A stretch of DNA of 45,680 bases. Origin: Nanobdellota archaeon (GTDB taxonomy: Archaea > Nanobdellota > Nanobdellia > Woesearchaeales > JAHJEM01). The translations under genes were made by a program, and so were the position numbers. This document shows positions 1 to 45,680 of this stretch, piece by piece. The DNA lies in the NCBI GenBank assembly GCA_043805315.1, contig JAZDID010000120.1, forward strand, positions 1 through 45,680. The letters are read 5' to 3'. The number at the start of each line of letters is the position of its first letter. The stretch's first letter is position 1. The notes beneath the pieces were generated by a model. The model had not been told where the DNA came from, did no database searches, and saw nothing but the letters and a program-made list of their open reading frames with translations.

Positions 1-169
1 CCTCTCCTGTCGGATTTTCATTAGTCGATGCTGGAGAACTTGTCGTGTTCGTCTTTTTCATCCTGGCTATCTTCAATTTTATCAGGGCATGCTCACCTAC
101 GAAATAAAAAAAACAGAAACCTTTTTATACCTCTATTCTCAGGAATACCTGCAGTGTAAGGTGTAGAGT

Positions 170-1306
170 GTGAAACAGCACAAGCTCGCAGGATTAGGCG
201 TATTTCTAGCTTTCCTGTTCTTGCTGTATTTTCCTGCTGTGTCTGCAGACCTGATGCCTGATGTGGTCAAGAACGCGCTCATGGGCCTGTTTCCCGGCAG
301 GATTCCTGACGAGTACCTGCAGCGCACGATATTCTGGCTCTTGATGTTCACTGTGCTGTTTTTCGCAGCAAATTTCGCCTTCAAAGACAAGGATAACCCG
401 AAGCGGTTCAACAATATCAGGGTCGCGATCGCCATGATAGTCGCAGTCATCTCTGCCATCGGCGTTCCTGCACCGATATTGTCAAAGATCTTCACCTCCT
501 GGGGCTGGGCCTCAGGCCTTTTAATTCTTGGAGTTCCTGTGCTCGGCATACTTTACATTGGCCACCTGATGCCCCGTGATGAGGCGAACCAACGGTTTAG
601 TTCAGGCGTGCGTGCAGTCATGTTCCTCCTCGCCATGGTCCTGATCAGCGCAACGCTCGATGCCCTGAACGGGTTTGCAGTGGCAAATCCCCGGGACTTC
701 TCGCTTTCAGACCTTGGCCAGCTCCTGATATTCTTCTTTTTCATCATGGCAATCATCAACGGCATCAGGGCAATATTCGGCGGGAATTTCGGCAACGCCT
801 CAGCAGGAGGCCTGAATCTCGGAGGGACACCTTCAGGAACTGCCCCAGCGCCAACCACGCCGACAACGCCTGCAACGCCAACCACACCCACAACACCGAC
901 GACTCCGACACCACCTGCCTATCCTGTCCATCTCAGGAACATTGTCAATAACATCGGCCTTGCATTGAACCAGTACCGCAACACCTTAAACGCGTATATC
1001 AGTGCAGGAAACAACATCCTTGTGGAGAACGCCATGGGACCGCCTTCAACAGCTGCAGACTGGAACCTGCTCTGGCAGCAGAACAACAACCTGCTCGCAA
1101 TCCAAGGGACGCTCGACAACCTCTTCAACCAGCTCCAGGGAGATCCTGGATTCCCCAACTTCAACATTCCTGCAGACATCGCAGCACTCGCACAGTGCAT
1201 CAACAGGAGAACAGCCTATTATCAGGTCTATGCAAACTACCTCATCGATTTCACCAACAGGTTCAACACCTTCATGGTGCCCGCAGTCGCACCTACGATA
1301 CCATAA
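170..1306 (+). CDS. Secreted/multi-pass membrane protein with Pro/Thr-rich linker and N/Q-rich helical C-terminal domain; no family recognised
   Basis: GTG start at 170, with GGTG at 160-163 six nt upstream and a TATA-like TTTTTATA at 122-129. Signal-like N-terminus LAGLGVFLAFLFLLYFPAVSA followed by about 5 more hydrophobic helices. Linker TPSGTAPAPTTPTTPATPTTPTTPTTPTPP (nt ~835-925), then a ~140-aa N/Q-rich tail. Confidence 0.7.
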   Translation: MKQHKLAGLGVFLAFLFLLYFPAVSADLMPDVVKNALMGLFPGRIPDEYLQRTIFWLLMFTVLFFAANFAFKDKDNPKRFNNIRVAIAMIVAVISAIGVPAPILSKIFTSWGWASGLLILGVPVLGILYIGHLMPRDEANQRFSSGVRAVMFLLAMVLISATLDALNGFAVANPRDFSLSDLGQLLIFFFFIMAIINGIRAIFGGNFGNASAGGLNLGGTPSGTAPAPTTPTTPATPTTPTTPTTPTPPAYPVHLRNIVNNIGLALNQYRNTLNAYISAGNNILVENAMGPPSTAADWNLLWQQNNNLLAIQGTLDNLFNQLQGDPGFPNFNIPADIAALAQCINRRTAYYQVYANYLIDFTNRFNTFMVPAVAPTIP

Positions 1307-1310
1307 CCAC

Positions 1311-2165
1311 ATGGCCAGCACACCATCAACAGGAAAGAGCATCACGCCAGAACAGGCAGAACAGCTCAAGCAGACAGTCAAGAATGCAAAGCTCGCGCCT
1401 GCAATAGAGAGCTTTGTCAGTCATCTCCATCTTATGTTCAAGAAGACCTCGAGCAAAGACCTGCAAGAAGTCATCAAGCAAGCGCTGAAACACCTTGAAG
1501 AGACGCTGAAGAATGCGAGGAAGCTGGACGGAGTGGGAGTTGCGCCTGGAAAAGAAAAAGAGGGAAAAGAGAAAAAAGTTAAAGAGATGCTTGAAAGCAC
1601 TGGCACTAAATTGAAGGGAGCTGGAGACTTCTTAAAAGCGGGCATTGGTCATCTGGCAAGACGGATGAAGACACTTTTTGGCAAGAAGGAATATACACCT
1701 GAAGAAGTGCGGCAATCGCTCACCAGAGTCTCTCTTGATGTGAATGAAATCCTTGACAGGTTCGGAAAAAAGCTTTTGGAATCAAAAGATGAATTGGATC
1801 ACATTGCCGGTTCGCTCAAAAAAGGGGCAGACCTTCCTCTTATTGACATCCATACCATCCCTAAAGAGGAACTCATCAAGCTCTGCGTTGACCAGAGTGA
1901 TGCGATTGCAAGATTCATTTCTGAAGTAGTCATGATGCGCAGCGCTCTTGATGCAAAATTTAAGGAACTTTTTGACCTGCTAGCTCCTGAAAATATTCCG
2001 CCAGAGTCTGATAAGAGAAAAAAGTACCTCTATGGCATTATGGAAGAGTACGAACAATTAGTCGATAACAGAGTCCTGCCGCGGCTTGCCCAGATTAGCA
2101 ATGTTTTAGAAGGGCAAATCCTGGACAGGATATCCTATGCAGTCAGAAGGATCAATACAACCTGA
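1311..2165 (+). CDS. Hypothetical K/E-rich coiled-coil protein (284 aa)
   Basis: The ORF track gives 1002..2165, but 1002-1306 overlaps the previous gene in another frame. ATG 1311 lies 4 nt after the TAA at 1304-1306. The sequence is helical and charged. Its C-terminal motif LLAPENIPPESDKRKKYLYGIMEEYEQL resembles the product of 3348..3842. Confidence 0.6.
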   Translation: MASTPSTGKSITPEQAEQLKQTVKNAKLAPAIESFVSHLHLMFKKTSSKDLQEVIKQALKHLEETLKNARKLDGVGVAPGKEKEGKEKKVKEMLESTGTKLKGAGDFLKAGIGHLARRMKTLFGKKEYTPEEVRQSLTRVSLDVNEILDRFGKKLLESKDELDHIAGSLKKGADLPLIDIHTIPKEELIKLCVDQSDAIARFISEVVMMRSALDAKFKELFDLLAPENIPPESDKRKKYLYGIMEEYEQLVDNRVLPRLAQISNVLEGQILDRISYAVRRINTT

Positions 2166-2277
2166 TTAAGAAAACAACCAATTCTCAGATTCTGAACTAT
2201 CGTTTATGCGTCTCATAAATTCATTTTTCATTGTTTTTAGCCATTTTAAGACTGCATTTTCCACCCAAATAGAAACA

Positions 2278-2287
2278 TTTATAAATA
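2278..2287 (+). promoter_or_regulatory. TATA box upstream of the 2340 gene
   Basis: TTTATAAATA lies 53 nt upstream of ATG 2340, which itself has an SD, so the transcript is leadered. Confidence 0.45.
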
Positions 2288-2339
2288 TGTAATCACTACA
2301 TAGTAGAAAATCATTAGTTTACTGGAGAGGGCTGAAAAA

Positions 2340-3134
2340 ATGGCAAACGACATTATTCCACATGACACGAAACTCAATATATCTGTACCGCCATACGCAA
2401 TTTTTCCATTAAAAAAAATATATCGACATGCTCGAACTATTCTTGGTCAGACCGATGAAAATATCACATCTTATGAAAACCTACGATTGGAAGCGGCGGA
2501 GAACCGAAAAAAAGTTGAAGAGGAGTTGTATGATGCGAGGAAAAAACAGGTCATTGTCTATTCTGCAAAAGGTGCTGCTGAGGTCCGTATTAAGGGAGAT
2601 GACGCGGACATAGCCACAAGCGAAAAGCAAAAGCAAGATCTTCTCGAAATCACAAAAAAAAGTCTGGGAATAACAAATTTAAATCCTGAACAAGAATCTC
2701 TGTATCATTGGTCTGCCCTGCAAATCCAAACAGAAACAGATTCATTAAAAGCGCACAGAAAACTCAATGAAGAGGATCTTGAGACAAGAACACTTGACGT
2801 CGGGAATAGCGATCGCCGGGTTGCCTCATTGGAAAGTGAGCGAAGAGCCTATCAATCCCAGGAGATACAGTATGGCATCTTAGAGGATATGCGCAGGGAC
2901 TTTTTCAGGAATTCCCATATTCGATACAGCTTGGAAAATGTTGTTTACAGGAATCCAGTCTCCTTCAGAAGACAGCTCCAGGAAAAAGTTGAGCACTTCT
3001 TTACAAGAATCGGCGTCAAAAAGCCGAAATATGCTCGCCTTCCACAGCGAGTCCTTAACGCCATTCCTGCTGAAGTGAAGGTTGTTTCTGAGTCACAACC
3101 TGCTCCCGCTGTGGATTCAGGCAAAAAAGCATAA
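2340..3134 (+). CDS. Hypothetical charged/coiled-coil protein (264 aa)
   Basis: ATG 2340 is preceded by the SD-like GGAGAGGG (2324-2331) and by TATA TTTATAAATA (2278-2287). A T8 tract directly follows the stop codon. No family motif recognised. Confidence 0.65.
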   Translation: MANDIIPHDTKLNISVPPYAIFPLKKIYRHARTILGQTDENITSYENLRLEAAENRKKVEEELYDARKKQVIVYSAKGAAEVRIKGDDADIATSEKQKQDLLEITKKSLGITNLNPEQESLYHWSALQIQTETDSLKAHRKLNEEDLETRTLDVGNSDRRVASLESERRAYQSQEIQYGILEDMRRDFFRNSHIRYSLENVVYRNPVSFRRQLQEKVEHFFTRIGVKKPKYARLPQRVLNAIPAEVKVVSESQPAPAVDSGKKA

Positions 3135-3135
3135 C

Positions 3136-3150
3136 TATTTTTTTTGTTTA
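3136..3150 (+). terminator. Oligo-T terminator candidate
   Basis: A T8 run at 3138-3145 lies immediately after the TAA at 3132-3134. Confidence 0.5.
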
Positions 3151-3347
3151 ACTTTTGACTACAACCATTTGTTATCATTCTATTCGCACCCATCATCTTT
3201 TTCTCCTCTTAAAACCGGAAACTTCAGTCTTCCCGCCGGAAAGATCCTGGAATCCCTGTGATTTCTCCGGAAAAATCTCCGCAATTCTTAAATTATTCAC
3301 TACACTCTACACATAGAAGAAAAATTACGTGTGCCGAGGTGATTTCC

Positions 3348-3842
3348 ATGTTTTTTAAAAGAACACTAACATTGGAAGACCAAACGAGATCCTTGGAGCT
3401 TGTCCACCGTGATATGAGGACGTTCATGTCGGGATTTGTTGAATGTATGCAAAAGGGCAAGGACGTGCTGGAACAGAGATTACAAGAGCCTCACTCCCTC
3501 ATTTATGGTTGCGGACCTGCTGACGTGGATTCACAGCACGCAACAGCATCGATACTGCAGGAGCGCAAAGGGCAAATCGACAGCCATCTCACAGAAGCTG
3601 ATGCCTACTTCAAGACCATGGAGGAAACCTACACCCGCATCAAGAAAAAGCTCCAACCTGAAAACATGCCCGCCGGGATGCTCGAAAACAAGAAACAACG
3701 TCGACAATACTTCCGCAACCTCGAAAAAGAATACGTCGGTGAATGGGCAGGCATCTTCAGGCGACTTTTCGAGATTGATCAGCTTTATTGCCAGAGTGTC
3801 ATGGCTGAGCTTGATGCATCAGCACAGGAGGTGAACGTATGA
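3348..3842 (+). CDS. Hypothetical protein (164 aa), distant paralog of the C-terminal half of the 1311..2165 product
   Basis: The ORF run starts at 3258 (GTG), but ATG 3348 carries GAGGTGA 6 nt upstream. Motif KLQPENMPAGMLENKKQRRQYFRNLEKEY parallels LLAPENIPPESDKRKKYLYGIMEEYEQL in the 1311..2165 product. Confidence 0.6.
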   Translation: MFFKRTLTLEDQTRSLELVHRDMRTFMSGFVECMQKGKDVLEQRLQEPHSLIYGCGPADVDSQHATASILQERKGQIDSHLTEADAYFKTMEETYTRIKKKLQPENMPAGMLENKKQRRQYFRNLEKEYVGEWAGIFRRLFEIDQLYCQSVMAELDASAQEVNV

Positions 3843-4309
3843 TATACACGCCAATGGTGGAGATTGAGTATCGTGCAGTCCCGAGAACGCACAGGAAATT
3901 TTATCGGGATATGGCGAAGTCTCATAACGCGATTACTATTCGCTGGATGAAAATGACGTGTAATTTTGAACAAAAAGCAGAGACGGAATATAAGAAAATT
4001 GCATCGATTGACTCAAAAATCAGGAAGTATGAAGATGTGCGATTTAAAATTTATTCTCAGGCATTCCTATCGAATTACGAGGAACAAGACCGCTATCATG
4101 CATTTCCCCGACTCAGTCAACTTGAAGATGACCTTAACAATCTCCGACAAGAAAGAATCGTGCATGAGGAACTCGCTTCATTACATCAGGAAGCTGCATC
4201 CAGGTCGGAAAATAAAATGTGTCATTTGCCTCATCTCTTTTCATATATGAAGGTCAAGTTCGAATATGACGGCTTGGTTGACCGGGTGCGTGATTACCTC
4301 AGGATATGA
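3839..4309 (+). CDS. Hypothetical protein (156 aa), translationally coupled to the upstream gene
   Basis: ATGA start/stop overlap at 3839-3842, with a strong SD GGAGGTGA 4 nt upstream. Charged helical sequence, no family recognised. Confidence 0.6.
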   Translation: MIYTPMVEIEYRAVPRTHRKFYRDMAKSHNAITIRWMKMTCNFEQKAETEYKKIASIDSKIRKYEDVRFKIYSQAFLSNYEEQDRYHAFPRLSQLEDDLNNLRQERIVHEELASLHQEAASRSENKMCHLPHLFSYMKVKFEYDGLVDRVRDYLRI

Positions 4310-4320
4310 AAATATGAATT

Positions 4321-4620
4321 AATGGCTCATGCAAGATATCGTCGGCATTGCTTAAAAGTTTTAGCAGCCATTTCTCGACGACAAAATGCGGCATTTTCTG
4401 AAGTGTGAACACCTCTCTGCACAAAAACACCCCTCCAATTTCTATTTGTTAAATGCTGTTATATGAAATATGTTATGCGCTGTTTTAATTTTGTTAGATG
4501 CTGTCATATAAATAGTTATACGCCATCGTTAACTGCTGTTTATTTATCAACCAACATATTTAGCAACCGATAGATTTATTAATCAATATATATAATAATC
4601 AATATATCTGATGAACAATA
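4321..4620. repeat. Left arm of a mirror-image repeat array (13-mer GTTRNNYGCTGTY x4, then CAACCAA/AATCAATATAT boxes)
   Basis: 13-mers at 4448-4460, 4472-4484, 4493-4505 and 4528-4540. TATTTATCAACCAACATAT (4541-4559) is the 17/19 reverse complement of 6544-6562. CTTAAAAGTTTTAG (4351-4364) is the 13/14 reverse complement of 6654-6667. The arm lies in a convergent gap between the gene ends at 4309 and 4704. Confidence 0.8.
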
Positions 4621-4671
4621 AATGAAATCTCTTAAAACCTTTAAGCATCTCTCATACTTTTTTGCCGACGA

Positions 4672-4699
4672 GAAAAAAGAAAAAATGATCCTAAAAAAG
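4672..4699 (-). terminator. Oligo-T tracts downstream of xerA (archaeal-type terminator candidate)
   Basis: Plus-strand A-runs at 4673-4678, 4681-4685 and 4693-4698 read as T5-T6 runs on the minus strand, immediately after the TAG stop at 4704-4706. Confidence 0.45.
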
Positions 4700-4703
4700 A
4701 ATT

Positions 4704-5516
4704 CTACAAACTGTCGAACGGGCTCTTGACCTTCTTCAATTCCTCACGCGAGATATGCGTGTAGATCTGCGTTGTCTGCAGGTTCGCATGGCCCAAGAGT
4801 TCCTGGATCATCCGGATGTCTGTTCCTGCCTCAAGCAAGTGGGTGGCAAAGCAGTGCCTGAGCGTGTGCGGCGTTACTTTCTTCTGGATGCCTGCCTTCT
4901 CTGCCGCGTGCTTGATGATCTTCTGCACATTCCTGGGTGTCAACGGCCTTCCTTCCTTGCCTGGAAAGAGAGATGCGGCCGGCTTGAGATCCTTCTTGTG
5001 CTCCACAAGCTCATGCAAGAGCGTTTCTGGCAGGATGAACATCCTGTCCTTTCCCCCTTTCCCTTTCCTGACCCAGCCGATCTTCTCTGAGGGCTCGATA
5101 TCTCCTGCCTTCAGCGATAACAGCTCAGAAATCCGCAAGCCAGAGGAATAGAGCAGTCTCAGCATCAGAGAGCTCTTCCTGTTGTTCAGTGCCCCGAAAA
5201 GCTTTTTCACATCCTCTTTCGAGAGTACCACAGGAAGCTTGCGTTCAATTTTAGGTGTCTTGAAATTGATGATCTCCTTTTTCAAGACATCAACATAGTA
5301 GAACTTCAATGACGCCTTAATAAGGGCAAGGCTCGAGTTCGCCATTCCCTTGTCTGAAAGCATATGCGCCAGATAGGATTTGATGTCCTGCTCTGTCACC
5401 TCTGCAGGCTGCTTCTTTGCAAAGCCCAGGAAGCGCTGGTTATGATAAAGATATGTTTGGACAGTCTTCTGACTAAAGCCCCTGAGTTTAAGCTCTGTGC
5501 TAAGATCTTCAAGCAT
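4704..5516 (-). CDS. xerA: Tyrosine recombinase, XerC/XerD/archaeal XerA type
   Basis: 270 aa. The N-terminus is a core-binding region. The catalytic domain carries GLRISEL, HTLRHCFATHLLEAGTDIRMIQELLGH and QIYTH (Tyr nucleophile). A minus-strand TATA (plus-strand TATAAAAA, 5539-5546) lies ~23 nt upstream of the ATG. Confidence 0.92.
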   Translation of the reverse strand: MLEDLSTELKLRGFSQKTVQTYLYHNQRFLGFAKKQPAEVTEQDIKSYLAHMLSDKGMANSSLALIKASLKFYYVDVLKKEIINFKTPKIERKLPVVLSKEDVKKLFGALNNRKSSLMLRLLYSSGLRISELLSLKAGDIEPSEKIGWVRKGKGGKDRMFILPETLLHELVEHKKDLKPAASLFPGKEGRPLTPRNVQKIIKHAAEKAGIQKKVTPHTLRHCFATHLLEAGTDIRMIQELLGHANLQTTQIYTHISREELKKVKSPFDSL

Positions 5517-5700
5517 GCCAGATTCCTGGAAACACCACTATAAAAAGGTTCGCATTTTAAAAAATTTTCAAAGTCATTAATTGATGGGATTTTGACTTAA
5601 AAGCCTGGCTTTGTACAAGAAATACTCCTTTCGAAGGCCAAACCCTATTAAACTCATTAAAATTTCTCGACGACAAAGCGATAAAAGTTCGTATAAGAAG

Positions 5701-5885
5701 TATTAGGCGAACAAGAAATTTATGGTTATTTCTGGAAGATTCTTGAAATAGTAATCTAAATAGGATCCCTTCCCCTTCTTCTTTTCCGGATTGTTCTCAC
5801 CTCAAACTTCCTCTAGCCGCTTCCTGTTTTGGAATGTCCCCACCCGCCGCCCCCGACCACCACCTAGAAACGTGTAATGCACTAC
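5701..5885 (+). repeat. C-rich intergenic repeat, copy A
   Basis: Contains TTAGGCGAACAAG, CTTTTCCGGATTG, GAATGTCCCCACCC (5832-5845) and CCCCCGACCACCACC (5850-5864). It is collinear with copies at 6653-6800 and 20503-20675. Confidence 0.75.
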
Positions 5886-6100
5886 GTCAAGAGCAAGTAT
5901 ATCACCACAAGAGTTTATAGAAAAAAACATCCTCATATGCCAGAGGCATACTCATTGGACCGAATTCACAAAGTATTGGCGATTCAGGTTACCCCGACAA
6001 TATTTTTCCCGCCTTTTAGGTTTTGTCGGTGTCAAAACTTTGGCGTTTTTAGGCAAATTCTAAGCATGAAAGTTTCAATCGCTGATTAAAGGTTTTGATT

Positions 6101-6433
6101 TTATTTTTTGACTGTTTTTTTTGGCGCTTTTAAGTATGGCTGGAGGCCGTGCATGTATGTCCCGATGTGGGAATACGTCATCTTGAGCTCTTTCCTGCCC
6201 TCTTCAGTCAAACTATACACTTTCCTCCTGCCGAACCGCTTGTTCTGGACAAGCCTCAGTTTTCGAAGCTTTTTTAGGGTGGGATAGATCGTGCCGGGTG
6301 TGAGCTGGCTTCCTCTTCTGCTGCCGATTTTCTTGGCAAGATCTTCCCCGGAAAGGCCCTTCAGGCTGATCTCGTGCAAGATCAAAAACGACAAAAAACC
6401 CTTGAATTCCAGCTTCAGGGGGCCTGTCTTCAT
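6101..6433 (-). CDS. PadR-family winged-helix transcriptional regulator
   Basis: Motifs LSFLILHEISLKGLSGEDLAKKI...GTIYPTLKKLRKLRLV...YSLTEEGRKEL. The ORF run extends to 6457, but an AT-rich TATA-like box (6458-6470) abuts that ATG. The second ATG at 6433 (MKTGPL...) therefore fits a leaderless start. Confidence 0.85.
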   Translation of the reverse strand: MKTGPLKLEFKGFLSFLILHEISLKGLSGEDLAKKIGSRRGSQLTPGTIYPTLKKLRKLRLVQNKRFGRRKVYSLTEEGRKELKMTYSHIGTYMHGLQPYLKAPKKTVKK

Positions 6434-6463
6434 GCCTGTTTCTGGAGGAGAGGTCATTTAAAT

Positions 6464-6700
6464 ATTTATTGGTTGTAAAACATATAGATTGCCAGATGTG
6501 TAGATTGGTAAATTTATTGGTTGAACAATATATTGTATGATAGATATATTGGTTGATAAATAGATATATAACAGCGCTCAACAGAACAGCGTATGACATT
6601 TTTGGACAGCGTACAACAGAACAGCGCTCAACAATTCACGAATGGTGAGGGTTCTAAAACTTTTAGGCAAAACACGCAAACTCCGGACGAGAAATTATGA
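6464..6700. repeat. Right arm of the mirror-image repeat array (ATTGGTTG boxes, then AACAGCGCTCAAC-type 13-mers)
   Basis: ATTGGTTG at 6468-6475, 6516-6523 and 6548-6555. ATATATTGGTTGATAAATA at 6544-6562. 13-mers at 6570, 6585, 6605 and 6620. CTAAAACTTTTAGG at 6654-6667. The motif order is the reverse complement of 4321-4620. Confidence 0.8.
6570..6632 (+). promoter_or_regulatory. Four tandem 13-mer boxes (AACAGCGCTCAAC x2 exact, AACAGCGTATGAC, GACAGCGTACAAC); candidate protein-binding sites
   Basis: Boxes start at 6570, 6585, 6605 and 6620 (spacing 15/20/15 nt), upstream of padR on the opposite strand. The exact 13-mer recurs at 32969 and 32999. Confidence 0.6.
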
Positions 6701-6800
6701 GTGTGGCATCACTAACCACTGCCCCTGCCCAACAACTGCAGTTGAATGTGCCCACCTGCCAGCCCCCACCACCCACCCTTGGAAATGGCGAAATATGACA
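6653..6800 (+). repeat. C-rich intergenic repeat, copy B
   Basis: Contains TTAGGCAAAACACG, AACTCCGGACGAG, GAATGTGCCCACCT (6744-6757) and CCCCCACCACCCACCC (6763-6778), in the same order and orientation as copies A and C. Confidence 0.7.
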
Positions 6801-6847
6801 GGTGATATGAACAGAAAGGCCAGAAATAACACGAATTTGCCGCATTA

Positions 6848-7408
6848 TTACGTGCATATCTCCTTGGCAATGGCCTCGTTGATCCGGAGGATGTTCTGCT
6901 TTGCCTGGACCATCTTGAAATGCTGCTCGAGGAGATAGATATGTTCATCAGTGTGGAGCTCTTTGATGAGCGGGATGCCCTTGGAGATCATGTTCTCCAC
7001 ATATTCCTGCACCATCTGCTCAGTGAAGCCGAGGCGCTTCGCGATCTGGCGCACTGTGACTCGTTCGCCTGCATAGATGACCATGAACACCTCCTGCTCG
7101 CGGTGGGTCAGCTCGATCCGTGCAGAAACTGTCTTCTTGATCCGCTCAGGAAGGAGCATCATCTCGATCGCGTCCAGGCGCTCAGAGAGCTTGTCGATCT
7201 TTCCCTCAATCTCAGCCAGGTACTCGTAGTTCTGCTGGATCTCAGAGGTGTTCTGGTTGATCGTGTCCAGGTGCTCGTCAAGCTCTTCCTTGATAGTTGA
7301 GAGGGATTCCCTGAACTGAGAACCGAGCTTCTCGACTTCTTGACGTACATCTATGTCTTTCAGCAAAAATACTTCACCCCAACTGGAAAATGCTATGCAA
7401 CAGCTCAT
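6848..7408 (-). CDS. Coiled-coil protein with C-terminal HTH (LuxR/GerE-like) domain, putative regulator
   Basis: N-terminal heptad-like charged region. The C-terminus ELTHREQEVFMVIYAGERVTVRQIAKRLGFTEQMVQEYVENMISKG resembles an LT-x-RE-x-EV ... HTH module. The start is uncertain because a TATA-like box abuts ATG 7408. Confidence 0.6.
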   Translation of the reverse strand: MSCCIAFSSWGEVFLLKDIDVRQEVEKLGSQFRESLSTIKEELDEHLDTINQNTSEIQQNYEYLAEIEGKIDKLSERLDAIEMMLLPERIKKTVSARIELTHREQEVFMVIYAGERVTVRQIAKRLGFTEQMVQEYVENMISKGIPLIKELHTDEHIYLLEQHFKMVQAKQNILRINEAIAKEICT

Positions 7409-7495
7409 TTAAATAGTTTGTTATGCTTGAAACTATATGTTTTGGGGCTTGAAAAGAAGTCATCGACGAAGGGATACTAGATGTAGTGGTATCAT

Positions 7496-7891
7496 TTAGT
7501 AGGATTCTATCTTCAGCTCTTCAATCCTCCTGAAATGAGTCGTGTTCCGTGTCAATATGGTTTCACGATGGATCTTGGCTATGCCTGCAATCAAGCTGTC
7601 TTCAGGATCAATGACTTTTCCTGATTCTTTCAAATATGCATGGATGGTGCCTGCCTCTTTTGCAGCAGGAATATCAAAGGAATACGTGGCGAGCGATTCC
7701 AATAACAGGCGTATCTTCAACCTCTTCTTTTCATGAGTCAAACTGCCGACTCCCTGCCAGATCTCAAATACAGAAACAGTTGTGGTTGAAAGAGGGATGT
7801 TCCTCTTTTCAAGCTCCTTAATCCTTCCTATAATGTCAGGCTCTCCCCGCAAGAGATCAATCAGGGCTGTGGTGTCAAGAATCACGATCAC
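7496..7891 (-). CDS. vapC: PIN-domain ribonuclease toxin VapC
   Basis: 131 aa with N-terminal IVILDTTALIDLL (acidic D) and a later DPEDSLIAGIA acidic motif. Typical PIN length. GTGA start/stop overlap with the upstream antitoxin ORF. Confidence 0.88.
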   Translation of the reverse strand: MIVILDTTALIDLLRGEPDIIGRIKELEKRNIPLSTTTVSVFEIWQGVGSLTHEKKRLKIRLLLESLATYSFDIPAAKEAGTIHAYLKESGKVIDPEDSLIAGIAKIHRETILTRNTTHFRRIEELKIESY

Positions 7892-8109
7892 TCACTTCCT
7901 GCAGCCCGTTTCCTGCTCAGGGTTCTCGCTGCTTTCACGTCGTTTTCTAGCGCATCTGCTTCTTCGCTTGTCAAGAGACCGCTGAACTCAAGAAGGCTGA
8001 CTTTATTCGTTATCTTATTGATGACGTCGCTGAAACTCTCTTTTTCGTTTTTTTTTGCCATGAGCCGTTCATAGGTTTCTTCAGTTATGGAGATGGTCTT
8101 GGTTGCCAT
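7888..8109 (-). CDS. vapB: VapB-type antitoxin
   Basis: 73 aa. TISITEETYERLMAKKNEKESFSDVINKI matches the archaeal VapB antitoxin pattern. It overlaps vapC by 4 nt. A TATA-like TTTATATATTTTT (plus coordinates ~8142-8154) lies upstream on the minus strand. Confidence 0.8.
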   Translation of the reverse strand: MATKTISITEETYERLMAKKNEKESFSDVINKITNKVSLLEFSGLLTSEEADALENDVKAARTLSRKRAAGSE

Positions 8110-8173
8110 GTATGGATGTATGTGTATGCAGTTTATATATTTTTCGATTTATACACTCACTGGGATTCATCGA

Positions 8174-8181
8174 TTTTATAA
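8174..8181 (+). promoter_or_regulatory. TATA box for the methyltransferase gene (leaderless spacing)
   Basis: TTTTATAA ends 26 nt before ATG 8207. Confidence 0.5.
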
Positions 8182-8206
8182 GTTTCTTAACATTTCATTA
8201 TTTATT

Positions 8207-8842
8207 ATGAAGAATATCTCCAAATCCAGCCTTGCCATCCTGCTCTCCCGGCTCAAGACTTTTGAAACGCCATCCTTGAAGGCAGAGCAATACACGACAG
8301 ACTCTGAAATAGCAGCGACAGCGCTCTGGGACGCCTATATGAAAGGATGTATCAAAGGAAAAACAATAGCTGACCTTGGCTGCGGCACAGGAACGCTAGG
8401 GATAGGCTGCCTGATTCTCGGAGCTGGAAAAGTGTATTTTATTGATAATGATAGCGCAGCCCTGGAAAGTGCCAAAGAGAACCTTTCCTTTGCTGAAAAG
8501 CTGGTGAAAACACGGCTGAGCGCAAAGGCAGAGCTCTTGCACAAGGACATTGCTGATTTTCATACTCCTGTTGATCTTGTGGTGCAGAACCCTCCATTTG
8601 GCACGCGAAACAAAGGTGCAGATCTTGCATTTCTGATGAAAGCAATGGGGCTGTCTCCACTAATCTATAGCTTCCATAAGGCAAGCACATTGGATTACCT
8701 GCAGAAGTATGTTGCTAGGCAGGGGTTTTCAGTGGTGCAGGCAATGAAGTTCACCTATCCTCTTAGCCAGACCATGCGCTTCCATAGGAAGAGGATAGAG
8801 CGGATTGAGGTCGTGTGCCTGCATATTGTGAAAAGAAGATGA
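8207..8842 (+). CDS. SAM-dependent methyltransferase, COG2263/METTL5-like predicted RNA N6-adenine methylase
   Basis: Motif I DLGCGTGTLGIG and motif IV VVQNPPFGTR. The ORF run begins at 8087, but MKNISK at 8207 follows a TATA box, and the upstream residues look non-coding. Confidence 0.85.
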   Translation: MKNISKSSLAILLSRLKTFETPSLKAEQYTTDSEIAATALWDAYMKGCIKGKTIADLGCGTGTLGIGCLILGAGKVYFIDNDSAALESAKENLSFAEKLVKTRLSAKAELLHKDIADFHTPVDLVVQNPPFGTRNKGADLAFLMKAMGLSPLIYSFHKASTLDYLQKYVARQGFSVVQAMKFTYPLSQTMRFHRKRIERIEVVCLHIVKRR

Positions 8843-8866
8843 TAATGGAAATCTCCTGTAACAAAC

Positions 8867-8876
8867 TTTATAAATA
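8867..8876 (+). promoter_or_regulatory. TATA box for rpoL
   Basis: TTTATAAATA ends 22 nt before ATG 8898. Confidence 0.5.
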
Positions 8877-8897
8877 ACCCCTTTTTTCAGCCTCTTC

Positions 8898-9176
8898 ATG
8901 GAAATAACTGTTCTCGAAAGCTCGAAGAAACGGCTTGTCTTTGAATTGAAAGGCACTGACCATACGTTCTGCAATGCGCTCAAGAAAGAGCTCTTGAATG
9001 ACAAAACCGTTACCATCGCGACGTATTCCATCCGCCACCCGTTGATTGCCATCCCCAAGTTCATCATCGAGACAACAGGCAAGGATCCGAAGAAAGTGCT
9101 TGCCGACGCAGCACAGCGGCTGAAAGAACAGAACTCTGAGTTCCTGCAGAAGTTCAAAAGGATGATTGCGAAGTGA
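8898..9176 (+). CDS. rpoL: DNA-directed RNA polymerase subunit L (Rpo11)
   Basis: 92 aa. MEITVLESSKKRLVFELKGTDHTFCNALKKELLNDKTVTIATYSIRHPL matches the Rpo11/RpoL fold signature (G-x-DHT-x-x-N ... HPL). Confidence 0.85.
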   Translation: MEITVLESSKKRLVFELKGTDHTFCNALKKELLNDKTVTIATYSIRHPLIAIPKFIIETTGKDPKKVLADAAQRLKEQNSEFLQKFKRMIAK

Positions 9177-9271
9177 ATCTCTCTTGATTTCTATTCATTT
9201 CGTCTTAGACGCCACCAAAGGCGCAGCAGTCAAACAGCTTCTTGAAATTACTCACGCGTAAACCCAAACTC

Positions 9272-9278
9272 TTATAAA
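9272..9278 (+). promoter_or_regulatory. TATA box for the polyprenyl synthase gene
   Basis: TTATAAA ends 23 nt before ATG 9301. Confidence 0.45.
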
Positions 9279-9300
9279 CAACCTTTTATCATTCCCCTCG

Positions 9301-10380
9301 ATGAACCCCCTGATTACCCAATTCAAGCAACAGCTCGATCCTGTCCTCGAGCACTATCTTGACCAGAAGATCAGGCAGCAGGACAATATTCTGGTCAAGC
9401 AGATGTACTCTGTCCTGAAAGACTTCACCATGCGCTCAGGAAAGCGGATCAGGGCAAGCATCACCTATCACGGCTACGCGTGCATCGCAGACATCCCGAA
9501 AAAAAAAGAGAAGGACCTGCTCTTCGCCTCAGGAGCGATCGAGATCATCCAGTCCTACCTGCTCATCCACGACGACATCATTGACAGGGATGTCCTGCGG
9601 AGAGGAGGGCCGACTGTCCATACCTTCTACCAGCGCCTGTTCAAAGAGATGCTCAATGACCACAAACATGCAAGAGCGCTCGACCAGCATCTCGGCACCA
9701 GCTTTGCCATCCTCATCGGAGACCTTGCCAACGGGCTTGCACAAGACATCATCCTGAACTCGCGGTTTCCAGACAAGGCCAAAACCCTTGCTGCTGAAGC
9801 CATGAATTCCCTGACCCTGGAAGTCGTGCATGGCCAGGCACTTGATATCGTCGCCGAGATCGACCGGAATCTCACAGAAGAGGACGTGCTGAAGATCCAA
9901 GGCTTGAAGACAGCCAAGTACACAGTCGAGGCTCCCTTCATGATTGGTGCGATTCTTGCAGGCGCAAATGAACAACAGAAGAAGACGATCTCAGCATTTT
10001 CCAAGCCGCTCGGCCAGGCATTCCAGATCCAGGATGACATCCTCGGCATGTTCGGCAATGAAGCTGAGACAGGAAAGTCTGCGATGTCAGACCTGAAAGA
10101 AGGCAAGATGACACTCCTCATCGTGAAAGCCCTGGAAAAAGCAAACCCGAAAGAGAAAAAGATTATCCTCACTGCATTAGGTAACTGCGCGCTTACTCCT
10201 GCTGAACATGCAGCAGTCAAGCGGATTGTCCAATCAACCGGCTCGCTGGACTATTCCAAAAAACTCGCGAAAAAGCTCTGCAACCAGGCATATGCGATAC
10301 TGAAGCAAGGGAACTTCAGGAGAGAAGGGGTGGATTTCATCCGCACCATCGGAGAATGCATTGTCAACAGGACAACATAA
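9301..10380 (+). CDS. idsA: Trans-polyprenyl diphosphate synthase, probably geranylgeranyl diphosphate synthase
   Basis: First aspartate-rich motif LLIHDDIIDRD, second FQIQDDILG. Tyr five residues before the first motif suggests a short (C20) product. Confidence 0.88.
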   Translation: MNPLITQFKQQLDPVLEHYLDQKIRQQDNILVKQMYSVLKDFTMRSGKRIRASITYHGYACIADIPKKKEKDLLFASGAIEIIQSYLLIHDDIIDRDVLRRGGPTVHTFYQRLFKEMLNDHKHARALDQHLGTSFAILIGDLANGLAQDIILNSRFPDKAKTLAAEAMNSLTLEVVHGQALDIVAEIDRNLTEEDVLKIQGLKTAKYTVEAPFMIGAILAGANEQQKKTISAFSKPLGQAFQIQDDILGMFGNEAETGKSAMSDLKEGKMTLLIVKALEKANPKEKKIILTALGNCALTPAEHAAVKRIVQSTGSLDYSKKLAKKLCNQAYAILKQGNFRREGVDFIRTIGECIVNRTT

Positions 10381-10388
10381 TACAAGTA

Positions 10389-11102
10389 TCACTTCCCGAA
10401 CCTTCTCTGCCTGTGCTGGTATTCCTGGATGCACTCGACCAGGTCTTCCTTCTCGAACTCCGGCCATTTCTTCTCAAGAAAAATCCATTCGCTGTAATTG
10501 CTCTGCCAGATCAGGAAATTCGAGGTGCGCCTTTCGCCGCCGGTCCTGATGATCAGGTCAGGCTCAGAATTCAGGTTTAGATGGTCAGAGAACAGCTCCT
10601 CGTTGATCTTCTCGACATCAATCTCACCCATTTTTGCCTCTGCCGCTATCTTCTTGACAGCGTCCAACACCTCTTCCCTCCCGCCATAGGCCATGGCGAA
10701 GTTAATGAGGTACTTGTCATGCTTCTTTGTCTTTTCCATGATCTCCTGCATGAGCGCGTATATCCGTTGAGGGAACATCTTGATCCTGCCGATGAACCTG
10801 ATCCGGATCCTGTTCTCGTCAATCCTCTTGTCCACGAGCAATTCCCGTGCAGCATCCTCGAACAGCTGCATGATGTAGTTGAACTCCTCTTTTGGCCTGC
10901 TGAAGTTCTGGATTGAGAACGCATACAGGGTGACTTCGTGGATCTTGAGGTCACCGCACCATCCTATCAATTTCTTTACCTTCTCCTTGCCCCATTCATG
11001 GCCTTTCCAGGGCTTGAGCATGAGCTGCTTGGCAAACCGCCTGTTGCCGTCAAGGATGATGCCGATGTGCCGAGGCACGTTCTCTGGAAATTTCTCTTTC
11101 AT
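10389..11102 (-). CDS. uppS: Cis-prenyltransferase (undecaprenyl/dolichyl-type diphosphate synthase), archaeal type
   Basis: Motifs HIGIILDGNRRFA, YAFSIQNFSRP and RTGGERRTSNFLIWQ. Convergent with idsA across an 8-nt gap. Confidence 0.92.
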   Translation of the reverse strand: MKEKFPENVPRHIGIILDGNRRFAKQLMLKPWKGHEWGKEKVKKLIGWCGDLKIHEVTLYAFSIQNFSRPKEEFNYIMQLFEDAARELLVDKRIDENRIRIRFIGRIKMFPQRIYALMQEIMEKTKKHDKYLINFAMAYGGREEVLDAVKKIAAEAKMGEIDVEKINEELFSDHLNLNSEPDLIIRTGGERRTSNFLIWQSNYSEWIFLEKKWPEFEKEDLVECIQEYQHRQRRFGK

Positions 11103-11122
11103 GGCATTTTAAAAATAGAAGT

Positions 11123-11137
11123 GGTTTATAAATATTA
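11123..11137 (-). promoter_or_regulatory. Promoter box GGTTTATAAATATTA upstream of uppS
   Basis: The TATA core lies ~23 nt from ATG 11102. An identical 15-mer occurs at 13821-13835. Confidence 0.55.
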
Positions 11138-11157
11138 CTGATAATTGATTTATTCTC

Positions 11158-11709
11158 CTAGACTTCAGCCCTGCAGTCTGGGCAGACCAGAGAGCCTTGC
11201 TTCTCAGAGATCTCTTCAGAAACCTCGCCGCAGATCTCGCAGATGCCCTGGTGCGCGACGCGCTCGTAGACCGGCTTCTTGGTCTCCTCACGCAGCTCGA
11301 TCTTCTCGACGATGATGTCAAAAAGCTGCGGCTCTATCTTCAGGATGTCCTTCAAGGTGATGAAGCCGATGAGCTTCTTGGTGCTGTCAATGACCGGCAG
11401 GTGCCTGATGTCATTGTCCCGCATCATGATCAGCGCGTCATAGATGTCTTTCTCAGGAGAAATGGTGACGAGCTTGGTCGTCATGACCCTGGAAACAGGA
11501 GTTTTTTTCACGTCAAGGTCAGAGATGACTGCTTTCCGCACAATATCCTCCTCTGTCACGATTCCCTTGATCTTGTTCCCTGCGCTGACGAGTATCGAGC
11601 CGATGTTGTGCTTCTCCATCAGCTTGGCGCAATCCCTGACAGAAGTGTCCTCTGTTGCCGTGACCGGCTTGGTCGTCATGCCATCATGGACTGTGAAGCC
11701 TGTCTTCAT
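11158..11709 (-). CDS. CBS-pair domain protein with C-terminal zinc ribbon
   Basis: Two CBS motifs (..NIGSILVSAGNKIKGIVTEEDIV.., ..IRHLPVIDSTKKLIGFITLKDIL..) and a CEICG...CPDC ribbon. The ORF track starts at GTG 11718, which lies inside the SD AGGTGGA, so ATG 11709 is the more likely start. Confidence 0.85.
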   Translation of the reverse strand: MKTGFTVHDGMTTKPVTATEDTSVRDCAKLMEKHNIGSILVSAGNKIKGIVTEEDIVRKAVISDLDVKKTPVSRVMTTKLVTISPEKDIYDALIMMRDNDIRHLPVIDSTKKLIGFITLKDILKIEPQLFDIIVEKIELREETKKPVYERVAHQGICEICGEVSEEISEKQGSLVCPDCRAEV

Positions 11710-11820
11710 GATTTCCACCTAAAACCCATAATTTATGCAGGTAGAGGCTTTTTGGTTTAAATACATTGTGGTGCTAGAAAGAAGTGATGGCAAAAAAAGC
11801 AAGAATTACCTGAGAAAGCA

Positions 11821-11843
11821 ACAAAAAAAGAAAAAGTGAAAAA
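11821..11843 (-). terminator. Oligo-T tracts after the nucleotidyltransferase gene
   Basis: Plus-strand A7, A5 and A5 runs (11823-11829, 11831-11835, 11839-11843) read as T-runs on the minus strand, directly after the TAG stop. Confidence 0.45.
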
Positions 11844-13766
11844 CTAATAGTTCACCAGTATCTCCACGTCCCTGCCGAAGATCTGCTTGAGGTTCTCGAA
11901 GATCGGCTCTTTCACAAAGACTTTCGGCGGGATCTCGATCTTTACAAGAGCCTGCTCGAGTTCTTCCACTGTTGATTTCCGTATGTTCGCGAGCGAGCCG
12001 TCCTGCTTGATCTCTCCGCGCGAGATCTCCTTCTCCTCATGGTCAATGTCGTGGATGATGAACGCGTGCTCTCCTAAGAGGATGACCTCGCCGTACTTGT
12101 CGCCGTGCTTCACCCTGATCTTTGTTCTCTCGAGCTCGCGGCCGCGCTTGCGCTGGATGTACTCGATCAGGAACTTGATAAGCTCGCGGCCTTTCTTTGT
12201 CACGTTCTGGATGTCGGTCTTGCTCAGCTTGCGTTCGTCATAATCCTTCTTCGCCTTGATCAATTCCTTGAGCATGCGCAGGAACTTCTCCGGGATCAGG
12301 CCTTTCTTGACCAGGCTGTGCTCGAATGCGTCGACGATTGATTCATCCTCGACTTTCTCGATGTTGCCCTCGATGCGCATGATATCCCTGATAATGGTCA
12401 CGACCTGCTCGTACGTGTGCAGGACAGACTCTTCCTCCCGCTTCTTCTCGATCTGCGTGAACAACTTATTCAGGCGCTTGAGGAATTTCTCAGCGTCGCT
12501 CAGGAACGTGTCCAGGTCTGCGCCGGTCAGGTCTTTCTTGTCACCGTGCTCGAGATCCTTCCGCAGCTGGATATTCCGTTCGAGTATCTTGACATACTCT
12601 TCTTCCAGGAGCTTCTCCTTCTTGACAAAGATCTCATTGAGCAATTGGGGAGTCTCCTTTGGCGTAGGTGGAGGGATGCCGTACATCATCAATGCTGCCT
12701 GGCTCGGCGTCAACAATGCATAGAACAGGTCTTCCATGCCCAATTCCTTGATCCTGAACTTCACCCGCTCGATCATCTGGTCTCCGGTGTGCATGAACAT
12801 CTCGATCGCTTCAGGGCTCGGCTTCACTTTTCCCATCTTCAAGAGCTGCTTCCAGGGCATGAAAATACCTCTGTCATAGAAGGGAATCCCGTCCCTGAGG
12901 AATGTGAATATGATAGGATTAGCTTCCTTGATATTGTCCCAGAAGTCTGTCAGGATGTAGACTTGGATGTTGATCTTGTTCTCGATCCCGGTCATCTTGC
13001 CTGCGTCATAGCCCATACCGATGATGATCGCTCGTAATTTGTCTTTCAGCTCTGCACGGGTCATCTTCTTCACATCCGTGTCATCAATGACAATGAAGAC
13101 GTCGATGTCTGACTTCGGCGTGGCCTTTCCCTGCACCAATGAACCTGCAAGCACATAGCAGACAATGTACTTCTCGAACTTCTTCAAGACCATGGTCTTG
13201 TGCACTTCAGAGATCTTGATGGCTGCAAGCATGCCTTTGTCATAAATCGGCGCAGCGAGCGAGATCATCTGCAGGAGATCGTACTTCGCGTCATAGCAGG
13301 ATTGCCAGAGCTCTGACAAGAGCATGGTGTCTGGCAGCAGGTTCTTGTCAACCTCTACTGCGATGGAATCAATGATCTTCAGCAGCTTGTCCTTGAGCTC
13401 ATACTTCGGCATCTTGGTGCTGTCAGAATCATCCACCAATATCAGGACATTTATCTTATCCTTCTCCTTTAGATCCTTGCTCGGCGGCAATAATGCGATG
13501 CCCATGATGTACTCGGCAAACTTATCCATGACTTTTTTCTTGAACTTCTCCAATACCTCTTTGAGCTCTTCGAGTTTCTTTTTTGCCTCTTCAGGAATAT
13601 CCTGCATAGCCGTGAGCTCCTTCCTTGATTCGTCCTGCAATTCCTCCATAGCCTGCTCAGCATGGCCAGGATGCCTTGGAACAGTCTGCGCTGGCAGGGC
13701 AGCTGCAGGAGTTATCTTGTGCTCTGAAGAAATTTTCTTTGGCGTTTGCCGGTGCTTTTTAGACAT
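11844..13766 (-). CDS. Tandem Pol-beta-type nucleotidyltransferase-fold protein (degenerate plus canonical domain) with long helical C-terminal region
   Basis: Canonical motif AGSLVQGKATPKSDIDVFIVIDD. An upstream degenerate copy, INVLILVDDSDS, lacks the G-S. The ORF run starts at 13787, but ATG 13766 carries AGGTGAT 5 nt upstream. Confidence 0.72.
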   Translation of the reverse strand: MSKKHRQTPKKISSEHKITPAAALPAQTVPRHPGHAEQAMEELQDESRKELTAMQDIPEEAKKKLEELKEVLEKFKKKVMDKFAEYIMGIALLPPSKDLKEKDKINVLILVDDSDSTKMPKYELKDKLLKIIDSIAVEVDKNLLPDTMLLSELWQSCYDAKYDLLQMISLAAPIYDKGMLAAIKISEVHKTMVLKKFEKYIVCYVLAGSLVQGKATPKSDIDVFIVIDDTDVKKMTRAELKDKLRAIIIGMGYDAGKMTGIENKINIQVYILTDFWDNIKEANPIIFTFLRDGIPFYDRGIFMPWKQLLKMGKVKPSPEAIEMFMHTGDQMIERVKFRIKELGMEDLFYALLTPSQAALMMYGIPPPTPKETPQLLNEIFVKKEKLLEEEYVKILERNIQLRKDLEHGDKKDLTGADLDTFLSDAEKFLKRLNKLFTQIEKKREEESVLHTYEQVVTIIRDIMRIEGNIEKVEDESIVDAFEHSLVKKGLIPEKFLRMLKELIKAKKDYDERKLSKTDIQNVTKKGRELIKFLIEYIQRKRGRELERTKIRVKHGDKYGEVILLGEHAFIIHDIDHEEKEISRGEIKQDGSLANIRKSTVEELEQALVKIEIPPKVFVKEPIFENLKQIFGRDVEILVNY

Positions 13767-13820
13767 GGAATCACCTTTCACATGCATGATTTACAAGGAT
13801 GCTCTTTAGGGGAGAAGGGG

Positions 13821-13835
13821 GGTTTATAAATATTA
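13821..13835 (-). promoter_or_regulatory. Promoter box GGTTTATAAATATTA upstream of the nucleotidyltransferase gene
   Basis: Identical 15-mer to 11123-11137, located 36-57 nt upstream of the two candidate ATGs. Confidence 0.5.
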
Positions 13836-13892
13836 TGATAAAGAAAGCAGGAAGCATTCGGAGTGGAAACAGGAACAGGTAAAAAATGATTC

Positions 13893-14681
13893 TTATGCAG
13901 GTTTTTTATACTCCTCTTTCGGAGCTTCCTCCATCATATACGGTTTCAGATGCTTCTTCTCATGGATTCCCTTGATTCCATGATACCTTTGGATATTGGT
14001 AGACGGGTCTGTCATGATGGCATCAGAAAGCTCATCTTTTTTGATCCTGTGCTTATATTTTTCTTTCATCTGAGTCAACAGGTAGACATTAAAGCTTTTC
14101 TTGCCATGCTTCTCTGCGACATTTTCTCTATGCTTCTCTACGCGAAGTTGAATGAGCCTATCTGCCAAGCTATCAGATACCTGGCCAAGGGCTTCATAAA
14201 ACCCGTCCTCATCCCCGCTCTTCAACCGGCTGACCAAAGAAGAAAATTCCTCATTTGACATCCCTAAATGCTCATGTGCGAGGCGATAGAGCTCTTGCAG
14301 CTTTTCTTTCGGCCCTTCAAATTTCTCTGATTCGAGCCTTGCCTTGTAGAACTCGGCGTCTTCACGCTCAGCTGGGCCGAGATTGGATAGGGCTTCAATG
14401 ATATATTTTTCAAGGATCTGGTTGATGGTGTTGTCATCGGTTTTTGCATGAAGCTTGTTCTTTGCAGCGAACTCTTTGGTTGCGTGATAATGTTGCTGGA
14501 AGAATTCCTGTGTGCCGACTTTTTTCTCACCAATCTTAAGGTTTTCAAACTCATGCAGTTTCATTTTTCTCCGTGATTCAGGAGACGCATACTTCAAGTG
14601 CTTCTCAAAAGCCTCTTTTTGTTCAGGAGTCAATTTCGCGTATGTTTCCTCGACGAATTTTTCAAGCCCTTTCTTTGCCAT
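13893..14681 (-). CDS. Hypothetical helical K/E-rich cytoplasmic protein (262 aa)
   Basis: The ORF track starts at GTG 14690, which lies inside the SD GGTGAT. ATG 14681 (MAKKGLEK) follows 4 nt after that SD. A TATA-like TTTATATAGAG on the minus strand (plus coordinates ~14741-14751) lies upstream. Confidence 0.62.
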   Translation of the reverse strand: MAKKGLEKFVEETYAKLTPEQKEAFEKHLKYASPESRRKMKLHEFENLKIGEKKVGTQEFFQQHYHATKEFAAKNKLHAKTDDNTINQILEKYIIEALSNLGPAEREDAEFYKARLESEKFEGPKEKLQELYRLAHEHLGMSNEEFSSLVSRLKSGDEDGFYEALGQVSDSLADRLIQLRVEKHRENVAEKHGKKSFNVYLLTQMKEKYKHRIKKDELSDAIMTDPSTNIQRYHGIKGIHEKKHLKPYMMEEAPKEEYKKPA

Positions 14682-14812
14682 GACTATCACCTTGGATAAA
14701 ATTGAGCATAACGCATCTTTTTATTAAAATAGGCGGTTCTCTCTATATAAATTTTTCTAAACTCGCCTCATTATCTCTTTGATTTTCATAATCATCTCTT
14801 CAAATTCCATCT

Positions 14813-17056
14813 TCACGAGCTGAACTTTGGCTTCACCTGCTCGACATGTGGCTTGTAGAGGCCGTGAAACTTGCCCAGGATGTCCAAATCTGACTTGACA
14901 GACTGCAAGTCATCCACCTTGATCGTGGGAATGTAGACCGTGATCTTCCTGTTGCCCAGGTCATCATAGGTGAAGAAGACCGCGTCTTTTCCCTCGAGCT
15001 TGAGTCCGCCTTCAAACAATGTGGTATTGAACTTGATCGCGTCTATCTTCACGCATTCCTCACCGCCGAAAGGGTTCAGGGGCTCCTTGTCATAGCATTC
15101 CTCCTCATAGTCCTTGTCAGGCGGCACTTTCACTTCCTGGCGCGCATGGCCTAGCCCTAATTCAAGGAACATGAACGCCTCAACAGTATAGTTTCCAGAC
15201 ACAAGCTTGATAGTCTTCCTGTCCGTGATGTTCACATCCACAAATGCAGTGTATTCCTGCTCGCCAGCCTCGGGAACCCGGGTGAATATGAGCATGGCAT
15301 GCTCGTCGATGTTCATAGCAAAATCATTGTCTGGGTAGAATTTCCAGACAGTCACCGGGATCTTGTCTCCGCCAAGAGGATTATCCATGTACTCGATGCC
15401 TTTCGCGATATATTTTTTCCTGACCTCGACCTGCACGTCCTTGAACTGCTCGAGGTTGACGGTCACCTCTCCATCAGTTCCTTCGTTGGTGGCATAATCA
15501 CGCAAATGGCCGAAGTAGCCTTCCTTAAAAGGAACTAAGCCTCCGCCCATGCACAAGGGCAGCTTTGCAGTAAGAGAAGCCTTGCCTTCCTGCATTCTCG
15601 TTACGCCGAGCGGGCAGCCCTGGTCCAGGCAATCATACGTGAGGAAGACATCCTCGACAGGCTGCCGTGATCCTATATCTATAGTGTGCATGGTGATGTC
15701 TCCAGAATGCCGTTGGTTCTCATCACAGAACATGGAATCCTGTCCTGCCTCAGTTTCAAGGTATTCGAACCCGATGCCGAGCGGTTGGTTGCCTCTGATG
15801 TTAGCCTCGTATGCAAACTGCAGGGTGAATCCCTCGCCATTGAACGCATCCTTGTCATGAATCTTCACCAGGATTGGGAAGGAGATGTCGTACTTGAAGT
15901 CATAGCGCTGCATGCCAAGCGGGAACGGAAAGAACGTATTGAGCACCTGCGGCCCTAATACTGCATCGCTCTTTCCCATTGGCGTCTGGATCTGAAGGTA
16001 GAGAGGCCACCAGGGCAGGTAGGTGAAGTCGATGGTGTAGCCTCCGAGCTCTCCCAGGGCATTGTCAGGGTCTATGGCAATGAAGTTATTCATGTACATG
16101 CCGTTCAGGGTCGGATTTGTGATGATCGGAATGCGCACGTTTCCAGAGCCTTGCACCTGGATATTGTCATAGTTGTCTGCAAGGATCTCAGCAACCCTTT
16201 CCCGTGTATCCTGAAGTGTCCAATAGTGCGGTGCGCTGAATCCGGATTTCACCTTAGTTCCTATTAAGGGGAGTTCAGAACGCTCATCCATAGCATAAGG
16301 TGTGATGTATTCTATCGCTGCACTCTCGAAGAAGAATGCGTCCTGGCTCGCCACTGAGCGAAGGATAGTTGTGCCAATGTCATAGCTCTTCTTCAGGTTC
16401 ACGTCAAGCTCTGACCTGAAATTCGACATCTTGTAGGTTTTTTGGTTGAGCGTGATCTGGAGCGGATATTCCAGTTCGACGAGCACGTTGTTCTCAGCTA
16501 CCGTGGTCTTGACAGCAGGCTCATTCAGTATCTTGACTTCATACCCTTTTGCAGTCCATTCCTCAAAGCCCTGGATGCAGGTTGCAAGGTTTGATTCGAG
16601 GTACGTGTCAAGCTGGGTTTCTATTGACCTGGCGCCATACTTTCTTTGCAAGGGCGGCCTCTCTGATTTGAAATTGCATTGACTGCATTCATTACTTGAG
16701 CTCATGTAGTACCAGTATGGTATCGTGACTCCGCTCTCAGGCGCGAACTCAATGGCTTTCGCAGTACTGGGGAATTGTGTGATAGGGATAAGCCCTTTTT
16801 CTTGTGGATTGATGTAGCCTCCCTGGATGCCCATCTGCAGGACTCCTTCTTTTGCGGTGAGGTAGATGCAGCCCTCCACATACTCATTTAACGGCTGGAG
16901 CTCTTTCTGCACTGAAATCGGAGGTTTATCGAGATTCTCAAGATAAGTCTTCAAGAAGAGCGCGAGCCCTATCAAGATCACGAGCACAAGGCCGAGGATG
17001 ACATAGACAGTCACCTGGCCTGCTTTCTTTCTTTCTGAACCGTTCTTGTGCATCAT
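14813..17056 (-). CDS. Large secreted or membrane-anchored ORFan protein (747 aa)
   Basis: The N-terminus ERKKAGQVTVYVILGLVLVILIGLALFL is a charged region followed by a single hydrophobic helix. The rest is beta-rich, Cys-containing and predicted extracellular. It lies 46 nt downstream of the 1105-aa gene. Confidence 0.8.
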   Translation of the reverse strand: MMHKNGSERKKAGQVTVYVILGLVLVILIGLALFLKTYLENLDKPPISVQKELQPLNEYVEGCIYLTAKEGVLQMGIQGGYINPQEKGLIPITQFPSTAKAIEFAPESGVTIPYWYYMSSSNECSQCNFKSERPPLQRKYGARSIETQLDTYLESNLATCIQGFEEWTAKGYEVKILNEPAVKTTVAENNVLVELEYPLQITLNQKTYKMSNFRSELDVNLKKSYDIGTTILRSVASQDAFFFESAAIEYITPYAMDERSELPLIGTKVKSGFSAPHYWTLQDTRERVAEILADNYDNIQVQGSGNVRIPIITNPTLNGMYMNNFIAIDPDNALGELGGYTIDFTYLPWWPLYLQIQTPMGKSDAVLGPQVLNTFFPFPLGMQRYDFKYDISFPILVKIHDKDAFNGEGFTLQFAYEANIRGNQPLGIGFEYLETEAGQDSMFCDENQRHSGDITMHTIDIGSRQPVEDVFLTYDCLDQGCPLGVTRMQEGKASLTAKLPLCMGGGLVPFKEGYFGHLRDYATNEGTDGEVTVNLEQFKDVQVEVRKKYIAKGIEYMDNPLGGDKIPVTVWKFYPDNDFAMNIDEHAMLIFTRVPEAGEQEYTAFVDVNITDRKTIKLVSGNYTVEAFMFLELGLGHARQEVKVPPDKDYEEECYDKEPLNPFGGEECVKIDAIKFNTTLFEGGLKLEGKDAVFFTYDDLGNRKITVYIPTIKVDDLQSVKSDLDILGKFHGLYKPHVEQVKPKFSS

Positions 17057-17102
17057 TGTCGTCTGTTTTTTTACTGTTTCGCGTGTTTTCTTCTTCTCAC
17101 CA

Positions 17103-20100
17103 TTAACTCTCTATCGTATTGCATAGCCTGTTATTATCAAGATTCACAACATCAAAATACCTGTCCATGCCGCCGTGGAAACGCACACACACCTGCACAT
17201 ACTTTCCTGGCAGGGATACGGTGAGCGCGTTCTGCGCTGTGAACTCTTTTGAAGGAGCGTCCTTTGTGAGCGTTGTCTGGTTGATGACCTTTTCTTCCCC
17301 GCTATTCTTCAAGATGATGTCAAAGGTGAAGCCGTTGCCGAACTGGTCAGTCACCCTCGGAACTACCGCGCCGGTCACGTAGTAGGTATAGACATTCCTT
17401 CCCTGCTCATCAGGAGTGGGCCCGTCCATCATGCCTTCGATATGAGCGCCGCTCCGCATGCCTGCAGCGCCATAGTCTGTTATGACAATGTTCCTTTCCC
17501 TTGATTTCAGGCCCAGGCTATTGCTCAGGCAGATCTTCTCTTCAGCATAGGAGTCAAGGTTAAAGACTTGTGAGCTGAAAAACTTGTCTATGCCTCTCGA
17601 GTAGCTCCCAAACGACTGGCGTGGATAGATGAGCTTTGAGAATGAATTGACTGCATTCGCGACCCCCATGGCATTAGACCACGTTTTGAATGTGGTTCCC
17701 CAATTATTCTCATGCCGGACATAATCCAATGTTGCGTCATCATGCTGAGCGATCTCTTTGTCCTTGTTTTTCAGACTTTCCTGCTGTGTTCTGAGCTGTG
17801 CAGTCTTATCGTCAATGAGCGTGCGCATATGCTGCTCATCCATCCCATGCTGTTGGAAGTATTGGGCTCTCTCTTCTTGGGACGAGCTTGCCAGGTTTTC
17901 ATATTGCTGCTCGAGCTGCTGGACTTCCTGTTCTGAGGCATCAACATCCCGCTGCAAATGGTTCCTGTCCATCACCAGCCTGTCCCGCTGCACGAGCCGT
18001 TGGTTCACTGTCCTGTCATTTGGATAGAGCGCCTGTAGGTCTTCCATTGATTGGACCTGCCGTTGGCGTACCATGTCGTTTTCCAGCTCCTCACGGTTCG
18101 GCGGAATCTCGCTGGTCTTTTCAAAATACAGGTCCTTGAATTTAGGCTGGTTTGGCACTGTCCCGCCTTGCCCTTCTTCGACTGCCCTCTCTGCAGCGTG
18201 CTTTTCCAAGAAGTAATTTGCCTGCGCACCTCCTGCCCGTGCTGCGAGCTCTTGTGCTGTGATGCTCCTATCTTTCAACGTATACCAATTCCCTTCCTTG
18301 TCCCTTCCATATACCTTGCCATTATATGCCCGATAGCAGAAACCTTCGACACATTTTGCTGTGTTTGTATACGTGGCGGGATTCTGGAACATGTTCAACG
18401 GAAGATTGTTCTGCTGGTTATACCCTTCGATGATTCCATTGCAGTAATTCTGGGGGTGGCTGATGCTTTTCATCTGGTCAATCTGCGCCTGGATCATGGA
18501 GATGAGGCTGGTCATGGTCTTGATCTGGTTCAATGCCTCGCACGTCGCATGCACGCTATTTCCCAAACTCAAATGCTTGCAGACAAGGTTTGTCATGATG
18601 AATGACCCCATAGCGTAAGGATTCCTGATCATATCCTTGAAATGAGCCATGCCTGCGCGGTATATCTGCACGTATGGAATGAGCTGCATCGCGCCTCCCA
18701 TGGTGAATTTGCAGTGCATGTAATTATTCATGTCATTGCACTGGCTGACCGGAAATCCTGCTGCTGCATCCTGGTCAAGGCATCGCAAGTACTCGCAGTC
18801 GATCTGCTGCTTTCTTTCCCACACCTGAAGGATATAGCGCGGGCACAGGCTGGAATACGCGAGGATCTCGCTGCTTCCAGGATCAAAGAGCTGCTGCGGA
18901 TCATCCTTGCCCATGATCTGCGCCGCCTGACGATAGCCAGGCAATGATGCCAGTTGCTGAGTCAGGAAATTCTGGTATGAAGCCTGGCAGGTGATGGCAA
19001 TGCACGCAGGCATGACACCAGGAACCTGGCCCACATAATCAGCTCCTCCTGCGAGCGCGCTTCCGGAAAGATCGAGTGTTTGAGGAACTCCTATTTCATG
19101 GAAAGCTGCAGTCGCCTGGCTTGCCGATTCAATCTGGGCAGCAGAAGCCCTCATGAGCGTGATGGCATTGCAGGCGCTAGTCGAGATGTCAAGAGCAAGC
19201 TTGAAATTATTCAAGTCATTCGTCTTTCGCTCAAGGTCTTTTACCAACTGCACTTTCGCATCCGCGACCTTTGCTGCAGCATCTGCATAGCTCTGCTTCT
19301 GCAGCGTGAACGTGAACGTCTCGTCCTCTTCCAAGGCATACAGCGTATCACCTTTCTTGTTCAATAGTGATAGTGTGCAGTTGAATGTGTAGTCAGTAAG
19401 GTCATTGCTCTCCGGGAACTTGGTGCTGTCCAGCCGGAACATCGCGACAATGTTCTTGTTCTTCTCAGATGGAGCTATCTCTATATTTTCCAACGGGTCG
19501 ATTGTCACTGACTCCAGGCCTTCAAGGTAGCAGCCCTTATCCATGTTCACCTTGACAATCTCATAGCCAGCTTTCTTGCTTGATAATTTCAGGTTCAGGT
19601 AGACATTCTTGTCAAAATAATCGATAATCTTGGTATTGAAGCGCTTTGGCTCATACTGGACTGAAGAGACTTTCCAGAAATCAGGAGCTGCTGTTTCATC
19701 CAATGCAAGCACTTGAAGGCTAGCGCTTTCCTTTGGGAGCGTATTGTTCGGCGTGTCTGAGAAATACACCTTGACCTTGCCTTGCTTGGGTCCAACACCG
19801 ACTGGTGCAAGAGCGACGCACTCCCATGCTGCTGTTTTCTTTGTGCAGGTGCCTTCCACTTTATCATCCCCTCCCAACGCGGAGAGGTCTGCAGTGATCG
19901 AAGGCTCTGAGATGTCTTCCGTGACACTGCCATTGATGACAATAATGTCATTGGACTTCATATATGGATCTCTTGATTCAGGGTACACCTCGAGGCTTCC
20001 TTGCAGTGCAGGCGGCGTGTTGTCGCACGTGAACACTGCCCTGCCGCTCATCCTGTTGCCCTGCGAATCAACTGCAATGATGTTCGCGTTAGACGGTGTT

Positions 20101-20420
20101 GTGATGACAAGCTCAACCTGATCACGGTCAGTGCACGTGACCCGCACGTTGCCTGTACAGACAGTTCCAGTGCACGAAGAGACTTTCTTCAGGATGTTCA
20201 TGCTCTTGACCTGGAAATAGAGCGCGTTGTTGATCACCGGGTTCGTCGTGGTGATGATGACCTCATTATTCCCGCTCTTCACATAGCACTTGTCATTGCT
20301 GTCGCAGGCGCCGGTCTTGATAGAGACCACCGGGATGGTGGCTGCAGCGACTAGATTTGGAAGTATCAAAAGCATGAAGAATGCAGTGATGAACACGACG
20401 GTGTTGAAGATCCTGACCAA
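17103..20420 (-). CDS. Large secreted ORFan protein (1105 aa) with Cys-rich core and Q/E/R-rich coiled-coil segment
   Basis: TTG start at 20420 with GAGGGA 5 nt upstream. Signal-like N-terminus VVFITAFFMLLILPNLVAAA. More than 30 Cys, many of them in the central region. Coiled-coil stretch QRQVQSMEDLQ...QQLEQQYENL...QLRTQQESLKNKDKE. Confidence 0.8.
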   Translation of the reverse strand: MVRIFNTVVFITAFFMLLILPNLVAAATIPVVSIKTGACDSNDKCYVKSGNNEVIITTTNPVINNALYFQVKSMNILKKVSSCTGTVCTGNVRVTCTDRDQVELVITTPSNANIIAVDSQGNRMSGRAVFTCDNTPPALQGSLEVYPESRDPYMKSNDIIVINGSVTEDISEPSITADLSALGGDDKVEGTCTKKTAAWECVALAPVGVGPKQGKVKVYFSDTPNNTLPKESASLQVLALDETAAPDFWKVSSVQYEPKRFNTKIIDYFDKNVYLNLKLSSKKAGYEIVKVNMDKGCYLEGLESVTIDPLENIEIAPSEKNKNIVAMFRLDSTKFPESNDLTDYTFNCTLSLLNKKGDTLYALEEDETFTFTLQKQSYADAAAKVADAKVQLVKDLERKTNDLNNFKLALDISTSACNAITLMRASAAQIESASQATAAFHEIGVPQTLDLSGSALAGGADYVGQVPGVMPACIAITCQASYQNFLTQQLASLPGYRQAAQIMGKDDPQQLFDPGSSEILAYSSLCPRYILQVWERKQQIDCEYLRCLDQDAAAGFPVSQCNDMNNYMHCKFTMGGAMQLIPYVQIYRAGMAHFKDMIRNPYAMGSFIMTNLVCKHLSLGNSVHATCEALNQIKTMTSLISMIQAQIDQMKSISHPQNYCNGIIEGYNQQNNLPLNMFQNPATYTNTAKCVEGFCYRAYNGKVYGRDKEGNWYTLKDRSITAQELAARAGGAQANYFLEKHAAERAVEEGQGGTVPNQPKFKDLYFEKTSEIPPNREELENDMVRQRQVQSMEDLQALYPNDRTVNQRLVQRDRLVMDRNHLQRDVDASEQEVQQLEQQYENLASSSQEERAQYFQQHGMDEQHMRTLIDDKTAQLRTQQESLKNKDKEIAQHDDATLDYVRHENNWGTTFKTWSNAMGVANAVNSFSKLIYPRQSFGSYSRGIDKFFSSQVFNLDSYAEEKICLSNSLGLKSRERNIVITDYGAAGMRSGAHIEGMMDGPTPDEQGRNVYTYYVTGAVVPRVTDQFGNGFTFDIILKNSGEEKVINQTTLTKDAPSKEFTAQNALTVSLPGKYVQVCVRFHGGMDRYFDVVNLDNNRLCNTIES

Positions 20421-20502
20421 CCTGTTCCCTCTTTTTTCCCTTTGGAGCTATCCTGGAATGGATGGTTTAAAAATGTTGCGGTGGTCTGAAGTCAGCTCGC
20501 AA

Positions 20503-20675
20503 GTTTGGCGAACGAGCCCATCCGCAAACTTTTCTGGATTGCGCCCACCCTCCACACTCTCCAGCCACTTATTCTGATTGTCCCCACCCTCTATCATTGA
20601 ACAAGTTCAATGGAGTTTGAGCCAAGCTCAAACCTCCCCCAACCACCACCCTGGGATGTGCAACGTAATACTTCG
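20503..20675 (+). repeat. C-rich intergenic repeat, copy C, with a 46-nt double-palindrome insertion
   Basis: Contains TTTGGCGAACGAG, CTTTTCTGGATTG, GATTGTCCCCACCC (20576-20589) and CCCCCAACCACCACC (20636-20650). The last two blocks are separated by 20590-20635, which holds the palindromes CATTGAACAAGTTCAATG (20595-20612) and GTTTGAGCCAAGCTCAAAC (20615-20633). Confidence 0.75.
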
Positions 20676-21099
20676 ACACTGTTGGCAGTCAGCTGGGCTC
20701 AACAGTCGGTTGTCTTCATGCCCCCACCGCTGCCCAAGATAGATTCAGTCGCATAAAAATAGATTATCAGAAATTGATCCAAAAAGATTGATCCCAAAAT
20801 GAAAAATTTTATATACGAAACTACATTCCCCTTTACTGAAACGGGGGGGTTTCGTGGGTGAATTTTATCAGTTGAAGAGAACATGCGTTTGTCAGAGAGA
20901 TGTCGATATGCCGCCGTGTTCTCTTCGAATTCCGCATTTTTCATTGCAGAATCAGCATGAATTAACCACTTATTCATGATACGGAAATGTTTATATACAC
21001 TGAGGATATCCCTTTGAAACTATCGTTAATTTATGTAGGGGTTGATATATTTTTCGAGGGTGCGAGGATTATCTCTCGGGATCATCCATAACATTCTCG

Positions 21100-21858
21100 G
21101 TGTGGGGTGGCACTATTCGCTGCGCAAAGCTGAACACGGAAAACACGATTGCCCTATCAGCACTAGTTCTTGCTGCCCTTTCCTTGCTCCTCCTCTCTTC
21201 ATGCACTGCAGCCAGGCAAGGCATGCCTGGTGAAAAGAGCGCAGGATCACCAGCCGCGCTTGCACAACAGGAATACGCACAGGCAGCACAAGAAGAGCAA
21301 CAGCAAGCCGAGAAAGAGCAGGCGATCGTTAAAAAACTCGTCACTCCAGAAGAAGTGGATGCAGCATACGCAAATCTTCCCCAACAATTGAAAGAGGAGA
21401 CGACCAAGGAAAAGCTCGCAGAATCTCTCGCCACAAACAAGCTCATGCTACAGGAGGCTGAGAAAAAATCGCTCACCGCAACCCAACAGGAAGTGGATGC
21501 GTACGTCGACAACCAGAGAAGGATAGCGAGCCTTGATGCGCAGGCATTCACAGCACGGATCGAGAGCCAGGGCTATACTATGGAAGAGTACACGCAGGCA
21601 GTCGAAAACCTTGTCACTGCCTCAAAGCTTCTTGAAAGCGAATTGCGCCTTTCGCAGGTCAATGCGTCTGAACAGGAAATCACCACCTACCTGCAGGACA
21701 ACAGGCAGGAATTCCAGGACTTCTTTGAAGAGAATGATCCTGCGCTTCTGGATGCGCTCAAGACAAGGATAGGCCAGAAGCTCACCAAAGAGAAACAAGA
21801 TGCTTTGGTGAAAGACTATGTAGCATCATTGAAAGAGGACGCGATAGCGCGCGGATAA
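21100..21858 (+). CDS. Lipoprotein with SurA/PrsA N-terminal-like chaperone domain (no PPIase domain seen)
   Basis: Lipobox-like LLLLSSC after a basic N-terminus. Helical repeats of the type VTPEEVDAAY..., TQQEVDAYVDNQ..., SEQEITTYLQDNRQEF are typical of SurA_N/PrsA chaperone modules. The GTG start at 21100 is uncertain. Confidence 0.7.
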   Translation: MWGGTIRCAKLNTENTIALSALVLAALSLLLLSSCTAARQGMPGEKSAGSPAALAQQEYAQAAQEEQQQAEKEQAIVKKLVTPEEVDAAYANLPQQLKEETTKEKLAESLATNKLMLQEAEKKSLTATQQEVDAYVDNQRRIASLDAQAFTARIESQGYTMEEYTQAVENLVTASKLLESELRLSQVNASEQEITTYLQDNRQEFQDFFEENDPALLDALKTRIGQKLTKEKQDALVKDYVASLKEDAIARG

Positions 21859-21953
21859 GCTCAACAAAGCAAGAAAAAAGACAACAGGCTCAACAACACA
21901 AAAAAGGCAGCGGCAAAACGTTACACTCATAAGGAAATCACGAGGCATCAATC

Positions 21954-24900
21954 ATGAGGAAAAAGGGCAGCACTATGCGGTTCACCTCACTAGTCCTTGT
22001 TCTTGGTGCGGTCATGCTCACATTCTTGTTCACGCTCAGCACCTCGTCAGGCCAGCTCTCAGTGGACAGCTGCAGCGTGCTCAACGAGTCCGCAATCCTC
22101 ACCGAGGACATCAACGCGACAGGCTCATGCTTCAGCATTATCGGAAATGACATTGAAATTGACTGTCAGCTCCACACCATTCAGGGAGATGGGACTGGAA
22201 TCGGGTTCTCGCTGTATAACAACAGCAATATCTTGATCAGGAATTGCATCGTCGAGAATTTTGAGACCGGGATAGATATCACAGACTCATTTGTTGGTGT
22301 CTACACTATATTGGTCAGACAGAACAGTAAAGGCATCATAACAAGAGGAGACTCTTACCTTGATACAGAAACCAATTCCATCAAAGAGAACGCCCTCGCG
22401 AACCTTGAGAACACCAATGGGAACTTCACCATAGCAGCGTATAACAACTGGTGGGGCACTGCAGACCCTGGTCAGATTGCGCTCACCATAATCGGCAATG
22501 TGAGCTTTGTCCCGTTCTTGGCCCTTGATCCGTATTCAGACGATGATGCAGATACAATCCCTTTGTTTTCAGACAACTGCCCTGCAGTCCCAAATCCTGA
22601 CCAGGGAGATGAAGACGGAGACGGCCTCGGGAATGTTTGCGATAACTGCGCTGACAACTTTAACCCTCTCCAGGGCGATCTGGATATGGATGCGGCCGGA
22701 GACGCCTGTGATCTCGATGACGACGCTGATGGCATCTGTGATTTCGGACTGAGTGTGACGCGGCCTTTGCCTGCCAATCTGGCCCTGAACAGGCCGGTGA
22801 CCGCATCGAACAGCGTCCCTCCGAACGTGCCAGAGTTTGCAGTTGACAGCGATCTGTTGACATTTCTGGCCATGGTCGGAGACCCGCCGCAAGATGTCAC
22901 AGTTGACCTGGAAAGCGCACAGCAAATTGAAAGGGTATCTGTGTTCTTCAATGACTCTGCATCACGCGCATTTGATTACAATATTGAGGTCAGCACAGAT
23001 GGAACAAGTTATGCCATCGCAGCGACTGTCCGCGATAATGATTTCACCGAGAACCACCTCTCCTTCCCTGCTCTCCAAGCCCGCTACGTGCGCCTCAGCC
23101 TCCTGGATTATGACTATGAGAAGGATGATGTGCGCATCAACGAGATCGAGGTGTACGGCTCGACGACATTGTGCACTGGCGGAAGTTCAGGAAGGGACGT
23201 GTGCCCGAGCATTTTTAATCCTGGGCAGGAGGATAGTGATAATGATACAGTGGGAGACGTATGCGATAATTGCCTCCTTACGCCTAATGTTGACCAGACA
23301 GACTCGGATAATGATGGAAAAGGGGATGGGTGTGATGTAAATGTTATGCTCGGGTCGTTCAGCTTCGACCCGCAGAATCCTGGTGAGCTGCCCAACATCA
23401 CCGAAGAGCTCCTCACCGATCAGGAGACCGGCTATTTCATCATCCAATACGCCGCAGGGATGGGGCAGAACATCACTGACGAGATAGCAGGCCGTGGAGG
23501 GCAGGTCAAGGGTTATTTCAACACAAACGGCATGATCGTCCAGGTGGCTGCGAGCCTCGGGGAGCTCCGGTCGTTAGACGCTGTCCGCTATGCTGACATC
23601 TACCAGCCCGTGTTCAAGATCGAGCCTCCGCTCTACGACCTCTACCTACACGGAGGACCCTCCGGGGACATCCTCTCCCTGGACGTGTACGTCTATGGTA
23701 ACAGCCAGGCGGTTATCAACTATGTTCTCTCGCTCGGCGGAACAGCAGTCCATAAGTATCTTGCTACTGATATCCAGTATGACAGGGTCCTCGTGGTGAA
23801 CATTACCGGGACGAAGCTCGCCAACCTCTCCCACCATCCCGACATCGAGTATATTGAGCTTAACTTTATTGACCAGCCTGAGCTGGACGTCGCGACGAAG
23901 ATCACTGATGTGCGGCGGGCATCAAACCAGCCGAATATCCTCGGTCTGACCGGCGCAGGGCAGATTATCGGCCATAGGGACACGGGCGTCGACACAGGCA
24001 ATGCGACCACGCTCATAGCCGACCTTGCAGGCAGAGTACTCAACGATTCAGGCCCGTGGCGTGACACGGACGGCCACGGCACTCACACGCTCGGCATCGC
24101 TATCGGGAACGGCGCCAATTCGGGAGGCCGCATCCGGGGCGTTGCTCCAGGGGCGACGGCCATCCACTCACCCTTCGCAGGTTCACCATTGGAATCGTGG
24201 ACAAACGCCTATAATAGGGGAGCGCGGATACACACGAACAGCTGGGGTAATGGATCGGGCACGACCTATAGTTCGCTCGAGAGCGAAGCCGACACGATAA
24301 CCAACACCAACCAGGATCTTTTACTCGTGAAATCTGCAGGGAACAACGGACCGGGGGCGGGAAGCATCACCTCGCCAACCGCATCGAAGAACCTCATCGC
24401 CGTAGCGAACTCAGAGAATGAACGTCCTGAAAGAACAGCCGCAAACAACGCAGCAGGGGCAGGAGTGGCAGACAATCGTAATCATCTGCGGAGGAGCAGC
24501 AGCGCGGGATTGACTGCTGACAACAGAATAAAACCAGATGTTACTGCACCAGGGACATGGATTTTATCCTTGCAATCGACAGCTCAGGCGAACATTGATC
24601 ATTGTGATGTCGATGGAGATGGTGTTACGGCAGAATCCTTTTATGCGAATCTCAATTATACATTCTGCACAGGCACCAGCATGGCAGCACCCCACGTCGC
24701 AGGCATGGGCGCGCTGATCCGGGAATACCTCATCAGCTTCAAGCACATGGTCAACCCGAGCGGCATGCTGGTCAAGGCCTTCATCATCAACGGCGCCCAA
24801 GACATGCCGGACACGGGAGTGATCGGCGGGGGAGGAGTGAACAGAGGGACAGGTCCCATACCGAACAATGATGAGGGCTGGGGAAGGGTCAATCTGACGC

Positions 24901-27900
24901 ATTCGATCATGCCCTCCGATCTTGTCGGCGCTGTGGATTTCTATGATTCCTTCAATAGGTTCTCGTTCAGTGCCAATGGGGAGAGGAAGAATTTCACGTT
25001 CCGGTTCTCGTCAGAGAGGCCGATCGCCGCGACCCTCGTCTGGTATGACCTTCCTGCCGCTGCAGCGACAGGCGGAGGTGTCGCGCTGATCAATGATCTC
25101 GATATGGAGATGATATCCCCGTCAGGCACCTGGTATAAAGGGGGGAATTTCGCAGGAAATTTTGTCGGAGGAATAACCCAAAGCGGAATCGCGGGAAAGG
25201 ACAGCAGAAACACCGTTGAAAAAATCATCGTCAGGGACGTGGAGGACGGCTTTTACAATTTCTCAATTCGGGCCCATAGCCTGCAGGCAGGCTCAACCCA
25301 GACCTTTGCCCTCGTCGTCTCGCAGCTCTTAGGTCTCGATGCAGCAAACAGGACCAATGTCACCCACTATTTTCCCGTTGGGAACAAAGTCTATGCAGAA
25401 GCGATCGGCTTAAAAAACAATACCCAGATTGAGCTCGTCGTGGTCGCCAACAGGCCGGTGTTCAAGTGGAATTCCACTGTCCAGGTCACGAATGGCGCCA
25501 GCCAGGGAGTCGGCGGATTCAAGTTCATCACCCAAACGCTCGTCCAAACAACAAACAATGGCACGCTTCCAGACCCTACAGAGATCTGGGATACTGCCGG
25601 GAAAGAGAATGAGGTCTGGGCATCCAATGGCATGTTCAACATCTTTGTCAATTACGGTCCCGGCCACCCGATCTATTTCAATAAGAATGTTGACGTGATC
25701 GACTACCACAAGAAGGTCGGTTTCAGGGTCGGCATCGCCAACTCCTCAAACACCCTCGGGGGCAACTTCTCTGACAACTTCACCTATGGCAGTCCGATCT
25801 TCATCAAGGGGGTCGGGTTTGAGCCCGGCAATGTGACGGTGTATGCGGTCAAGGACATCAATGCCTGGGTTGAGGATGCTCCCTTTGCTGATGTGGTGGA
25901 AAAGAAAGAAGGCGTCATCATAGGCAATGACGGCTTCTTCACGGCAAACGTATGGGATGCGCCAGAAAAGACAGAGACAGGAGATTATGATCTTGTCGTA
26001 GACGTTAACAATGACGGAAAATACCAAGCGTCAATTGATGTCATCGACGGAAAGACAATGAAGGGTTTCGTCGTCTCCTGCAAGCCAGGAGAAGTGTGCG
26101 GCGCTGTTGCGGCTGCAGACGCCTCAAGGGATGTCCAGGACGACTTCAACAAAGGAGATCCAGTTTTCGCCATCGGAAATCTTTACATCAGCCCCGGCCT
26201 TCTTTGGGTGCCGCCGGCCATTAATTTCTACAAGGTCTTCTCAAACTCGCCGGTTGAGGACCTTAACGGGGCGCCGCTCGTTGATGTCACTGGCGCGCCG
26301 ACGCCAATTAACGCGCCCAAAGGCCAGTTTATCAATATTAACACGCAGATATGGTCGTCAGCAGACCGTGAGGACGATTATGAGCTCATCCTCGATGTTG
26401 ACAATGACGGCATATTCAACATCTCCACAGATCTCTATGACCCGAACGGATTTGTGGTCACGAGGGAGATAAAGGACCCGCGCATCGCCGTGGACAGCCA
26501 AGGCAGCATCCACGTGGTCGCCTTGGAAAATGAGAAGGTGCCTGGCTACCCGAACCTGAAGAAGACGAACGTCCTCTACGCAAAGGTCCCTGCAGGGAGT
26601 GTCAAGATGGACTTTGAGCACCCTGAGCTGTTCGATTGGAGCGAGAGCCAGGCGGTCGTCTTCAGGACGATCTCTGAGAACTACGGCGGCACGGTGTACT
26701 TCCCTGACATTGCGGTCGACGCGAACGACGAGCCCTACATCATCTACAGCAGGTGGATATCGGAATTCCAGTGGCTCATCATCAGGAAACTGGACAAGAA
26801 TGGCAACAGGGACACGTGCTATGACCGTTCAGACCAGCTCACGCCGCCGGCGCCTGATAAGTCAAACTGCGATGGGAACGGCCTCGACCTATTAATCTAC
26901 CATTGGGACGATTTCGAGGACATCAAGCTCAACTGGCCAACAATAGCAGTAGATAAAACCACGAACCAGCCAGTCATCTCGGCAGAGGTCAGCATGATCT
27001 ATCCAGACGCGTTCTACTACACGCAGATCTACCCGCTCTGCTTCATCGGCTACCAGCCTATCTTCATCGGCCCGCTCATGCAGTTTGGCATCATCCCGTA
27101 TTTCCCGGTCCTCCAGGCAGGAGTCGTCACATTCTATGGAGATTCATTGCAAGTCGCCCGTCGTGTGCCAGGAAGCGCAGGCACCGCGCAGTGGCCGTAT
27201 TCTGTCTCTCAGTTCCCTGACGCAGCGAGGAGGTACGGGGCAGCGGCGACTGAGGTGAATGCCTGCCTTTGGGACGTCGCCACCTCAGGCTATCGGACTG
27301 ACGACAACTGGAAATGGATCACTGTCTCGCAGGTCCCACGGCTCGGCCTGTATTACGACACATCAAAAGTGGACACAGACAAGGACGGCAATATCCATGT
27401 TGTCTTCCGCCAGGGCAGCAACCTCAACTACTCGAAGATTGTCGGCTATGCTCCTGACTTCAACATTAAGATTGATGGCGGCGCTCCTCCCGCGCTGTGG
27501 TTCCCTTGGCTTGATGTCGACCTTGAAGGAAGGGGTCACGTGGCCTGGCAGAGCGGCAGCAAAGTGTATTATACTATTATTGATCCTGCTGGCAGTGCGG
27601 GAACCAAGCAGCTGGTAGCGAACCTGAATTCTCTTGACAGTTTTTCCAGGCCATCGGTGGCTGCTGACGGAGAGGGCGATCCGCACATCTCATGGAAAGA
27701 CAAGGGAAGCGATAGCAAGGACAAGCTCATGTATCGGAAGGGAGAGAATACTGGAGGCTCGGTCTCATTCCTTGACCCTGCCACTATTTTGGTGGATGCA
27801 GGCAATTTCACAGGAGCCTCTGGGCAGATCACGTATCCTGTGCTCGATACGAACAAGCTTGCTCAAGGCAAAGATTGGGAAGACAAAGTCACTGTCGGCT

Positions 27901-30900
27901 GGATCGATATCCAAGATTTGACCTTCTTCAAGGTCAAGCAGACGCTGCCACATGTCACCCTCCTGCTCATCCTCGACGGGATAGACAAGGAGTTCCTTGA
28001 TAACAACCTGCAGAACATGCCCAACCTTGCGCAGCTCATCAACGACAACCCGATACTGGATGCGAGCGTGCTCACGCCATTCCCAGGCACCACGATGTCG
28101 ACCCAGGCAGCCATGTTCACGGGAGTCAAGCCCAAGACCCATCATGTCATCGGGGATAACTTCAAGGCAAGCCAGGCATATTATTTCATGCCTGAATCAG
28201 GCGGCAGTCCCAATGATGCAGATGAGGTGAACAACGTCCTGCAATCCCCTCCCCTTTCAACGGTGTTCGATTCCTTGACCACTGCCAAGAGGAGCAAGGC
28301 AGGCATCCCCGCCATCATCCGGAAGGGCATCCAGGGCAACAGGCCAGACCACAACCCGGCCATCACTATTGATTTCTCCACAGGCACTGTCGATGAGTCA
28401 GACCGTACCCAATATCTCCAGGACCTCAAGAATAATGATGACCAGCCTGGAAATGACGTCGCCGAGCTCGTTGTGGCGTACCTGCTCACACACGACCACG
28501 GGATCAGCGACAATCCCACTGCATCAGGCCTCCACCTTGCAGCGCTCGACCAGAAGATCGGAGACATCATCCAGAAGCTCAAAGACAACAACATCTACAA
28601 TGACACCATCTTCATCATTACCTCAGACCATGGCTTAGTGGATACGATCAAGGATGACAACCACAGCCTTTCATTCTCAGACATCCCTGCATTGGACAAT
28701 CCTCAAGGCATTGCGCTCAATCCGCTGTTCCCGAACGGCAGGGTCGCATATTCTGATGACGGTCTCGATGCTGCAAAAGTGTACTATAACAATTCCGTGG
28801 TGAACATGGACAGCCCGTGGTACCAAGCCATCTCGCGGGTCATTGTCAAGCAAGGAGGAGCCTATTATGACTATAGTTTCAATGGGATGCAAGACGTCCT
28901 CACCCCTGCGACCGACCAATTCCTCGAAGACATGACGTACGGCACGAGCCCGAACATGATACTCATCGCATCGCCGGACTACTACTTCCAGACTCCTCAA
29001 GAAGCCATCTCCGGTGACCAAGAGATCGTGCCTTTCCTCATCACCGGGCCAGGCTTTGGCCTTTTTAGCAGGGGGAACAATAACATCCCAGGACAACTCG
29101 AGGCGGTCGATGTCGCTCCGACACTAGCCTTCTTCACAGGAGGACAAGAGGCAGTTGACCTCATGAGCGGCATTGATGGCGAGAATTTTTATGATCCAGC
29201 ACTCGTCATCCAAGGGGGGTCTCCAGTGGACTTCCATCTGTACGACAGCCTGGGAAGGCACGTCGGGCCCGACGAGTTCGGCAACATCGAGGTGCAGATT
29301 CCGAGCGCAGACTACAGCATAGATCCTGAGACTGGCAAGATCACCATCAGCCTCCTCCAGGCCCCGGACACCTACCTGCTCGATGTCGACAGCTATGGCT
29401 GGGGTAAGTTCGGCCTCTCGGTCAGGAAGAAGACAGGCAATGAGACCTTTGATCTCACTTTCCCGCGCACATCCATCTCGCCAAATTCTTTTGCAAACCT
29501 TGACCTCTCTACCATGGAGTTCCGACTGGACTTTGAGGGTGACGGGACATTTGAACGCATGATAGACCCTCCGGAATCCATCATCATTGTTCAGGATGAG
29601 CAGAACAACAGGGCAACGGCACGCATCCTCACGCTCGCTGCACGAGAGCCTGCGAGCATGGACTTGAGCAGGGCAACCGGCGTCATATTCGATGTGAAGA
29701 ACAAGCAGGGAATCACTGACGGGCAGATCGATGTGCAGCGGTTTTCTGACCAAAGTCTCACCCAAACAGGGTTCTACACCTTCGGAAATTATGTGGTGGT
29801 CAACATCAGCGACAACGTGCTCACGAATGCGAAGTTCACCAAGCTCACGATCATCTATCCAGAGTACCTGCTCTTTCAGAACAACCTCTCTGAGAAATCA
29901 CTTGCGGTCTATGACAAGCAGACCGGACAAAGATTCCTGTCAAGCGTCGATGGGGAAAAGAACAGAGTGACTGTCTTGATCAACAGTTCAGGAGAATACT
30001 TGCTGGCGAGCACAGACCTCATTCCGATGATGGATGATATCACCGTCACTCCGCAGGCGACTAACATCATCAATGCCCCGGTGCAGGTCTCTGTGAAGAT
30101 CAGCGATGACAGCCTGATCACTGGGGCTAACGTGACCCTGGGGAACAGGACAGAGCCTTTAGTGTTCAATAGCGGGTCAGGACGGTATGAGGCAGTCATC
30201 ACCGGGCCAGACATCTCAGCGACCTATCCTGTCTTCATCACAGCCCAGGACGACACCGAGAACATCGTGATGCGGCAGGCAGAGTTCAAGCTTGATCTCG
30301 ATGCCCCAGTCATCAGGATCCTCTCACCCCGGAACATTTCTTACACGACAAACAGGATCATGTTATCGTTCTTCACTGATGAAGTCGCTGACCTCTCACT
30401 TTCGATTGATGGATCTCCTTCAACACCGCTTAACAGCACCGCATCATTCAAGATCAATACGCTCCAGCTCACGCTTCCTGGAGGCAACCACTCCCTGACC
30501 ATTAACGCATCAGACGTGTTTGCCAACAATGGCATAAAAACAGTCTCGTTCGAAGTGGAGAAGGAGAATGTCCTGCTCTCTGACCTGGAAGTGCCGATGT
30601 TCGAGAAGCCTGGCATCCCAGTCCCGATACAGGCTGTCGCGGCGAATACCATGATGGATCCGGAACAGAATGTGCTGGCCCAGCTCTTGCTCAATGGCAA
30701 TGTGAGCCAGCAGACAGCGCTCAACATCTCGGGAGAATCGAGTGTGAATGTCTCGTTCCTCATCACGCCGCCTGAAGGGAGGTACACGCTCACGCTCAAA
30801 CTGCTCCCATTGCCAGAAGAGCGGGTGATTTTGGATAATGAGCTCTCGCAAGAGATCCTTATCACGAGCAAGATCCCGGTCCTAATCATCGCTGATGACC

Positions 30901-32732
30901 CTGCAGCGAACCAGTCAGTCTACCAGAATGCCATCAGCCAGGCAGGTGGCCTGGGATACGACTATTTGAGATATGACGTGAGCCAGAAAGGCCCTCCCAG
31001 TTTCCCTCTGCTCGACGGATTCCCTCTTGTACTCTGGCTCACCGGAGGGTCGCAGACCTTGACCCCGCTCGAGATCAACAGCCTGAAGTCCTACCTCGAC
31101 ACGCGAGGCAACCTGCTCATCTTCAGCAATGACATGGCTGCAGAGCTCGCGGATACAGACTTCTACAAGAATTACCTTGCCGCAGAGTTCAGGAGGCGTG
31201 CCAGTTCCACCACTATTGAAGGCGCGTTCAGGGATGCCATCGGTGCAGGCATGCTGTTCAGCATATTCGAACCAGGAGACGAGATCAAGCCGAGGATTGG
31301 TGCAACTGAATCATTCCGGTATTCTGGAGGAGAATCTGCTGCGATTAAGTATGACAGCGGTGTGTTCAAGACCGTCTATTTCACATTCGGCCTGGAGGAT
31401 GTGAATGACACAGAATCCCGGCAAATGATTATGGATAGGACGCTTGGCTATTTCAACATCGACATCCAACCACCAGGCATCACGAACATCGAGCCAGGGC
31501 TGAATGCGACATTCCCCATCAACACCAGCACCATCACGCTCTCGCTGCAGACGAATGAGTTCGCAGAGTGCAGGTACTCAGACACGATAACGCTCTTCGG
31601 CAGCATGTCCTTATTCGCGAGCACGAACAGCACCCAACACTCGACTCAGCTCAATAATCTTGCGAACGGGAACAATTACCTGTTCTTCATCAACTGCCGC
31701 GATGTCTTCAGCAATGAGAACAAGCAGCACACAGCGGGGTTCTTTATCTACAACAGGACATTCTTCCCGCCAGTTTTGCAGGACGTAGCCAGCCAGAGCG
31801 CTGATGAGAACACGCTTGTCCAGATCCCGCTCATTGTCTCTGACCCTGAGAACGATCCTCTCTCTCTGACCCTCTCAGACGTCGAGATCGTCGGCGTGGT
31901 TCCCATCGCCAGCAGATTTACCCTGCAGAACTCGACCTTCAGGTTCCAGTCGAACTTCAACGACGCAGGGATCTACAAGCTCCGCGTCACTGCCTCTGAC
32001 GGCTTTGAGAGCGTCTCGCGGGATTTCTTCCTCACAATCAACAACGTCAACCGCGCACCAGTGCTGGCATCCATCGGGAATAGGCAGGTCTTCGAGGACA
32101 GCCTCTTCACCCTTGATGCTGATGCAAGCGACCCTGACAATGACAACCTCATATTCACCGATGACAGCGGATTATTCGCGATCAACCCTGCGACTGGACT
32201 CGTCACATTCACGCCGAAGAACGAGCAGGTCGGCAGCCACCTGATCACTCTCACGGTGTCTGACTCCAACCTCTCTGACTCTGAAGTGTTCACCTTGACA
32301 GTCGTCAACACCAACGATCCTCCGATTGCCGCGTTCATACCGCCTCAGGCTGTGCAGGAAGGCAATCCGTTTGTCTTGCAAGTGAATGCATCTGACCCTG
32401 ACAACAACACCCTCACCTACAGCGATGACACCGACCTGTTCAACATCTCCCAGACCGGCCTGGTCAGCTTCACCCCAACGAACGCAGATGTCGGGACGCA
32501 TATCATCAACATCACGGTCTCAGACAGCATCGCCGCAGTGTCACGCCTGCTGAACCTCATCGTGACAGAGACCAATGCCGCGCCGATCATCACCAGCATG
32601 CCATACATCATCACCGTCAATCCAGGAGGTATCCTCGAGATCAATGTGACTGCGTGCGATCCTGACGTGAATCCAGCCTGTACACTAAAACAGCAGAAAG
32701 AACCGCCAATAGAGTCTATCAACATTCCCTAA
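21954..32732 (+). CDS. Giant (3592 aa) secreted multidomain protein: beta-helix, TSP3 repeats, discoidin, subtilisin S8 protease, propeller-like repeats, NPP/alkaline-phosphatase-type phosphodiesterase, Ig-like/CARDB modules, cadherin-like repeats
   Basis: Uninterrupted ORF with GAGG 10 nt upstream of the ATG and a signal-like N-terminus [17 protein letters not shown].
- Beta-helix-like repeats: ~22060-22500.
- TSP3 Ca-binding repeats: [26 protein letters not shown] (22527-22745) and a second set at 23195-23335.
- F5/8-type-C-like domain ending INEIEVYG: 22780-23160.
- S8 and NPP domains: listed as separate features.
- Repeated D-x-x-G-x-x-H-[VI] blades: 26470-27900.
- CARDB-like module: ~30590-30860.
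- Four cadherin-like ~95-aa repeats ([10 protein letters not shown].., [10 protein letters not shown]..): 31750-32640. Confidence 0.95.
   Translation: [3592 protein letters not shown]
23950..24900 (+). other. Subtilisin-family (S8) protease domain with an intact catalytic triad, inside the 3592-aa protein
   Basis: Asp in [10 protein letters not shown] (codon at 23979), His in DGHGTHTLG (24075), Asn in SAGNNGPG, Ser in [11 protein letters not shown] (24678). Propeptide-like region upstream and a P-domain-like LINDLDMEM segment downstream. Confidence 0.88.
27945..28650 (+). other. Nucleotide pyrophosphatase/phosphodiesterase (alkaline-phosphatase superfamily) domain, inside the 3592-aa protein
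   Basis: Motifs [11 protein letters not shown] (metal Asp), [29 protein letters not shown] (Thr nucleophile context; compare the NPP pattern P-T-x-T-x-P-N-H-x-x-x-x-T-G-x-x-P-x-x-H-G-I) and FIITSDHGL (D-H metal ligands). Confidence 0.75.
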
Positions 32733-32778
32733 ATCACCCATCCTGCTCACATCAAAATCAATATTGGAGGCAACCAAC

Positions 32779-35700
32779 ATGAAACGGGAAGGAAAAAAAG
32801 GAGAGAAAATGGATACGGCACAACAGCAGAGCCGCCTCTGGCGGCACAAGAGTCTTACGGCGAAAAAGCCGGGCTTCATGCAGGCTCAGGCGCTCCAGCC
32901 AGGCAGGAGACTCCTTCCCGCTGCCGGCCAGGGCACTCGACCTAGCGACAGCTCTCGCCTCCGAACAAAACAGCGCTCAACTACCTGCTGTTCAACTAAA
33001 CAGCGCTCAACATATGCCTTCCTCATGGGTGCGCTCCTCTTCGTGTTCGCCTTCTCAATGGTGCACGGCGCATTTGCAGCGCAGCTTCCCCTGCCGATCG
33101 ACGCGGCAACAAAGGCAGGCTTGCCCTCGTTTGTGCTCAACTCCTCAGACCTCATCGGAGACAGGGGAGAATATGCAAACCCCTCTGTTGCTGACCTGGA
33201 TGCTGACGGCGATTATGACATCGTGCTCGGCCTGAACAATGGCCTGCTCGAGTGGTGGAGAAATGACGGAAGCAATACCGCGCCGCTCTGGGTCTTGGCC
33301 AACGGCAGCATGATAGGAGATTACGCTGACCAATCCTCTCCGACCCTGACAGACTTTGACAACGATGGAGACTTTGACCTTTTCGTGGGCTACGGCAACA
33401 GCTACCTCTATTATTTCCAAAACACAGGCACTCCCCAGGCTCCCAGCTTCACCTATGTCAGGCGCATGCTGAGCGTAGGAAGCAATGCCATGCCTGAGGC
33501 GATAGATTACAACAAGGACGGGAATGTGGACATGTACTACGGCCGAGAAAACCCCAACATATACAAGCTCAAGAATGACGTCGGAGAGAGCGGCTTTGAC
33601 TTCAACCACTTCTACTTCCCCGACGTGGGCTCTTACTCGTCAGTATTCCTCGCTGATGTAGACGCTGACGGAGATTTTGATGCCTTCATCGGCGGGAATG
33701 ACGGCAATGTCTGGCTGTTCAAGAATCTTGGAGGATCATCGCCAAATGTTTTCGGCACAGCGAACAAGGATTACTTTGACTCGGGAACCGTGTTGTTTGA
33801 TGTTGGCAGCAGGGCAGACCCTACATTAGCAGACCTTGATGCTGACGGAGACCTTGACCTGCTCATCGGCAAGAGCGACGGCACGTTCACCTACTACAGG
33901 AATGACGGCACAGCGCGCAACGCATTCTGGACCCTCGTGCCCAATTACCTGACCGCAGATGCAGGAGACAATGCAGCGGCGACGCTCGCGGACCTGGACA
34001 ATGACGCAGACCTTGACCTGGTCATCGGGAACAATGCAGGATTCATATCCTATTATGTCAATGAGGGAACTCCTCAGGACGCAAACTTTGTCCTTTCTGG
34101 AAGCAGCCTTGTCGGAGACGTGGGCACTGACGCGAATCCAGAGCTGCGAGACCTTGATAATGACGGGAAATATGACCTTGCAGTCGGCAGGAGCGATGGG
34201 ATCATCCTCTTCTACAGAAACACCGGCACGCCAATCTCCGCCACCTTCACTGCTGCAGGAAATGTGCTTGACGACTACATCGACTATACAACGCCGAGCT
34301 TCGCAGACCTTGACGGGGACGGCGACCTTGACCTCGCAACCGGGGCAGGAGACATCGGCGGATGGGTCTCCCTGATAGAGAACACCGGAAGCCTGACCAA
34401 TTTCAGCTTCTCCAACAAGAACACCTTCTGGTTCGACAATACCGGGAGGGGAAGGACTCCTGACTTCGCAGACTTTGACAAGGACGGAGACCAGGACATG
34501 GTCATCGGACAGGAAGATGGCTATGTTTATTATTTCCGGAATGACGGGACTGCCCAAAAGCCATCCTGGGCAAGCGCGCGTGACTGGATAGGCGACTGGG
34601 GCAGTTGGACATCCCCTTCCTTCGGAGACCTGAACAATGACGGCGAGATTGACTTCATCTTGGGCGGGAGCGATTTCAATGTCTTCTACTACTTCAAGAA
34701 TGACGTCTTGGAAAGCGGGTTCAACTTTGTACAGAACACCTCAGACCTCATCGGCGACATCGGCAGCTATGCAGACCCCAAGTTCGCAGACATGGACGCT
34801 GACGGCGATTTCGACCTCTTCATTGGCACGGTAGATGGCAGGGTACGCTACTACAAAAATATCGGCAGCGCGCAAGTGCCTATTTTTGTCTCTCAAGCAG
34901 ATCCCATACCAGACCAGGGAGACTGGACTTCAATCACAACAGGAGACCTTGACGCAGATGAGGATTTAGACCTCCTCCTTGGAACATACAATGACCAGTA
35001 TGTGCGCTATTACAGAAATACTGGCAACGCAACCAACTTCAACTTTGTCCAGGCATCGACCAACCTGCTGAACAGCTACTGCAGGCCAGGAGACGGCAAC
35101 TCCAGGTGCACCCCAGAGCTTGTTGATCTTGACAATGACGGAGATCTCGATTTGCTCGTTTCGCTCTGGAATGGCTATACAAGATATTGGCGAAATGACG
35201 GCACTCCTACAATTGCTGTCTGGTCTGACCAGGGAGATATCATTGGAAACATTGGCACCGGTGGCAAACCAACTGTTGCTGACCTTGATTATGATGGAGA
35301 CAAAGATGTCCTGCTCGGCAGGTCTGACGGCATGACATTCTATTATAAGAACACAGGCAGCGCGACAAGCCCGAGCTTCACCTCTATTTATGCAGGTCCA
35401 GGAGGCTCCCAGTATTTACCTAATCAGGGAAACTACGCAAAGCCAGCATTCGCAGACCTCAACAATGACGGCAACATTGACGTGGCAGTCGGATTGGAGT
35501 CCGGCCTGACAGCATTATACTTCAACCAGGGCCATTGGCAGACCAGCCAGCAGAAAGGAGATAACCCCACCTGGATATACCAGGACAGCAACCTCTTCGA
35601 CGCTATTTGCGAGCCGAACCAGGGCACAGGCTACTGCAACGGGGAGCTTGTGGACATTGACAATGATGGAGACCTCGATGTGGTCGGCGGTAATTACTAT

Positions 35701-37350
35701 TACGGCCCGAGGTTCTGGGAGAATGTCGGCAATAGCCAGGTCTACTCATTCCTTGTCCGGCAGACCCTCGTGAGTGATTATGGCGACTCCCATGATACGA
35801 CCATGGGCGACTTTGACAATGATGGAGACCTGGACATGATGATAGGTTATAGTGATGGCAGGGTCATGTATTTCAAGAACGTGGGGACAGCCCAGACTCC
35901 CTCATTCACCACAGTCTATAGAGGAGATGACGGCTCGTATTATCTCACTGACCTCGGTGATTACGCGCGTGTCGGAGCTGTTGACATCAACAATGACGGG
36001 CTTATGGACCTCTCGTTCACAGAGACGAACGGGCCAAACGAGCAGTACTTCCTGAGAAACAAGGGCGTGCTTGCAGATCCAGTGCAGAAAGCAAGAGACA
36101 CCACATGGGTGAGCGATGGCATTGTGCTCACAAATCCTGCAAACTACAACAACAACAAGCCCAGCGCAGCAGATGTTGACGGTGACGGCGACATTGACCT
36201 TGTTGTGGGAGACGAATATGAGCGCCTCTTATACTATCGTAATGAAGGCACGCACAATGCACCAAATTACGTGCTTGACTCTGTGCTCTTTGACTTCAAC
36301 ACTTACTATGCACGGCCAGCACTCCTGGATTATGACGGAGATGGCGACTTTGACCTGCTCTCAGGAAGATATTACGGCCTTTTGCAGTATATCACCAACA
36401 GGGGAAGCTATGCAACAGCCACAACCCTCACCTTGAAAGACCAGCAGAGCCAGGCCATCGTCGCTGCGAGCGTCGTGTTCAGCGACGACTCAGGCATCGT
36501 GTGCAGCAACCAGACCGATGCCAAGGGACAGGTGCGCTGCCCGATCACGTTCGTGGGCAGCAAAGGAAGGATAAGCGTCACTGGAGGAGCTCCGGGGACA
36601 GCAACGCTCGGTGTGTTCTCGCCGAACTCGCGGGGAAACACCTATATGACGCTCCAGAACCCAGCGTCGACATTCAGCGTCGACCTCGCGAGGTTCCTGT
36701 TCCAGACCTATGGCCTGAACAACGTAGCCAAGCCGATGCACATCACTGTCCAAGATGGCGGGACGACACTCTTCTCAGAGCTCACCCAGGACAATGGATT
36801 CATTGACGGGTTCTTCCCGCAGAAATACCTGGAGAACAGGCAGGAGCCCTTCACCCAGAACAGGATCCAGTACGATGTCACGCTGGAGCGGAATAACGAT
36901 TACGCCTCTGACCTCGACTTGGATGGCGTGTTCGTGCCGAACGAGATCAACTTCAACGGCGATGCAGAGAGCACGAAGCTGTACAAGTTCATCAGCGCGC
37001 ACCAGATGTCGACAGACGCAGAGTACAAGGGATTCATCATCTACCCTGCACTGACTGCGCAGCGCGCCTACCACTTGGCAGACAGCGTGCCTACCGACTT
37101 TACCTACGCGCACCAGCTCACCGCGAGCTACCTAGGCCAGTCCTGCGCAAAGAACGCGAGCAGCACGAGTATTCTGGTGAACTCGACTGACACTGGCTGC
37201 AGTTTCCTGGCGAACCCGGTACAGACTGCAGGAGATTGGGTGAAATACGAGTTCACGGTCAGGACACCCTCACTCGACCTGTTCATCATGCAGGGGCTGA
37301 CCAACCAAAGCTACAGCTTCCCGGCAGCGCAGCTGAGCCTGATATCATAA
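32779..37350 (+). CDS. FG-GAP/VCBS-repeat (integrin-alpha-like propeller) surface protein, about 1520 aa
   Basis: About 20 repeats carrying D-x-D-x-DGD-x-D Ca-binding loops (ADLDADGDYDIVLG ... LDYDGDGDFDLLSG). C-terminal ~330 aa include a carboxypeptidase-regulatory-like Ig segment. The start is ambiguous. ATG 32779 has GGAGG 8 nt upstream but gives an ~80-aa basic extension. ATG 33025 begins directly at the hydrophobic signal MGALLFVFAFSMVHGAFA. Confidence 0.88.
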   Translation: MKREGKKGEKMDTAQQQSRLWRHKSLTAKKPGFMQAQALQPGRRLLPAAGQGTRPSDSSRLRTKQRSTTCCSTKQRSTYAFLMGALLFVFAFSMVHGAFAAQLPLPIDAATKAGLPSFVLNSSDLIGDRGEYANPSVADLDADGDYDIVLGLNNGLLEWWRNDGSNTAPLWVLANGSMIGDYADQSSPTLTDFDNDGDFDLFVGYGNSYLYYFQNTGTPQAPSFTYVRRMLSVGSNAMPEAIDYNKDGNVDMYYGRENPNIYKLKNDVGESGFDFNHFYFPDVGSYSSVFLADVDADGDFDAFIGGNDGNVWLFKNLGGSSPNVFGTANKDYFDSGTVLFDVGSRADPTLADLDADGDLDLLIGKSDGTFTYYRNDGTARNAFWTLVPNYLTADAGDNAAATLADLDNDADLDLVIGNNAGFISYYVNEGTPQDANFVLSGSSLVGDVGTDANPELRDLDNDGKYDLAVGRSDGIILFYRNTGTPISATFTAAGNVLDDYIDYTTPSFADLDGDGDLDLATGAGDIGGWVSLIENTGSLTNFSFSNKNTFWFDNTGRGRTPDFADFDKDGDQDMVIGQEDGYVYYFRNDGTAQKPSWASARDWIGDWGSWTSPSFGDLNNDGEIDFILGGSDFNVFYYFKNDVLESGFNFVQNTSDLIGDIGSYADPKFADMDADGDFDLFIGTVDGRVRYYKNIGSAQVPIFVSQADPIPDQGDWTSITTGDLDADEDLDLLLGTYNDQYVRYYRNTGNATNFNFVQASTNLLNSYCRPGDGNSRCTPELVDLDNDGDLDLLVSLWNGYTRYWRNDGTPTIAVWSDQGDIIGNIGTGGKPTVADLDYDGDKDVLLGRSDGMTFYYKNTGSATSPSFTSIYAGPGGSQYLPNQGNYAKPAFADLNNDGNIDVAVGLESGLTALYFNQGHWQTSQQKGDNPTWIYQDSNLFDAICEPNQGTGYCNGELVDIDNDGDLDVVGGNYYYGPRFWENVGNSQVYSFLVRQTLVSDYGDSHDTTMGDFDNDGDLDMMIGYSDGRVMYFKNVGTAQTPSFTTVYRGDDGSYYLTDLGDYARVGAVDINNDGLMDLSFTETNGPNEQYFLRNKGVLADPVQKARDTTWVSDGIVLTNPANYNNNKPSAADVDGDGDIDLVVGDEYERLLYYRNEGTHNAPNYVLDSVLFDFNTYYARPALLDYDGDGDFDLLSGRYYGLLQYITNRGSYATATTLTLKDQQSQAIVAASVVFSDDSGIVCSNQTDAKGQVRCPITFVGSKGRISVTGGAPGTATLGVFSPNSRGNTYMTLQNPASTFSVDLARFLFQTYGLNNVAKPMHITVQDGGTTLFSELTQDNGFIDGFFPQKYLENRQEPFTQNRIQYDVTLERNNDYASDLDLDGVFVPNEINFNGDAESTKLYKFISAHQMSTDAEYKGFIIYPALTAQRAYHLADSVPTDFTYAHQLTASYLGQSCAKNASSTSILVNSTDTGCSFLANPVQTAGDWVKYEFTVRTPSLDLFIMQGLTNQSYSFPAAQLSLIS
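32969..33011 (+). promoter_or_regulatory. Two exact copies of the 13-mer AACAGCGCTCAAC, 30 nt apart, at the 5' end of the FG-GAP gene
   Basis: Copies at 32969-32981 and 32999-33011, identical to the boxes at 6570-6582 and 6620-6632. They lie 14-56 nt upstream of ATG 33025. Confidence 0.5.
33190..36352 (+). repeat. Array of about 20 FG-GAP coding repeats
   Basis: Recurrent GA(Y)(Y)T(N)GA(Y)..GACGG(N)GA(Y) codon blocks encode DLDADGD-type loops every ~50-60 aa. Confidence 0.85.
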
Positions 37351-37372
37351 GCAAGGCATCACGAGGAACAAC

Positions 37373-37972
37373 GTGCAACGCAGACAAACACAGGAAAAGG
37401 GCATGCTCGACATGAGCATGTTCTCGACGAGGAAGCATTCCTGGATAGCGGCAGCTCTGCCGACCCTGCTCATGCTGGCTGCTATACTAATCGTAGGAGC
37501 GGCGCTGTCCGGATGCATCGAATACAACGGAGCGACAGTTCGAGTGACAGAAGTGGAAAAGGAACGGACGCACGAGTTCAGGATGGTGAGCGACGGCCAG
37601 CGCACCCTGCTTGAAGGGGCATTCAGCATCGACGGCAAATCCTATCCCGGCGAGATCTACTACGACGGGAAGAACAGCTACATCCTGCGCAAGAATCCAA
37701 ACCAGTGCATCAGCTATGACATCCCTGACAAGCTGCTGTTCGGCTTCAGGCCAATACCAGCACCTGCCGAAGAGGCCGCGTCTGGAGTCACTGTCCTCGA
37801 GAAAGACAGCAAAGACAGACCTATCATGTACAAACTTGTGGATCAGGGCATGACCTCCATCGTGGAGATCAATGGCATTGACCAGGCAACAGACGCGGGA
37901 AAAGGGTTCGACTTCAAGACGATTGATACGGGTACATGCATCAATGAAGGAGAGGTATATACTATTGGATAG
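37373..37972 (+). CDS. Small lipoprotein-like secreted protein (199 aa)
   Basis: GTG 37373 has GAGG 6 nt upstream (alternative ATG at 37403). Signal plus lipobox-like IVGAALSGC. No family recognised. Confidence 0.68.
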   Translation: MQRRQTQEKGMLDMSMFSTRKHSWIAAALPTLLMLAAILIVGAALSGCIEYNGATVRVTEVEKERTHEFRMVSDGQRTLLEGAFSIDGKSYPGEIYYDGKNSYILRKNPNQCISYDIPDKLLFGFRPIPAPAEEAASGVTVLEKDSKDRPIMYKLVDQGMTSIVEINGIDQATDAGKGFDFKTIDTGTCINEGEVYTIG

Positions 37973-40900
37973 GCAAACTCTAGAGGGGAAACGGGGAAGG
38001 GGGAAACAAGGGAAGAGCCTGTTCTCTGCCGGAGCATTGCTCCTGCTCTTGCTCCTGCTCTCTCTTCTCATGGCAGGCCTTGCCCTCGCAGCAACCCGCA
38101 AGCCGATTGTCCATCCGATCACCCTGCCGCCCCAGGTCCAGGTCCTGTTCCCGAACAATGGGGAGAACATCACCACACGCACCCTCAATGTCAGCTGGAA
38201 CGCCTTTGACCCGGACGGAGACGTGGTCACGCTCAACATCTTCGTGGACAGGAATAGTGACCCTGCAGACGGCTCCATCCAGGTCGCGTCGAGCGAGCCG
38301 AACGACGGCTGGTACATCCTCGACCTCCTCCCTCTTGCGCTTCCAGAGGACTATTACTACATCCGCGTGGACGCTGTCGCAGACATTGAACGGGTGACTG
38401 ATTATGCTGACCTGCCGTTCTACAAAGGAGGATTTGCTGTCAACTACAGCTCTGGACAGTACCAGGCGAGTGTCCTGCTTGTCCAGCAGCCAGAGATCAC
38501 TGTCTCGCCAGACCTCGCACCGCTCGGGAGAGGCATCTACCCGATCAGGTTCACTGTCCGCGACCCCAACCATGAGTCCCTGTTCGGCACATTCTATTAC
38601 TCGAGCTCGCCTGGCCAGCGCCAGAACCTCATCAGCCAGAACATTCCCCTTTCGAACATCTGCACTGATCCTGACGGCGATACTGCCACTGCCAACAACT
38701 GCACGCTGTACTGGAACACAACGCTCAACGCGAACGTGTCTATCGACATCGTGGCTACCAACACCCACCTTGAGGGGAATGCGAGCACACCACTCGTGCA
38801 GTTCGACAACAACCCTGAGGTCCAGGTCCTGTTCCCGAACGGCGGAGAGGAGCTCACGGACCGGTATGTGACCGCATCCTGGACAGCGGGAGACGTGGCT
38901 AACTTCAGCGTCCTCATCGACCTGTACTATGACGATGATGCAACAGCGTTCAACGGCAGGACCCTCATCGCGAGCGCAGAGCCCAATGACGGCTTCTATG
39001 TCTGGGACCTGCACACCGTGCAGGCAGGCGATTATTACCTGAGCATTGACGCGCGCTCCTCAGGCGTGGACAGCTCTGGCAACCCCATCACCGTGTCAAG
39101 CACTGACTACAGCAATGCCCTGTTCAGGAAGCGGGGCTTCAACGAGTCCTTCACAAGCGTCTTCGTGAGCAACAACTACACGGTCACGGTGAACGAGGCG
39201 CCTGCAGTGGAAGTCACTTCTCCGAACGGCGGAGAAACGATCAACGGGACCCAATCAGTGCAGTTCAATGTCTCAGACCTCCAGGGAGATTTCCTTGCCG
39301 CGAGCATCTACTATTCCACAGTACCCGGAGCAAAGGAGAATCTGATTGGGGCGAACATCTCGCTCAACAGCACCTACTGCGCAGACCCTGACGGGACGAC
39401 ATCCACAGAGAACAGCTGCGCCTATTCTTGGGACACTCTCGGACTGAATGGGAATTATTACCTCGACATCCTGGTGAGCGACTCCATCCTTACGGGATTC
39501 GACAGCTCTGACGCGAGCTTCACCGTGAACAACTATCCGCGAATTATGAACCTAACGGTGAGCAATGTTACGGACCAGAGCAGCCTCATATCCTGGCAGA
39601 CGCCTGACGAGGACACGAACGCCACTGTGCGCTACGGCCTTGACCAAAACCTGACACAGCAGACCTCAACGCTGAGCGTTGGCAGGATACAGGTGATCCT
39701 TCTGCAGAATCTCGTGGGAAACAAGGTCTATTATTTCAGCGCATTAAGCTGTGACGCGACAGGCTTGTGCACGAGCTCGAGCATCAGGAACTTCACGACT
39801 CTCGACAACAGGCCAGCCCTTGCGGTGCTCTCTCCGAATGGAGGAGAGGTCTTCACGACATCACAAGTGAACATCACTTGGAATGCAACAGACCCTGACC
39901 AGGACCCGATCACTCTCGACGTGTACTATGACACCGACAATCTCAGCGTGAACGGCAGGAACCTGATCTCGTCAGGTGAGGTGAATGACGGCTGGCTTGT
40001 CTGGAACATCCAGAACCTGAACAACGGGAATTACTTTGTCAGCATCGATGCAAACACCACAAGCCTGACAGAAGGCCCTGTCATTGTGCAGGACTACTCT
40101 GACAATTCATTCGAGAAGTCAGACATCTCTCTTGTCTACACCAGCAACGCCTACCAGGCTGATGTCTTGAAGAATGCGCCTGTCTCTATTGTTATCGGGG
40201 TGAATGACACAGAGCCGCTCGAAGACAATGTGACCATCAGCTTCAACCTCACAGACCTTGAGGACCAGTTCCTAACTGTATCACTCTTCTATTCTTCAGC
40301 TCCAGGATTGAAAGAGTATGCACTCTTCACTGATCTCATCATCAATGCATCCTTCTGCGCAGTGGTGCAGCAGCACAGCCAAGGAGGCGCCAGCTATGGA
40401 TGCGAGGTTGTCATAGACTCTGACAGCATCAACGGAGACTTCTACCTCGACCTTGAGGCAGACGACAGCATCCACACCAGCCTGAACAGCTCAAGCCTGC
40501 TCGCTTTCAACAACCCGCCGCACTTCATGAACATCCAGGTGCTTGACATCGACACCCACACGGTGCAGGTCAGCTGGCAGACCGCAGAGCTGACGAATGC
40601 GAGCATCAGCTATGGCCTGTCGCAGAATTACACCGACCGTGCTGCGGATAGCAATCCCCTCCTGAACCAATCCCTTGTCCTTGCGAACCTGACCGGCAAT
40701 AGGCGCTACCACTTCATGATCACGAGCTGCGACACCTCAGGAAAGTGCACGAGCACGCAGGACATGAACTTCACAACGCTCAACAACCTGCCCATTGTCC
40801 AGGTCATCTATCCGAACGGCGGCGAGCAGATCGACCAGCAGGTTCTGAACATCCAGTGGTCAGCGGTTGATGAAGACCTCGACCCGGCAACTCTTGATAT

Positions 40901-43900
40901 CTTCTATGACGTCGATGCGAACACGGCGAACGGCAGGTTCCTCATCGCAGCAAACCAGCAGAACAACGGCTCGTACACCTGGGACCTCTCCGGCCTCCAG
41001 CCAGGGCCGTATTATATCAGCATCGATGCCAAGAGCCAGGACCTCAGGCAAGGCCAGGTCACTGTGACTGATTACTCTGACGGGCGGTTCACCAAAGGCC
41101 AGTTCGGAAACACCTTCACGAGCAACTCCTACAATGTGACGGTTTTCAAGAATACCAATCCCTTCGGCAACATCACCTCTCCAACACTGTTCAGCATCCT
41201 GGTGAGGAACACCACGATCAACTTTACCGTGCATGACAATGAGGGAGACGGCCTGTATGCGAGCATCTATTATGGCGGAGAGATATTCCGCAGGCAGCTG
41301 ATCGTTACGAATCCCAGGAATACGCCACTCATCAGCTATCCAGTCTCTGCAGTCATCGACACCAAGACATTGATCGAGCAGCACAAGCTCAGGCCAGACG
41401 CAGTCGAGCTCAAGATCATCGTGGACGGGATAGAAGAGCAGCTCTTCATCGAGTCCGGATTGAACACGAACGCAACCGTCGTCTGGTTCAGCGTCAGCCT
41501 GCAGCCAGGCCAGACCAGGAATGACATCTACCTCTTGTATGGCGCTGCAGCATCATTGGCAATGGAGCGGAGCGAGCCGGATTGGACGAGGTTCTTGCCA
41601 AGCCTCAATGTGCTCGCGAACAAGCCCATCCTCAGCTTCTCATCAGAGGCAGTGGGCTTCCCTGCAGCGAACAGCAATGACAACAACACCGCAACAAAAT
41701 GGAGAGGGACAGGAAGCAGCGATTTCATCAGATACAACCTCACTGGCTTGCACAATCCGTCCATGGTGAAGTTCACCGCAGGATCAGGTACCAACCATTC
41801 CCGTGCCAGGTTCTCTCTCGACAATGCCAATTTCACGGTCATCAATGAGACCACGTTTTGGACAGGAACAGTGCAGAACATCAGCTTCAGGCCGATTGAG
41901 ATGCGCTACCTGCTCATCGACCAGATCACCTCGACGACACAGAGCGACATCTTCGAGATTGAGCTCTTCACCCCCTTGCTCATCCAGGCAGCGATCGGAG
42001 CAGAGAGTGCAGGAAGCAAAGTGCCCATCGTGCTCGGGCTTGACCTGTCCAATCCTGCGACCTGCACAGACCCTGATGGCTCCACAACAACGCCAAACAA
42101 CTGCTCGTACTTCTGGGACATGTCGCAGCTTGACGGAGAGTTCTGCATCAGGCTTGAGACAACCGACCTGATCTCAGAGACCGCAGTGCACGAAGTATGC
42201 AACATCACTATCGACAACATCAATGATTACCCTCTCCTGGTCATCCCGGTTCTGAACCAGCGCTGGGAGGTCAACACAGAGCTGATCAACGCGTTTGACC
42301 TGGATGACTATTTCAGGGATCCGAACAACGACACCCTCACATTCAATGTGACTGGCAACAGCATCATCACTGTAGGAATCGATCCCTTCACGCACCTTGT
42401 GAGCTTCAGCCAGCCGCAGAACTTCACCGGAAAGGAATTCGTGACCTTCATCGCAGACGACGGCTATCGCGGCATCACAGCCAGCAACCTAGTGGAGCTG
42501 TTTGTCACGCCCACAAAGCCGAACATCTCAGGTCTGCCAGACCAGTTCTTGCTTGAGGACTCGCCTATAGGGTTCAGCGTAGACTTATGGAATTATTCAT
42601 CAGATCAGGAAATGAATCTTTCACAGCTCTCCTATGCAGTCGTGAGCCAGACCAATGCCAGCCTGATCAATTGCGTCATCACCGGCGGGCACTTTGCCAC
42701 CTGCCTTGCGCCGCGGGCAAACGCGTCGGGAGAGTCAATCGTCAATGTCAGCGTCTCTGACAGTACATCCTTTGACTATGACTACTTCTCGATCACAGTC
42801 ATCGAGATCAATGACGCGCCTGACATCGCGAACCTGCCGGACAAGACCATCCTGGAGGACCAGGATCCTCCTGACAATTGGATCGACCTCTGGAATTATA
42901 CACAGGATGTTGAAGATCCGGACAGCAGTCTGGCATTCACCATCACAAGCCAGACAAACACCGGCCTGATCAGCTGCGACATTGCCTCGAACAGGTTTGT
43001 GAACTGCTCCAGTCCCTCGCCGACGCAATCAGGATTCAGTGATGTCAGCGTGCAGGCCACGGATACAGGAAACCTGACAGATGCAGACACCTTCAGGGTG
43101 ACCGTCATTCCTGTAGATAACATGCCGGTCATCACCCTGCTTGAACCGGTGAACGGGTATAGTACAATAGATTTCACGCTCAACTTCAGCTACACGGTCA
43201 CAGACATTGACGACACCTGGTTCCTCTGCGACCTGATCATCGACAGCATTGTGCAGGTGAATGACCGAAACGTTAGCAATGGCACAGTTGCCCTGGAAAC
43301 AGTGAGCAACCTTTCGGCAGGCATGCACACCTGGAGAGCCAGGTGCACTGACAGGTCCAACACTGCACTGTCAGAGAACAGGAGCTTCAGCATCTTCACA
43401 GACCTTGAGATTACGACGGCAGACATCACGTTCTCAGATGAGCTGCCCTTGCAGGGAGACACCATCAACATCACTGCAATAGTCAGGAACCTTGGCAGGG
43501 TTGACGCGCTCAATGTCCCTGTCGCATTCTTCCTGAACACCATACGGTTCAGCACCCAGCTCGTCAGCATACCGCAGAACAACTCGAGAAGCATCACGAT
43601 ACCATTCAACACCGGTCCTTTCACAGGGAACAACACCATCCTCGTGAAGGTGAATGAGAACGCGACAATCCAGGAGACCAACCTTGACAACAATAACGCG
43701 AGCAAAGCGCTCTTCATCACCCAGGACATCTTCCCGCCAGCATATGACGGGCTTGTCCAGCTGCCTGCAAACATTACTGAGCAAACAGGGAGTGTGAACA
43801 TCTCTGTCAATGTCACAGACAGGGGTTCAGGAGTCAATCCAACGACTGTGCGCTTGATCTACACCCTTGGAATAGGAGTGCCGCAAGTTGTGGGCATGTC

Positions 43901-45680
43901 AACAGAGAACAACAGGAGGTACACGGCAGTATTCTCGCCTGACTTCAACAGCAACCAGGGCCAGAACTTCACCTATTATATTACTGCGCAGGACAACAGG
44001 GCGAACACGAACAGGACAGAGGACTTCATTGATTACATCGACCCGATCAATGACCCTCCCGCAGTCACGATTGCCAGGCCAGACAACCAGACCTCATTCA
44101 ACCTGCAGGGTCAGGTCATCTGGAACGTTTTTGACGAGGACAATGACCCCACGATTTCATCACTCTACTACAGGACACGTGCGAGCAGCTCGCTGACCTC
44201 GGCTGCGGGGTCATACATGTTCATCACTACCACTGCAATCAATGAGACAACTTTCCTCTGGAACACTTCAGGCATCAGCCAAGGCCATTACCAGCTCAAG
44301 ATCAATGCATCTGACGGCGCAGCGCAAGGAGAGCAGGAGTCCGCAATATTCACCATAGACCACACGCCGCCAGCAGGAGTGACCCTGGTCTCGCCGATCA
44401 ATGGCACCACGACGAACCAAGAGCCAGTGCAGTTCAGGTTCAACACCTCGGACAACCTCGCAGCTACTCTCGCCTGCGACCTCTTCATCGACGGATTTAT
44501 GGGGGTCGTAAACATCTCTGCCCAGAACAGCACGCAGAAGGTGCAGAATGTACCTGGCATTCCTGAGGGAGCGCATAGCTGGTCTGTGGTGTGCAGGGAT
44601 CTCGCAGGCCTGAGTGCGGCGAGCCTGACAGAGCAGTTCTCAGTCGACAGGACCAGGCCGACCATCATGCTCCAAGAGCCCGTGCCTGCCGCAGTCTTCA
44701 GCCAGCCGAACATCATCTTCAACTTCACTGCAACCGACAATGTCGATAGCCTGTTGGACTGCGCCCTGCTCATCAACGGAGGCCAGAAGGGCAGCATAAC
44801 AGCGCTCAACAATACCTTCACGAGCATCATGGCTACATCGCTCAACAGCCAGGTGCACAACTGGCAGGTGCGCTGCACAGACGAGGCAGCGAACGGGAAC
44901 ACTACTGAGTCCAGGATCCTCAATATCCAGACAGACCTCAGCATCGCATCCAGCGACATCACCTTCTCTCCAGAGACGCCGACGCAGGGCACAAGCACGA
45001 CAGCCAATGCGACCATCCGCAACCTGGGCATAGCCAATGCGAGCAGCGTGCTTGTGGAGTTCTATGACCAGTTCAATGTGCTGAAAGGCAGCAGGACCGT
45101 GAACGTGCCTGCGCTCGGAAGTGCGACTGCAAGCATCACCTGGAGCCTGGCAGGCTACAGCCCTGGAGAGCATCCCTTGCAGGCCATCATCCAGCAGGGC
45201 CCCTACCTGGACAGCAACCTCGCGAACAACGAGGCGGGCAAGAACATCACGATCATCCTTGACCAGGATGCACCGGTCTTCTCACAAATCCTCACGACTC
45301 CACGAAATATCACCGAACACACGCTGAGCGCAAGCTTTGATGTCAACATCACGGACACTGGTGTCGGAATCGATCCGAGCTCGGTTCTCCTGAATTATTC
45401 CGTCGGCGCAATCTCAGGATCTAAAGCGATGACTCTTGTTTCAGGCAACACCTATCGTGCTGTCTTGAACAGGAGCGATATAGACTTTGACGCCCTGCAG
45501 GGAAACACGCTGTCATTCCTGGCTGCAGCGCGCGACCTGAATGGAAATGCAGGGACATCACTGCTGCAGCAGGAGTACATCGATCCGGTGAATGATGCGC
45601 CGAACATCACGATCTTCCTGCCGGACGCGAGCTCGCAGTGGGGAGGCGTGCAGACCATCCTCTTCAATGTCGACAATGAC
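37965..45680 (+). CDS. Giant surface protein, 5'-complete and 3'-truncated by the window end (more than 2570 aa); Ig-like PNGGE modules, FN3, discoidin, cadherin-like and CARDB domains
   Basis: This ORF is not in the supplied ORF track.
- Frame 0 has no stop that I found when reading by eye from the TGA at 37851-37853 to nt 45680, and the track lists no frame-0 ORF there.
- Candidate starts: TTG 37965 (AGGAGAGGT 8 nt upstream, 8-nt overlap with the previous gene), ATG 37872, ATG 38070.
- Signal peptide: KRGRGKQGKSLFSAGALLLLLLLLSLLMAGLALAA.
- FN3 domains: 39538-39810 and 40514-40790.
- Discoidin-like domain: 41610-41975.
- Three ~100-aa cadherin-like repeats: 42225-43125.
- CARDB-like domains: 43401-43720 and 44934-45255. 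Confidence 0.9.
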   Translation, partial: MDRQTLEGKRGRGKQGKSLFSAGALLLLLLLLSLLMAGLALAATRKPIVHPITLPPQVQVLFPNNGENITTRTLNVSWNAFDPDGDVVTLNIFVDRNSDPADGSIQVASSEPNDGWYILDLLPLALPEDYYYIRVDAVADIERVTDYADLPFYKGGFAVNYSSGQYQASVLLVQQPEITVSPDLAPLGRGIYPIRFTVRDPNHESLFGTFYYSSSPGQRQNLISQNIPLSNICTDPDGDTATANNCTLYWNTTLNANVSIDIVATNTHLEGNASTPLVQFDNNPEVQVLFPNGGEELTDRYVTASWTAGDVANFSVLIDLYYDDDATAFNGRTLIASAEPNDGFYVWDLHTVQAGDYYLSIDARSSGVDSSGNPITVSSTDYSNALFRKRGFNESFTSVFVSNNYTVTVNEAPAVEVTSPNGGETINGTQSVQFNVSDLQGDFLAASIYYSTVPGAKENLIGANISLNSTYCADPDGTTSTENSCAYSWDTLGLNGNYYLDILVSDSILTGFDSSDASFTVNNYPRIMNLTVSNVTDQSSLISWQTPDEDTNATVRYGLDQNLTQQTSTLSVGRIQVILLQNLVGNKVYYFSALSCDATGLCTSSSIRNFTTLDNRPALAVLSPNGGEVFTTSQVNITWNATDPDQDPITLDVYYDTDNLSVNGRNLISSGEVNDGWLVWNIQNLNNGNYFVSIDANTTSLTEGPVIVQDYSDNSFEKSDISLVYTSNAYQADVLKNAPVSIVIGVNDTEPLEDNVTISFNLTDLEDQFLTVSLFYSSAPGLKEYALFTDLIINASFCAVVQQHSQGGASYGCEVVIDSDSINGDFYLDLEADDSIHTSLNSSSLLAFNNPPHFMNIQVLDIDTHTVQVSWQTAELTNASISYGLSQNYTDRAADSNPLLNQSLVLANLTGNRRYHFMITSCDTSGKCTSTQDMNFTTLNNLPIVQVIYPNGGEQIDQQVLNIQWSAVDEDLDPATLDIFYDVDANTANGRFLIAANQQNNGSYTWDLSGLQPGPYYISIDAKSQDLRQGQVTVTDYSDGRFTKGQFGNTFTSNSYNVTVFKNTNPFGNITSPTLFSILVRNTTINFTVHDNEGDGLYASIYYGGEIFRRQLIVTNPRNTPLISYPVSAVIDTKTLIEQHKLRPDAVELKIIVDGIEEQLFIESGLNTNATVVWFSVSLQPGQTRNDIYLLYGAAASLAMERSEPDWTRFLPSLNVLANKPILSFSSEAVGFPAANSNDNNTATKWRGTGSSDFIRYNLTGLHNPSMVKFTAGSGTNHSRARFSLDNANFTVINETTFWTGTVQNISFRPIEMRYLLIDQITSTTQSDIFEIELFTPLLIQAAIGAESAGSKVPIVLGLDLSNPATCTDPDGSTTTPNNCSYFWDMSQLDGEFCIRLETTDLISETAVHEVCNITIDNINDYPLLVIPVLNQRWEVNTELINAFDLDDYFRDPNNDTLTFNVTGNSIITVGIDPFTHLVSFSQPQNFTGKEFVTFIADDGYRGITASNLVELFVTPTKPNISGLPDQFLLEDSPIGFSVDLWNYSSDQEMNLSQLSYAVVSQTNASLINCVITGGHFATCLAPRANASGESIVNVSVSDSTSFDYDYFSITVIEINDAPDIANLPDKTILEDQDPPDNWIDLWNYTQDVEDPDSSLAFTITSQTNTGLISCDIASNRFVNCSSPSPTQSGFSDVSVQATDTGNLTDADTFRVTVIPVDNMPVITLLEPVNGYSTIDFTLNFSYTVTDIDDTWFLCDLIIDSIVQVNDRNVSNGTVALETVSNLSAGMHTWRARCTDRSNTALSENRSFSIFTDLEITTADITFSDELPLQGDTINITAIVRNLGRVDALNVPVAFFLNTIRFSTQLVSIPQNNSRSITIPFNTGPFTGNNTILVKVNENATIQETNLDNNNASKALFITQDIFPPAYDGLVQLPANITEQTGSVNISVNVTDRGSGVNPTTVRLIYTLGIGVPQVVGMSTENNRRYTAVFSPDFNSNQGQNFTYYITAQDNRANTNRTEDFIDYIDPINDPPAVTIARPDNQTSFNLQGQVIWNVFDEDNDPTISSLYYRTRASSSLTSAAGSYMFITTTAINETTFLWNTSGISQGHYQLKINASDGAAQGEQESAIFTIDHTPPAGVTLVSPINGTTTNQEPVQFRFNTSDNLAATLACDLFIDGFMGVVNISAQNSTQKVQNVPGIPEGAHSWSVVCRDLAGLSAASLTEQFSVDRTRPTIMLQEPVPAAVFSQPNIIFNFTATDNVDSLLDCALLINGGQKGSITALNNTFTSIMATSLNSQVHNWQVRCTDEAANGNTTESRILNIQTDLSIASSDITFSPETPTQGTSTTANATIRNLGIANASSVLVEFYDQFNVLKGSRTVNVPALGSATASITWSLAGYSPGEHPLQAIIQQGPYLDSNLANNEAGKNITIILDQDAPVFSQILTTPRNITEHTLSASFDVNITDTGVGIDPSSVLLNYSVGAISGSKAMTLVSGNTYRAVLNRSDIDFDALQGNTLSFLAAARDLNGNAGTSLLQQEYIDPVNDAPNITIFLPDASSQWGGVQTILFNVDND
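38128..41050 (+). repeat. Four tandem super-repeats of the form [PNGGE Ig-like module - second Ig-like module with C-x-DPDG...C - (FN3)]
   Basis: Module starts:
- VQVLFPNNGE at 38128
- VQVLFPNGGE at 38815
- VTSPNGGE at ~39212
- LSPNGGE at 39820
- IYPNGGE at 40795
The 23-mer AGGTCCAGGTCCTGTTCCCGAAC is identical at ~38135 and ~38817. Confidence 0.8.

Follow-up and report, generated by a model that had tools for sequence, protein, structure and literature searches.

Mirror-image motif arrays bracketing the padR–dif–xerA locus of a Woesearchaeota-type archaeon

Genes and dif site of the locus

The window (the whole 45,680-nt stretch of DNA analysed) contains a tyrosine recombinase gene, a transcriptional regulator gene of the PadR family and, in the intergenic space between them, a site of the dif type; the group is bracketed by two arrays of short motifs (Table 1). 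The product of xerA carries the Pfam domains SAM_4 and Phage_integrase, scores 267.2 bits against the NCBIfam equivalog NF040815 (recomb_XerA_Arch; cut-off 220), has P. abyssi XerA as its best PDB match (4a8e, E = 8e-50) and shares about 60% identity with thousands of Woesearchaeota proteins. By these similarities the recombinase between the arms is identified as a housekeeping archaeal XerA. The padR product is identical to an NCBI protein of 110 aa, although the longest open reading frame reaches 6457; it matches Pfam PadR (E = 2e-11), and its PDB matches are PadR-family proteins. An earlier note on this DNA, made from the letters alone, had listed the arrays, a xerA-like recombinase and a PadR gene, all of which hold, and had overlooked the dif site and a second palindrome, motif B. 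The position of the inferred padR TATA box next to the right arm is conserved in the related loci L087, L089 and L090.

Table 1. Features of the padR–dif–xerA locus (positions in the window)
Feature	Position	Strand	Sequence or description	Basis
Motif A, outer left	4350..4366	none	GCTTAAAAGTTTTAGCA; 17-bp palindrome	motif search
Motif B, copy 1	4371..4385	none	TTTCTCGACGACAAA; near-palindrome	motif search
Left 13-mers	4448..4540	-	RACAGCNNNNNAC, four copies at 4448, 4472, 4493 and 4528; point away from dif	
Left boxes	4541..4620	-	five tandem 16-bp boxes, TATTG cores on the xerA strand	repeat finder, box alignment
Motif A, inner left	4630..4646	none	TCTTAAAACCTTTAAGC; conserved in relatives	motif search
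Motif B, copy 2	4661..4675	none	TTTGCCGACGAGAAA	motif search
xerA	4704..5516	-	archaeal tyrosine recombinase, 270 aa	Pfam, NCBIfam, PDB
TATA-like box, inferred xerA promoter	5539..5546	-	TTTTTATA; 23-30 nt upstream of ATG	read from sequence
Motif B, copy 3	5663..5677	none	8 bp from dif	motif search
dif, predicted XerA crossover site	5686..5713	+	AGTTCGTATAA GAAGTA TTAGGCGAACA; 11-6-11, 28 bp	template and PWM search
padR	6101..6433	-	PadR subfamily-2-like, 110 aa from ATG at 6433	Pfam, PDB, NCBI protein
TATA-like box, inferred for padR	6459..6466	-	abuts first box of right arm	read from sequence
Right boxes	6464..6562	+	about six boxes of 16-bp period, ATTGGTTG / ATTG cores	repeat finder, motif search
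Right 13-mers	6570..6632	+	RACAGCNNNNNAC, four copies at 6570, 6585, 6605 and 6620; point away from dif	
Motif A, outer right	6652..6668	none	TTCTAAAACTTTTAGGC	motif search, repeat finder
Motif B-like	6683..6697	none	CCGGACGAGAAATTA; conserved as TTTCTCGTCTGG in L087	

The dif site, whose two arms are symmetric at 8 of 11 positions, is the sole match to the dif template in the window (0 of 14 mismatches; 0.03 matches expected). Of 91,000 positions scored with a position weight matrix trained on dif arms from other genomes, its two arms take the top two places; as a pair they score 31.3, the next best pair in the window reaching 13.5. In 31 of 86 loci a homologous site lies 5′ of xerA, usually a single one in each (34 matches against 6 expected, in about 12 kb per relative); L087 and L089–L091 have it as well. 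Judged by sequence, this is a canonical archaeal dif and the predicted crossover site.

Composition of the two arms

Each arm measures about 200–300 bp and is poor in GC (25% and 32%, the contig having 51%). The right arm begins 751 bp from dif and the left one 1066 bp, with padR or xerA in between; arm-to-dif distances in relatives are 1.2–2.6 kb. The earlier note had placed mirror-image arrays here and proposed a formal alignment as a check. The reverse complement of 4321–4620 aligns locally to 6464–6700 with a score of 55, against 20.1 ± 2.7 for dinucleotide shuffles (maximum 32 of 500; z = 12.9) and 23 in direct orientation, so that the similarity stands far above that of shuffled AT-rich sequence and the arrays are located where they had been reported. 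An independent repeat finder returned 70-nt arms (4541–4610 and 6493–6562, 74% complementarity) and 22-nt outer arms (4348–4369 and 6649–6670, 86%). The inverted repeat 4541–4559 / 6544–6562 is also present, matching at 18 of 19 positions rather than the 17 first counted, and the outward continuation 4351–4364 / 6654–6667 matches at 13 of 14 as given.

Each arm is a composite of 17-bp palindromes (motif A), phased 16-bp boxes and lineage-specific 13-mers. Motif A occurs three times in the window, always at this locus. Across 86 A sites its information is confined to tGCTTAAAAsTTTTAAGCa, that is, 17–19 bp with 6-bp half-sites, and its centre is most conserved, unlike a Xer core site. This geometry agrees with the 6-6-6 layout of the 18-bp operator used by B. 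subtilis PadR (PMC5728393), making motif A a putative PadR-dimer operator by size and layout. The inner copy also lies 3′ of the xerA stop codon in L011, L016, L019, L060, L069, L087 and L091. In the window the element proximal to the padR promoter is the box array, the nearest motif A lying about 200 bp upstream, while in relatives such as L082 and L070 motif A separates the boxes from the padR start.

Motif B has five matches in the window against 0.29 expected; the 16-mer at copy 1 recurs identically at 5662–5677 according to the repeat finder, and the succession of motif B, TATA box and dif is seen likewise in L062. A unit of A plus B followed by ATG exists as direct copies at 4630–4687 and 6652–6699.

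The boxes share the consensus tCwATwTATTGgwTAa and carry the core CAATATATTG. The inner AT-rich boxes described earlier are confirmed, with TATTGGTTG at 6467, 6515 and 6547 and reverse copies, each with one mismatch, at 4548 and 4564 in the left arm; so are the four outer 13-mers per arm, all on the minus strand on the left and all on the plus strand on the right. The 13-mer pattern matches 22 times in the window against 3.0 ± 1.8 expected. By matrix and sequence comparison, its inner 7 bp resembles dif half-sites, and the heptamer is common to the dif arms of the same genome (CGCACAA in L087, CGTACAA in L089); the summed longest common substring of 13-mer and dif arm is 25 against a null of 17.3 ± 2.0 (p = 0.004, a post hoc comparison over four genomes).

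Spacing between the 13-mers is about 25/20/35 in the left arm and 15/20/15 in the right, so the likeness of the arms, about 70–75%, is one of motif content and order rather than a recent exact duplication. As the box cores are nearly palindromic, it is chiefly the motif order and the 13-mers that give the arrays their polarity. Both are mirrored about dif, which has polar elements opposed across it.

Distribution among relatives

The earlier note had suggested looking for the arms in related genomes, and paired arms around padR–dif–xerA are indeed conserved in other Woesearchaeota, relatives within the DPANN archaea. The layout array(-) padR> ... dif ... xerA> array(+) is kept in at least seven other genomes of this group (L011, L016, L066, L069, L084, L072/L075 and L087). 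Two close relatives, L089 and L090, have the padR-side arm only, showing that the paired structure is not obligatory.

A metagenome scan blind to proteins, using motif A plus three phased boxes as the query, retrieved 20 loci, in 19 of which xerA and/or padR adjoins the array. When xerA alone was the criterion for choosing loci, box arrays occurred only where padR was nearby (4/7 with padR, 0/41 without; p = 1.8e-4), and at least two motif A sites were present in 5/7 loci with padR and in 2/41 without (p = 2.4e-4). PadR had been sidelined in the earlier note, wrongly, given this restriction of the arrays to the neighbourhood of padR and a 17-bp palindrome of the size of a PadR-dimer operator. 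The majority of sampled xerA loci carry neither padR nor arrays, which makes the device an add-on and not a core part of Xer/dif.

Candidate functions of the arms

We consider the arms to be conserved putative protein-binding arrays that bracket padR, dif and xerA and serve as accessory or regulatory arms of the Xer/dif system, not as crossover sites, and assign this a probability of about 0.5. Among the four options of the earlier note, accessory arms of a Xer/dif-like resolution site fit best, with a canonical dif between the arms, a bona fide XerA and a conserved layout. Most likely, padR, dif and xerA constitute the chromosomal dimer-resolution unit of a Woesearchaeota-type archaeon, bracketed by the arms. 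In the best reading, the latter combine PadR-type operator arrays with XerA-like half-sites, regulating dif–xerA and bracketing it architecturally, the pairing of each protein with its motif being presumptive. The adjacent PadR would bind the palindromes and/or the boxes in both arms, and the 13-mers would be bound by XerA or another factor. The promoter-proximal right arm may autoregulate padR and thereby xerA, and the two coated arms could jointly enclose dif in a nucleoprotein domain, bridged or insulated, that controls the timing and mode of XerA action. We agree with the earlier argument that simple promoter-proximal autoregulation by PadR is insufficient for both arms, the left one lying between two convergent gene ends.

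Archaeal Xer/dif systems of Thermococcales, T. kodakarensis, haloarchaea and Sulfolobales likewise have one XerA and one 28-bp 11-6-11 dif linked to xerA; in haloarchaea the site precedes the xerA operon (PMC11840125), and in Sulfolobales it is close to the gene. Their AT-rich flanks bear inverted repeats, and binding of a winged-helix protein other than Xer has been proposed or shown for them. In Thermococcales the conserved flanks were proposed as binding sites of a partner protein (PMC2958812), and in T. kodakarensis the wHTH filament protein TrmBL2 on the DNA surrounding dif forms an SMC boundary independently of XerA (PMC11840125). A PadR-like protein, AspA, coats archaeal DNA (PMC5728393). 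Counting against our reading, P. abyssi XerA recombines dif in vitro without partners (PMC2958812). The present locus differs in that its flanks are discrete composite arrays of about 200–300 bp, 0.75–1.07 kb from dif on both sides, with xerA and a dedicated padR gene inside the bracket; the motif A palindrome, 16-bp boxes and 13-mers are unrelated to the motifs reported for Thermococcales in the accessible text of PMC2958812.

In a different explanation, which we regard as rather unlikely, PadR-coated mirror arrays would be orientation-dependent roadblocks flanking dif, acting as a fork trap or as a site of SMC stalling or unloading, for which XerD at XDS in B. subtilis offers a parallel. The mirror symmetry of the polar elements, all eight 13-mers facing away from dif, speaks for such a barrier, as do the xerA-side array between convergent genes, where a promoter is unnecessary, and the persistence of the bracket around dif–xerA when its interior is rearranged (L062, L019, L077). 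In Tus/Ter and RTP/Ter the terminator genes sit by a Ter site and are autoregulated, with polar sites opposed around dif. These systems and the XerD-binding XDS sites of the B. subtilis terminus (cited in PMC11840125) are alike in their opposed polar sites around dif, dif-half-site-like elements near dif and a small DNA-binding gene beside a site, and the boundary formed by TrmBL2 is a further precedent. However, homology is lacking, as PadR, hth6848 and neighbouring proteins match no Tus or RTP family in Pfam, NCBIfam and PDB sequence searches; the arrays lie within about 1 kb of dif and not hundreds of kb away, L089 and L090 are one-armed, and the local GC skew on either side of dif shows no consistent flip across 17 loci. 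We know of no archaeal fork trap. We speculate, with considerable doubt, that PadR, the two mirror arrays and the XerA half-site-like 13-mers might provide the missing control of dimer resolution in an FtsK-less archaeon, either as a bridged or polar cage giving XerA directionality or timing or by trapping forks or SMC at dif. Should the arrays trap forks or SMC there, no archaeal fork trap or boundary module defined by sequence and equipped with a protein of its own would precede them.

The arms may instead be two independent regulatory regions that do not act jointly, also an improbable solution: the right one a padR promoter/operator and divergent promoter of a small ORF at 6697, the left one an operator cluster of its own, serving for example an antisense or non-coding transcript or forming a transcriptional roadblock at the xerA end, the two being alike only through a common regulator. 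The overlap of the right arm with the padR TATA box, the promoter-like look of the A-plus-B units followed by ATG and the retention of only the padR-side arm in L089 and L090 are consistent with this, and orthologous arms across genomes can be more alike than the two arms of one genome. On the other hand, in many genomes the xerA-side array stays with the xerA stop codon, even with padR oriented elsewhere (L019, L077, L060); facing a convergent gene, it drives no protein-coding gene. Moreover, in the window and L087 both arms gained lineage-specific 13-mers in mirrored order.

The remaining options of the earlier note are not supported. Inversion or excision of padR–dif–xerA by recombination between the arms, site-specific at motif A or the boxes or else homologous, is very unlikely. 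Although a tyrosine recombinase does lie between inverted repeats with an 18/19 match, its true substrate dif is single and internal, the short, centre-conserved motif A is unlike a Xer core, and the arms lack the near-identical inverted crossover sites of fim-, hin- or shufflon-type programmed switches. The orientation of xerA relative to hth/padR varies among genomes, both states being interspersed on the XerA tree, a quick neighbour-joining tree without support values, and in L062 and L079 an inverted xerA–dif block has one motif A at its junction; yet a clade whose XerA proteins are 72–87% identical keeps the canonical orientation throughout, and two close relatives are one-armed. A replication origin (iteron- or ORB-like), or a partition site of centromere type to which an AspA-like PadR binds, is still harder to defend. 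Some bacterial origins have bipartite clusters of boxes on the two sides of the initiator gene, and the arms are AT-rich, with phased direct repeats flanked by palindromes. Archaeal oriC has ORB/mini-ORB repeats (TCCAnnGGAAA-type core) around an AT-rich unwinding element, usually beside orc1/cdc6; AT-richness is shared by the arms, but their boxes and 13-mers, compared by eye, are unlike the ORB or mini-ORB core. Archaea have a PadR-type protein that binds centromeres, AspA (PMC5728393). Against both functions, the arrays are found together with padR and dif–xerA and not with replication genes. Consistent with the earlier remark on orc1/cdc6, neither this gene nor parA or parB was found by Pfam in window ORFs 254–21858 or among the 25 families listed of 59 (72 neighbouring ORFs at 14 array-bearing loci). 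Hardly credible, finally, are long terminal inverted repeats of a small recombinase-carrying element. Inverted arms do flank a recombinase gene, the cargo between padR and xerA ranges from 0 to 4 genes, and the cassette occupies differing contexts in distant clades. Nevertheless, synteny holds within clades for the genes beyond either arm (L011/L069/L084/L072-75; window/L087/L089/L091), the recombinase is a XerA equivalog with its own dif, the 45.7-kb window has no second copy, the arrays have no match among 2.9 million viral contigs, and matches on plasmids and phages fell only in the recombinase catalytic domain, not in the arms.

Accessory arms of Xer/dif, our preferred reading, have counterparts beyond archaea. 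In cer/psi the accessory proteins are PepA/ArgR/ArcA and the accessory sequence abuts the core on one side, while the TnpI IRS of Tn4430/Tn5401 has direct-repeat accessory motifs beside an inverted-repeat core. Both resemble our locus in that the recombinase gene adjoins its site and in extra repeated motifs, some core-half-site-like, thought to impose selectivity and act as operators (for cer/psi, PMC2958812). The arms here do not form adjacent, one-sided accessory DNA of 150–200 bp as in cer/psi: they are mirror images on both sides, about 1 kb away with genes between, and most of their motifs are not recombinase-like. The lambda OL/OR operators are paired mirror-image clusters of ~17-bp palindromes, about 2 kb apart, bracketing the repressor gene, with one cluster over its promoter. 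The bracket described here departs from OL/OR in that it holds the recombinase together with its recombination site, its distal array faces no gene, and phased repeats and half-site-like 13-mers are added.

Mirror-image arrays flanking xerA and padR

The window carries two repeat arrays in mirror orientation, one located 3′ of the recombinase gene xerA and the other 5′ of padR. Every feature by which the earlier note had recognized mirror-image arrays around a recombinase/PadR cassette was recovered in place, including the 13-mers, four of them minus-strand copies in the left arm and four plus-strand copies in the right arm. The inverted repeat pairing 4541–4559 with 6544–6562 is present as well, matching at 18 of 19 positions and not at the 17 counted there, and the outer inverted match between 4351–4364 and 6654–6667 holds at 13 of 14. 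Formal alignment of the arms yields a score of 55, where dinucleotide shuffles average 20.1 ± 2.7 (z = 12.9) and the direct orientation gives 23; an independent repeat finder reports inverted arms of 70 nt with 74% complementarity. The 13-mer RACAGCNNNNNAC occurs 22 times in the window (3.0 expected). The spacings between 13-mers are unequal in the two arms, indicating that what the arms share is a set of motifs and its order, and that neither is a recent copy of the other. Recent homogenization or concerted evolution of the arms was also rejected as a general explanation, orthologous arms reaching 0.89 against 0.76–0.85 within a genome.

Features of the padR–dif–xerA neighborhood in the window
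Feature	Coordinates	Strand	Remarks
Three genes of unknown function	2340–4309	+	last gene ends at 4309
Left arm	4321–4620 (aligned segment)		3′ of xerA
Motif A copies	4350, 4630, 6652		palindrome
Motif B copies	4371–4385, 4661–4675, 5663–5677, 6683–6697		near-palindrome
xerA	4704–5516	-	tyrosine recombinase
Non-coding gap	5517–6100		580 bp
Second TATA-like box	5539–5546		nearer xerA
dif	5686–5713
C-rich tracts	5836–5868, 6748–6780	+
padR	6101–6433/6457	-
Right arm	6464–6700 (aligned segment)		5′ of padR
Small ORF	6697–6798		33 aa
hth6848	6848–7408	-	HTH protein
VapBC pair	7496–8109	-	between hth6848 and methyltransferase
Methyltransferase, rpoL, polyprenyl synthase, uppS	from 8087 on
Giant ORFs	21954–32732, 32779–37350		3592 aa, 1523 aa

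The elements of the arms were defined by comparison with relatives' loci. Motif A is a 17-bp palindrome (consensus tGCTTAAAAsTTTTAAGCa) with information content only within 17–19 bp. The boxes are 16-bp units (consensus tCwATwTATTGgwTAa) whose core CAATATATTG is itself near-palindromic; the left arm has five of them and the right arm about six, with four 13-mers per arm on their outer side. Motif B, a near-palindrome TTTCTCGACGACAAA around CGWCG, invariably has a motif A or dif at a distance of 7–30 nt. Reading from the genes outward, the left arm consists of B, A, boxes, 13-mers, B and A, and the right arm of the padR TATA box, boxes, 13-mers, A and B.

Motif B also occurs in relatives (L012 4472, L016 2091, L062 5661, L087 ~5725) and is kept even in L016, with its GC content of 23%. 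In the window, motif B and a TATA-like box or motif A upstream of it make up four units resembling promoters or operators, all facing the plus strand and antisense to xerA, padR and hth6848. Motif-A-like 17-mers were additionally seen within the xerA coding sequence of relatives (L019 5722, L070 4100, L077 4014, L079 1685, L067 1565) at two recurrent positions, around nt 320 and nt 500; either internal operators or a conserved peptide of the L-K-x-F-K type, encoded in AT-rich codons, might account for them.

A dif site and the XerA recombinase

The window derives from a DPANN metagenome-assembled genome, as a complete 45,680-bp contig whose closest relatives are Woesearchaeota (NCBI protein label "Nanoarchaeota archaeon"). 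Judged by its sequence, the recombinase is a housekeeping archaeal XerA: it scores 267 bits in the NCBIfam equivalog recomb_XerA_Arch (cut-off 220), its nearest solved structure is P. abyssi XerA (E = 8e-50), and it shares ~60% identity with thousands of Woesearchaeota proteins. Exact-protein look-ups with XerA and PadR returned no match.

A symmetry-based scan across all fetched loci revealed a family of 11-6-11 sites closely resembling bacterial and archaeal dif, for example ACTTCGCATAA TATACA TTATGCGAAGT in L075. The window site, AGTTCGTATAA GAAGTA TTAGGCGAACA, is the sole match to the template NNTTCGNNTAA-N6-TTANNCGAANN, with zero mismatches; searched as a pattern, the template core TTCGNNTAA-N6-TTANNCGAA gives 0.03 matches in dinucleotide shuffles. 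A weight matrix built from other genomes' dif arms only places the two window arms at ranks 1 and 2 of 91,000 positions, and their paired score of 31.3 compares with 13.5 for the runner-up. Lying in intergenic DNA, the site precedes the start of xerA by 170 bp and is separated from a motif B copy by 8 bp. Queries with the pattern ATAA-N6-TTAT and the T. kodakarensis dif sequence had found no match, because the right arm of the window site starts with TTAG. As a dif site was located between the arms and the recombinase confirmed as XerA, the option of accessory arms of a Xer/dif-like site, raised in the earlier note, gained in substance. By sequence, the Xer/dif core can be assigned to a known family, with both recombinase and site passing the sequence-based tests.

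Of 86 loci, 31 have equivalent sites (34 matches, 6 expected), mostly one per locus, upstream of xerA and often right after a TATA-like box. The Woesearchaeota consensus is AGTTCGyATAA-TGTATA-TTATrCGAAcT, with a variant carrying TTGTCGTACAA; in the closer relatives this variant reads TTGTCGTACAA TGTATA TTATATGACAC and lies 20–60 bp upstream of xerA. As far as our literature search showed, this is the first dif consensus found for Woesearchaeota. The site is linked to xerA in these archaea, a linkage also reported in Sulfolobales and haloarchaea (PMC2958812, PMC11840125).

A TATA-like box facing xerA precedes dif by 5–10 nt in most relatives (e.g., L074 3440–3486, L062 5675–5722, L027 5873–5917), so that dif-bound XerA should block its own promoter, implying autoregulation; the window has a second TATA-like box nearer xerA. 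GC/AT skew showed no consistent flip between the left and right sides of dif in 17 loci, and the window's own cumulative skew has no turning point at the locus.

Motif A was considered as the dif/XerA crossover site and rejected: its information is confined to 17–19 bp with the most conserved positions in the centre, an operator-like pattern, and the genuine dif was found elsewhere, single and internal. With only three sites in the 45.7-kb contig, motif A was likewise rejected as a general promoter element.

Composite arrays in relatives and their link to padR

Two conserved composite arrays surround padR–dif–xerA, and their occurrence goes with that of padR. The promoter of padR is overlapped by one of them; the other lies between convergent genes. 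Many of the 65 loci fetched by XerA similarity alone have a repeat cluster directly after the xerA stop codon. L011 and L016 each possess two arrays of the form A, 4–5 boxes, A in mirror orientation, placed 5′ of padR and 3′ of xerA, with 3–4 unrelated genes and dif in between. In a protein-blind metagenome scan, an A core plus three boxes spaced at 16 bp was found at 20 loci, 19 of which have xerA and/or padR directly beside the array; the full mirror-image layout is seen in L066, L069, L084 and the pair L072/L075.

Closer relatives (L087/L088, L089, L090 and L091) were reached via PadR, at 67–74% identity, and share with the window the context uppS–rpoL–methyltransferase–hth–padR–xerA. The padR-side arm of L087, L089 and L090 repeats the window order (B-like, A, two 13-mers, 6–8 boxes, TATA box), and L091 keeps the box array with a degenerate A and no 13-mers. 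On the xerA side, L087 has three 13-mers, boxes and an inner A, and L091 boxes and an inner A; this arm is missing in L089 and L090. The exact 13-mer is absent from the first 85 loci and was found only among these closer relatives. The comparison of related genomes that the earlier note had called for thus finds paired arms conserved around padR–dif–xerA, though L089 and L090 have one arm. In L086, where hth6848 is 78% identical, the contig stops short of the arm. Arrays with motif A still stand to either side of xerA in L062, L019 and L077, whose interior is rearranged. Relative to hth6848/padR, xerA is co-directional in some genomes and convergent in others, and the two states are scattered over a quick XerA NJ tree (L001–L062), which suggests that the xerA–dif block was locally inverted time and again in the evolution of Woesearchaeota.

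In the set of loci selected by xerA and at least 6 kb long, no box array was seen without a padR homologue (4/7 loci with padR, 0/41 without, p = 1.8e-4), and two or more motif A palindromes were present in 5/7 loci with padR and 2/41 without (p = 2.4e-4). Motif A is like the B. subtilis PadR operator in size and half-site geometry (18-bp, 6-6-6; PMC5728393), and AspA, an archaeal protein of PadR subfamily-2, coats DNA instead of acting by simple repression (PMC5728393). Together, these points make PadR the prime candidate binder of motif A and/or the boxes.

For the 13-mers, XerA is a candidate binder, which we regard as a lead. Their inner heptamer equals the dif-arm heptamer of the same genome in L087 (CGCACAA) and L089 (CGTACAA), and the window heptamers are mostly 5–6/7 identical to the window dif arms. 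The longest common substrings of 13-mers and dif sum to 25, where random 11-mers drawn from these loci give 17.3 ± 2.0 (p = 0.004, in a post hoc comparison of four genomes), and 8/8 window 13-mers fall within the top 2% of dif-arm weight-matrix scores.

Possible roles of the arrays and minor features

We hypothesize that PadR binds both arrays and that the 13-mers are bound by XerA or another factor. The right arm would autoregulate padR, and then xerA downstream of it, and the coated arms would jointly make a bridged or insulated domain around dif, controlling XerA action. We assign a probability of about 0.5 to this composite reading, with PadR on the arrays and the bracket controlling XerA at dif.

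An alternative that we consider unlikely is that the arrays form a polar barrier to replication forks or SMC, analogous to TrmBL2 at the Thermococcus dif (PMC11840125) and to Ter/RTP. Just as doubtful are two independent regulatory regions having only a shared regulator in common. An inversion switch, an origin or centromere, and terminal inverted repeats of a mobile element seem quite improbable even when taken together. The varying xerA orientation speaks for inversion as an evolutionary process; against inversion by XerA at the arms stands a dif that is single and internal. An origin or centromere finds no Cdc6/ORC, ParA or SMC family among the window ORFs scanned, nor among the 25 listed of 59 families from 72 neighboring ORFs of 14 array-bearing loci, a single-member match being possible among the unlisted families. 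The genes between padR and xerA and these neighboring ORFs are a mixed set, and the families listed include none for replication or partition; a topoisomerase IA gene is present in two loci, not adjoining the arrays. Against mobile-element ends stands the synteny of the genes beyond the two arms, in L011/L069/L084/L072–75 (72–87% XerA identity) and likewise in the window's own clade. A viral collection contained no match to the array pattern, and plasmid and phage searches matched only in the recombinase catalytic domain.

The composite reading bears on a known problem. Archaea lack FtsK and purified XerA recombines dif partner-free, so what confines dimer resolution to the proper substrate and moment is an open question (PMC2958812). 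In Thermococcus, dif-surrounding DNA with a winged-helix filament protein bound to it organizes the chromosome independently of XerA (PMC11840125). The window arms do not correspond to cer/psi accessory sequences, since they are too distant from the core and lie on both sides. If they work at all, they are nearer the partner-binding sequences proposed to flank dif in Thermococcales (PMC2958812) or the T. kodakarensis boundary element (PMC11840125); the window architecture differs from both, the dedicated padR gene included. Our literature search found no paper joining DPANN or Woesearchaeota with XerA or dif. The locus represents a compact, sequence-defined candidate partner system for dif/XerA in DPANN archaea, comprising within 2.4 kb a dedicated PadR-type protein, two arrays of defined motifs, dif and xerA, parts small enough for in vitro work with purified proteins although the organisms are uncultivated. 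To judge from the comparative data, the arrays are real, conserved and relevant to this question; their function is putative, and two close relatives manage with one arm.

The product of hth6848 (186 aa, a coiled coil with an HTH at the C-terminus) is a candidate binder of motif B or the 13-mers. Its profile matches are sub-threshold only (GerE, TrmB, sigma-70 region 4), and its homologues number only 65 among 5.8 billion proteins, every one of DPANN type, in synteny with the methyltransferase, rpoL and often also xerA. The neighboring PIN/VapB toxin–antitoxin pair has another position in L089 (4162–4732) and is missing from L086, L087 and L091, hence it is a mobile insertion in an otherwise conserved neighborhood.

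An Rfam scan of window positions 1–12000 returned no match, a tRNA gene search found none, and a sigma-70 promoter and terminator scan is uninformative in an archaeon. Both C-rich tracts lie downstream of motif B copies and leave the minus strand G-quadruplex-prone. The small ORF (MSVASLTTAPAQQLQLNVPTCQPPPPTLGNGEI) and a frame ending ...LECPHPPPPTTT* have a C-x-PPPPT motif in common; these may be peptides, RNA elements or chance.

GC content is 40–51% in the first 21 kb (1–21000) and 53–58% beyond (23000–45680), where the giant ORFs lie; a third is probable, with no long closed ORF called between ~37.4 kb and the end of the contig. Within the 1523-aa ORF, in its 5′ part and directly before a predicted signal peptide, the exact 13-mer AACAGCGCTCAAC stands twice, 30 bp apart (32969–33011), with an inverted GCTGTTCAAC in between. 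More exact or near-exact copies, reading T-A-L-N codons, occur in other giant ORFs (30713, 38942, 44798); the same factor may use them as operators, or they may be a coincidence of coding.

What the first reader, a model, noticed from the sequence alone, without database searches (positions are those of the whole stretch)
6570..6632. 13-mer box AACAGCGCTCAAC shared between the padR upstream array and the 5' regions of the giant surface-protein genes
Exact copies occur at 6570-6582, 6620-6632, 32969-32981 and 32999-33011, and degenerate copies at 6585 and 6605. Four reverse-orientation variants lie at 4448-4540. The core GCTCAACAA also appears twice, 29 nt apart, between the lipoprotein gene and the 3592-aa gene (21859-21867 and 21888-21896). 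The second of those is preceded by ACAACAG, as at 6614-6620.

Four exact copies of a 13-mer in 45.7 kb is far beyond chance. The roughly 30-nt pair spacing at both giant-gene loci suggests a dimeric DNA-binding factor. The adjacent PadR protein or the HTH protein at 6848-7408 are the obvious candidates, which would couple a regulator to the surface-protein island.
Basis: seen in the sequence. Interest (0 to 1): 0.62.

Follow-up and report, generated by a model that had tools for sequence, protein, structure and literature searches.

The report
Shared 13-mer box beside dif-xerA
A 13-base DNA word really is repeated far beyond chance in this tiny (DPANN) archaeon, but it is a lineage-specific variant of conserved repeat boxes that frame the chromosome-resolution locus (padR, dif, xerA), and its copies in the giant surface-protein genes lie inside coding sequence and are not conserved, so a PadR-to-surface-protein regulon is not supported.

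Summary
There are 15 hits at up to 2 mismatches against 1.2 expected.

The locus is chromosomal. The order HTH-padR-(small variable ORFs)-dif-xerA is conserved in all seven relatives that extend far enough. It is bracketed by two mirror-image arrays. I identified the clade's dif site; the window's copy is 5686-5713. xerA is a true XerA.

The 13-mers belong to a box family, RACAGCGYAYRAC. One pair of these boxes is conserved upstream of padR in three related genomes. The exact variant ("X box") is a window-specific addition on each side of that pair.

The giant-gene copies are not promoter sites. All lie inside coding sequence and all are on the sense strand. They are absent from two orthologous clusters. 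The upstream GCTCAACAA cores are not conserved in an 88%-identical relative.

Even so, X-like words are about 7-fold over a codon-aware expectation, so a DNA- or RNA-level link exists and remains unexplained.

Best reading: the boxes are protein-binding sites of the padR-dif-xerA module, and the giant-gene copies are secondary.

The parts
6570..6582 (+). X box (exact AACAGCGCTCAAC), the padR-proximal one of the two X boxes flanking the conserved box pair in the right arm
   Evidence: window-specific addition relative to L001/L003/L004
6585..6617 (+). ancestral box pair AACAGCGTATGAC (6585) and GACAGCGTACAAC (6605), family RACAGCGYAYRAC
   Evidence: aligns with the box pairs of L001, L003 and L004; GCTGT and ACG columns invariant
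6620..6632 (+). X box (exact), outermost box of the right arm; 6614-6641 matches 44792-44823 over 16+7 nt
4448..4540 (-). left-arm array of five boxes (4448, 4472, 4493, 4515, 4528) in mirror orientation; none is the X variant
4501..4526 (+). dif-like pseudo-site built from two left-arm boxes: CTGTCATATAA ATAG TTATACGCCAT (4-nt spacer)
   Evidence: top full-site score in the window with a PWM built from relatives' dif arms
6464..6569 (-). right-arm inner array of AT-rich boxes (CAACCAATAWAT, about 16-nt period) reaching the padR start; contains the padR promoter
   Evidence: this tier is conserved in all relatives
4541..4623 (+). left-arm inner array of AT-rich boxes, mirror image of 6464-6569
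   Evidence: I1-I5, D1, D16
5686..5713 (+). dif site AGTTCGTATAA GAAGTA TTAGGCGAACA (11-6-11)
   Evidence: its left arm is the best half-site of 91,340 positions with a leave-one-out PWM; orthologous to sites upstream of xerA in 7 relatives
4704..5516 (-). xerA tyrosine recombinase
   Evidence: NF040815 XerA equivalog 267 bits (cutoff 220); PDB 4a8e E=8e-50; Pfam
6101..6457 (-). padR-family gene (short, about 110-118 aa)
   Evidence: Pfam PF03551; PDB PadR hits; 60-77% identical homologues in Woese/Nanoarchaeota MAGs
6848..7408 (-). coiled-coil + winged-HTH protein, usually just upstream of padR in relatives
32964..33011 (+). lineage-specific in-frame segment of the FG-GAP gene (TKQRSTTCCSTKQRST) holding X boxes at 32969 and 32999 (frame 1, KQRST)
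44798..44846 (+). X box (exact, ITALN, uses rare ATA) and near-copy TACATCGCTCAAC at 44834, inside the third giant gene
30713..30725 (+). 1-mismatch copy GACAGCGCTCAAC (QTALN) inside the 3592-aa gene
21859..21896 (+). two GCTCAACAA cores in the A-rich leader of the 3592-aa gene; the second equals the array word with 6 nt missing
   Evidence: not conserved in L038

Best explanation
The 13-mer is one lineage-specific variant (X box) of a family of 13-bp boxes, RACAGCGYAYRAC. These boxes form the outer tier of two mirror-image repeat arrays. The arrays bracket a conserved chromosomal module of this DPANN clade: HTH gene, padR, a slot for small variable ORFs, the chromosome-resolution site dif, and xerA.

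Shown:
- The module and its dif site.
- The conserved box pair upstream of padR.
- That the X boxes are recent additions on each side of that pair.
- That the giant-gene copies are intragenic, sense-strand only and not conserved.

Inferred:
- The boxes are tandem, head-to-tail binding sites for a protein encoded in the module. The most likely binder is the PadR-like protein, acting as an array binder in the manner of StbA or AspA. XerA is the alternative, because some boxes resemble dif half-sites. The complex would regulate or structure the padR-dif-xerA region.
- The X copies in the surface-protein genes are secondary. They arose by short-patch copying between similar short sequences, filtered by what the reading frames tolerate. 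They are not operators of a conserved surface-protein regulon.
For: The module is chromosomal and conserved.
- padR and xerA are neighbours in all 7 relatives that extend far enough, next to the housekeeping genes uppS, rpoL, CBS and a nucleotidyltransferase.
- No relative of PadR was found in viral contigs.
- xerA passes the XerA equivalog cutoff.

The dif site is identified.
- An 11-6-11 site lies between the TATA box and the xerA start in every relative.
- It is the top full-site hit in each locus. The window's 5686 left arm ranks 1 of 91,340 positions.

The arrays are conserved.
- The same order occurs in window, L001, L003 and L004: E2 element, box pair, AT-rich boxes, padR.
- Mirror arms occur downstream of xerA in window, L001, L033 and L034, and further along beyond two ORFs in L035, where xerA is inverted.

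Some boxes resemble dif half-sites.
- Three of the 8 best half-site hits in the window lie in the left arm. One L001 box ranks 10th of 24,628 positions.

There is precedent.
- PadR-like HTH proteins StbA and AspA bind arrays or centromeres upstream of their own genes.

The X boxes are recent.
- They are absent from relatives' arrays, and the FG-GAP stretch has no counterpart in the orthologues.
- Similarity extends beyond the 13-mer: 16+7 nt at 44792-44823, and 16 nt around a 6-nt gap at 21881-21896.
Against: - No binding data exist, and the binder is undecided.
- The main X variant scores poorly as a dif half-site (top 3%). A k-mer sharing test between dif and the arrays is only marginal (Fisher chi-square 16.2 on 8 df, which I read as p about 0.04).
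- The 13-mer tier is absent from L033, L034, L035 and L037, so it is not essential to the module.
- The mirror arms lie between convergent genes. That fits a structural role but not a simple operator.
- Secondary copying does not by itself explain several facts. X-like words are about 7-fold over a codon-aware expectation. All are on the sense strand. Five in-frame sites all use ACA NCG CTC AAC. A function at the DNA or RNA level is therefore not excluded.
Confidence: 0.42

Rival explanations
1. First reader's regulon. A dimeric transcription factor (PadR or the 186-aa HTH protein) binds X boxes at its own promoter and at the giant surface-protein genes, and co-regulates them.
For: - The X variant is shared between the padR array and the giant cluster far beyond chance.
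- Pairs occur 29, 30 and 36 nt apart at three places.
- Partial cores lie in the leader of the first giant gene.
Against: - All strong copies are inside coding sequence, up to 8.8 kb from a start codon, and all are in the sense orientation (11 to 0).
- The FG-GAP pair lies after a conserved start codon, in the second gene of a tightly spaced cluster.
- No boxes occur in orthologous clusters L005 and L006.
- The leader cores are not conserved at 88% overall identity.
- Other array variants are not dispersed.
Confidence: 0.13
2. The boxes are isolated XerA half-sites, mimics of one dif arm. Arrayed on both flanks of dif-xerA, they load, titrate or stall XerA or SMC-type complexes around the resolution site, in the way XerD-binding sites (XDS) act in the Bacillus subtilis terminus.
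For: - Boxes and dif arms share the inner CGYAYRA.
- ATGGCGTATAA (window) and ATGTCGTTTAA (L001) rank 4th and 10th in their loci with a dif-arm PWM.
- Two left-arm boxes form a dif-like site with a 4-nt spacer.
- L003 shares TTGTACGC between a dif arm and a box.
- dif-flanking DNA forms domain boundaries in Thermococcus kodakarensis.
Against: - Most boxes, including X, score only in the top 0.4-16%.
- The combined k-mer test gives only chi-square 16.2 on 8 df (about p 0.04).
- Arm positions 2-4 differ consistently: TGT or GTT in dif arms, CAG in boxes.
Confidence: 0.2
3. Strand-specific nucleic-acid signal. Inward transcription through both arms would yield RNAs carrying the antisense boxes. 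These would pair with the sense X boxes in giant-gene mRNAs. A related version has a factor reading the non-template strand.
For: - All 11 genic copies are sense, and the one CGCTCAAC on the minus strand lies in a minus-strand secreted-protein gene.
- Complementarity of 16+7 nt exists between 6614-6641 and 44792-44823.
- The array strands are unstructured (z about +1.4).
Against: - No RNA data exist and there is no Rfam match.
- The only co-sampled relative pair (L003/L005) shows no such matches.
- Only one variant has partners.
Confidence: 0.07
4. Coincidence driven by coding. The giant genes are rich in T-x-L-N and S/T-L-N peptides near N-glycosylation sequons. Codon-pair bias creates ACA NCG CTC AAC, and the array variant merely happens to match.
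For: - In-frame copies all encode T-x-L-N or T-x-F-N.
- An NCG-CTC codon-pair preference exists: 41 of 188, against about 27 expected if independent (my arithmetic from the counts).
- Other 8-mers from repeated peptides are also 20-39-fold enriched.
Against: - The expected number of exact copies is 0.017-0.019 against 3 observed. At up to 2 mismatches it is 1.5 against 11.
- The FG-GAP copies are in another frame.
- The 44798 copy uses the rare ATA codon and extends to a 16-mer plus a 7-mer match.
Confidence: 0.08

Closest known systems
Single-recombinase Xer modules with an adjacent dif site: XerS/difSL, XerH/difH, and the haloarchaeal dif upstream of the xerA operon
   Same: - One Xer-family recombinase with its 11-6-11 site immediately upstream of its own gene.
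- Central regions TGTATA, TATACA or TATACC.
- L035 shares 16 nt with E. coli dif (the E. coli sequence is from my own knowledge).
- The L033 right arm matches the right arm of the T. kodakarensis dif at 10 of 11 positions.
   Different: - Here the module also holds padR and a slot of variable small ORFs, and is framed by mirror-image repeat arrays.
- In the window, dif lies 170 nt from xerA and is inverted relative to L034.
- No recombination has been shown.
StbA/stbS of plasmid R388 and AspA of pNOB8 (PadR-like centromere-binding and repressor proteins)
   Same: - A small PadR-like HTH protein with arrays of short direct repeats and 2-bp spacers upstream of its own gene, arranged in two sets.
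- Extra small repeat clusters elsewhere.
   Different: - The repeats here are 13 bp (15-nt period) plus a second AT-rich tier (16-nt period).
- The two sets are inverted and 1.9 kb apart.
- The setting is chromosomal and beside dif-xerA.
- The extra copies are intragenic, not at promoters.
- No partner NTPase is seen.
XerD-binding sites (XDS) of the Bacillus subtilis terminus, and the TrmBL2-dependent boundary at T. kodakarensis dif
   Same: - Half-dif-like or AT-rich DNA flanking the resolution site.
- It acts structurally rather than as a crossover site.
   Different: - The similarity of the boxes to dif arms is only partial.
- There are no chromosome-conformation or binding data.
ParB/parS-type centromere sites lying inside genes (own knowledge)
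   Same: - A short DNA word kept at the DNA level within coding sequence.
- Clustered within tens of kb of the gene of its presumed binder.
   Different: - parS is palindromic and conserved across species.
- X boxes are asymmetric, one-stranded in orientation and lineage-specific.

Membership tests
Archaeal XerA/dif chromosome-resolution module | Recombinase is a XerA orthologue | tested here: met
   NF040815 equivalog 267.2 bits against a cutoff of 220; P. abyssi XerA 4a8e E=8e-50
Archaeal XerA/dif chromosome-resolution module | 28-bp site: two imperfect inverted 11-bp arms and a 6-bp spacer, with AA-N6-TT inner ends | tested here: met
   5686-5713. Orthologous sites are the top full-site hit in all 7 relatives
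Archaeal XerA/dif chromosome-resolution module | Unique site in the replication terminus; recombination by XerA | not testable with these tools
Two further dif-like sites with odd spacers exist in the window
dif half-site (XerA arm) as the identity of the 13-mer | Box scores as a dif arm with a PWM built from independent dif sites | tested here: inconclusive
   Two atypical boxes rank 4th and 10th in their loci. The X box reaches only the top 3.3%. The k-mer test gives chi-square 16.2 on 8 df, about p 0.04
PadR autoregulatory operator | Site upstream of a PadR-family gene, conserved in orthologous loci | tested here: met
   The box pair is conserved at the same place in L001, L003 and L004. 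It is absent in L033-L035 and L037
PadR autoregulatory operator | Dyad-symmetric operator matching a PadR dimer | tested here: not met
   The boxes are direct repeats with a 14-15-nt period. They lie about 115-230 nt upstream of the start, beyond the AT-rich tier
Iteron or centromere-like array of a PadR-like DNA-binding protein (StbA/AspA type) | Tandem direct repeats with short fixed spacers, in two sets, next to the gene of the binder | tested here: met
   X-2-B-7-B-2-X on the right and five boxes on the left.
Iteron or centromere-like array of a PadR-like DNA-binding protein (StbA/AspA type) | Protein binds the repeats; role in segregation or repression | not testable with these tools
   No binding or genetic data
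   Strong copies are all inside CDS. Only 9-nt cores lie in one leader
   Checked in L005, L006 and L038
Mobile element with terminal inverted repeats (transposon or integrated element carrying the recombinase) | Variable genomic location, high-identity ends, target duplication | tested here: not met
   Fixed synteny in 7 relatives. The arms are only about 70-74% complementary. No viral relatives of PadR were found
Archaeal oriC with ORB boxes | orc1/cdc6 next to inverted ORB repeats around an AT-rich unwinding element | tested here: not met
   No orc1/cdc6 in the window or in any relative's locus. There is no turn in GC skew

The most novel reading that the evidence does not exclude
The X boxes and their parent box family could be centromere-like or boundary sites of a chromosome-organising system of DPANN archaea that has not been described. 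In this reading a PadR-like array-binding protein, possibly with XerA, nucleates on the mirror arrays around dif. It also contacts oriented copies of the same word kept at the DNA level inside neighbouring giant genes. This would tie dimer resolution to local chromosome folding or segregation. In the RNA version, array transcripts pair with giant-gene mRNAs.
Probability: 0.12. Interest if true: 0.75.

Novelty: new variant of a known kind. Interest (0 to 1): 0.42.

Why it matters
If the boxes are binding sites that structure a padR-dif-xerA module, this gives a testable handle on chromosome resolution and organisation in DPANN archaea. These organisms are uncultured, and I found no paper on their Xer/dif system.

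The dif consensus derived here can locate the terminus, and Xer-linked cassette slots, in many Woese/Nanoarchaeota genomes.

The unexplained excess of one 13-mer on the sense strand of giant surface-protein genes is a small but clean puzzle. It points either to short-patch copying in a reduced genome or to a DNA/RNA-level signal. As a PadR surface-protein regulon, the finding would be ordinary, and it is not supported.

Tried and rejected
- Box-pair patterns in genome contigs and metagenome contigs returned only unrelated bacterial tandem repeats. The window's genome is in neither collection.
- Sequencing runs. Only two groundwater runs hold traces, and there was no coverage of the arrays or the FG-GAP 5' end, so inversion, polymorphism and transcription could not be tested.
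- RNA genes. No Rfam family and no tRNA, and no stable fold of either array strand.
- Transposon or integrated element: rejected by conserved synteny and by the absence of PadR relatives in viral contigs.
- oriC/ORB: rejected, with no orc1/cdc6 and no skew turn.
- Non-coding leader for the FG-GAP boxes: rejected. The start codon with GGAGG and an S-D-S-S-x-L-R motif are conserved upstream of the boxes.
- Simple 30-nt tandem duplication in FG-GAP: rejected, because only the boxes are identical.
- Covariation between dif arms and boxes: too weak to claim.
- Enrichment of L003-type boxes in L005: none found.

Full report
**Observation**

AACAGCGCTCAAC is exact at 6570, 6620, 32969 and 32999, as reported. 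It is also exact at 44798. At up to 2 mismatches there are 15 hits, against 1.21 +/- 1.07 (maximum 4) in 100 dinucleotide shuffles.

The degenerate copies at 6585 and 6605 are real, as are the two GCTCAACAA cores at 21859 and 21888. There are five reverse-orientation boxes, not four: 4448, 4472, 4493, 4515 and 4528.

**What the surroundings are**

The window is a whole 45.7-kb contig of a Woese/Nanoarchaeota-type (DPANN) MAG.

- The gene at 4704-5516 is a true XerA. It scores 267 bits against NCBIfam equivalog NF040815 (cutoff 220), and its best PDB match is P. abyssi XerA.
- 6101-6457 is a short PadR-family protein.
- 6848-7408 is a coiled-coil plus winged-HTH protein.
- Two imperfect mirror-image arms flank xerA and padR, at about 4348-4650 and 6464-6670.

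I fetched loci around PadR homologues of 62-74% identity: L001/L002, L003, L004, L033, L034 and L035. In all of them padR and xerA are neighbours. Most loci also sit beside the housekeeping genes uppS, rpoL, a CBS protein and a nucleotidyltransferase. No relative of PadR occurs in viral contigs. This is therefore a conserved chromosomal module, not a mobile element.

**The dif site**

In every relative an 11-6-11 inverted repeat lies between a TATA box and the xerA start:

| Locus | Site |
|---|---|
| L003 | TTGTCCCACAA TGTAGA TTGTACGCCAA |
| L004 | CTGTCGTACAA TATACA TTGTAGGTCAC |
| L033 | TTGTCGTACAA TGTATA TTATATGACAC |
| L034 | AGTTCGCACAA TATACC TTGTGCGAACT |
| L035 | TGTTCGCATAA TGTATA TTACCCGAATA |
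| L001 | CGGTCGCACAA TATACA TTGTCGGACAT |

The L033 right arm matches the right arm of the T. kodakarensis dif (TTTTGATATAATGTACCTTATATGACAA, PMC11840125) at 10 of 11 positions. L035 shares 16 nt with E. coli dif; the E. coli sequence is from my own knowledge.

I built a leave-one-out matrix from these arms. With it, the site upstream of xerA is the top full-site hit in each relative. In the window, the left arm of 5686-5713 (AGTTCGTATAA GAAGTA TTAGGCGAACA) is the best of 91,340 positions.

A recombinase gene next to its own dif is known for XerS, for XerH and in haloarchaea. I found no paper on this for DPANN.

**Anatomy of the arms**

Read towards padR, the order is:

1. A terminator-like element, GCTAAAACnTTTAAGCAAYGC.
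2. The 13-mer boxes.
3. An array of AT-rich boxes (CAAYCAATAWAT, about 16-nt period).
4. The padR promoter.

The AT-rich tier is present in all relatives. It recurs in mirror orientation on the far side of xerA: directly downstream, between convergent genes, in window, L033 and L034; downstream of xerA in L001; and further along in L035, where xerA is inverted.

The 13-mer tier is patchy. A tandem pair, GTYRnRCGCTGTY-N1-GTYRnRCGCTGTC, is present in L001, L003 and L004. It is absent from L033, L034, L035 and L037.

In the alignment, the window's two degenerate boxes (6585 and 6605) are the ones that match this conserved pair. The two exact X boxes are extra, one on each side, each separated from its neighbour by 2 nt. 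X also departs from the family consensus RACAGCGYAYRAC at an otherwise constant A.

**Who binds the boxes?**

This cannot be decided here. Several points bear on it.

- The boxes are direct repeats, unlike the dyads typical of PadR dimers.
- PadR-like HTH proteins that bind arrays of direct repeats upstream of their own genes are known: StbA with stbS (two sets of five 9-bp repeats with 2-bp spacers) and AspA of pNOB8.
- The boxes also share the inner CGYAYRA with dif arms.
- Three of the eight best dif-arm hits in the window lie in the left arm. Two boxes there form a dif-like site with a 4-nt spacer (4501-4526). One L001 box ranks 10th in its locus.
- Against XerA, the X box scores only in the top 3.3%, and a k-mer sharing test is marginal (Fisher chi-square 16.2 on 8 df, about p 0.04).

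**The giant-gene copies**

*FG-GAP gene.* The start codon at 32779, with its GGAGG, is conserved in the orthologues L005 (55% identity) and L006 (53%). So is an S-D-S-S-x-L-R motif just before the boxes. The boxes are therefore coding, at codons 64-78 in frame 1 (KQRST). The 48-nt stretch that holds them (TKQRSTTCCSTKQRST) has no counterpart in either orthologue. Between conserved anchors the window is 9 codons longer.

*Other copies.* The remaining copies are in frame 2 and encode T-x-L-N or T-x-F-N (ITALN, QTALN, NTTLN, FTTLN, ATSLN, ATAFN). They lie 6.9-8.8 kb inside their genes.

*Orthologues.* L005 and L006 hold no ACANCGCTCAAC at all. L005 holds no boxes of the type found in the padR array from the same sample, L003.

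*Leader cores.* The GCTCAACAA cores in the leader of the 3592-aa gene are changed in L038, a relative 88% identical across that region.

These results argue against a conserved promoter-level regulon.

**The link is nevertheless real**

I kept the three giant proteins fixed and resampled synonymous codons.

| Word | Expected | Observed |
|---|---|---|
| Exact 13-mer | 0.017-0.019 | 3 |
| 13-mer, up to 2 mismatches (sense) | 1.5 | 11 |
| 13-mer, up to 2 mismatches (antisense) | 0.15 | 0 |
| CGCTCAAC | 1.0 | 10 |
| ACANCGCTCAAC | 0.13 | 7 |

Further points:

- A general NCG-CTC codon-pair preference explains only part of the excess: 41 of 188, against about 27 expected if the two codons were independent (my arithmetic from the counts).
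- Only the X variant is dispersed. Other array variants give 0-3 background hits, apart from AACAGCGCATAAC, whose six hits include the three exact X sites.
- Similarity extends beyond the 13-mer. 44792-44823 matches 6614-6641 over 16+7 nt with a 4-nt gap. 21881-21896 equals the array word with 6 nt missing. FG-GAP copy 1 matches at 17 of 18 positions.
- The flanks are otherwise unrelated, so these are not recent long duplications.

**Reading**

The box family is a conserved cis-element of the padR-dif-xerA module and most likely a protein-binding array.

X is a young variant. It was added to the array and to the FG-GAP gene in this lineage, and it recurs in the giant genes. The simplest origin is short-patch copying between similar short sequences, kept only where the frame tolerates it.

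This genome also carries other lineage-specific short repeats, noted by earlier readers and seen. The copying explanation is inferred, not shown.

The all-sense orientation and the codon-level excess leave room for a DNA- or RNA-level function. That could be centromere-like sites, a non-template-strand signal, or antisense pairing with array transcripts. No structured RNA is predicted or known here.

**Limits**

- The decisive genome-wide scan could not be run.
- Public reads do not cover the region.
- L003 and L005 share a sample but are not proven to be one genome.

**Context from earlier notes (leads only)**

Other DPANN genomes were reported to carry cassette arrays joined at dif-like sites beside xerA. 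Here, relatives hold variable small ORFs between padR and xerA. In L001, L003 and L004 the last of these is bracketed by a conserved half-site, TTTGTCG(C/T)ACAATC, and by dif. That fits the lead. The window's slot is empty.

Noticed in passing
window 5686-5713; L001 8146, L003 6788, L004 2594, L033 4599, L034 8623, L035 8221: The clade's dif site lies directly upstream of xerA, between the TATA box and the start codon. In the window it is 170 nt away and inverted relative to L034, though both share the flank ATAAAAGTTCG.
   Followed up: yes
window 20746-20774: A third dif-like site, CAGTCGCATAA AAATAGA TTATCAGAAAT (7-nt spacer), lies about 70 nt from the third copy of the C-rich repeat (20503-20675). 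Another copy of that repeat abuts the true dif (5701-5885).
   Followed up: partly
L001 7525, L003 6331, L004 2138: A conserved isolated half-site, TTTGTCG(C/T)ACAATC, lies upstream of the last small ORF before xerA. That ORF is therefore bracketed by a half-site and dif, like a single gene cassette. The small ORFs between padR and xerA differ between relatives, and the window has none.
   Followed up: partly
window 4348-4369, 4633-4650, 6649-6670; many places in L034 and L035: The near-palindromic element GCTTAAAAGTTTTAGC sits a few to about 200 nt after stop codons. In L035 it is the only sequence between convergent padR and xerA. It looks like a bidirectional terminator or a 3'-end motif.
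   Followed up: no
window 4370-4385 and 5662-5677: An exact 16-mer direct repeat, ATTTCTCGACGACAAA. The second copy lies 8 nt from dif. Inverted near-copies are at 4660-4675 and 6683-6697.
   Followed up: no
L035 7383-8177: In this relative xerA is inverted relative to padR (the genes converge), while dif stays upstream of xerA. The xerA-dif unit has flipped at least once in the clade.
   Followed up: no
window 21954-45680: In the giant genes, [S/T/A/P]-L-N tripeptides use NCG CTC AAC in 10 of 15 cases. The same dipeptides not followed by N do so in 31 of 173 cases.
   Followed up: partly

Follow-up and report, generated by a model that had tools for sequence, protein, structure and literature searches.

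A giant protease/phosphodiesterase gene beside a SurA/PrsA-type chaperone gene: a candidate attachment and scavenging cassette in a DPANN archaeon

Giant surface proteins with adhesin and enzyme domains are regarded as a hallmark of the DPANN archaea, where they have been implicated in host interaction (SPEARE proteins; PMC6642349, PMC10266531). A bacterial parallel exists in the Omnitrophota, where giant proteins with S8 protease and TSP3/dockerin modules have been linked to predation, and where a PPIase of the PrsA/SurA family (Rotamase_2) is conserved beside the giant genes (bioRxiv 10.1101/2023.11.21.568195). According to work cited in PMC4922055, PrsA is a lipoprotein that acts as a foldase outside the cytoplasm, and chaperone activity persists in SurA without its parvulin domains. 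The giant protein of the locus described here is not a SPEARE protein, and the gene next to it lacks a parvulin domain. The original prediction held that the locus was not a described system. Our literature searches turned up no account of a locus of this kind, but the statement was too broad, since both the DPANN giants and the Omnitrophota PPIase neighbor have already been reported.

The window, by which we mean the whole stretch of DNA that was analyzed, is an entire 45,680-nt contig of a MAG, and the 3' end of its last gene can therefore not be extended. According to the open reading frame calls, five co-directional plus-strand genes, g1 to g5, fill positions 21100-45680, an island of more than 24 kb. 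These genes and their upstream neighbors are:

14813-17056 and 17103-20420, minus strand: two divergent genes of 747 aa and 1105 aa with N-terminal hydrophobic anchors
20421..21099, no strand: divergent intergenic region of 679 nt separating g1 from the minus-strand 1105-aa gene, read from the sequence
21100..21858, plus strand: g1, 252 aa from the GTG at 21100, SurA/PrsA-type module without parvulin PPIase domain
21954..32732, plus strand: g2, 3592 aa, multidomain giant, secreted or anchored at its N-terminus
32779..37350, plus strand: g3, FG-GAP protein of 1523 aa that begins with a basic tail and has a single TM segment
37373..37972, plus strand: g4, predicted 199-aa lipoprotein with lipobox LSGC (Cys48) and beta-rich mature part
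37944..45680, plus strand: g5, longer than 2579 aa and cut off by the contig end, an anchor followed by Ig-like, fn3, CARDB and discoidin-like modules

The gaps from g1 to g4 measure 95, 46 and 22 nt, and g4 and g5 overlap by 29 nt. This layout had been predicted with products of 3592, about 1520 and more than 2570 aa, and was borne out (3592 aa; 1523 or 1528 aa; 2579 aa and open), as was the N-terminal signal or lipobox on each product, with a hydrophobic anchor or lipobox predicted for all five. The starts of g2, g3 and g4 are preceded at 7-9 nt by GAGG or GGAGG, an operon-like feature, and sequence inspection revealed no runs of five or more T in any of the four gaps between g1 and g5. Inside 20421..21099 there are TTTATATA-type TATA-like boxes, and this putative promoter region is likely to serve the plus-strand cluster. 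In GC3, the island equals the housekeeping genes of the contig, and by this match it is native to the genome. The two minus-strand genes contain no recognisable domains (Pfam/NCBIfam) and did not turn up in the related loci that were looked at. They are possible further members of the secretome; given the N-terminal anchor that each of them has, this stretch reaches beyond 21100-45680.

That a SurA-like chaperone heads the cluster agrees with the profile matches of g1. Pfam assigns SurA_N_3 marginally (28 bits, cut-off 27.2), NCBIfam assigns the PrsA-like PRK00059 (8e-7), and g1 orthologues match SurA_N_3 at 4e-13 and 7e-13. When g1 is compared with PrsA/PpiC-like proteins by hhalign (99.4%, E 1.4e-21), its aa 69-206 correspond to the region before the parvulin domain, and its C-terminal tail shows a weak but consistent match to the helix that follows this domain. 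SurA structures were the sole matches in a PDB sequence search. As AF2 gave only a poor model (pLDDT 56), the fold assignment derives from profile homology only; the best Foldseek matches of this model, none of them significant, were the SurA-like chaperones PEB4/Cj1289, LIC12922 and SurA. Judged by its profiles, g1 is homologous to the SurA/PrsA N-domain, with the parvulin domain missing. Its hydrophobic segment (aa 17-35) closes in the lipobox LSSC (Cys35), and the orthologues carry N-terminal TM segments. The NCBI call is shorter (211 aa, beginning at M42).

The two hydrolase domains that had been predicted among the modules are both found in g2, with the catalytic residues of each present. 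Downstream of a hydrophobic segment (aa 10-28), g2 is organized as follows:

22056..22523, plus strand: right-handed beta-helix 'head' ending in NNWWGT (aa ~35-190; weak Pfam Beta_helix match, 1.5e-3)
22539..23339, plus strand: two TSP_3 blocks with an F5/8 type C (discoidin) domain between them (aa 196-462; discoidin aa 282-390)
23955..25325, plus strand: KP-43/SubHal-type subtilase (S8) with C-terminal jelly-roll domain (aa 668-1124)
25326..27956, plus strand: conserved region, unassigned domain (aa 1125-2001)
27957..28685, plus strand: type I phosphodiesterase/nucleotide pyrophosphatase of the alkaline-phosphatase superfamily (aa 2002-2244)
28686..31943, plus strand: family-defining conserved region without known domain (aa 2245-3330)
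31944..32681, plus strand: Big_9, He_PIG, cadherin-like and PKD Ig-fold repeats (aa 3331-3576)

NosD/Beta_helix matches occur in relatives, and the same N-terminal beta-helix module heads many other large proteins. In Pfam, TSP_3 reaches 26.8 bits against a cut-off of 25 (blocks at 4e-6 and 5e-5), and the discoidin domain matches F5_F8_type_C (3e-11) and F5_F8_type_C_2 (1.6e-12). The protease domain matches Peptidase_S8 (Pfam, 7e-32) and the PDB entries 5fax/1wmd (8e-39), with D676, H708 and S909 aligned to the catalytic triad, and the jelly-roll domain corresponds to residues 332-432 of 1wmd (5e-12). The Phosphodiest domain (Pfam, 1.3e-19) aligns with the Xanthomonas NPP 2gsn with matching ligand motifs, comprising D2008, the nucleophile T2046/T2047, H-D-H-G at 2180-2183 and S-D-H-G at 2224-2227. 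All 11 members of the g2 family, which are collinear and about 3,350-4,035 aa long (orthologues 31-52% identical over the full length), have both enzyme domains. The S8 triad is unchanged in 11 of 11; the metal and nucleophile residues of the NPP domain are retained in most. As one member, P0020, has lost these ligands, phosphodiesterase activity is not universally required.

Approximately 2,000 aa of g2 are without assignable function. The region aa 1125-2001 has no Pfam or PDB sequence match apart from a weak BNR_4 (0.026) and a PDIAV_lipo match, and is conserved among orthologues at 40-64% per 100 aa; going by its motifs, it looks like a series of Ig-like modules whose loops are of the DxDxDG type, with beta-propeller-like repeats of 'aVDxxGxxHvvw' after them. 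A PDB sequence search with aa 2245-3330 yielded no match, and a segment at aa ~2975-3170 is weakly GldG/ThuA-like (alpha/beta). With this region, phmmer retrieved 68 matches at or below 1e-30 from 1.84e9 representatives, and about 10 full-length proteins align with g2 end to end and have the region at the same relative position. The C-terminal repeats match Big_9 (2e-18), He_PIG (4e-14) and Cadherin_4 (1e-10) in Pfam, and g2 closes with the motif A-C-D-P-D-x4-C (aa 3567-3576), which is invariant in all 11 members. N-glycosylation sequons number 59, compared to 37 expected.

For g3, translation may start at TTG 32764 (1528 aa) or at ATG 32779 (1523 aa), the latter with GGAGG 9 nt before it. Behind a basic tail of 85 aa lies the hydrophobic segment (aa 86-104). 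Pfam finds FG-GAP_3 in 16 stretches (1.7e-72), and we count about 19-21 FG-GAP blades, which corresponds to roughly three 7-bladed propellers of integrin-alpha type (nt 33193-36420), with 19 Dx[DN]x[DN]G calcium-binding motifs spaced by 52-58 aa. The C-terminal domain of about 300 aa is of no known type; like the start of g5, it has a conserved counterpart in the close relative L001. Since neither g2 nor g3 has a C-terminal anchor, these proteins are possibly released rather than displayed. In g4, the LSGC lipobox follows a hydrophobic stretch (aa 25-43) and is kept in P0004, a metagenome fragment with 82% identity. Apart from g4 itself, P0004 is the only relative, there is no match in Pfam or NCBIfam, and AF2 yields a poor model (pLDDT 49); by sequence, g4 is a lineage-specific orphan. 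The hydrophobic segment of g5 (aa 31-49) is followed by Pfam matches to CARDB (3e-17), Kre9_KNH, Big_7, fn3, Big_13 and Pur_ac_phosph_N (only the fn3-like N domain). Its N-x-S/T sequons are strongly enriched (93 versus 42 expected). Together with the sequon excess of g2, the N-terminal anchors and the regularly spaced calcium-binding motifs of g3, this enrichment counts as a signature of extracellular proteins. Across the island, Pfam recovered every domain type named in the original prediction, adhesion-type modules and hydrolases alike.

Linkage of the five genes in related genomes had been named as a test of the prediction. The order of a SurA_N gene, a g2-like gene and a giant CARDB and/or FG-GAP gene recurs in at least seven related lineages, which is stronger synteny than expected, but all five genes together do not form a single conserved system. 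The loci with the cassette are:

the window, and L002 with 84.5% nucleotide identity to it
L003, from a MAG labelled Aenigmatarchaeota
L004
L035
L037/L038, labelled Woesearchaeota
L039, labelled Woesearchaeota
the ENA contig of P0030

Three members carry a Woesearchaeota label and one an Aenigmatarchaeota label. The adjacency of g1 and g2, which abut or overlap by 4 nt in relatives, holds down to a g2 identity of 31%. The similarity of g3 to the third gene of other loci is at the level of repeats only, g5 does not significantly match the third gene in L003 or L037, and just one close relative (~82% identity) shares g4 along with the g3 and g5 sequences. Because what lies downstream elsewhere is not orthologous to g3, g4 or g5, the five-gene unit is lineage-specific. 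Gene order and sequence comparison identify the conserved unit as a cassette of three genes, g1, g2 and a giant third gene.

We favor, with a probability of about 0.6, the interpretation of a cell-surface locus of a DPANN (Woesearchaeota-type) archaeon, with a three-gene core in which g1 is a holdase and the giants serve attachment and scavenging. The genes would be co-transcribed from 20421-21099, and g2, g3 and g5 would pass Sec unfolded. On the outward side of the membrane, held by its lipobox or TM segment, g1 would act as dedicated extracytoplasmic holdase/foldase for the long emerging g2 chain, much like PrsA of Gram-positive bacteria, which serves secreted enzymes including subtilisin. 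N-terminal signal-anchors would keep the mature giants attached and projecting from the cell, where lectin-like, cadherin-like and propeller modules may provide calcium-dependent binding to a partner cell or matrix. Protease and phosphodiesterase could then free peptides and nucleotides or phosphate for an organism with little biosynthesis. The small lipoprotein g4 and the Ig/fn3/CARDB giant g5 would be further, lineage-specific members beside the core.

Adjacency is no proof of a chaperone-client relation between g1 and g2, and g1 could also be a general foldase or a tether. The locus might belong to an ordinary envelope or housekeeping secretome, with structural giants (wall- or S-layer-associated, or matrix) of a cell that lives freely or is only loosely attached, no host-interaction apparatus, and g1 as the single general foldase that happens to lie next to its largest client. 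We consider this unlikely. It is in line with the lack of host, pilus or secretion genes within the window, with Ig-like, CARDB, FG-GAP and beta-helix modules being generic among archaeal surface proteins, with downstream partners that differ between lineages and with the native GC3, which suggests long residence. However, it would be unusual for a general foldase to remain adjacent to g2 across seven lineages and down to 31% g2 identity, frequently with stop and start codons that overlap; the conserved triad and NPP residues speak for enzymatic rather than purely structural roles, and the DPANN precedent ties giant surface proteins to host contact. A tether or adaptor, or a secretion or processing cofactor, which holds g2 via its helical domain without being a chaperone, is improbable for g1. 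Such a role would suit its membrane anchor, present in all cases, the missing C-terminal anchor of g2 and the invariant cysteine motif at the g2 end, which could be a docking element, but g2 has its own N-terminal hydrophobic anchor, and g1 not only shares aa 69-206 with the substrate-binding N-domain of PrsA/SurA-type foldases, but also retains their C-terminal helix.

The hydrolases of g2 could alternatively be offensive, parasitic or predatory, breaching the S-layer and phosphodiester-linked envelope polymers of a host to establish a cytoplasmic bridge while FG-GAP/CARDB giants lock the cells together, similar to what has been proposed for the Omnitrophota 'Archaeovorins'. Both hydrolases are intact by motif and belong to one long protein of many modules, further giants neighboring the L003 cassette carry NlpC/P60 and alpha/beta-hydrolase domains, and the modules recall those of the Omnitrophota giants linked to predation. 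Pfam, however, detects no pore-forming, toxin or glycoside-hydrolase domain in g2, g3 or g5, and we regard a weapon as rather doubtful, even if the present data do not separate it from scavenging. Assembly artefacts or chimeras, arising from collapse or mis-joins across repeated modules, would be conceivable for modular, repetitive proteins on a short-read MAG contig that cuts g5 at its end. They are highly improbable here, since repeat copies are only 60-83% identical at the DNA level and form no long tandem arrays, 10 proteins from independent assemblies align collinearly with g2 and show few gaps, the GC3 of the island is that of the housekeeping genes, and the g1/g2 and g3/g4/g5 junctions recur on contigs of another metagenome.

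In the attachment and scavenging interpretation, which we prefer, the cassette is a concrete candidate for host attachment and nutrient scavenging in a tiny, symbiotic-type (DPANN/Woesearchaeota-like) archaeon.

Five genes on the plus strand, g1 to g5, fill positions 21100-45680:

21100-21858, plus strand: g1, small SurA/PrsA-like protein, 252 aa from GTG (ORF table and frame scan)
21954-32732, plus strand: g2, giant of 3,592 aa (ORF table and frame scan)
32764/32779-37350, plus strand: g3, FG-GAP giant, 1,528 aa from TTG or 1,523 aa from ATG
37373-37972, plus strand: g4, small lipoprotein-like protein, 199 aa
37944 to the last base of the window, plus strand: g5, Ig/fn3/CARDB giant, 2,579 aa so far, ORF open at the contig end

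The ORF coordinates agree with the gap sizes of the original prediction: 95, 46 and 22 nt, then a 29-nt overlap of g4 and g5. The window spans a complete contig of 45,680 nt; exact-sequence searches with g1, g2, g4 and the protein P0001, meant to extend it, gave no match. GAGG or GGAGG stands 7-9 nt upstream of the starts of g2, g3 (ATG 32779) and g4; for g3, the candidate starts are TTG 32764, ATG 32779 or a later Met, and the GGAGG favours ATG 32779. Runs of at least five T, the usual archaeal termination signal, are absent from all four g1-g5 junctions, and TTTATATA-type boxes are present in the 679-nt region upstream of g1. A hydrophobicity scan found one hydrophobic segment at the amino terminus of each of the five proteins, as had been proposed, followed by lipobox-like motifs in g1 (LSSC) and g4 (LSGC). 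The same scan detected no C-terminal membrane segment in the encoded proteins as far as they are sequenced (the 3' end of g5 is missing). The predicted island of more than 24 kb holds at 24.6 kb, but the secretome stretch is longer, about 31 kb, because two divergent upstream genes also encode N-terminally anchored proteins:

14813-17056, minus strand: 747-aa protein, N-terminal anchor, no Pfam/NCBIfam domain
17103-20420, minus strand: 1,105-aa protein with 26 Cys, N-terminal anchor, no Pfam/NCBIfam domain

Neither of these two genes was found in the related loci. A PrsA-like match in the 1,105-aa protein (aa 823-922) is very weak (E 0.013).

The five-gene layout is real. DNA repeats within 14-45.7 kb are merely 60-83% identical, long tandem arrays are absent from this region, and both the gene junctions and the full-length g2 architecture recur in independent assemblies. 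A step in GC content at about 21 kb raised the possibility of a foreign origin or a chimera. We rejected it, because the GC3 of the island (0.65-0.72) is that of housekeeping genes, namely the contig's polyprenyl synthase, UppS and CBS genes, and it is the second codon position (GC2), and hence amino-acid composition, that raises the G+C of the island.

Low GC3 (0.39-0.51) was observed at 2340-7891, a segment that may be an integrated element:

2340-4309: three domain-less ORFs
4704-5516: tyrosine recombinase/integrase
6101-6457: PadR regulator
6848-7408: HTH protein
7496-7891: PIN-domain toxin

At the 5' end of the window, a 387-aa Ser/Thr-rich ORF (1002-2165) shares about 300 nt, in a different frame, with the ORF of a 378-aa protein for which six TM segments are predicted (170-1306). 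Pfam gave no match for either ORF, and one of them is probably spurious. Neither Rfam nor tRNA scans of the window produced a match.

Pfam search of g1-g5 recovered every domain type that had been listed, including the two hydrolases. Both of these reside in g2, because a "purple acid phosphatase" match in g5 covers only the fn3-like N-domain of that enzyme. In g2, Pfam detects a weak Beta_helix, two blocks of TSP_3 (4e-6, 5e-5), F5/8 type C (3e-11), Peptidase_S8 (7e-32), Phosphodiest (1e-19) and, towards the carboxy terminus, Big_9/He_PIG/cadherin-like/PKD modules. The S8 module (aa 668-1124) is of the KP-43/SubHal type (PDB 1wmd/5fax, 8e-39). D676, H708 and S909, in D-H-S order, and NSWG with the oxyanion Asn align with 5fax/1wmd, the jelly-roll domain C-terminal to the subtilase is also matched (5e-12), and the catalytic triad is invariant in 11 of 11 g2-family members. 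The NPP-type phosphodiesterase (aa 2002-2244) aligns with Xanthomonas NPP (2gsn) at the metal-binding D2008, the Thr nucleophile (T2046/2047), HDHG 2180-2183 and SDHG 2224-2227; the distal His ligand (H363 in 2gsn) was not located in g2. These residues are kept in the orthologues of two related loci, L003 and L004, and are nearly invariant over the 11-member alignment. One family member, P0020, has lost them (HDHG to NDLG, SDHG to SDLG), and its phosphodiesterase is probably inactive.

Around 2,000 residues of g2 (aa 1125-2001 and 2245-3330) have no Pfam or PDB-profile match, and PDB profile searches with aa 470-665, 1500-2000, 2245-2700 and 2700-3330 returned no matches. It is a speculative suggestion that aa 466-660 form the pro-domain of the subtilase. 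Near the carboxy terminus, an A-C-D-P-D-x4-C motif (aa 3567-3576, nt 32652-32681), invariant in all 11 members, may form a disulfide/Ca knot or serve as a signal for docking or sorting; the window's g2 is alone in the family in having a 16-aa tail beyond it. At the other end, the beta-helix head terminating in NNWWGT (aa 28-205, nt 22035-22568) is shared with many otherwise unrelated large metagenome proteins (L008-L034), as well as with two further giants at L003 (7-12892), and may be widely used by DPANN giants as a "head" or export module.

In an index of 5.8 billion proteins, g1 (83% identity) and g4 (82%) have no more than a single close relative each. Both relatives stem from one JGI metagenome, whose short contigs repeat the g1-g2 and g3-g4-g5 junctions, and a 987-nt Logan contig has the same g1-g2 junction. 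A genome scan with g2 as query identified L003, in a MAG from groundwater that is labelled Ca. Aenigmatarchaeota, with a g2 orthologue of 3,583 aa that is 46% identical and collinear over residues 15-3581. Directly upstream is a 240-aa gene with SurA_N_3 (4e-13) and 37% identity to g1, and downstream lies a giant (more than 1,754 aa) with CARDB and FG-GAP domains. A first metagenome scan, with g2 aa 2245-3330 as query, found no relative; a second, with the whole alignment as query, found the L004 orthologue (3,642 aa, 45%), the start of which is overlapped by a g1 homologue and which is followed immediately by a signal-peptide/CARDB-like ORF. With g2 aa 2245-3330 as query, an exhaustive phmmer search produced 68 matches at 1e-30 or better, among them about ten full-length relatives (3,347-4,035 aa) that match end-to-end at the same relative position with 31-52% identity.

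We inspected the gene context of three of these full-length relatives. The locus of P0020 (Woesearchaeota-labelled) has a 209-aa g1-family gene, then P0020, then an FG-GAP giant. At the P0030 locus, a SurA_N gene is followed by a 683-aa NosD+S8 gene, P0030 and a 5,697-aa protein. At the P0023 locus (also Woesearchaeota-labelled), a SurA_N gene (7e-13) precedes P0023 and an 8,195-aa protein, which begins with three CARDB, discoidin and ten FG-GAP domains. The order of SurA_N anchor protein, S8/NPP giant and CARDB/FG-GAP giant thus holds in 7 of 7 lineages examined.

Not everything in the window is shared to the same extent. S8 and Phosphodiest domains are present in 11 of 11 g2-family members, discoidin and TSP3 being facultative. 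Similarity of g3 to the third gene of other loci is at the level of repeats only, g4 is an orphan beyond its relative in the JGI metagenome, and g5 does not significantly match the giants that lie downstream at the two loci tested (L003 and L037). The proposed five-gene system was therefore upheld for the linkage of SurA_N gene, g2 and a giant, but not for the sequences of g3, g4 and g5: the conserved entity is a three-gene cassette, not a five-gene island. Database entries name the family members only "S8 family serine peptidase", "SurA N-terminal domain-containing protein" or "hypothetical protein".

Three side observations concern the relatives. Two more giants lie directly upstream of the L003 cassette (7-2763 and 2813-12892), which makes the island larger still there; jointly they contain NosD/beta-helix, NlpC/P60, alpha/beta-hydrolase, PKD, CARDB and TSP3 domains. 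L004 has archaeal type IV pilus-like genes (PilB/T2SSE ATPase, two T2SSF; 52-5578) 4-10 kb upstream of the cassette. The g2-family protein P0024 (4,035 aa) has an inserted metallo-beta-lactamase-fold domain.

The Pfam match of g1 to SurA_N_3 is just above the cut-off (28.0 versus 27.2 bits), and two g1 orthologues score 49.9 and 49.1 bits. In hhalign, a profile of eight g1-family proteins aligns with PrsA/PpiC-like proteins (SurA_N plus rotamase) at 99.4% and E 1.4e-21. The alignment spans g1 aa 69-206 and stops at the start of the relatives' parvulin domain; neither g1 nor any of its seven relatives (209-252 aa) matches the Rotamase family. A profile of the post-parvulin C-terminus matches the g1 family weakly (P0013 4e-8, P0005 3e-5, the window's g1 domain 2e-3, in an 8-sequence database), and this weak helix match falls on the last 35-40 residues with constant placement across members. 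The only PDB sequence match of g1 is SurA, and it is weak (E about 0.5). Because of the alignment to PrsA/PpiC-like proteins and the missing rotamase domain in every member, we read g1 as the predicted N plus C chaperone core of a SurA/PrsA-type foldase minus the isomerase, with a PrsA-like tether. An AlphaFold2 model of g1 (2-sequence alignment) was too poor to help (pLDDT 56). Its Foldseek matches were not significant, and we give no weight to SurA-like chaperones being at the top.

As to the tether, a hydrophobic segment at g1 aa 17-35 ends in LSSC. The NCBI protein V1743_07150 (211 aa) is 100% identical to g1 and starts at Met42 (nt 21223), leaving out 21100-21222 and thus the hydrophobic segment and lipobox that are read from GTG 21100. 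As all g1 orthologues have an N-terminal TM segment, the deposited start is probably wrong and the longer form from GTG is favoured.

For g3, Pfam reports FG-GAP_3 (1.7e-72, 16 stretches) and FG-GAP (6e-31), and 19 Dx[DN]x[DN]G calcium-loop motifs are spaced by 52-58 residues. An estimated 19-21 blades would fit about three seven-bladed propellers of the integrin-alpha type. The 85-aa basic tail before the TM segment of g3 contains a TKQRS-type low-complexity segment, encoded by a 15-nt tandem repeat (3.2 copies, 32964-33011). The g4 protein is 100% identical to NCBI V1743_07165; its AlphaFold2 model (2-sequence alignment) has a pLDDT of 49, and Foldseek gave no significant match (galectins and LolA are meaningless here). 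In g5, Pfam finds CARDB, fn3, Big_7, Kre9_KNH, Big_13 and a weak discoidin domain. There are 93 N-x-S/T sequons in g5, versus 42 expected from composition, and 59 versus 37 in g2. Heavily N-glycosylated surface proteins of archaea typically show such an excess. At 9301-11102, a polyprenyl (GGPP-type) synthase gene and a cis-prenyltransferase (UppS-type) gene adjoin convergently. The UppS-type enzyme would be a source of dolichol-type carriers for N-glycosylation, which the richness of g5 and g2 in sequons implies.

SPEARE proteins of Nanohaloarchaeota, up to 9,409 aa long and seen by proteomics, are defined by a C-terminal TM segment and, on the cytoplasmic side, a VirB4/TraG-like ATPase that was first taken for a restriction enzyme; they have laminin-G domains, and their protease assignment is disputed (PMC6642349, PMC10266531). 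The initial claim of an undescribed system was too broad, DPANN giant surface proteins being a recognised class (PMC6642349, PMC10266531). Like the window's giants, SPEARE proteins are multi-thousand-residue extracytoplasmic DPANN proteins with Ig/PKD-like adhesion modules and a proposed serine-protease region; in both cases the proteins account for a percent-scale part of a genome of roughly 1 Mb, with a proposed role in host interaction. However, the sole anchor of g2 and g3 is N-terminal, and Pfam finds no ATPase or helicase family in either of them, and no laminin-G in g2, g3 or g5, where Ig, cadherin, discoidin and FG-GAP are present. The S8 triad of g2 is explicit and invariant, unlike the disputed SPEARE protease, and g1 adjoins g2, whereas a SurA-like partner gene has not been described for SPEARE. 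We therefore rejected SPEARE membership for g2 and g3, which are without a C-terminal TM segment or ATPase; g5, with its missing 3' end, lies outside this verdict.

For g1, the relevant comparison is with SurA, PrsA and PpiD. The N-terminal chaperone domain aligns and the C-terminal helix is matched weakly, the lipobox tether of g1 is as in PrsA, and the TM tether of its orthologues as in PpiD. Classical PrsA clients include secreted subtilisin-type enzymes. In contrast to all three, g1 has no parvulin PPIase, its archaeal host has neither outer membrane nor peptidoglycan, and its gene is coupled to one giant putative client, whereas PrsA and SurA are stand-alone general factors. According to work cited in PMC4922055, an engineered parvulin-less SurA keeps its chaperone function, and PrsA is a tethered foldase. 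Our literature searches yielded no description of SurA/PrsA-type chaperones in archaea or DPANN, and no archaeal example of a dedicated extracytoplasmic chaperone. For the chaperone link, the closest precedent comes from bacteria: upstream of the giant genes of Omnitrophota lies a secretion-system locus with a conserved Rotamase_2 PPIase (bioRxiv 10.1101/2023.11.21.568195). Omnitrophota giants resemble g2 in being secreted proteins with S8, thrombospondin type 3 and adhesion modules, made by ultra-small, host-dependent cells. They differ in being bacterial and in their size (over 10,000-30,000 aa), and their neighbour is a full PPIase in a T2SS/T4P-like locus of more than 10 genes, whereas g1 is parvulin-less and adjoins the giant; T2SS/T4P or Rotamase matches are absent from the entire window.

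Other likenesses are at the domain level. KP-43/SubHal subtilases share S8 and jelly-roll with g2, but are free 43-kDa secreted enzymes, whereas the g2 module is buried in a 3,592-aa chain. The likeness to NPP (2gsn) comprises the Thr nucleophile and the Zn-ligand motifs of g2, that to integrin-alpha the calcium-loop blades of g3; unlike in the NPP and integrin-alpha contexts, the modules sit in archaeal giants.

These data suggest a model for the locus. The genes g1-g5 would be co-transcribed, and the giants would leave the cell unfolded via Sec, kept attached by their N-terminal signal-anchors, with the basic tail of g3 on the cytoplasmic side of its TM segment. At the outer face of the membrane, g1 would bind g2, whose chain is very long, and shield it during the folding of its roughly 20 modules; the small SurA/PrsA-like protein may thus be a dedicated extracytoplasmic chaperone. 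Alternatively, g1 could be a tether: it is anchored, as a tether would be, but against this its profile aligns with the chaperone region of PrsA/PpiC-like proteins. We consider the tether less likely than the chaperone. Once mature, the giants would stick out and grip the surface of a partner, using Ca-dependent modules (TSP3, cadherin-like, FG-GAP) together with the lectin-like discoidin domain, and the subtilase and NPP modules would free peptides and nucleotides or phosphate. On present data, a more aggressive role, in which the hydrolases breach the host envelope, is inseparable from scavenging. That the giants are purely structural envelope proteins is compatible with domain types that archaeal surface proteins commonly have, and less likely for a family that keeps the S8 triad in all 11 members and the NPP residues in most. 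The most far-reaching interpretation is that Woesearchaeota-type DPANN may have a dedicated, vertically conserved three-gene module, in which a g1-type chaperone would specifically mature one enzyme-adhesin of roughly 3,600 aa, and this protein, together with the FG-GAP/CARDB giant, would form a host-contact and feeding organelle. We put its probability at about 40%, which makes it tentative.

The original interpretation was largely right in kind. What appears to be new, judging from sequence comparison, is a defined, collinear family of predicted S8+NPP giants with about 2,000 residues of conserved sequence unmatched in Pfam and PDB, the archaeal pairing, seen in each of the seven lineages examined, of such a giant with a putative parvulin-less SurA/PrsA-like anchor protein, and an FG-GAP/CARDB giant as the apparent recurrent partner.

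To our knowledge, how DPANN recognize, hold and feed on their partners is largely unexplained outside a few cultivated halophiles and thermophiles, and we know of no cultured model for the huge freshwater and groundwater radiation of Woesearchaeota. The locus is a conserved, experimentally tractable candidate, with a protease and a phosphodiesterase, both predicted to be intact, carried by a single giant protein, an integrin-like propeller giant as partner, and g1. If the dedicated module is real, it would give Archaea their first described case of an extracytoplasmic chaperone system with a specific client, and would provide a molecular handle on how non-halophilic DPANN attach to and exploit their partners.

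Follow-up and report, generated by a model that had tools for sequence, protein, structure and literature searches.

What might an archaeon gain from one polypeptide that carries a subtilisin-type (S8) protease, a domain resembling NPP phosphodiesterases and an array of calcium-binding and adhesion modules? The question is raised by a giant gene in a 45,680-nucleotide stretch of DNA (the window) from a Nanobdellota archaeon. A preliminary description of the window took the protease to be intact and to be fused to an NPP-type phosphodiesterase, and suggested that such a protein, tethered at the cell surface, would suit an organism that scavenges peptides and nucleotides. DPANN archaea account for a large share of archaeal diversity, and the prevailing view is that most of them live on other cells; in the Woesearchaeota, however, hosts and attachment machinery have yet to be identified. 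We therefore examined the giant protein, its relatives and its gene neighborhood. All nucleotide coordinates are window positions on the + strand.

Results

The giant protein is encoded by a single intact reading frame

The gene forms one unbroken open reading frame (21954..32732), from an ATG at 21954 to a stop at 32732, and encodes a complete protein of 3,592 amino acids. As the window derives from an uncultured organism and a gene catalogue lacks this exact protein, we considered whether mis-assembly of the contig, or read-through of separate genes, could have produced the fusion artificially; no point in favor of this was found. The same N- to C-terminal module order, however, recurred in 10 or more independent assemblies of different samples, and a single tblastn HSP joined one metagenome contig (L002) to aa 1-3576 of the giant, a span of 3,576 aa, at 45.6% identity. 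Because L002 aligns over this span in one HSP, an assembly chimera was ruled out, and we consider an artefact of either kind extremely improbable. A bacterial origin was also dismissed: the window encodes an archaeal XerA equivalog, and DPANN metagenome-assembled genomes (MAGs) are the source of the named homologues. Scans of the window returned no tRNA and no Rfam match, and exact look-up in a gene catalogue gave no match for the window's giant protein or for its UppS. The reading frame, the Pfam matches and the collinear orthologues bear out the initial observation that both hydrolases and the Ca-binding and adhesion modules share one polypeptide. Every sequence motif quoted at that time was found in the translation, and the codons were verified.

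The protein family was recovered by exhaustive HMMER search and was missed by word-index search, in which the NPP-like region alone gave no matches and the family alignment gave one unrelated match. A search of genome contigs with the single sequence returned only an irrelevant Pirellulales match. At least 13 giant proteins, collinear along their whole length, make up the family, whose named members belong to Ca. Woesearchaeota and Ca. Aenigmarchaeota MAGs. One variant keeps the chassis but carries Amidase_3 where the S8 block would be. The public label of the family is just "S8 family serine peptidase", which conceals the second enzyme-like domain. No description of an S8 plus PF01663 architecture was found in the literature covered, which excluded most subscription-journal papers.

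The S8 domain has a complete catalytic site

The peptidase S8 catalytic domain spans aa 668-977 (23955..24884; Pfam E 7e-32). It matched the full PF00082 model (positions 2-288 of 288) with 111.3 bits against a cut-off of 21.8, and aligned over about 330 residues with the solved subtilases SubHal (PDB 5fax) and KP-43 (1wmd) at E ~1e-39. The motifs DTG, HGTH, AGNNGPG and GTSMAAPH provide D676 (codon 23979-23981), H708 (24075-24077), N797 (24342-24344) and S909 (24678-24680), respectively, and all four residues are in register with those of SubHal and KP-43. The preliminary description had listed the triad and the oxyanion Asn as complete and had proposed alignment to PF00082; the profile score and the solved subtilases confirm this, with Asp, His and Ser at the catalytic positions. 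The triad was unchanged in 11 of 11 orthologues checked and in five standalone homologues, and N797 was kept in 10 of the 11 orthologues, one member differing. These results support the prediction that the S8 domain is a catalytically complete protease.

A conserved region of 170 aa precedes the protease (aa 470-640; 23361..23873) and may be propeptide-like. It has no family match. A conserved domain that is also spanned by standalone S8 homologues follows the protease domain (aa 1000-1140; 24951..25373). This raises the possibility that the giant is a polyprotein, in which the S8 domain, much as subtilases remove their own propeptides, cuts the chain and frees an adhesin fragment from the N-terminal side as well as separate enzyme fragments. 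The internal position of the S8 domain, the conserved region where subtilase propeptides sit, and the standalone homologues of 600-870 aa, which span the same pro-S8-C-terminal-domain block, are all in keeping with such processing. However, the 170-aa region had no match to the propeptide family I9 and only a CspB_prodomain hint (E-value 0.06), and all modules are strictly collinear in one reading frame throughout the family. This strict collinearity suggests that the modules act while linked, and we regard a polyprotein as quite improbable. PF01663 was found in none of the best 120 S8 relatives.

The NPP-like domain retains the fold and part of the active site

The second enzyme-like domain (aa 1993-2430; 27930..29243) was identified as an NPP-like domain of the alkaline phosphatase superfamily by PF01663, hhalign and AlphaFold/Foldseek. 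PF01663 scored 71.5 bits (cut-off 23) over aa 2002-2244, a match that covers model positions 1-235 of 342 only, while hhalign against canonical PF01663-like proteins covered the whole domain (probability 100%, E 7e-46). An AlphaFold model from an alignment of 73 sequences reached a pLDDT of 89.5 and a pTM of 0.91; because canonical NPP-like sequences were part of this alignment, the model is biased toward the NPP fold. A model from a 12-sequence alignment (pLDDT 49) was left out of the fold search. The best 34 Foldseek matches in the PDB were all NPPs (E ~1e-14, probability 1.0, TM 0.55-0.68). The structure prediction suggested in the preliminary description thus returned an NPP fold with NPP structures as the best matches.

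The recognizable motifs are LILDGID (D2008, codon 27975-27977), PGTTMSTQAAMFTG (T2047, 28092-28094), HHVIGDNF (N2069) and TSDHG (D2225 and H2226, 28626-28631). In alignments with Xac NPP and ENPP4, T2047 fell in the column of their nucleophile Thr; among 57 canonical relatives, 54 have Thr there and 3 have Ser. The metal site 1 ligands D2008, D2225 and H2226 are in place, and N2069 aligned with the Asn of Xac NPP. At metal site 2, one of the three canonical ligands is retained by alignment, D2181 corresponding to the canonical Asp. The +4 His of D-x-x-x-H falls in a five-residue deletion common to the whole family, which leaves H2180-D2181-H2182 (28491-28499). The GxHG His column is occupied by Q2349 (28998-29000) or S2353, depending on the alignment, and in neither case by His; most orthologues, including the closest relatives, have His at position 2349, where the window protein has Gln. 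The conserved neighbors H2180 and H2182 could stand in as site-2 ligands. An invariant motif particular to the family, DLKNNDxxxxND (aa 2157-2168), is also present in the domain.

The claim of an intact NPP therefore divides. The PF01663 score lies above the family threshold, the fold agrees, and the Thr nucleophile and site 1 occupy the catalytic positions, but two of the three site-2 ligands do not align, an outcome that the preliminary description had itself named as evidence against its claim. Because site 2 is non-canonical and the catalytic residues are degenerate in 4 of 14 orthologues, an intact NPP is only partly supported.

The domain might instead be a pseudoenzyme, serving as a structural spacer or as a phosphate- or ligand-binding module and leaving S8 as the sole catalytic activity. 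Its site 2 can be read in this way, with the canonical DxxxH His deleted family-wide and the third His replaced by Gln (or Ser) in the window protein, and so can the survey of orthologues. At least two catalytic residues are missing in four of the 14, namely P0125, P0130, P0131 and P0132, which lack the nucleophile and/or site-1 ligands even though the domain itself and the remaining protein are preserved, and two others (P0127 and P0128) tolerate an insertion of 200-260 aa within the domain. Catalysis is therefore not uniformly under selection in the family, and the NPP-like domain may be structural. On the other hand, D2181 is kept in all 14 members, H2182 and the Thr (or Ser) nucleophile are each kept in 13, and both the Asp and the His of TSDHG are kept in nine, with a conservative Glu-His in one more. 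Such conservation exceeds what fold maintenance alone usually needs, and the Asn shared with Xac NPP and the His at position 2349 of the closest relatives likewise speak for an enzyme. We hold the pseudoenzyme reading to be a tentative alternative, and would give hydrolysis of a phosphodiester or phosphomonoester by the window protein roughly an even chance. The residue after the nucleophile is Met in the window protein and Phe in the aligned Xac NPP and in 19 of 57 canonical relatives. There is thus no sign of a nucleotide pocket, and the earlier suggestion of a nucleotide substrate found no support.

Predicted export signal and adhesion modules

The giant begins with a basic region followed by a hydrophobic segment at aa 10-28 (21954..22055), the sole hydrophobic segment of the protein in a Kyte-Doolittle scan and by prediction a Sec signal peptide or signal anchor. 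A search of the giant for an anchor at the C-terminus, whether a membrane segment or of the sortase type, found none. With aa 10-28 alone and no C-terminal anchor, the surface tethering proposed earlier is unproven.

A right-handed beta-helix-like module follows at aa ~35-190 (22056..22523). Its PF13229 match (E 9e-4) stayed below cut-off, and the module is conserved in 10 orthologues. Two sets of thrombospondin type-3-like (TSP3) Ca-binding repeats come next, the first at aa 190-270 (22521..22763), with an MtsC-type NF047638 match at aa 196-263 and DxDxDGxxD motifs at 242 and 255, and the second at aa 405-470 (23166..23363), with NCBIfam MtsC-type matches and the motif at 450. These matches and motifs lend some support to the two sets as first described, but Pfam TSP_3 reached 13.1 bits, under its 25-bit cut-off, and the NCBIfam MtsC TSP3 region match (E 1e-24) lay far under the whole-protein cut-off. 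PF02412 is on record for orthologues of the giant. The discoidin (F5_F8 type C) domain at aa 282-390 (22797..23123) was corroborated by two models over cut-off, PF00754 (43.9 bits vs 28.2) and PF22633 (48.3 bits vs 27.8); it occurs in just three of nine full-length orthologues compared.

The conserved middle region (aa 1140-1500; 25371..26453) has no family match. A putative beta-propeller extends over aa 1500-1980 (26451..27893). The six D-x-x-G-x-x-H(V/I) repeats that had suggested it were located within aa 1514-1912, but the BNR_4 and SBBP hints were weak; a sequence search of this region against the PDB gave no useful match. Three further conserved regions without a family match cover aa 2480-3290 (29391..31823), of which the last (aa 3050-3290) is strongly conserved and, by sequence, had no useful match in the PDB. 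Segment-by-segment Pfam scans of the family-less regions gave sub-threshold hints only.

Cadherin-like / Big_9 / He_PIG repeats occupy aa 3272-3576 (31767..32681), with Big_9 (44.6 bits, 3 stretches), He_PIG (41.5 bits) and Cadherin_4 (27.6 bits) all over cut-off. Three of the four repeats originally counted are full and the fourth is truncated. This C-terminus, at 43-57% identity across all orthologues, is the best-conserved part of the giant apart from the short TSP3 repeats, and the C-terminal end of the family carries the conserved motif ACDPDxxPxC. CARDB modules, also attributed to the giant before, were not detected in it, either with the whole protein at E <= 0.1 or with segments at E <= 1; CARDB is present in the neighboring giant (37944..45680).

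The giant belongs to a conserved five-gene cluster

A gene for a SurA_N-like secreted or lipoprotein-like protein (21100..21858) lies 95 nt upstream of the giant gene, and all 7 relatives for which context was available carry it immediately before their giant gene. Its product has a signal or lipobox-like N-terminus and a SurA_N-type domain that scored at or just over the cut-off; the search for a PPIase domain in the window copy detected none. The giant gene is followed by a gene for an FG-GAP repeat protein of 1,528 aa (32764..37350). Its basic N-terminal tail and single TM segment (aa 82-100) predict a membrane-anchored protein with a cytoplasmic tail. An FG-GAP protein lies downstream of the giant in five of six relatives with data (the exception is L051), and full-length orthologues of the window protein occupy the same position in L050 and L052 at 56-62% identity. 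The next gene encodes a small single-TM protein of 199 aa (37373..37972) without a family match, conserved in position at 40-43% identity. The last gene, which runs past the window end, encodes a second giant surface protein of at least 2,579 aa (37944..45680) with CARDB, Ig-like, fn3 and discoidin modules, and its orthologues measure 4,845 and 7,879 aa. L050 and L052 repeat the full five-gene order, and their three downstream genes show 40-62% identity to those of the window. In relatives whose assemblies contain the whole cluster, it spans ~30-40 kb. In L054 a neighboring giant carries NLPC_P60. The hints of envelope attack, Amidase_3 and NLPC_P60, belong to relatives and not to the window.

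Discussion

On balance, we favor the view that the giant is one component of a conserved DPANN (Woesearchaeota-type) surface gene cluster for adhesion and envelope degradation. The protein would exit the cell by way of its N-terminal signal or anchor, and the upstream SurA_N-like protein would probably aid its folding outside the cell. Judging from their domain families, the N-terminal beta-helix, the Ca-binding TSP3 repeats and the discoidin lectin may bind a target surface, where the subtilisin-type protease, with its complete and family-invariant catalytic site, is expected to cleave protein. Phosphoryl transfer by the NPP-fold domain, on a phosphodiester or phosphomonoester, is the weakest link, with the chances about evenly balanced. 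The conserved cadherin-like C-terminus probably keeps the giant on the cell, most plausibly via the adjacent FG-GAP protein, on which, we conjecture, it docks. The likely job of the giant is attachment to, and local degradation of, another cell's envelope or particulate material.

A surface-tethered dual enzyme that takes peptides (S8) and nucleotides (NPP) from the environment or a host, as first proposed, would agree with the complete S8 site and with NPP-fold structures as the closest structural matches. It would also agree with the wide inference that DPANN archaea depend on scavenged nucleotides (PMC8204110), and with the mention of RNA-scavenging metabolism in PMC9723730. The remodeled site 2, the degenerate orthologues, the Met after the nucleophile and the missing tether do not favor this reading. 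A role in cell contact or at the envelope is preferred because the giant gene is linked in a conserved cluster to a foldase-like gene and to giant adhesin-like proteins, and because a sister variant swaps S8 for a peptidoglycan amidase; bulk scavenging fits these observations less well. General nutrient scavenging is thus less likely than envelope attachment and degradation, and we consider it unlikely.

A more specific version of the envelope role is that the five genes specify one surface machine that holds the archaeon on a host cell and opens its envelope. Its parts would be an extracytoplasmic foldase; the giant, with interchangeable S8 and Amidase_3 heads on a constant chassis of propeller, NPP-like and cadherin-like regions; an integrin-like, membrane-anchored FG-GAP base; the small membrane protein; and a CARDB/FG-GAP fiber of 5,000-8,000 aa. 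The remodeled NPP-like domain would then cleave an envelope polymer with phosphodiester links, or else a lipid head group, and not nucleotides. Taken as a whole, this detailed proposal is speculative and may well be wrong. The cluster itself is a concrete candidate for the attachment machinery of Woesearchaeota, because it is conserved and large and is built on a giant with a protease, an integrin-like protein anchored in the membrane and, in addition, a dedicated foldase-like gene. The unusual alkaline-phosphatase-superfamily active site of the NPP-like domain, if active, should interest enzymologists.

Comparison with known systems

The S8 domain resembles KP-43 and SubHal in its aligned core and catalytic residues, and standalone S8 relatives share ~35% identity with the giant, flanking regions included. 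It differs from KP-43 and SubHal in being internal to a protein of 3,592 aa, with 640 aa of adhesion modules ahead of it, and in an additional DxDxDG-containing insert before the Ser. The NPP-like domain has the fold of NPPs (PF01663; Xac NPP 2gsn/7mw8, ENPP3-6 and autotaxin) and shares their Thr nucleophile, the Asp, Asp and His of site 1 and the Asn after the nucleophile helix. However, its sequence identity to them is 13-17%, DxxxH has collapsed to H-D-H, the GxHG His has become Gln or Ser, the family adds its own invariant motif, and several orthologues are catalytically degenerate.

Extracytoplasmic foldases of the PrsA/SurA/PpiD type pair with secreted proteases, as Bacillus PrsA does in subtilisin secretion. 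The SurA_N-like gene that invariably adjoins the giant gene, with its signal or lipobox-like N-terminus, recalls this pairing, but its window copy has only the SurA_N-type domain and is a putative foldase.

In the same organisms, the Woesearchaeota and Pacearchaeota, large extracellular murein-lytic proteins have been reported and are read as host-contact enzymes (PMC8204110, PMC9723730). These murein-lytic transglycosylase proteins (fam00969, PMC8204110; PMC9723730), of up to ~3,000 aa, also join binding modules to a lytic domain; compared by description, they differ from the giant family, which has S8 and NPP-like domains or, in one variant, Amidase_3. The papers covered contain no description of the five-gene cluster. 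The SPEARE giants of Nanohaloarchaeota, for which protease, adhesion and nucleic-acid-directed modules were proposed to act in host interaction (Hamm et al. 2019, PMC6642349), are likewise giant DPANN surface proteins, and a re-analysis contests their protease and nuclease domains (PMC10266531). By description, SPEARE proteins are longer (6,000-9,400 aa), with a VirB4/TraG-like ATPase at their C-terminus, whereas both enzyme domains of the giant reported here pass curated thresholds.

Domain order and family of the giant protein

The giant ORF on the + strand starts with the ATG at 21954, encodes 3,592 aa and is unbroken until its stop codon at 32732. All motifs cited in the preliminary description were found in it, and the catalytic codons were confirmed directly. 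Pfam matched Peptidase_S8 to aa 668-977 over the full model (E 7e-32; 111 bits, curated cut-off 21.8) and Phosphodiest (PF01663) to aa 2002-2244 over model positions 1-235 of 342 (E 1.3e-19; 71.5 bits, cut-off 23). Discoidin domains (aa 282-390) and Big_9, He_PIG and Cadherin_4 repeats (aa ~3280-3573) also exceeded the curated Pfam cut-offs, and two TSP3-like sets were backed by NCBIfam matches and DxDxDGxxD motifs. The four cadherin-like repeats proposed earlier proved to be three full copies and a truncated fourth. The region described as propeller-like does contain six D-x-x-G-x-x-H(V/I) repeats (aa 1514-1912), with weak hints of propeller families, and the CARDB modules also claimed found no match in Pfam scans of the whole protein and its segments. 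The only hydrophobic segment lies at aa 10-28; a hydrophobicity scan found no C-terminal anchor.

The same module order recurs in giant proteins (2,400-4,035 aa) that form at least 13 clusters: beta-helix, TSP3, (discoidin), TSP3, pro-like region, S8, post-S8 domain, middle region, propeller-like region, NPP-like domain, three family-less regions and cadherin-like repeats. An assembly chimera was ruled out by a metagenome contig that matched aa 1-3576 in a single HSP at 45.6% identity. Residue for residue, conservation was highest in the TSP3 repeats and in the cadherin-like repeats of the C-terminus (the latter 43-57% identical in every orthologue), while the S8 domain was overall among the least conserved parts despite its invariant triad. 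The orthologues finish with a conserved ACDPDxDPxC motif, beyond which the window protein continues for 16 more residues. In one family variant, P0233/P0124 (P0233 encoded at 3713-13393 of locus L053), an N-terminal Amidase_3 domain replaces the beta-helix/TSP3/S8 block and the downstream chassis is the same. Another member, P0127, carries a different N-terminal 1,045 aa without a family match.

The named family members are three MAG proteins of Ca. Woesearchaeota and one of Ca. Aenigmarchaeota, annotated as "S8 family serine peptidase"; public databases already include members of the family under such a generic label. Because these members come from such MAGs and the window encodes an archaeal XerA equivalog, the organism is a DPANN-type archaeon. 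The equivalog is a tyrosine recombinase at 4704-5516 (-) (267 bits, cut-off 220); as a chromosome-resolution gene it was rejected as a sign of a mobile element.

The S8 protease domain

The closest solved structures were SubHal (5fax) and KP-43 (1wmd), both with E ~1e-39, and the catalytic Asp, His, Asn and Ser reported in the preliminary description were in register with both. D676, H708 and S909 were invariant, and N797 was altered in only one orthologue, when 10 orthologues, five standalone homologues and the window protein were aligned. Judged by its sequence, this is a competent subtilase domain. Standalone S8 relatives (600-870 aa) were ~35% identical to this region, and PF01663 occurred in none of the top 120.

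The NPP-like domain

This region is highly divergent. Against the PDB, sequence search gave Xac NPP at just E ~1e-5, and among 5.8 billion proteins a word-indexed search returned no match; the family was recovered by an exhaustive HMMER search. Its placement in the NPP group rests on three results. The family profile could be aligned with canonical PF01663-like proteins along the entire domain (hhalign probability 100%, E 7e-46), an AlphaFold model from a 73-sequence alignment reached pLDDT 89.5 and pTM 0.91, and the top Foldseek PDB matches to this model were all NPPs (probability 1.0, E ~1e-14, TM 0.55-0.68), namely Xac NPP, ENPP6, ENPP3, ENPP5, ENPP4, autotaxin and ENPP1.

An NPP-type phosphodiesterase had been proposed, and for the fold, the nucleophile T2047 and metal site 1 this held: D2008, T2047, N2069, D2225 and H2226 were aligned and present. 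Metal site 2 is non-canonical. Its DxxxH motif is reduced to H2180-D2181-H2182, the +4 histidine falling inside a five-residue deletion common to the whole family, and the GxHG histidine corresponds to Q2349 or S2353, depending on the alignment. Across 14 family members the Q2349 column holds His in nine, Gln in two, Lys in two and Arg in one. D2181 is invariant and H2182 is retained in 13 of the 14, and this conservation suggests a site that was rebuilt rather than one that decayed. At least two catalytic residues were lost in four of 14 orthologues (P0125, P0130, P0131 and P0132). Nothing in the domain favours a nucleotide substrate specifically. We give catalytic activity of this domain in the giant roughly an even chance.

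Within the same domain, the motif DLKNNDDQPGND (window 28422-28457, aa 2157-2168) is missing from intermediate PF01663-like relatives in the alignment. Its residues D2162, N2167 and D2168 were invariant in the 12 aligned family members, as was the nearby upstream Y2154, and the motif may contribute additional ligands for metal or substrate. In P0127 (aa 1413-1596) and another relative, P0128 (aa 2165-2415), an insert splits the domain just before the YF..PH motif. This Cys-rich, beta-helix-like insert is similar to the N-terminal module of the protein itself and comes with acidic or Thr/Ser-rich low-complexity linkers. A relative of 2,016 aa, P0138, reuses the domain and the next beta-sandwich region in a different architecture (membrane segments, thioredoxin, IPT/TIG, many TSP3 repeats and finally the NPP domain); its DxxxH and GxHG motifs are canonical. 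The ancestral form of the module was probably an active enzyme.

A conserved five-gene cluster

The giant gene (21954-32732, +) follows a SurA_N-like gene (21100-21858, +) by 95 nt and precedes genes for an FG-GAP repeat protein (32764-37350, +; 14 FG-GAP_3 stretches, FG-GAP/VCBS), a small single-TM protein (37373-37972, +; 199 aa, no Pfam match) and a second giant (37944-45680, +) that leaves the window after at least 2,579 aa and carries CARDB, Ig, fn3 and discoidin domains. This order was repeated in locus L052 (Logan run SRR22387764), with identities to the window proteins of 29, 53, 62, 43 and 55% in gene order, and in L050 (GCA_016185705.1), with 23, 33, 56, 40 and 52%. The second giant is 4,845 aa long in L052 and 7,879 aa in L050. 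A SurA_N-like gene lay directly upstream of the giant gene in all seven relatives with context, the Amidase_3 variant included. Downstream, five of the six relatives with data have an FG-GAP-bearing protein; in L051 a LamG/DUF2341/beta-helix protein takes its place.

The FG-GAP protein has a basic N-terminal tail of ~80 aa and one TM segment at aa 82-100, by sequence a type-II anchor layout. Its first in-frame ATG is at 32779, and its identity (56-62%) is above that of the S8/NPP-like giant in the same genomes. The SurA_N-like protein begins with a signal or lipobox-like sequence (…LLLSSC) and may be a dedicated extracytoplasmic foldase. The small TM gene overlaps the start of the second-giant gene by 29 nt and lies between the same neighbours in L050 and L052. 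Matches in the second giant comprised CARDB, Kre9/KNH-like Ig, Pur_ac_phosph_N/fn3 and discoidin.

Elsewhere in the window, large proteins at 17103-20420 (-) and 14813-17056 (-), of 1,105 and 747 aa, each have one N-terminal hydrophobic segment; neither had a Pfam or NCBIfam match or a homologue beside the cluster in related loci. A 647-aa protein (11844-13787, -) matched only a nucleotidyltransferase domain (NTP_transf_2/Pol-beta-like, aa ~205-255). G+C was 0.42-0.50 in 1-21000 and 0.52-0.57 across the cluster (21000-45680), where AT skew was positive throughout.

Proposed role and relation to known proteins

Domain content, the state of the catalytic residues, the collinear family and the conserved cluster are established by the analysis; the mechanism that follows is inferred. 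The giant would be exported, perhaps folding with help from the SurA_N-like protein, and its lectin-like and Ca-dependent modules would attach to a surface. The S8 domain would cleave protein and the modified NPP-type site may hydrolyse a phosphoester, while the conserved C-terminus would keep the giant on the cell, plausibly via the FG-GAP protein.

The earlier observation of the fusion was borne out, and its interpretation was supported in part. Bulk scavenging, as then proposed, fits less well than attack on a cell envelope, given the Amidase_3 variant, a neighbouring giant in locus L054 (1-9204, at least 3,359 aa) with NosD/beta-helix, NLPC_P60, CARDB and PKD domains, and the large extracellular murein-lytic proteins reported for these lineages (PMC8204110, PMC9723730). 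Bacterial cell-wall hydrolase domains occur in this context in relatives (Amidase_3 in L053, NLPC_P60 in L054). We moderately favour a surface-binding, degrading giant with a role in envelope attack.

As a fusion, the S8/NPP-like protein is moderately surprising; the points that most deserve attention are the conserved cluster and the atypical active site. A literature search of incomplete coverage found no description of the S8 plus NPP-like chassis, its swappable head or the five-gene cluster. The protease is an ordinary member of the S8 family. The second domain resembles NPPs in fold and in half of the active site but fails the site-2 test, and is better named NPP-like than NPP. Giant enzyme-bearing surface proteins of DPANN archaea are already known as a kind, among them the murein-transglycosylase giants (PMC8204110) and the disputed SPEARE proteins (PMC10266531).

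Follow-up and report, generated by a model that had tools for sequence, protein, structure and literature searches.

A giant, predicted surface protein of a Woesearchaeota-type archaeon with an apparently inherited two-level repeat architecture

Known giant proteins and related repeats

DPANN genomes are known for giant membrane-bound or extracytoplasmic proteins with multiple adhesion domains, a hallmark for which a role in host interaction has been proposed (PMC6642349; PMC10266531). Like the protein described here, the Nanohaloarchaeota giants 'SPEARE' (NAR1_1133), SVXNc_0300 and BNXNv_0298 are of DPANN origin, have a Sec signal and thousands of residues, string together many Ig/FN-like adhesion domains, occupy a large part of a tiny genome and have a proposed role in host contact (PMC6642349; PMC10266531). 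Their defining feature is a conserved cytoplasmic VirB4/TraG-like domain (earlier described as a 'restriction enzyme' domain) behind a C-terminal transmembrane helix, and laminin-G domains are present in them as well (PMC6642349; PMC10266531); neither the VirB4/TraG-like domain nor laminin-G was found in the available part of our protein or in its full-length relatives.

Other giants are related to parts of it. The Candidatus Woesearchaeota 'VCBS repeat-containing protein' MBI2549170.1 (P0035, 6803 aa), together with P0031, P0052 and P0039, contains the four-domain cassette that we call U (27–39% identity) as well as tandem-95 repeats, but lacks the N-terminal super-repeat region, so that this kinship runs through shared cassettes only. 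Bacterial 'tandem-95 repeat' or cadherin-like giant adhesins (NCBIfam NF012211; Pfam Big_9, Cadherin_5, He_PIG) have repeats of about 95–100 aa ending in V-x-V-x-x-V-N-D-x-P, as here, although our protein has only three copies and scores 21.6 bits with the NCBIfam model against a cut-off of 90. In the case of the discoidin/CBM32 modules DD1/DD2 of a Paenibacillus chitosanase (PDB 4zxe, 2rv9), the match to a profile of the orthologues extends over about 115 residues; unlike these, the module described here scores below the Pfam cut-off and is nested with a DUF2341-like module in an Ig-like domain and belongs to a non-enzymatic protein.

An open-ended gene at the contig edge

The window, i.e. 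the whole stretch of DNA analysed, is a complete 45,680-bp GenBank MAG contig labelled 'Nanoarchaeota archaeon', and its source is a Woesearchaeota-type DPANN archaeon. Computed translation finds no stop codon over the 2609 codons from 37854 to 45680, in agreement with an initial annotation made by eye, while the remaining five frames of the region have 50–213 stops each; given the base composition, the chance of a stop-free frame is P ~1e-44. The frame is open-ended because the contig stops. It is absent from the mechanical ORF list, which has only antisense and out-of-frame ORFs for the region, because the tool does not list ORFs running off an end. The initial annotation had suspected a rule of this kind, and the omission affects that list alone: GenBank already holds the gene as MFH1073180.1 (P0001; 'CARDB domain-containing protein, partial', 2572 aa, 100% identical), making it a gene of a known kind that had been auto-annotated before. 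That the translation is protein-like, as had also been claimed, is borne out by this identical entry and by a collinear orthologue with 42% identity. What the evidence supports is a genuine gene that runs off the contig edge and codes for a giant, secreted protein of modular build (Table 1).

Position 37854 is merely the first codon past a stop (TGA, 37851–37853) and not a start codon. The start is placed at TTG 37965 because an orthologous locus has the same gene order and the same 8-nt start/stop overlap; ATG 37944 is a less likely alternative. The TTG precedes the stop of the small upstream gene by 5 nt (TTGGATAG), the orthologue at locus L004 has an identical start/stop geometry (ATGTCTGA), and a Shine-Dalgarno-like GGAGAGG motif lies 9 nt upstream.

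Table 1. Features of the giant gene and of its neighbours in the window (all on the + strand)
Feature	Coordinates	Strand	Details and evidence
Secreted protein, 3592 aa, first gene of co-directional block	21954..32732	+	domain search
FG-GAP/VCBS beta-propeller giant, ~1528 aa	32764..37350	+	Pfam FG-GAP_3 in 16 stretches
Small conserved partner gene, 189 aa	37403..37972	+	N-terminal hydrophobic segment, lipobox-like LSGC
Giant surface protein, partial CDS (5' part, at least 2572 codons)	37965..45680	+	stop-free frame, identity to MFH1073180.1; open at contig end
Sec-type signal peptide	37965..38090	+	sole hydrophobic 19-mer cluster in protein, aa 23–53
Super-repeat 1	38127..38813	+	A module (PNNGE motif, Kre9_KNH/Big_7-type Ig-like), B module (Ig-like); Pfam, self-BLAST
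Super-repeat 2	38814..39800	+	A2 38814–39167, B2 39201–39527, FN3 39534–39800; Pfam, self-BLAST
Super-repeat 3	39813..40763	+	A3, B3, FN3 40509–40763; Pfam, self-BLAST
Super-repeat 4	40791..42233	+	A4 40791–41135; split B4, N-half 41166–41282, C-half 42024–42233; MAFFT alignment of B1–B4
DUF2341-like beta module, first part of insertion	41283..41588	+	sub-threshold Pfam DUF2341
Discoidin/CBM32-type putative carbohydrate-binding module, second part of insertion	41592..41978	+	Pfam and orthologue profile
Three ~100-aa tandem-95/bacterial-cadherin-like repeats	42237..43133	+	self-BLAST diagonal +100, E=4e-20
Cassette U1, 413 aa	43134..44363	+	H-x-W Ig 43134–43397, CARDB 43401–43703, M110 43704–44039, A-like Ig 44040–44363; Pfam, self-BLAST
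Extra H-x-W Ig module between U1 and U2	44364..44648	+	self-BLAST diagonals +417, +95
Cassette U2	44649..45680	+	H-x-W Ig, CARDB 44934–45236, M110 45237–45572, A-like Ig

Domain architecture

In the giant protein, a long series of beta-sandwich modules (Ig-like A and B, FN3, tandem-95/cadherin-like, H-x-W Ig, CARDB and M110) comes after the Sec signal. The signal peptide had been noted before and has a basic n-region (KRGRGKQGK), a Leu-rich h-region and an A-L-A/A cleavage motif; the N-termini of the orthologues P0033, P0018 and P0003 are equivalent. No hydrophobic segment beyond it is found in the available fragment. The predicted pI is 4.1, N-x-S/T sequons number 93 where 42 are expected from composition, and all 24 Cys occur in local pairs; together with the signal peptide, these features speak for an extracellular protein. 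Pfam families above cut-off are CARDB (twice), fn3, Pur_ac_phosph_N, Kre9_KNH and Big_7.

Most of the module types named in the initial annotation are right. Its four super-repeats of two Ig-like modules appear in the protein self-BLAST as diagonals at +228, +333, +550, +659 and +887 (E 1e-16 to 4e-35), and FN3 domains in two of them score above the Pfam cut-offs for fn3 and Pur_ac_phosph_N (aa 533–619 and 858–937). The C-x-DPDG motif is present at aa 240, 479 and 1374; the first belongs to the Cys pair 240/253 of B1 (C-x-DPDG...C), and B3 has the Cys pair without the DPDG motif. An AlphaFold model of A2+B2 (pLDDT 87) shows two beta-sandwich domains, and its Foldseek matches are tandem Ig/FN3 proteins (RbmA, titin Z1Z2, cadherins, S-layer domains) with E down to 1e-6, including adhesins and the S-layer domains of Deinococcus HPI and Bacillus anthracis Sap.

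The discoidin domain is where that annotation was only partly correct: the domain is probably present, but it had been placed after the super-repeats. In the alignment of B1–B4 the fourth B module is split by an insertion of about 245 aa in the loop occupied by 'SSSPGQRQN' in B1–B3, and it is within this module, not behind it, that the putative DUF2341-like and CBM32 pair is inserted, in effect one candidate lectin head. The insertion is kept in 3/3 orthologues. Both assignments rest on sub-threshold Pfam scores and one profile match: DUF2341 scores 14.9–17.1 bits (cut-off 23.4) in our protein, P0033 and P0003, with the hits in matching positions, and F5_F8_type_C scores 26.1 bits, just under its cut-off of 28.2. 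The profile of the orthologues matches the chitosan-binding CBM32 structures with E=1.5e-5, further matches being CBM32 modules of hyaluronidase and alginate lyase. For the nested region, AlphaFold gives an unusable model (pLDDT 44).

Downstream of the super-repeats, the three cadherin-like repeats recognised earlier are related to tandem-95 proteins (BLASTP against the 'tandem-95 repeat protein' P0008, E=3e-16), with weak matches to NCBIfam tand_rpt_95, Pfam Big_9 and He_PIG. The second-order unit is likewise confirmed in two copies, with boundaries within about 10 nt of the 43125 and 44355 first proposed: aa 1728–2068 and aa 2239–2579 are 34% identical (self-BLAST, E=1e-16). Between the copies lies one more H-x-W Ig module (with H.W at aa 2211 and the Cys pair 2178/2217), which has a counterpart in P0033 at aa 2092–2185. 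The A-like Ig of U2 is cut by the contig end after only 36 aa. The complete U1 cassette aligns end to end in five further giant proteins. Its M110 module is Ig-like and belongs to no Pfam family; it has 110 relatives among 1.84 billion representatives, and its profile weakly matches an Ig-like domain of P. gingivalis peptidylarginine deiminase (E=5.6e-4).

Orthologues and the missing part

Protein searches find only three clear orthologues, which makes this a rare family; the group is unnamed and none of its members has been studied. P0033 (7301 aa, JGI metagenome 3300017598) is collinear with our protein over aa 27–2579 at 42% identity; the others are P0018 (2268 aa, JGI 3300032069) and P0003 (3255 aa, ENA ERZ27262661). 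At 27–42% identity all three have in common with our protein the signal peptide, four super-repeats (A+B, with FN3), the insertion of the DUF2341-like and CBM32 pair in B4, the tandem-95-type repeats and an FG-GAP giant directly upstream; the two U cassettes, the 8-nt overlap and the small lipoprotein gene itself are shared with P0033 alone. The C-terminal parts are highly variable. After the tandem-95 repeats P0018 and P0003 differ in having Cys-rich stalks and a C-terminal transmembrane helix, P0003 has an additional alpha/beta hydrolase domain, and P0033, which lacks a transmembrane helix, continues beyond our fragment with FG-GAP_3, CARDB and VWA domains, so C-terminal anchoring is inconsistent. 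The length of P0033 suggests that about two thirds of our gene is missing, and the full gene is probably several thousand codons longer than the part present.

Age of the repeats and soundness of the assembly

The initial annotation was correct that repeats are nested at two scales, but its interpretation as a recent modular expansion does not hold. Paralogous modules share 19–45% amino acid identity and almost nothing at the DNA level, where the only self-matches are one exact match of 23 nt and one of 95 nt at 72% identity, both over conserved motif codons. The gene body is free of tandem DNA repeats, the only two arrays being short ones in the signal-peptide codons (37985–38061). In P0033, 21/24 modules are best matched by their positional counterpart, and the complete module order is shared, including both cassettes and the extra Ig between them; the architecture must therefore predate the split of the two lineages. 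The two-level arrangement is an old, inherited design and not an ongoing expansion.

The same data bear on whether the repeats could be an assembly artefact, built from collapsed or chimeric reads, or the gene a decaying pseudogene. The contig does end inside the giant gene, and repeat-rich genes often break assemblies. This explanation is nevertheless extremely improbable, because copies with almost no DNA identity are too diverged to collapse, chimerise or be mis-joined, an independent metagenome reproduces the order module by module, and 7.8 kb are free of stops.

Neighbouring genes

The giant gene comes last in a conserved co-directional set with the FG-GAP beta-propeller giant and the small lipoprotein-like protein. 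The FG-GAP giant has an orthologue directly upstream in loci L001, L002 and L004 (29–44% identity), and the small protein is 32% identical (E=2e-20) to the product of a 168-aa gene at the matching position in L004. The small gene overlaps the giant gene start by 8 nt, which suggests translational coupling. The 3592-aa product of the first gene contains discoidin, subtilase S8, phosphodiesterase and Big_9/cadherin-like domains, with a hydrophobic segment at the N-terminus only; this partner is variable, since L001 has a different giant (NosD/beta-helix) in its place.

Likely function

The most likely function, and a probable one, is that of an N-glycosylated giant surface protein acting as a host- or glycan-binding adhesin. 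Against it, strings of Ig, FN3 and CARDB domains are just as characteristic of S-layer-associated proteins and of substrate-binding ones. The protein could be structural, an S-layer or S-layer-associated component whose string of beta-sandwiches would build the wall or decorate it without binding another cell; its strong sequon enrichment and acidity resemble archaeal S-layer glycoproteins, two orthologues have C-terminal transmembrane anchors, and S-layer domains are among the Foldseek matches. We consider this unlikely, as an orthologue of up to 7301 aa with mixed domains (CBM32, VWA, FG-GAP) is atypical of lattice-forming S-layer proteins, and as the family is rare and its C-terminal parts are highly variable. 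Quite unlikely, too, is a scaffold for substrate capture or extracellular enzymes, in which CBM32 and Ig/CARDB domains would bind environmental polysaccharide for nutrients and catalytic domains might lie in the missing part. The CBM32 matches are modules of glucanase/chitosanase, hyaluronidase and alginate lyase, P0003 has its hydrolase domain and P0029 an esterase-like one, and the 3592-aa protein at the head of the block has subtilase and phosphodiesterase domains; however, Pfam finds no catalytic domain in the available 2572 aa, and the remaining 4900 aa of P0033 have none either, only CARDB, FG-GAP, VWA and Ig-type domains.

A giant of the SPEARE type, a conduit to the host in which an extracellular adhesion region is combined with a C-terminal transmembrane helix and a cytoplasmic ATPase/'restriction' domain that is conserved, is very improbable. 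The superphylum, the giant size and the multiple adhesion domains agree with it, as does the subtilase-bearing giant in the same gene block, and SPEARE-related sequences have been described in Woesearchaeota (PMC6642349). On the other side, Pfam finds no laminin-G or protease domain in the available protein, the three orthologues lack a cytoplasmic ATPase/helicase domain (their intracellular tails are 0 to ~55 aa), and the downstream regions of L001, L002 and L004 show no VirB4-like gene.

As an adhesin, the protein would be made in coupling with the small gene, secreted as an acidic, heavily N-glycosylated multi-domain protein, and project as a rod from the small archaeal cell, predicted to be at its surface. 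Its ligands may be glycans or surface proteins, either of a matrix or of another cell (a host or a neighbour), bound through the putative CBM32 head and, if it is like its closest orthologue, through distal FG-GAP and VWA (integrin-like) domains. The FG-GAP partner may act jointly with it, and the two-level repeats could serve as a spacer or stalk and for multivalent binding.

An open-ended giant gene at the contig edge

ORF lists that drop ORFs running off an end conceal giant genes at contig edges. In the present case, the ORF tool omits such ORFs, and because of this listing rule, which says nothing about biology, the giant ORF is indeed absent from the ORF track, where only antisense and out-of-frame ORFs appear in this region. 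The initial annotation had read the frame by eye, and computational translation bears it out: from 37854 to 45680 there are 2609 codons, an exact multiple of three, with 0 stops. The same stretch has 50–213 stops in the other five frames, and base composition gives a probability of ~1e-44 for a frame open over this length. The gene is already automatically annotated, as partial, in GenBank, where MFH1073180.1 is a 100% identical protein of 2572 aa ('MAG: CARDB domain-containing protein, partial [Nanoarchaeota archaeon]'). The window is an entire MAG contig of 45,680 bp, and its GenBank record holds no sequence downstream. A search with 31-mers from the last bases of the contig gave no exact match in the genome or metagenome contig collections, and no continuation was found.

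Position 37854 is just the first codon after a stop (TGA at 37851–37853, directly preceding the open frame) and not a start codon. Candidate starts are ATG 37872, ATG 37944 and TTG 37965. The 2572-aa GenBank product matches the TTG, which is also favoured because the small upstream gene stops at a TAG 5 nt past the beginning of this codon (TTGGATAG), and because the same geometry is seen in L004, the locus of the metagenomic orthologue P0033, where the giant gene's ATG and the stop codon of the small-gene orthologue likewise overlap (ATGTCTGA). A GGAGG-like motif lies upstream of both starts. From these motifs and the start/stop overlaps we infer that the giant gene is translationally coupled with the small gene.

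Module architecture of the giant protein

The domain reading in the initial annotation was largely right, with one architectural correction (a nesting, see below). With amino acids numbered from ATG 37944, there is a single hydrophobic segment at aa 23–53, which follows a basic stretch, ends in A-L-A|A and is, as had been proposed, a predicted Sec signal peptide. The remainder is acidic, with a pI of 4.1, and rich in N-x-S/T sequons (93 observed vs 42 expected from composition), and the 24 Cys are all in local pairs.

Self-comparison recovers repeats at the two scales described earlier, that of the super-repeats and that of the cassettes. Each of the four super-repeats consists of an A and a B module, and FN3 follows super-repeats 2 and 3, scoring above the Pfam cut-offs of fn3 (PF00041, 32.6 vs 25) and of Pur_ac_phosph_N (PF16656, 40.7 vs 30, over two stretches). 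The claimed Cys pair is found in the B modules, and the C-x-DPDG motif said to accompany it occurs in B modules of three super-repeats out of four. The three cadherin-like repeats are also real and are homologous to tandem-95 repeats (E=3e-16), although against the tandem-95 repeat protein family (NCBIfam NF012211) the giant protein scores 21.6 bits vs the ≥90 needed; this cut-off is a whole-protein score that needs many tandem copies, and only three are present here. The repeated second-order unit corresponds to two four-domain cassettes (U1 and U2), with an additional H-x-W Ig module between them. A further Pfam match is CARDB (PF07705, 63.1 bits vs a gathering threshold of 22.7), over two stretches.

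Features of the window, with amino acid positions in the giant protein where so marked
Feature	Position	Strand	Description
Inverted repeat arrays, 70 nt	4541-4610 and 6493-6562		AT-rich, 74% complementary
Tyrosine recombinase	4704-5516	-	
PadR-family regulator	6101-6457	-	
Tandem repeat, 48 nt	6464-6559		
Two adjacent large genes (747 and 1105 aa)	14813-20420	-	no Pfam match
3592-aa protein	21954-32732	+	discoidin, subtilase S8, phosphodiesterase, Big_9/cadherin-like domains
FG-GAP protein	32764-37350	+	16 matched FG-GAP_3 stretches
Lipoprotein-like protein, 189 aa	37403-37972	+	LSGC lipobox-like motif
Giant gene	37965 onward	+	last of co-directional block
Four super-repeats			A (P-N-G-G-E; Kre9_KNH/Big_7 Ig-like) + B (Ig-like); self-comparison diagonals E=1e-16 to 4e-35
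Three ~100-aa repeats	aa 1432-1730		diagonal +100, E=4e-20
Two U cassettes	aa 1728-2068 vs 2239-2579		H-x-W Ig, CARDB, ~110-aa M110, A-like Ig; E=1e-16
M110	43704-44039 and 45237-45572	+	no Pfam match

An AlphaFold model of A2+B2, built from 12 paralogous and orthologous rows, has a pLDDT of 87 and consists of two beta sandwiches. Its Foldseek matches are proteins with Ig/FN3 domains in tandem, among them RbmA, titin Z1Z2, cadherins and S-layer domains. A phmmer search of the whole giant protein against PDB sequences gave no match. T9SS sorting domains are found at the extreme C-terminus of Bacteroidota proteins. A match to this type of domain (Por_Secre_tail) was rejected, as it is internal (aa 667–709), no single stretch passes the threshold and the NCBIfam score is below cut-off; it reflects the Ig-like fold common to the A module. 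Like the three-gene arrangement, the putative lectin insertion and the recurrent cassette described below, which are the other additions of this analysis, the module-level map of the fragment is useful for annotation and for the choice of constructs; all of them leave current understanding unchanged.

Orthologues and the age of the repeats

Three metagenomic orthologues were found. Word-based searches retrieved P0018 (2268 aa) and P0003 (3255 aa), which are both distant and full-length: P0018 is 35% identical over 83% of aa 55–1460, and P0003 is collinear at 27–30% identity. P0033 (7301 aa) is collinear with the entire fragment (aa 27–2579 vs P0033 aa 11–2527, 42% identity), and positional orthology, which could not be settled with P0018 and P0003 alone, is resolved with it. 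Module by module, the positional counterpart is the best P0033 match in 21 of the 24 cases, with steady offsets of -25 to -52 residues, and identity to this counterpart (32–59%) is usually higher than to the best internal paralogue (29–44%). The giant protein has the architecture of the orthologue group, namely a signal peptide, 4 x (A+B) with FN3, a candidate DUF2341-like and CBM32 part nested in B4, and tandem-95 repeats. Among genome contigs, the search for relatives gave one locus only, L003, which encodes an 1100-aa protein of B-type modules from an uncultured archaeon.

The remainder of P0033 (aa 2528–7301) contains further CARDB domains, FG-GAP_3 repeats and a VWA domain, which suggests that the window probably lacks about two thirds of the giant gene. 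A C-terminal transmembrane helix is present in P0018 and P0003, and there is none in P0033. The C-termini of P0033 and of the unrelated B-module protein (L003 8048–11350) both carry a region with a 'GWNLI(G/S)xP' motif and have no transmembrane helix; in these archaea, the region may be a common C-terminal domain for sorting or attachment.

The nested repeats had been taken to suggest recent modular expansion, and this is refuted. Internal paralogous modules share 19–45% amino acid identity, the only DNA self-matches in the gene are an exact one of 23 nt and one of 95 nt with 72% identity, each over codons of conserved motifs, and tandem DNA repeats are lacking in the gene body, the only two being short arrays within the signal-peptide codons. 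In addition, the whole two-level layout is common to P0033. The same facts make it very unlikely that the available part is a misassembly, since the copies are too unlike in DNA and the layout is shared. As regards the orthologues, the B1–B3 modules of P0018 (L001 10001–16807) are 61–78% identical to each other, and its FN3 modules apparently likewise, which indicates that recent duplication or gene conversion does occur in this orthologue family, in P0018 and not in the window's gene. A diversity-generating retroelement target was also considered and rejected, with no template/variable repeat pair in the window and no reverse-transcriptase domain among the scanned ORFs.

A candidate domain nested within the fourth B module

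The discoidin domain had been placed after the super-repeats. A candidate discoidin module is present, but alignment of B1–B4 puts it inside the fourth B module: the first half of B4 (aa 1075–1113) pairs with the first halves of B1–B3, the second half (aa 1361–1430, including C-T-DPDG...C) pairs with their second halves, and ~245 residues replace a 9-residue loop. By alignment, this insertion is kept in all three orthologues. Its first part resembles DUF2341 (PF10102) at 14.0–17.1 bits vs a cut-off of 23.4, and this match recurs at one position in the giant protein, P0033 and P0003, three of the four members of the group. Its second part scores 19.4–26.1 bits against F5_F8_type_C, vs a Pfam cut-off of 28.2, and a three-orthologue profile of this part matches the solved CBM32 modules 4zxe and 2rv9 (E=1.5e-5). 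An AlphaFold model of the B4/DUF2341/CBM32 region from a 3-row alignment had a pLDDT of 44, too poor for a fold check. The insertion carries one putative lectin head, and this putative domain-in-domain arrangement is one of the additions made by the present analysis.

Another is the recurrent four-domain cassette with M110. This module of ~115 aa has the signature D-x-T-x-P...P-x-N-I-T-E...I-T-D-x-G-x-G-V...G-N...E-x-I-D, and Pfam has no match for it among the reported best stretches of the four relatives scanned either. An exhaustive HMMER search of 1.84 billion representative proteins, which also brought in P0033, found 110 relatives (E≤1e-3), mostly giant proteins with several copies each. 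A 30-sequence profile weakly matches the Ig-like domain of the P. gingivalis peptidylarginine deiminase (E=5.6e-4). M110 may qualify as a new domain family. The full U cassette of 413 aa aligns end to end in P0033 and four other giant proteins, one of them a Candidatus Woesearchaeota 'VCBS repeat-containing protein' in GenBank.

A block of giant secreted proteins

Three co-directional giant secreted proteins and a small partner gene take up >23.7 kb, over half of the contig. Directly upstream of the orthologue and on the same strand, an FG-GAP giant is also found in L001, L002 and L004, the loci of P0018, P0003 and P0033 (29–44% identity). At L004 3800–4306 the small gene has an orthologue of 32% identity (E=2e-20) that, as in the window, overlaps the giant-gene start by 8 nt; in L002 a small lipobox protein (140 aa) occupies the same place and has no detectable similarity to the window's 189-aa protein. 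The small lipoprotein-like protein may tether the giant protein or act as its chaperone. Judged by Pfam content, conservation does not extend to the first gene of the block, in whose place L001 has a NosD/beta-helix giant. The 3592-aa protein in this place in the window is secreted, with discoidin/NedA-like, subtilase S8 and type I phosphodiesterase/nucleotide pyrophosphatase domains, C-terminal Big_9/cadherin/PKD-like modules and no C-terminal hydrophobic segment.

GC content rises from 0.42–0.50 in the first 22000 nt to 0.53–0.57 from the start of the giant-gene block (22000–45680). A horizontally acquired island was considered and rejected, since GC3 of the giant genes (66–72%) matches that of housekeeping genes (62–76%). 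GC3 is alike in both halves, and the rise is due to codon position 2, that is to amino acid composition, and to the loss of AT-rich spacers.

Possible function

DPANN genomes are roughly 1 Mb in size, and to our knowledge no giant surface protein of the Woesearchaeota type has been characterised. Giant secreted proteins are the best candidates for host recognition and attachment in DPANN. The protein described here is of a kind already known, the giant DPANN surface proteins; it is secreted, repetitive, sequon-rich and made of beta sandwiches, with conserved FG-GAP and small partners. It would be a fibre at the cell surface, and its binding targets would be glycans or proteins that belong to another cell or to a matrix. 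A similar role has been put forward for the giant surface proteins of DPANN (PMC6642349, PMC10266531).

Besides an artefact, the rivals to such a fibre are a component of the S-layer, a scaffold for substrate capture and a conduit of the SPEARE type. SPEARE and the nanohaloarchaeal giants are defined by at least one extracellular laminin-G domain and, in the original definition, by a serine protease domain as well, and neither is found in the fragment: the available 2579 aa have no Laminin_G or peptidase match, and the subtilase of the block belongs to a separate gene. In protease and adhesion content that separate 3592-aa protein is like SPEARE, but it is without the C-terminal transmembrane segment and cytoplasmic tail. 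In SPEARE and the nanohaloarchaeal giants, the C-terminal transmembrane helix leads into a conserved cytoplasmic domain of the helicase or VirB4-TraG-like ATPase kind. The C-terminus of the giant protein lies past the contig end, and in its full-length relatives this combination is absent, which speaks further against a conduit.

Most interesting is the conserved arrangement of FG-GAP giant, lipoprotein and giant gene together with the nested putative lectin head. A bolder and rather doubtful proposal is that the FG-GAP giant, the small lipoprotein and a ~7000-aa Ig/CBM32/FG-GAP/VWA protein would together make up an 'integrin-like' attachment apparatus, conserved and coupled in translation, that is specific to a Woesearchaeota-type DPANN lineage. 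Here the lipoprotein or propeller would tether the fibre, a role proposed because P0033 is without a transmembrane anchor, and the nested DUF2341-CBM32 head would read host glycans. If true, this operon would be a host-range determinant.

Other features of the contig

Among the other genes, which fit a small archaeal genome, are those for polyprenyl and cis-prenyl synthases, CBS, PIN, PadR and a tyrosine recombinase; many others have no Pfam match. The two large genes beside the giant-gene block encode proteins with N-terminal hydrophobic segments and are further uncharacterised envelope or secreted proteins. Near the other end, the two inverted arrays contain reiterated ATCAA(C/T)CAATATAT-like motifs and flank a 1.9-kb segment with the tyrosine recombinase and PadR-family regulator; the segment could be invertible or mobile, or else the arrays could be sites where a regulator binds, or origin-like repeats.
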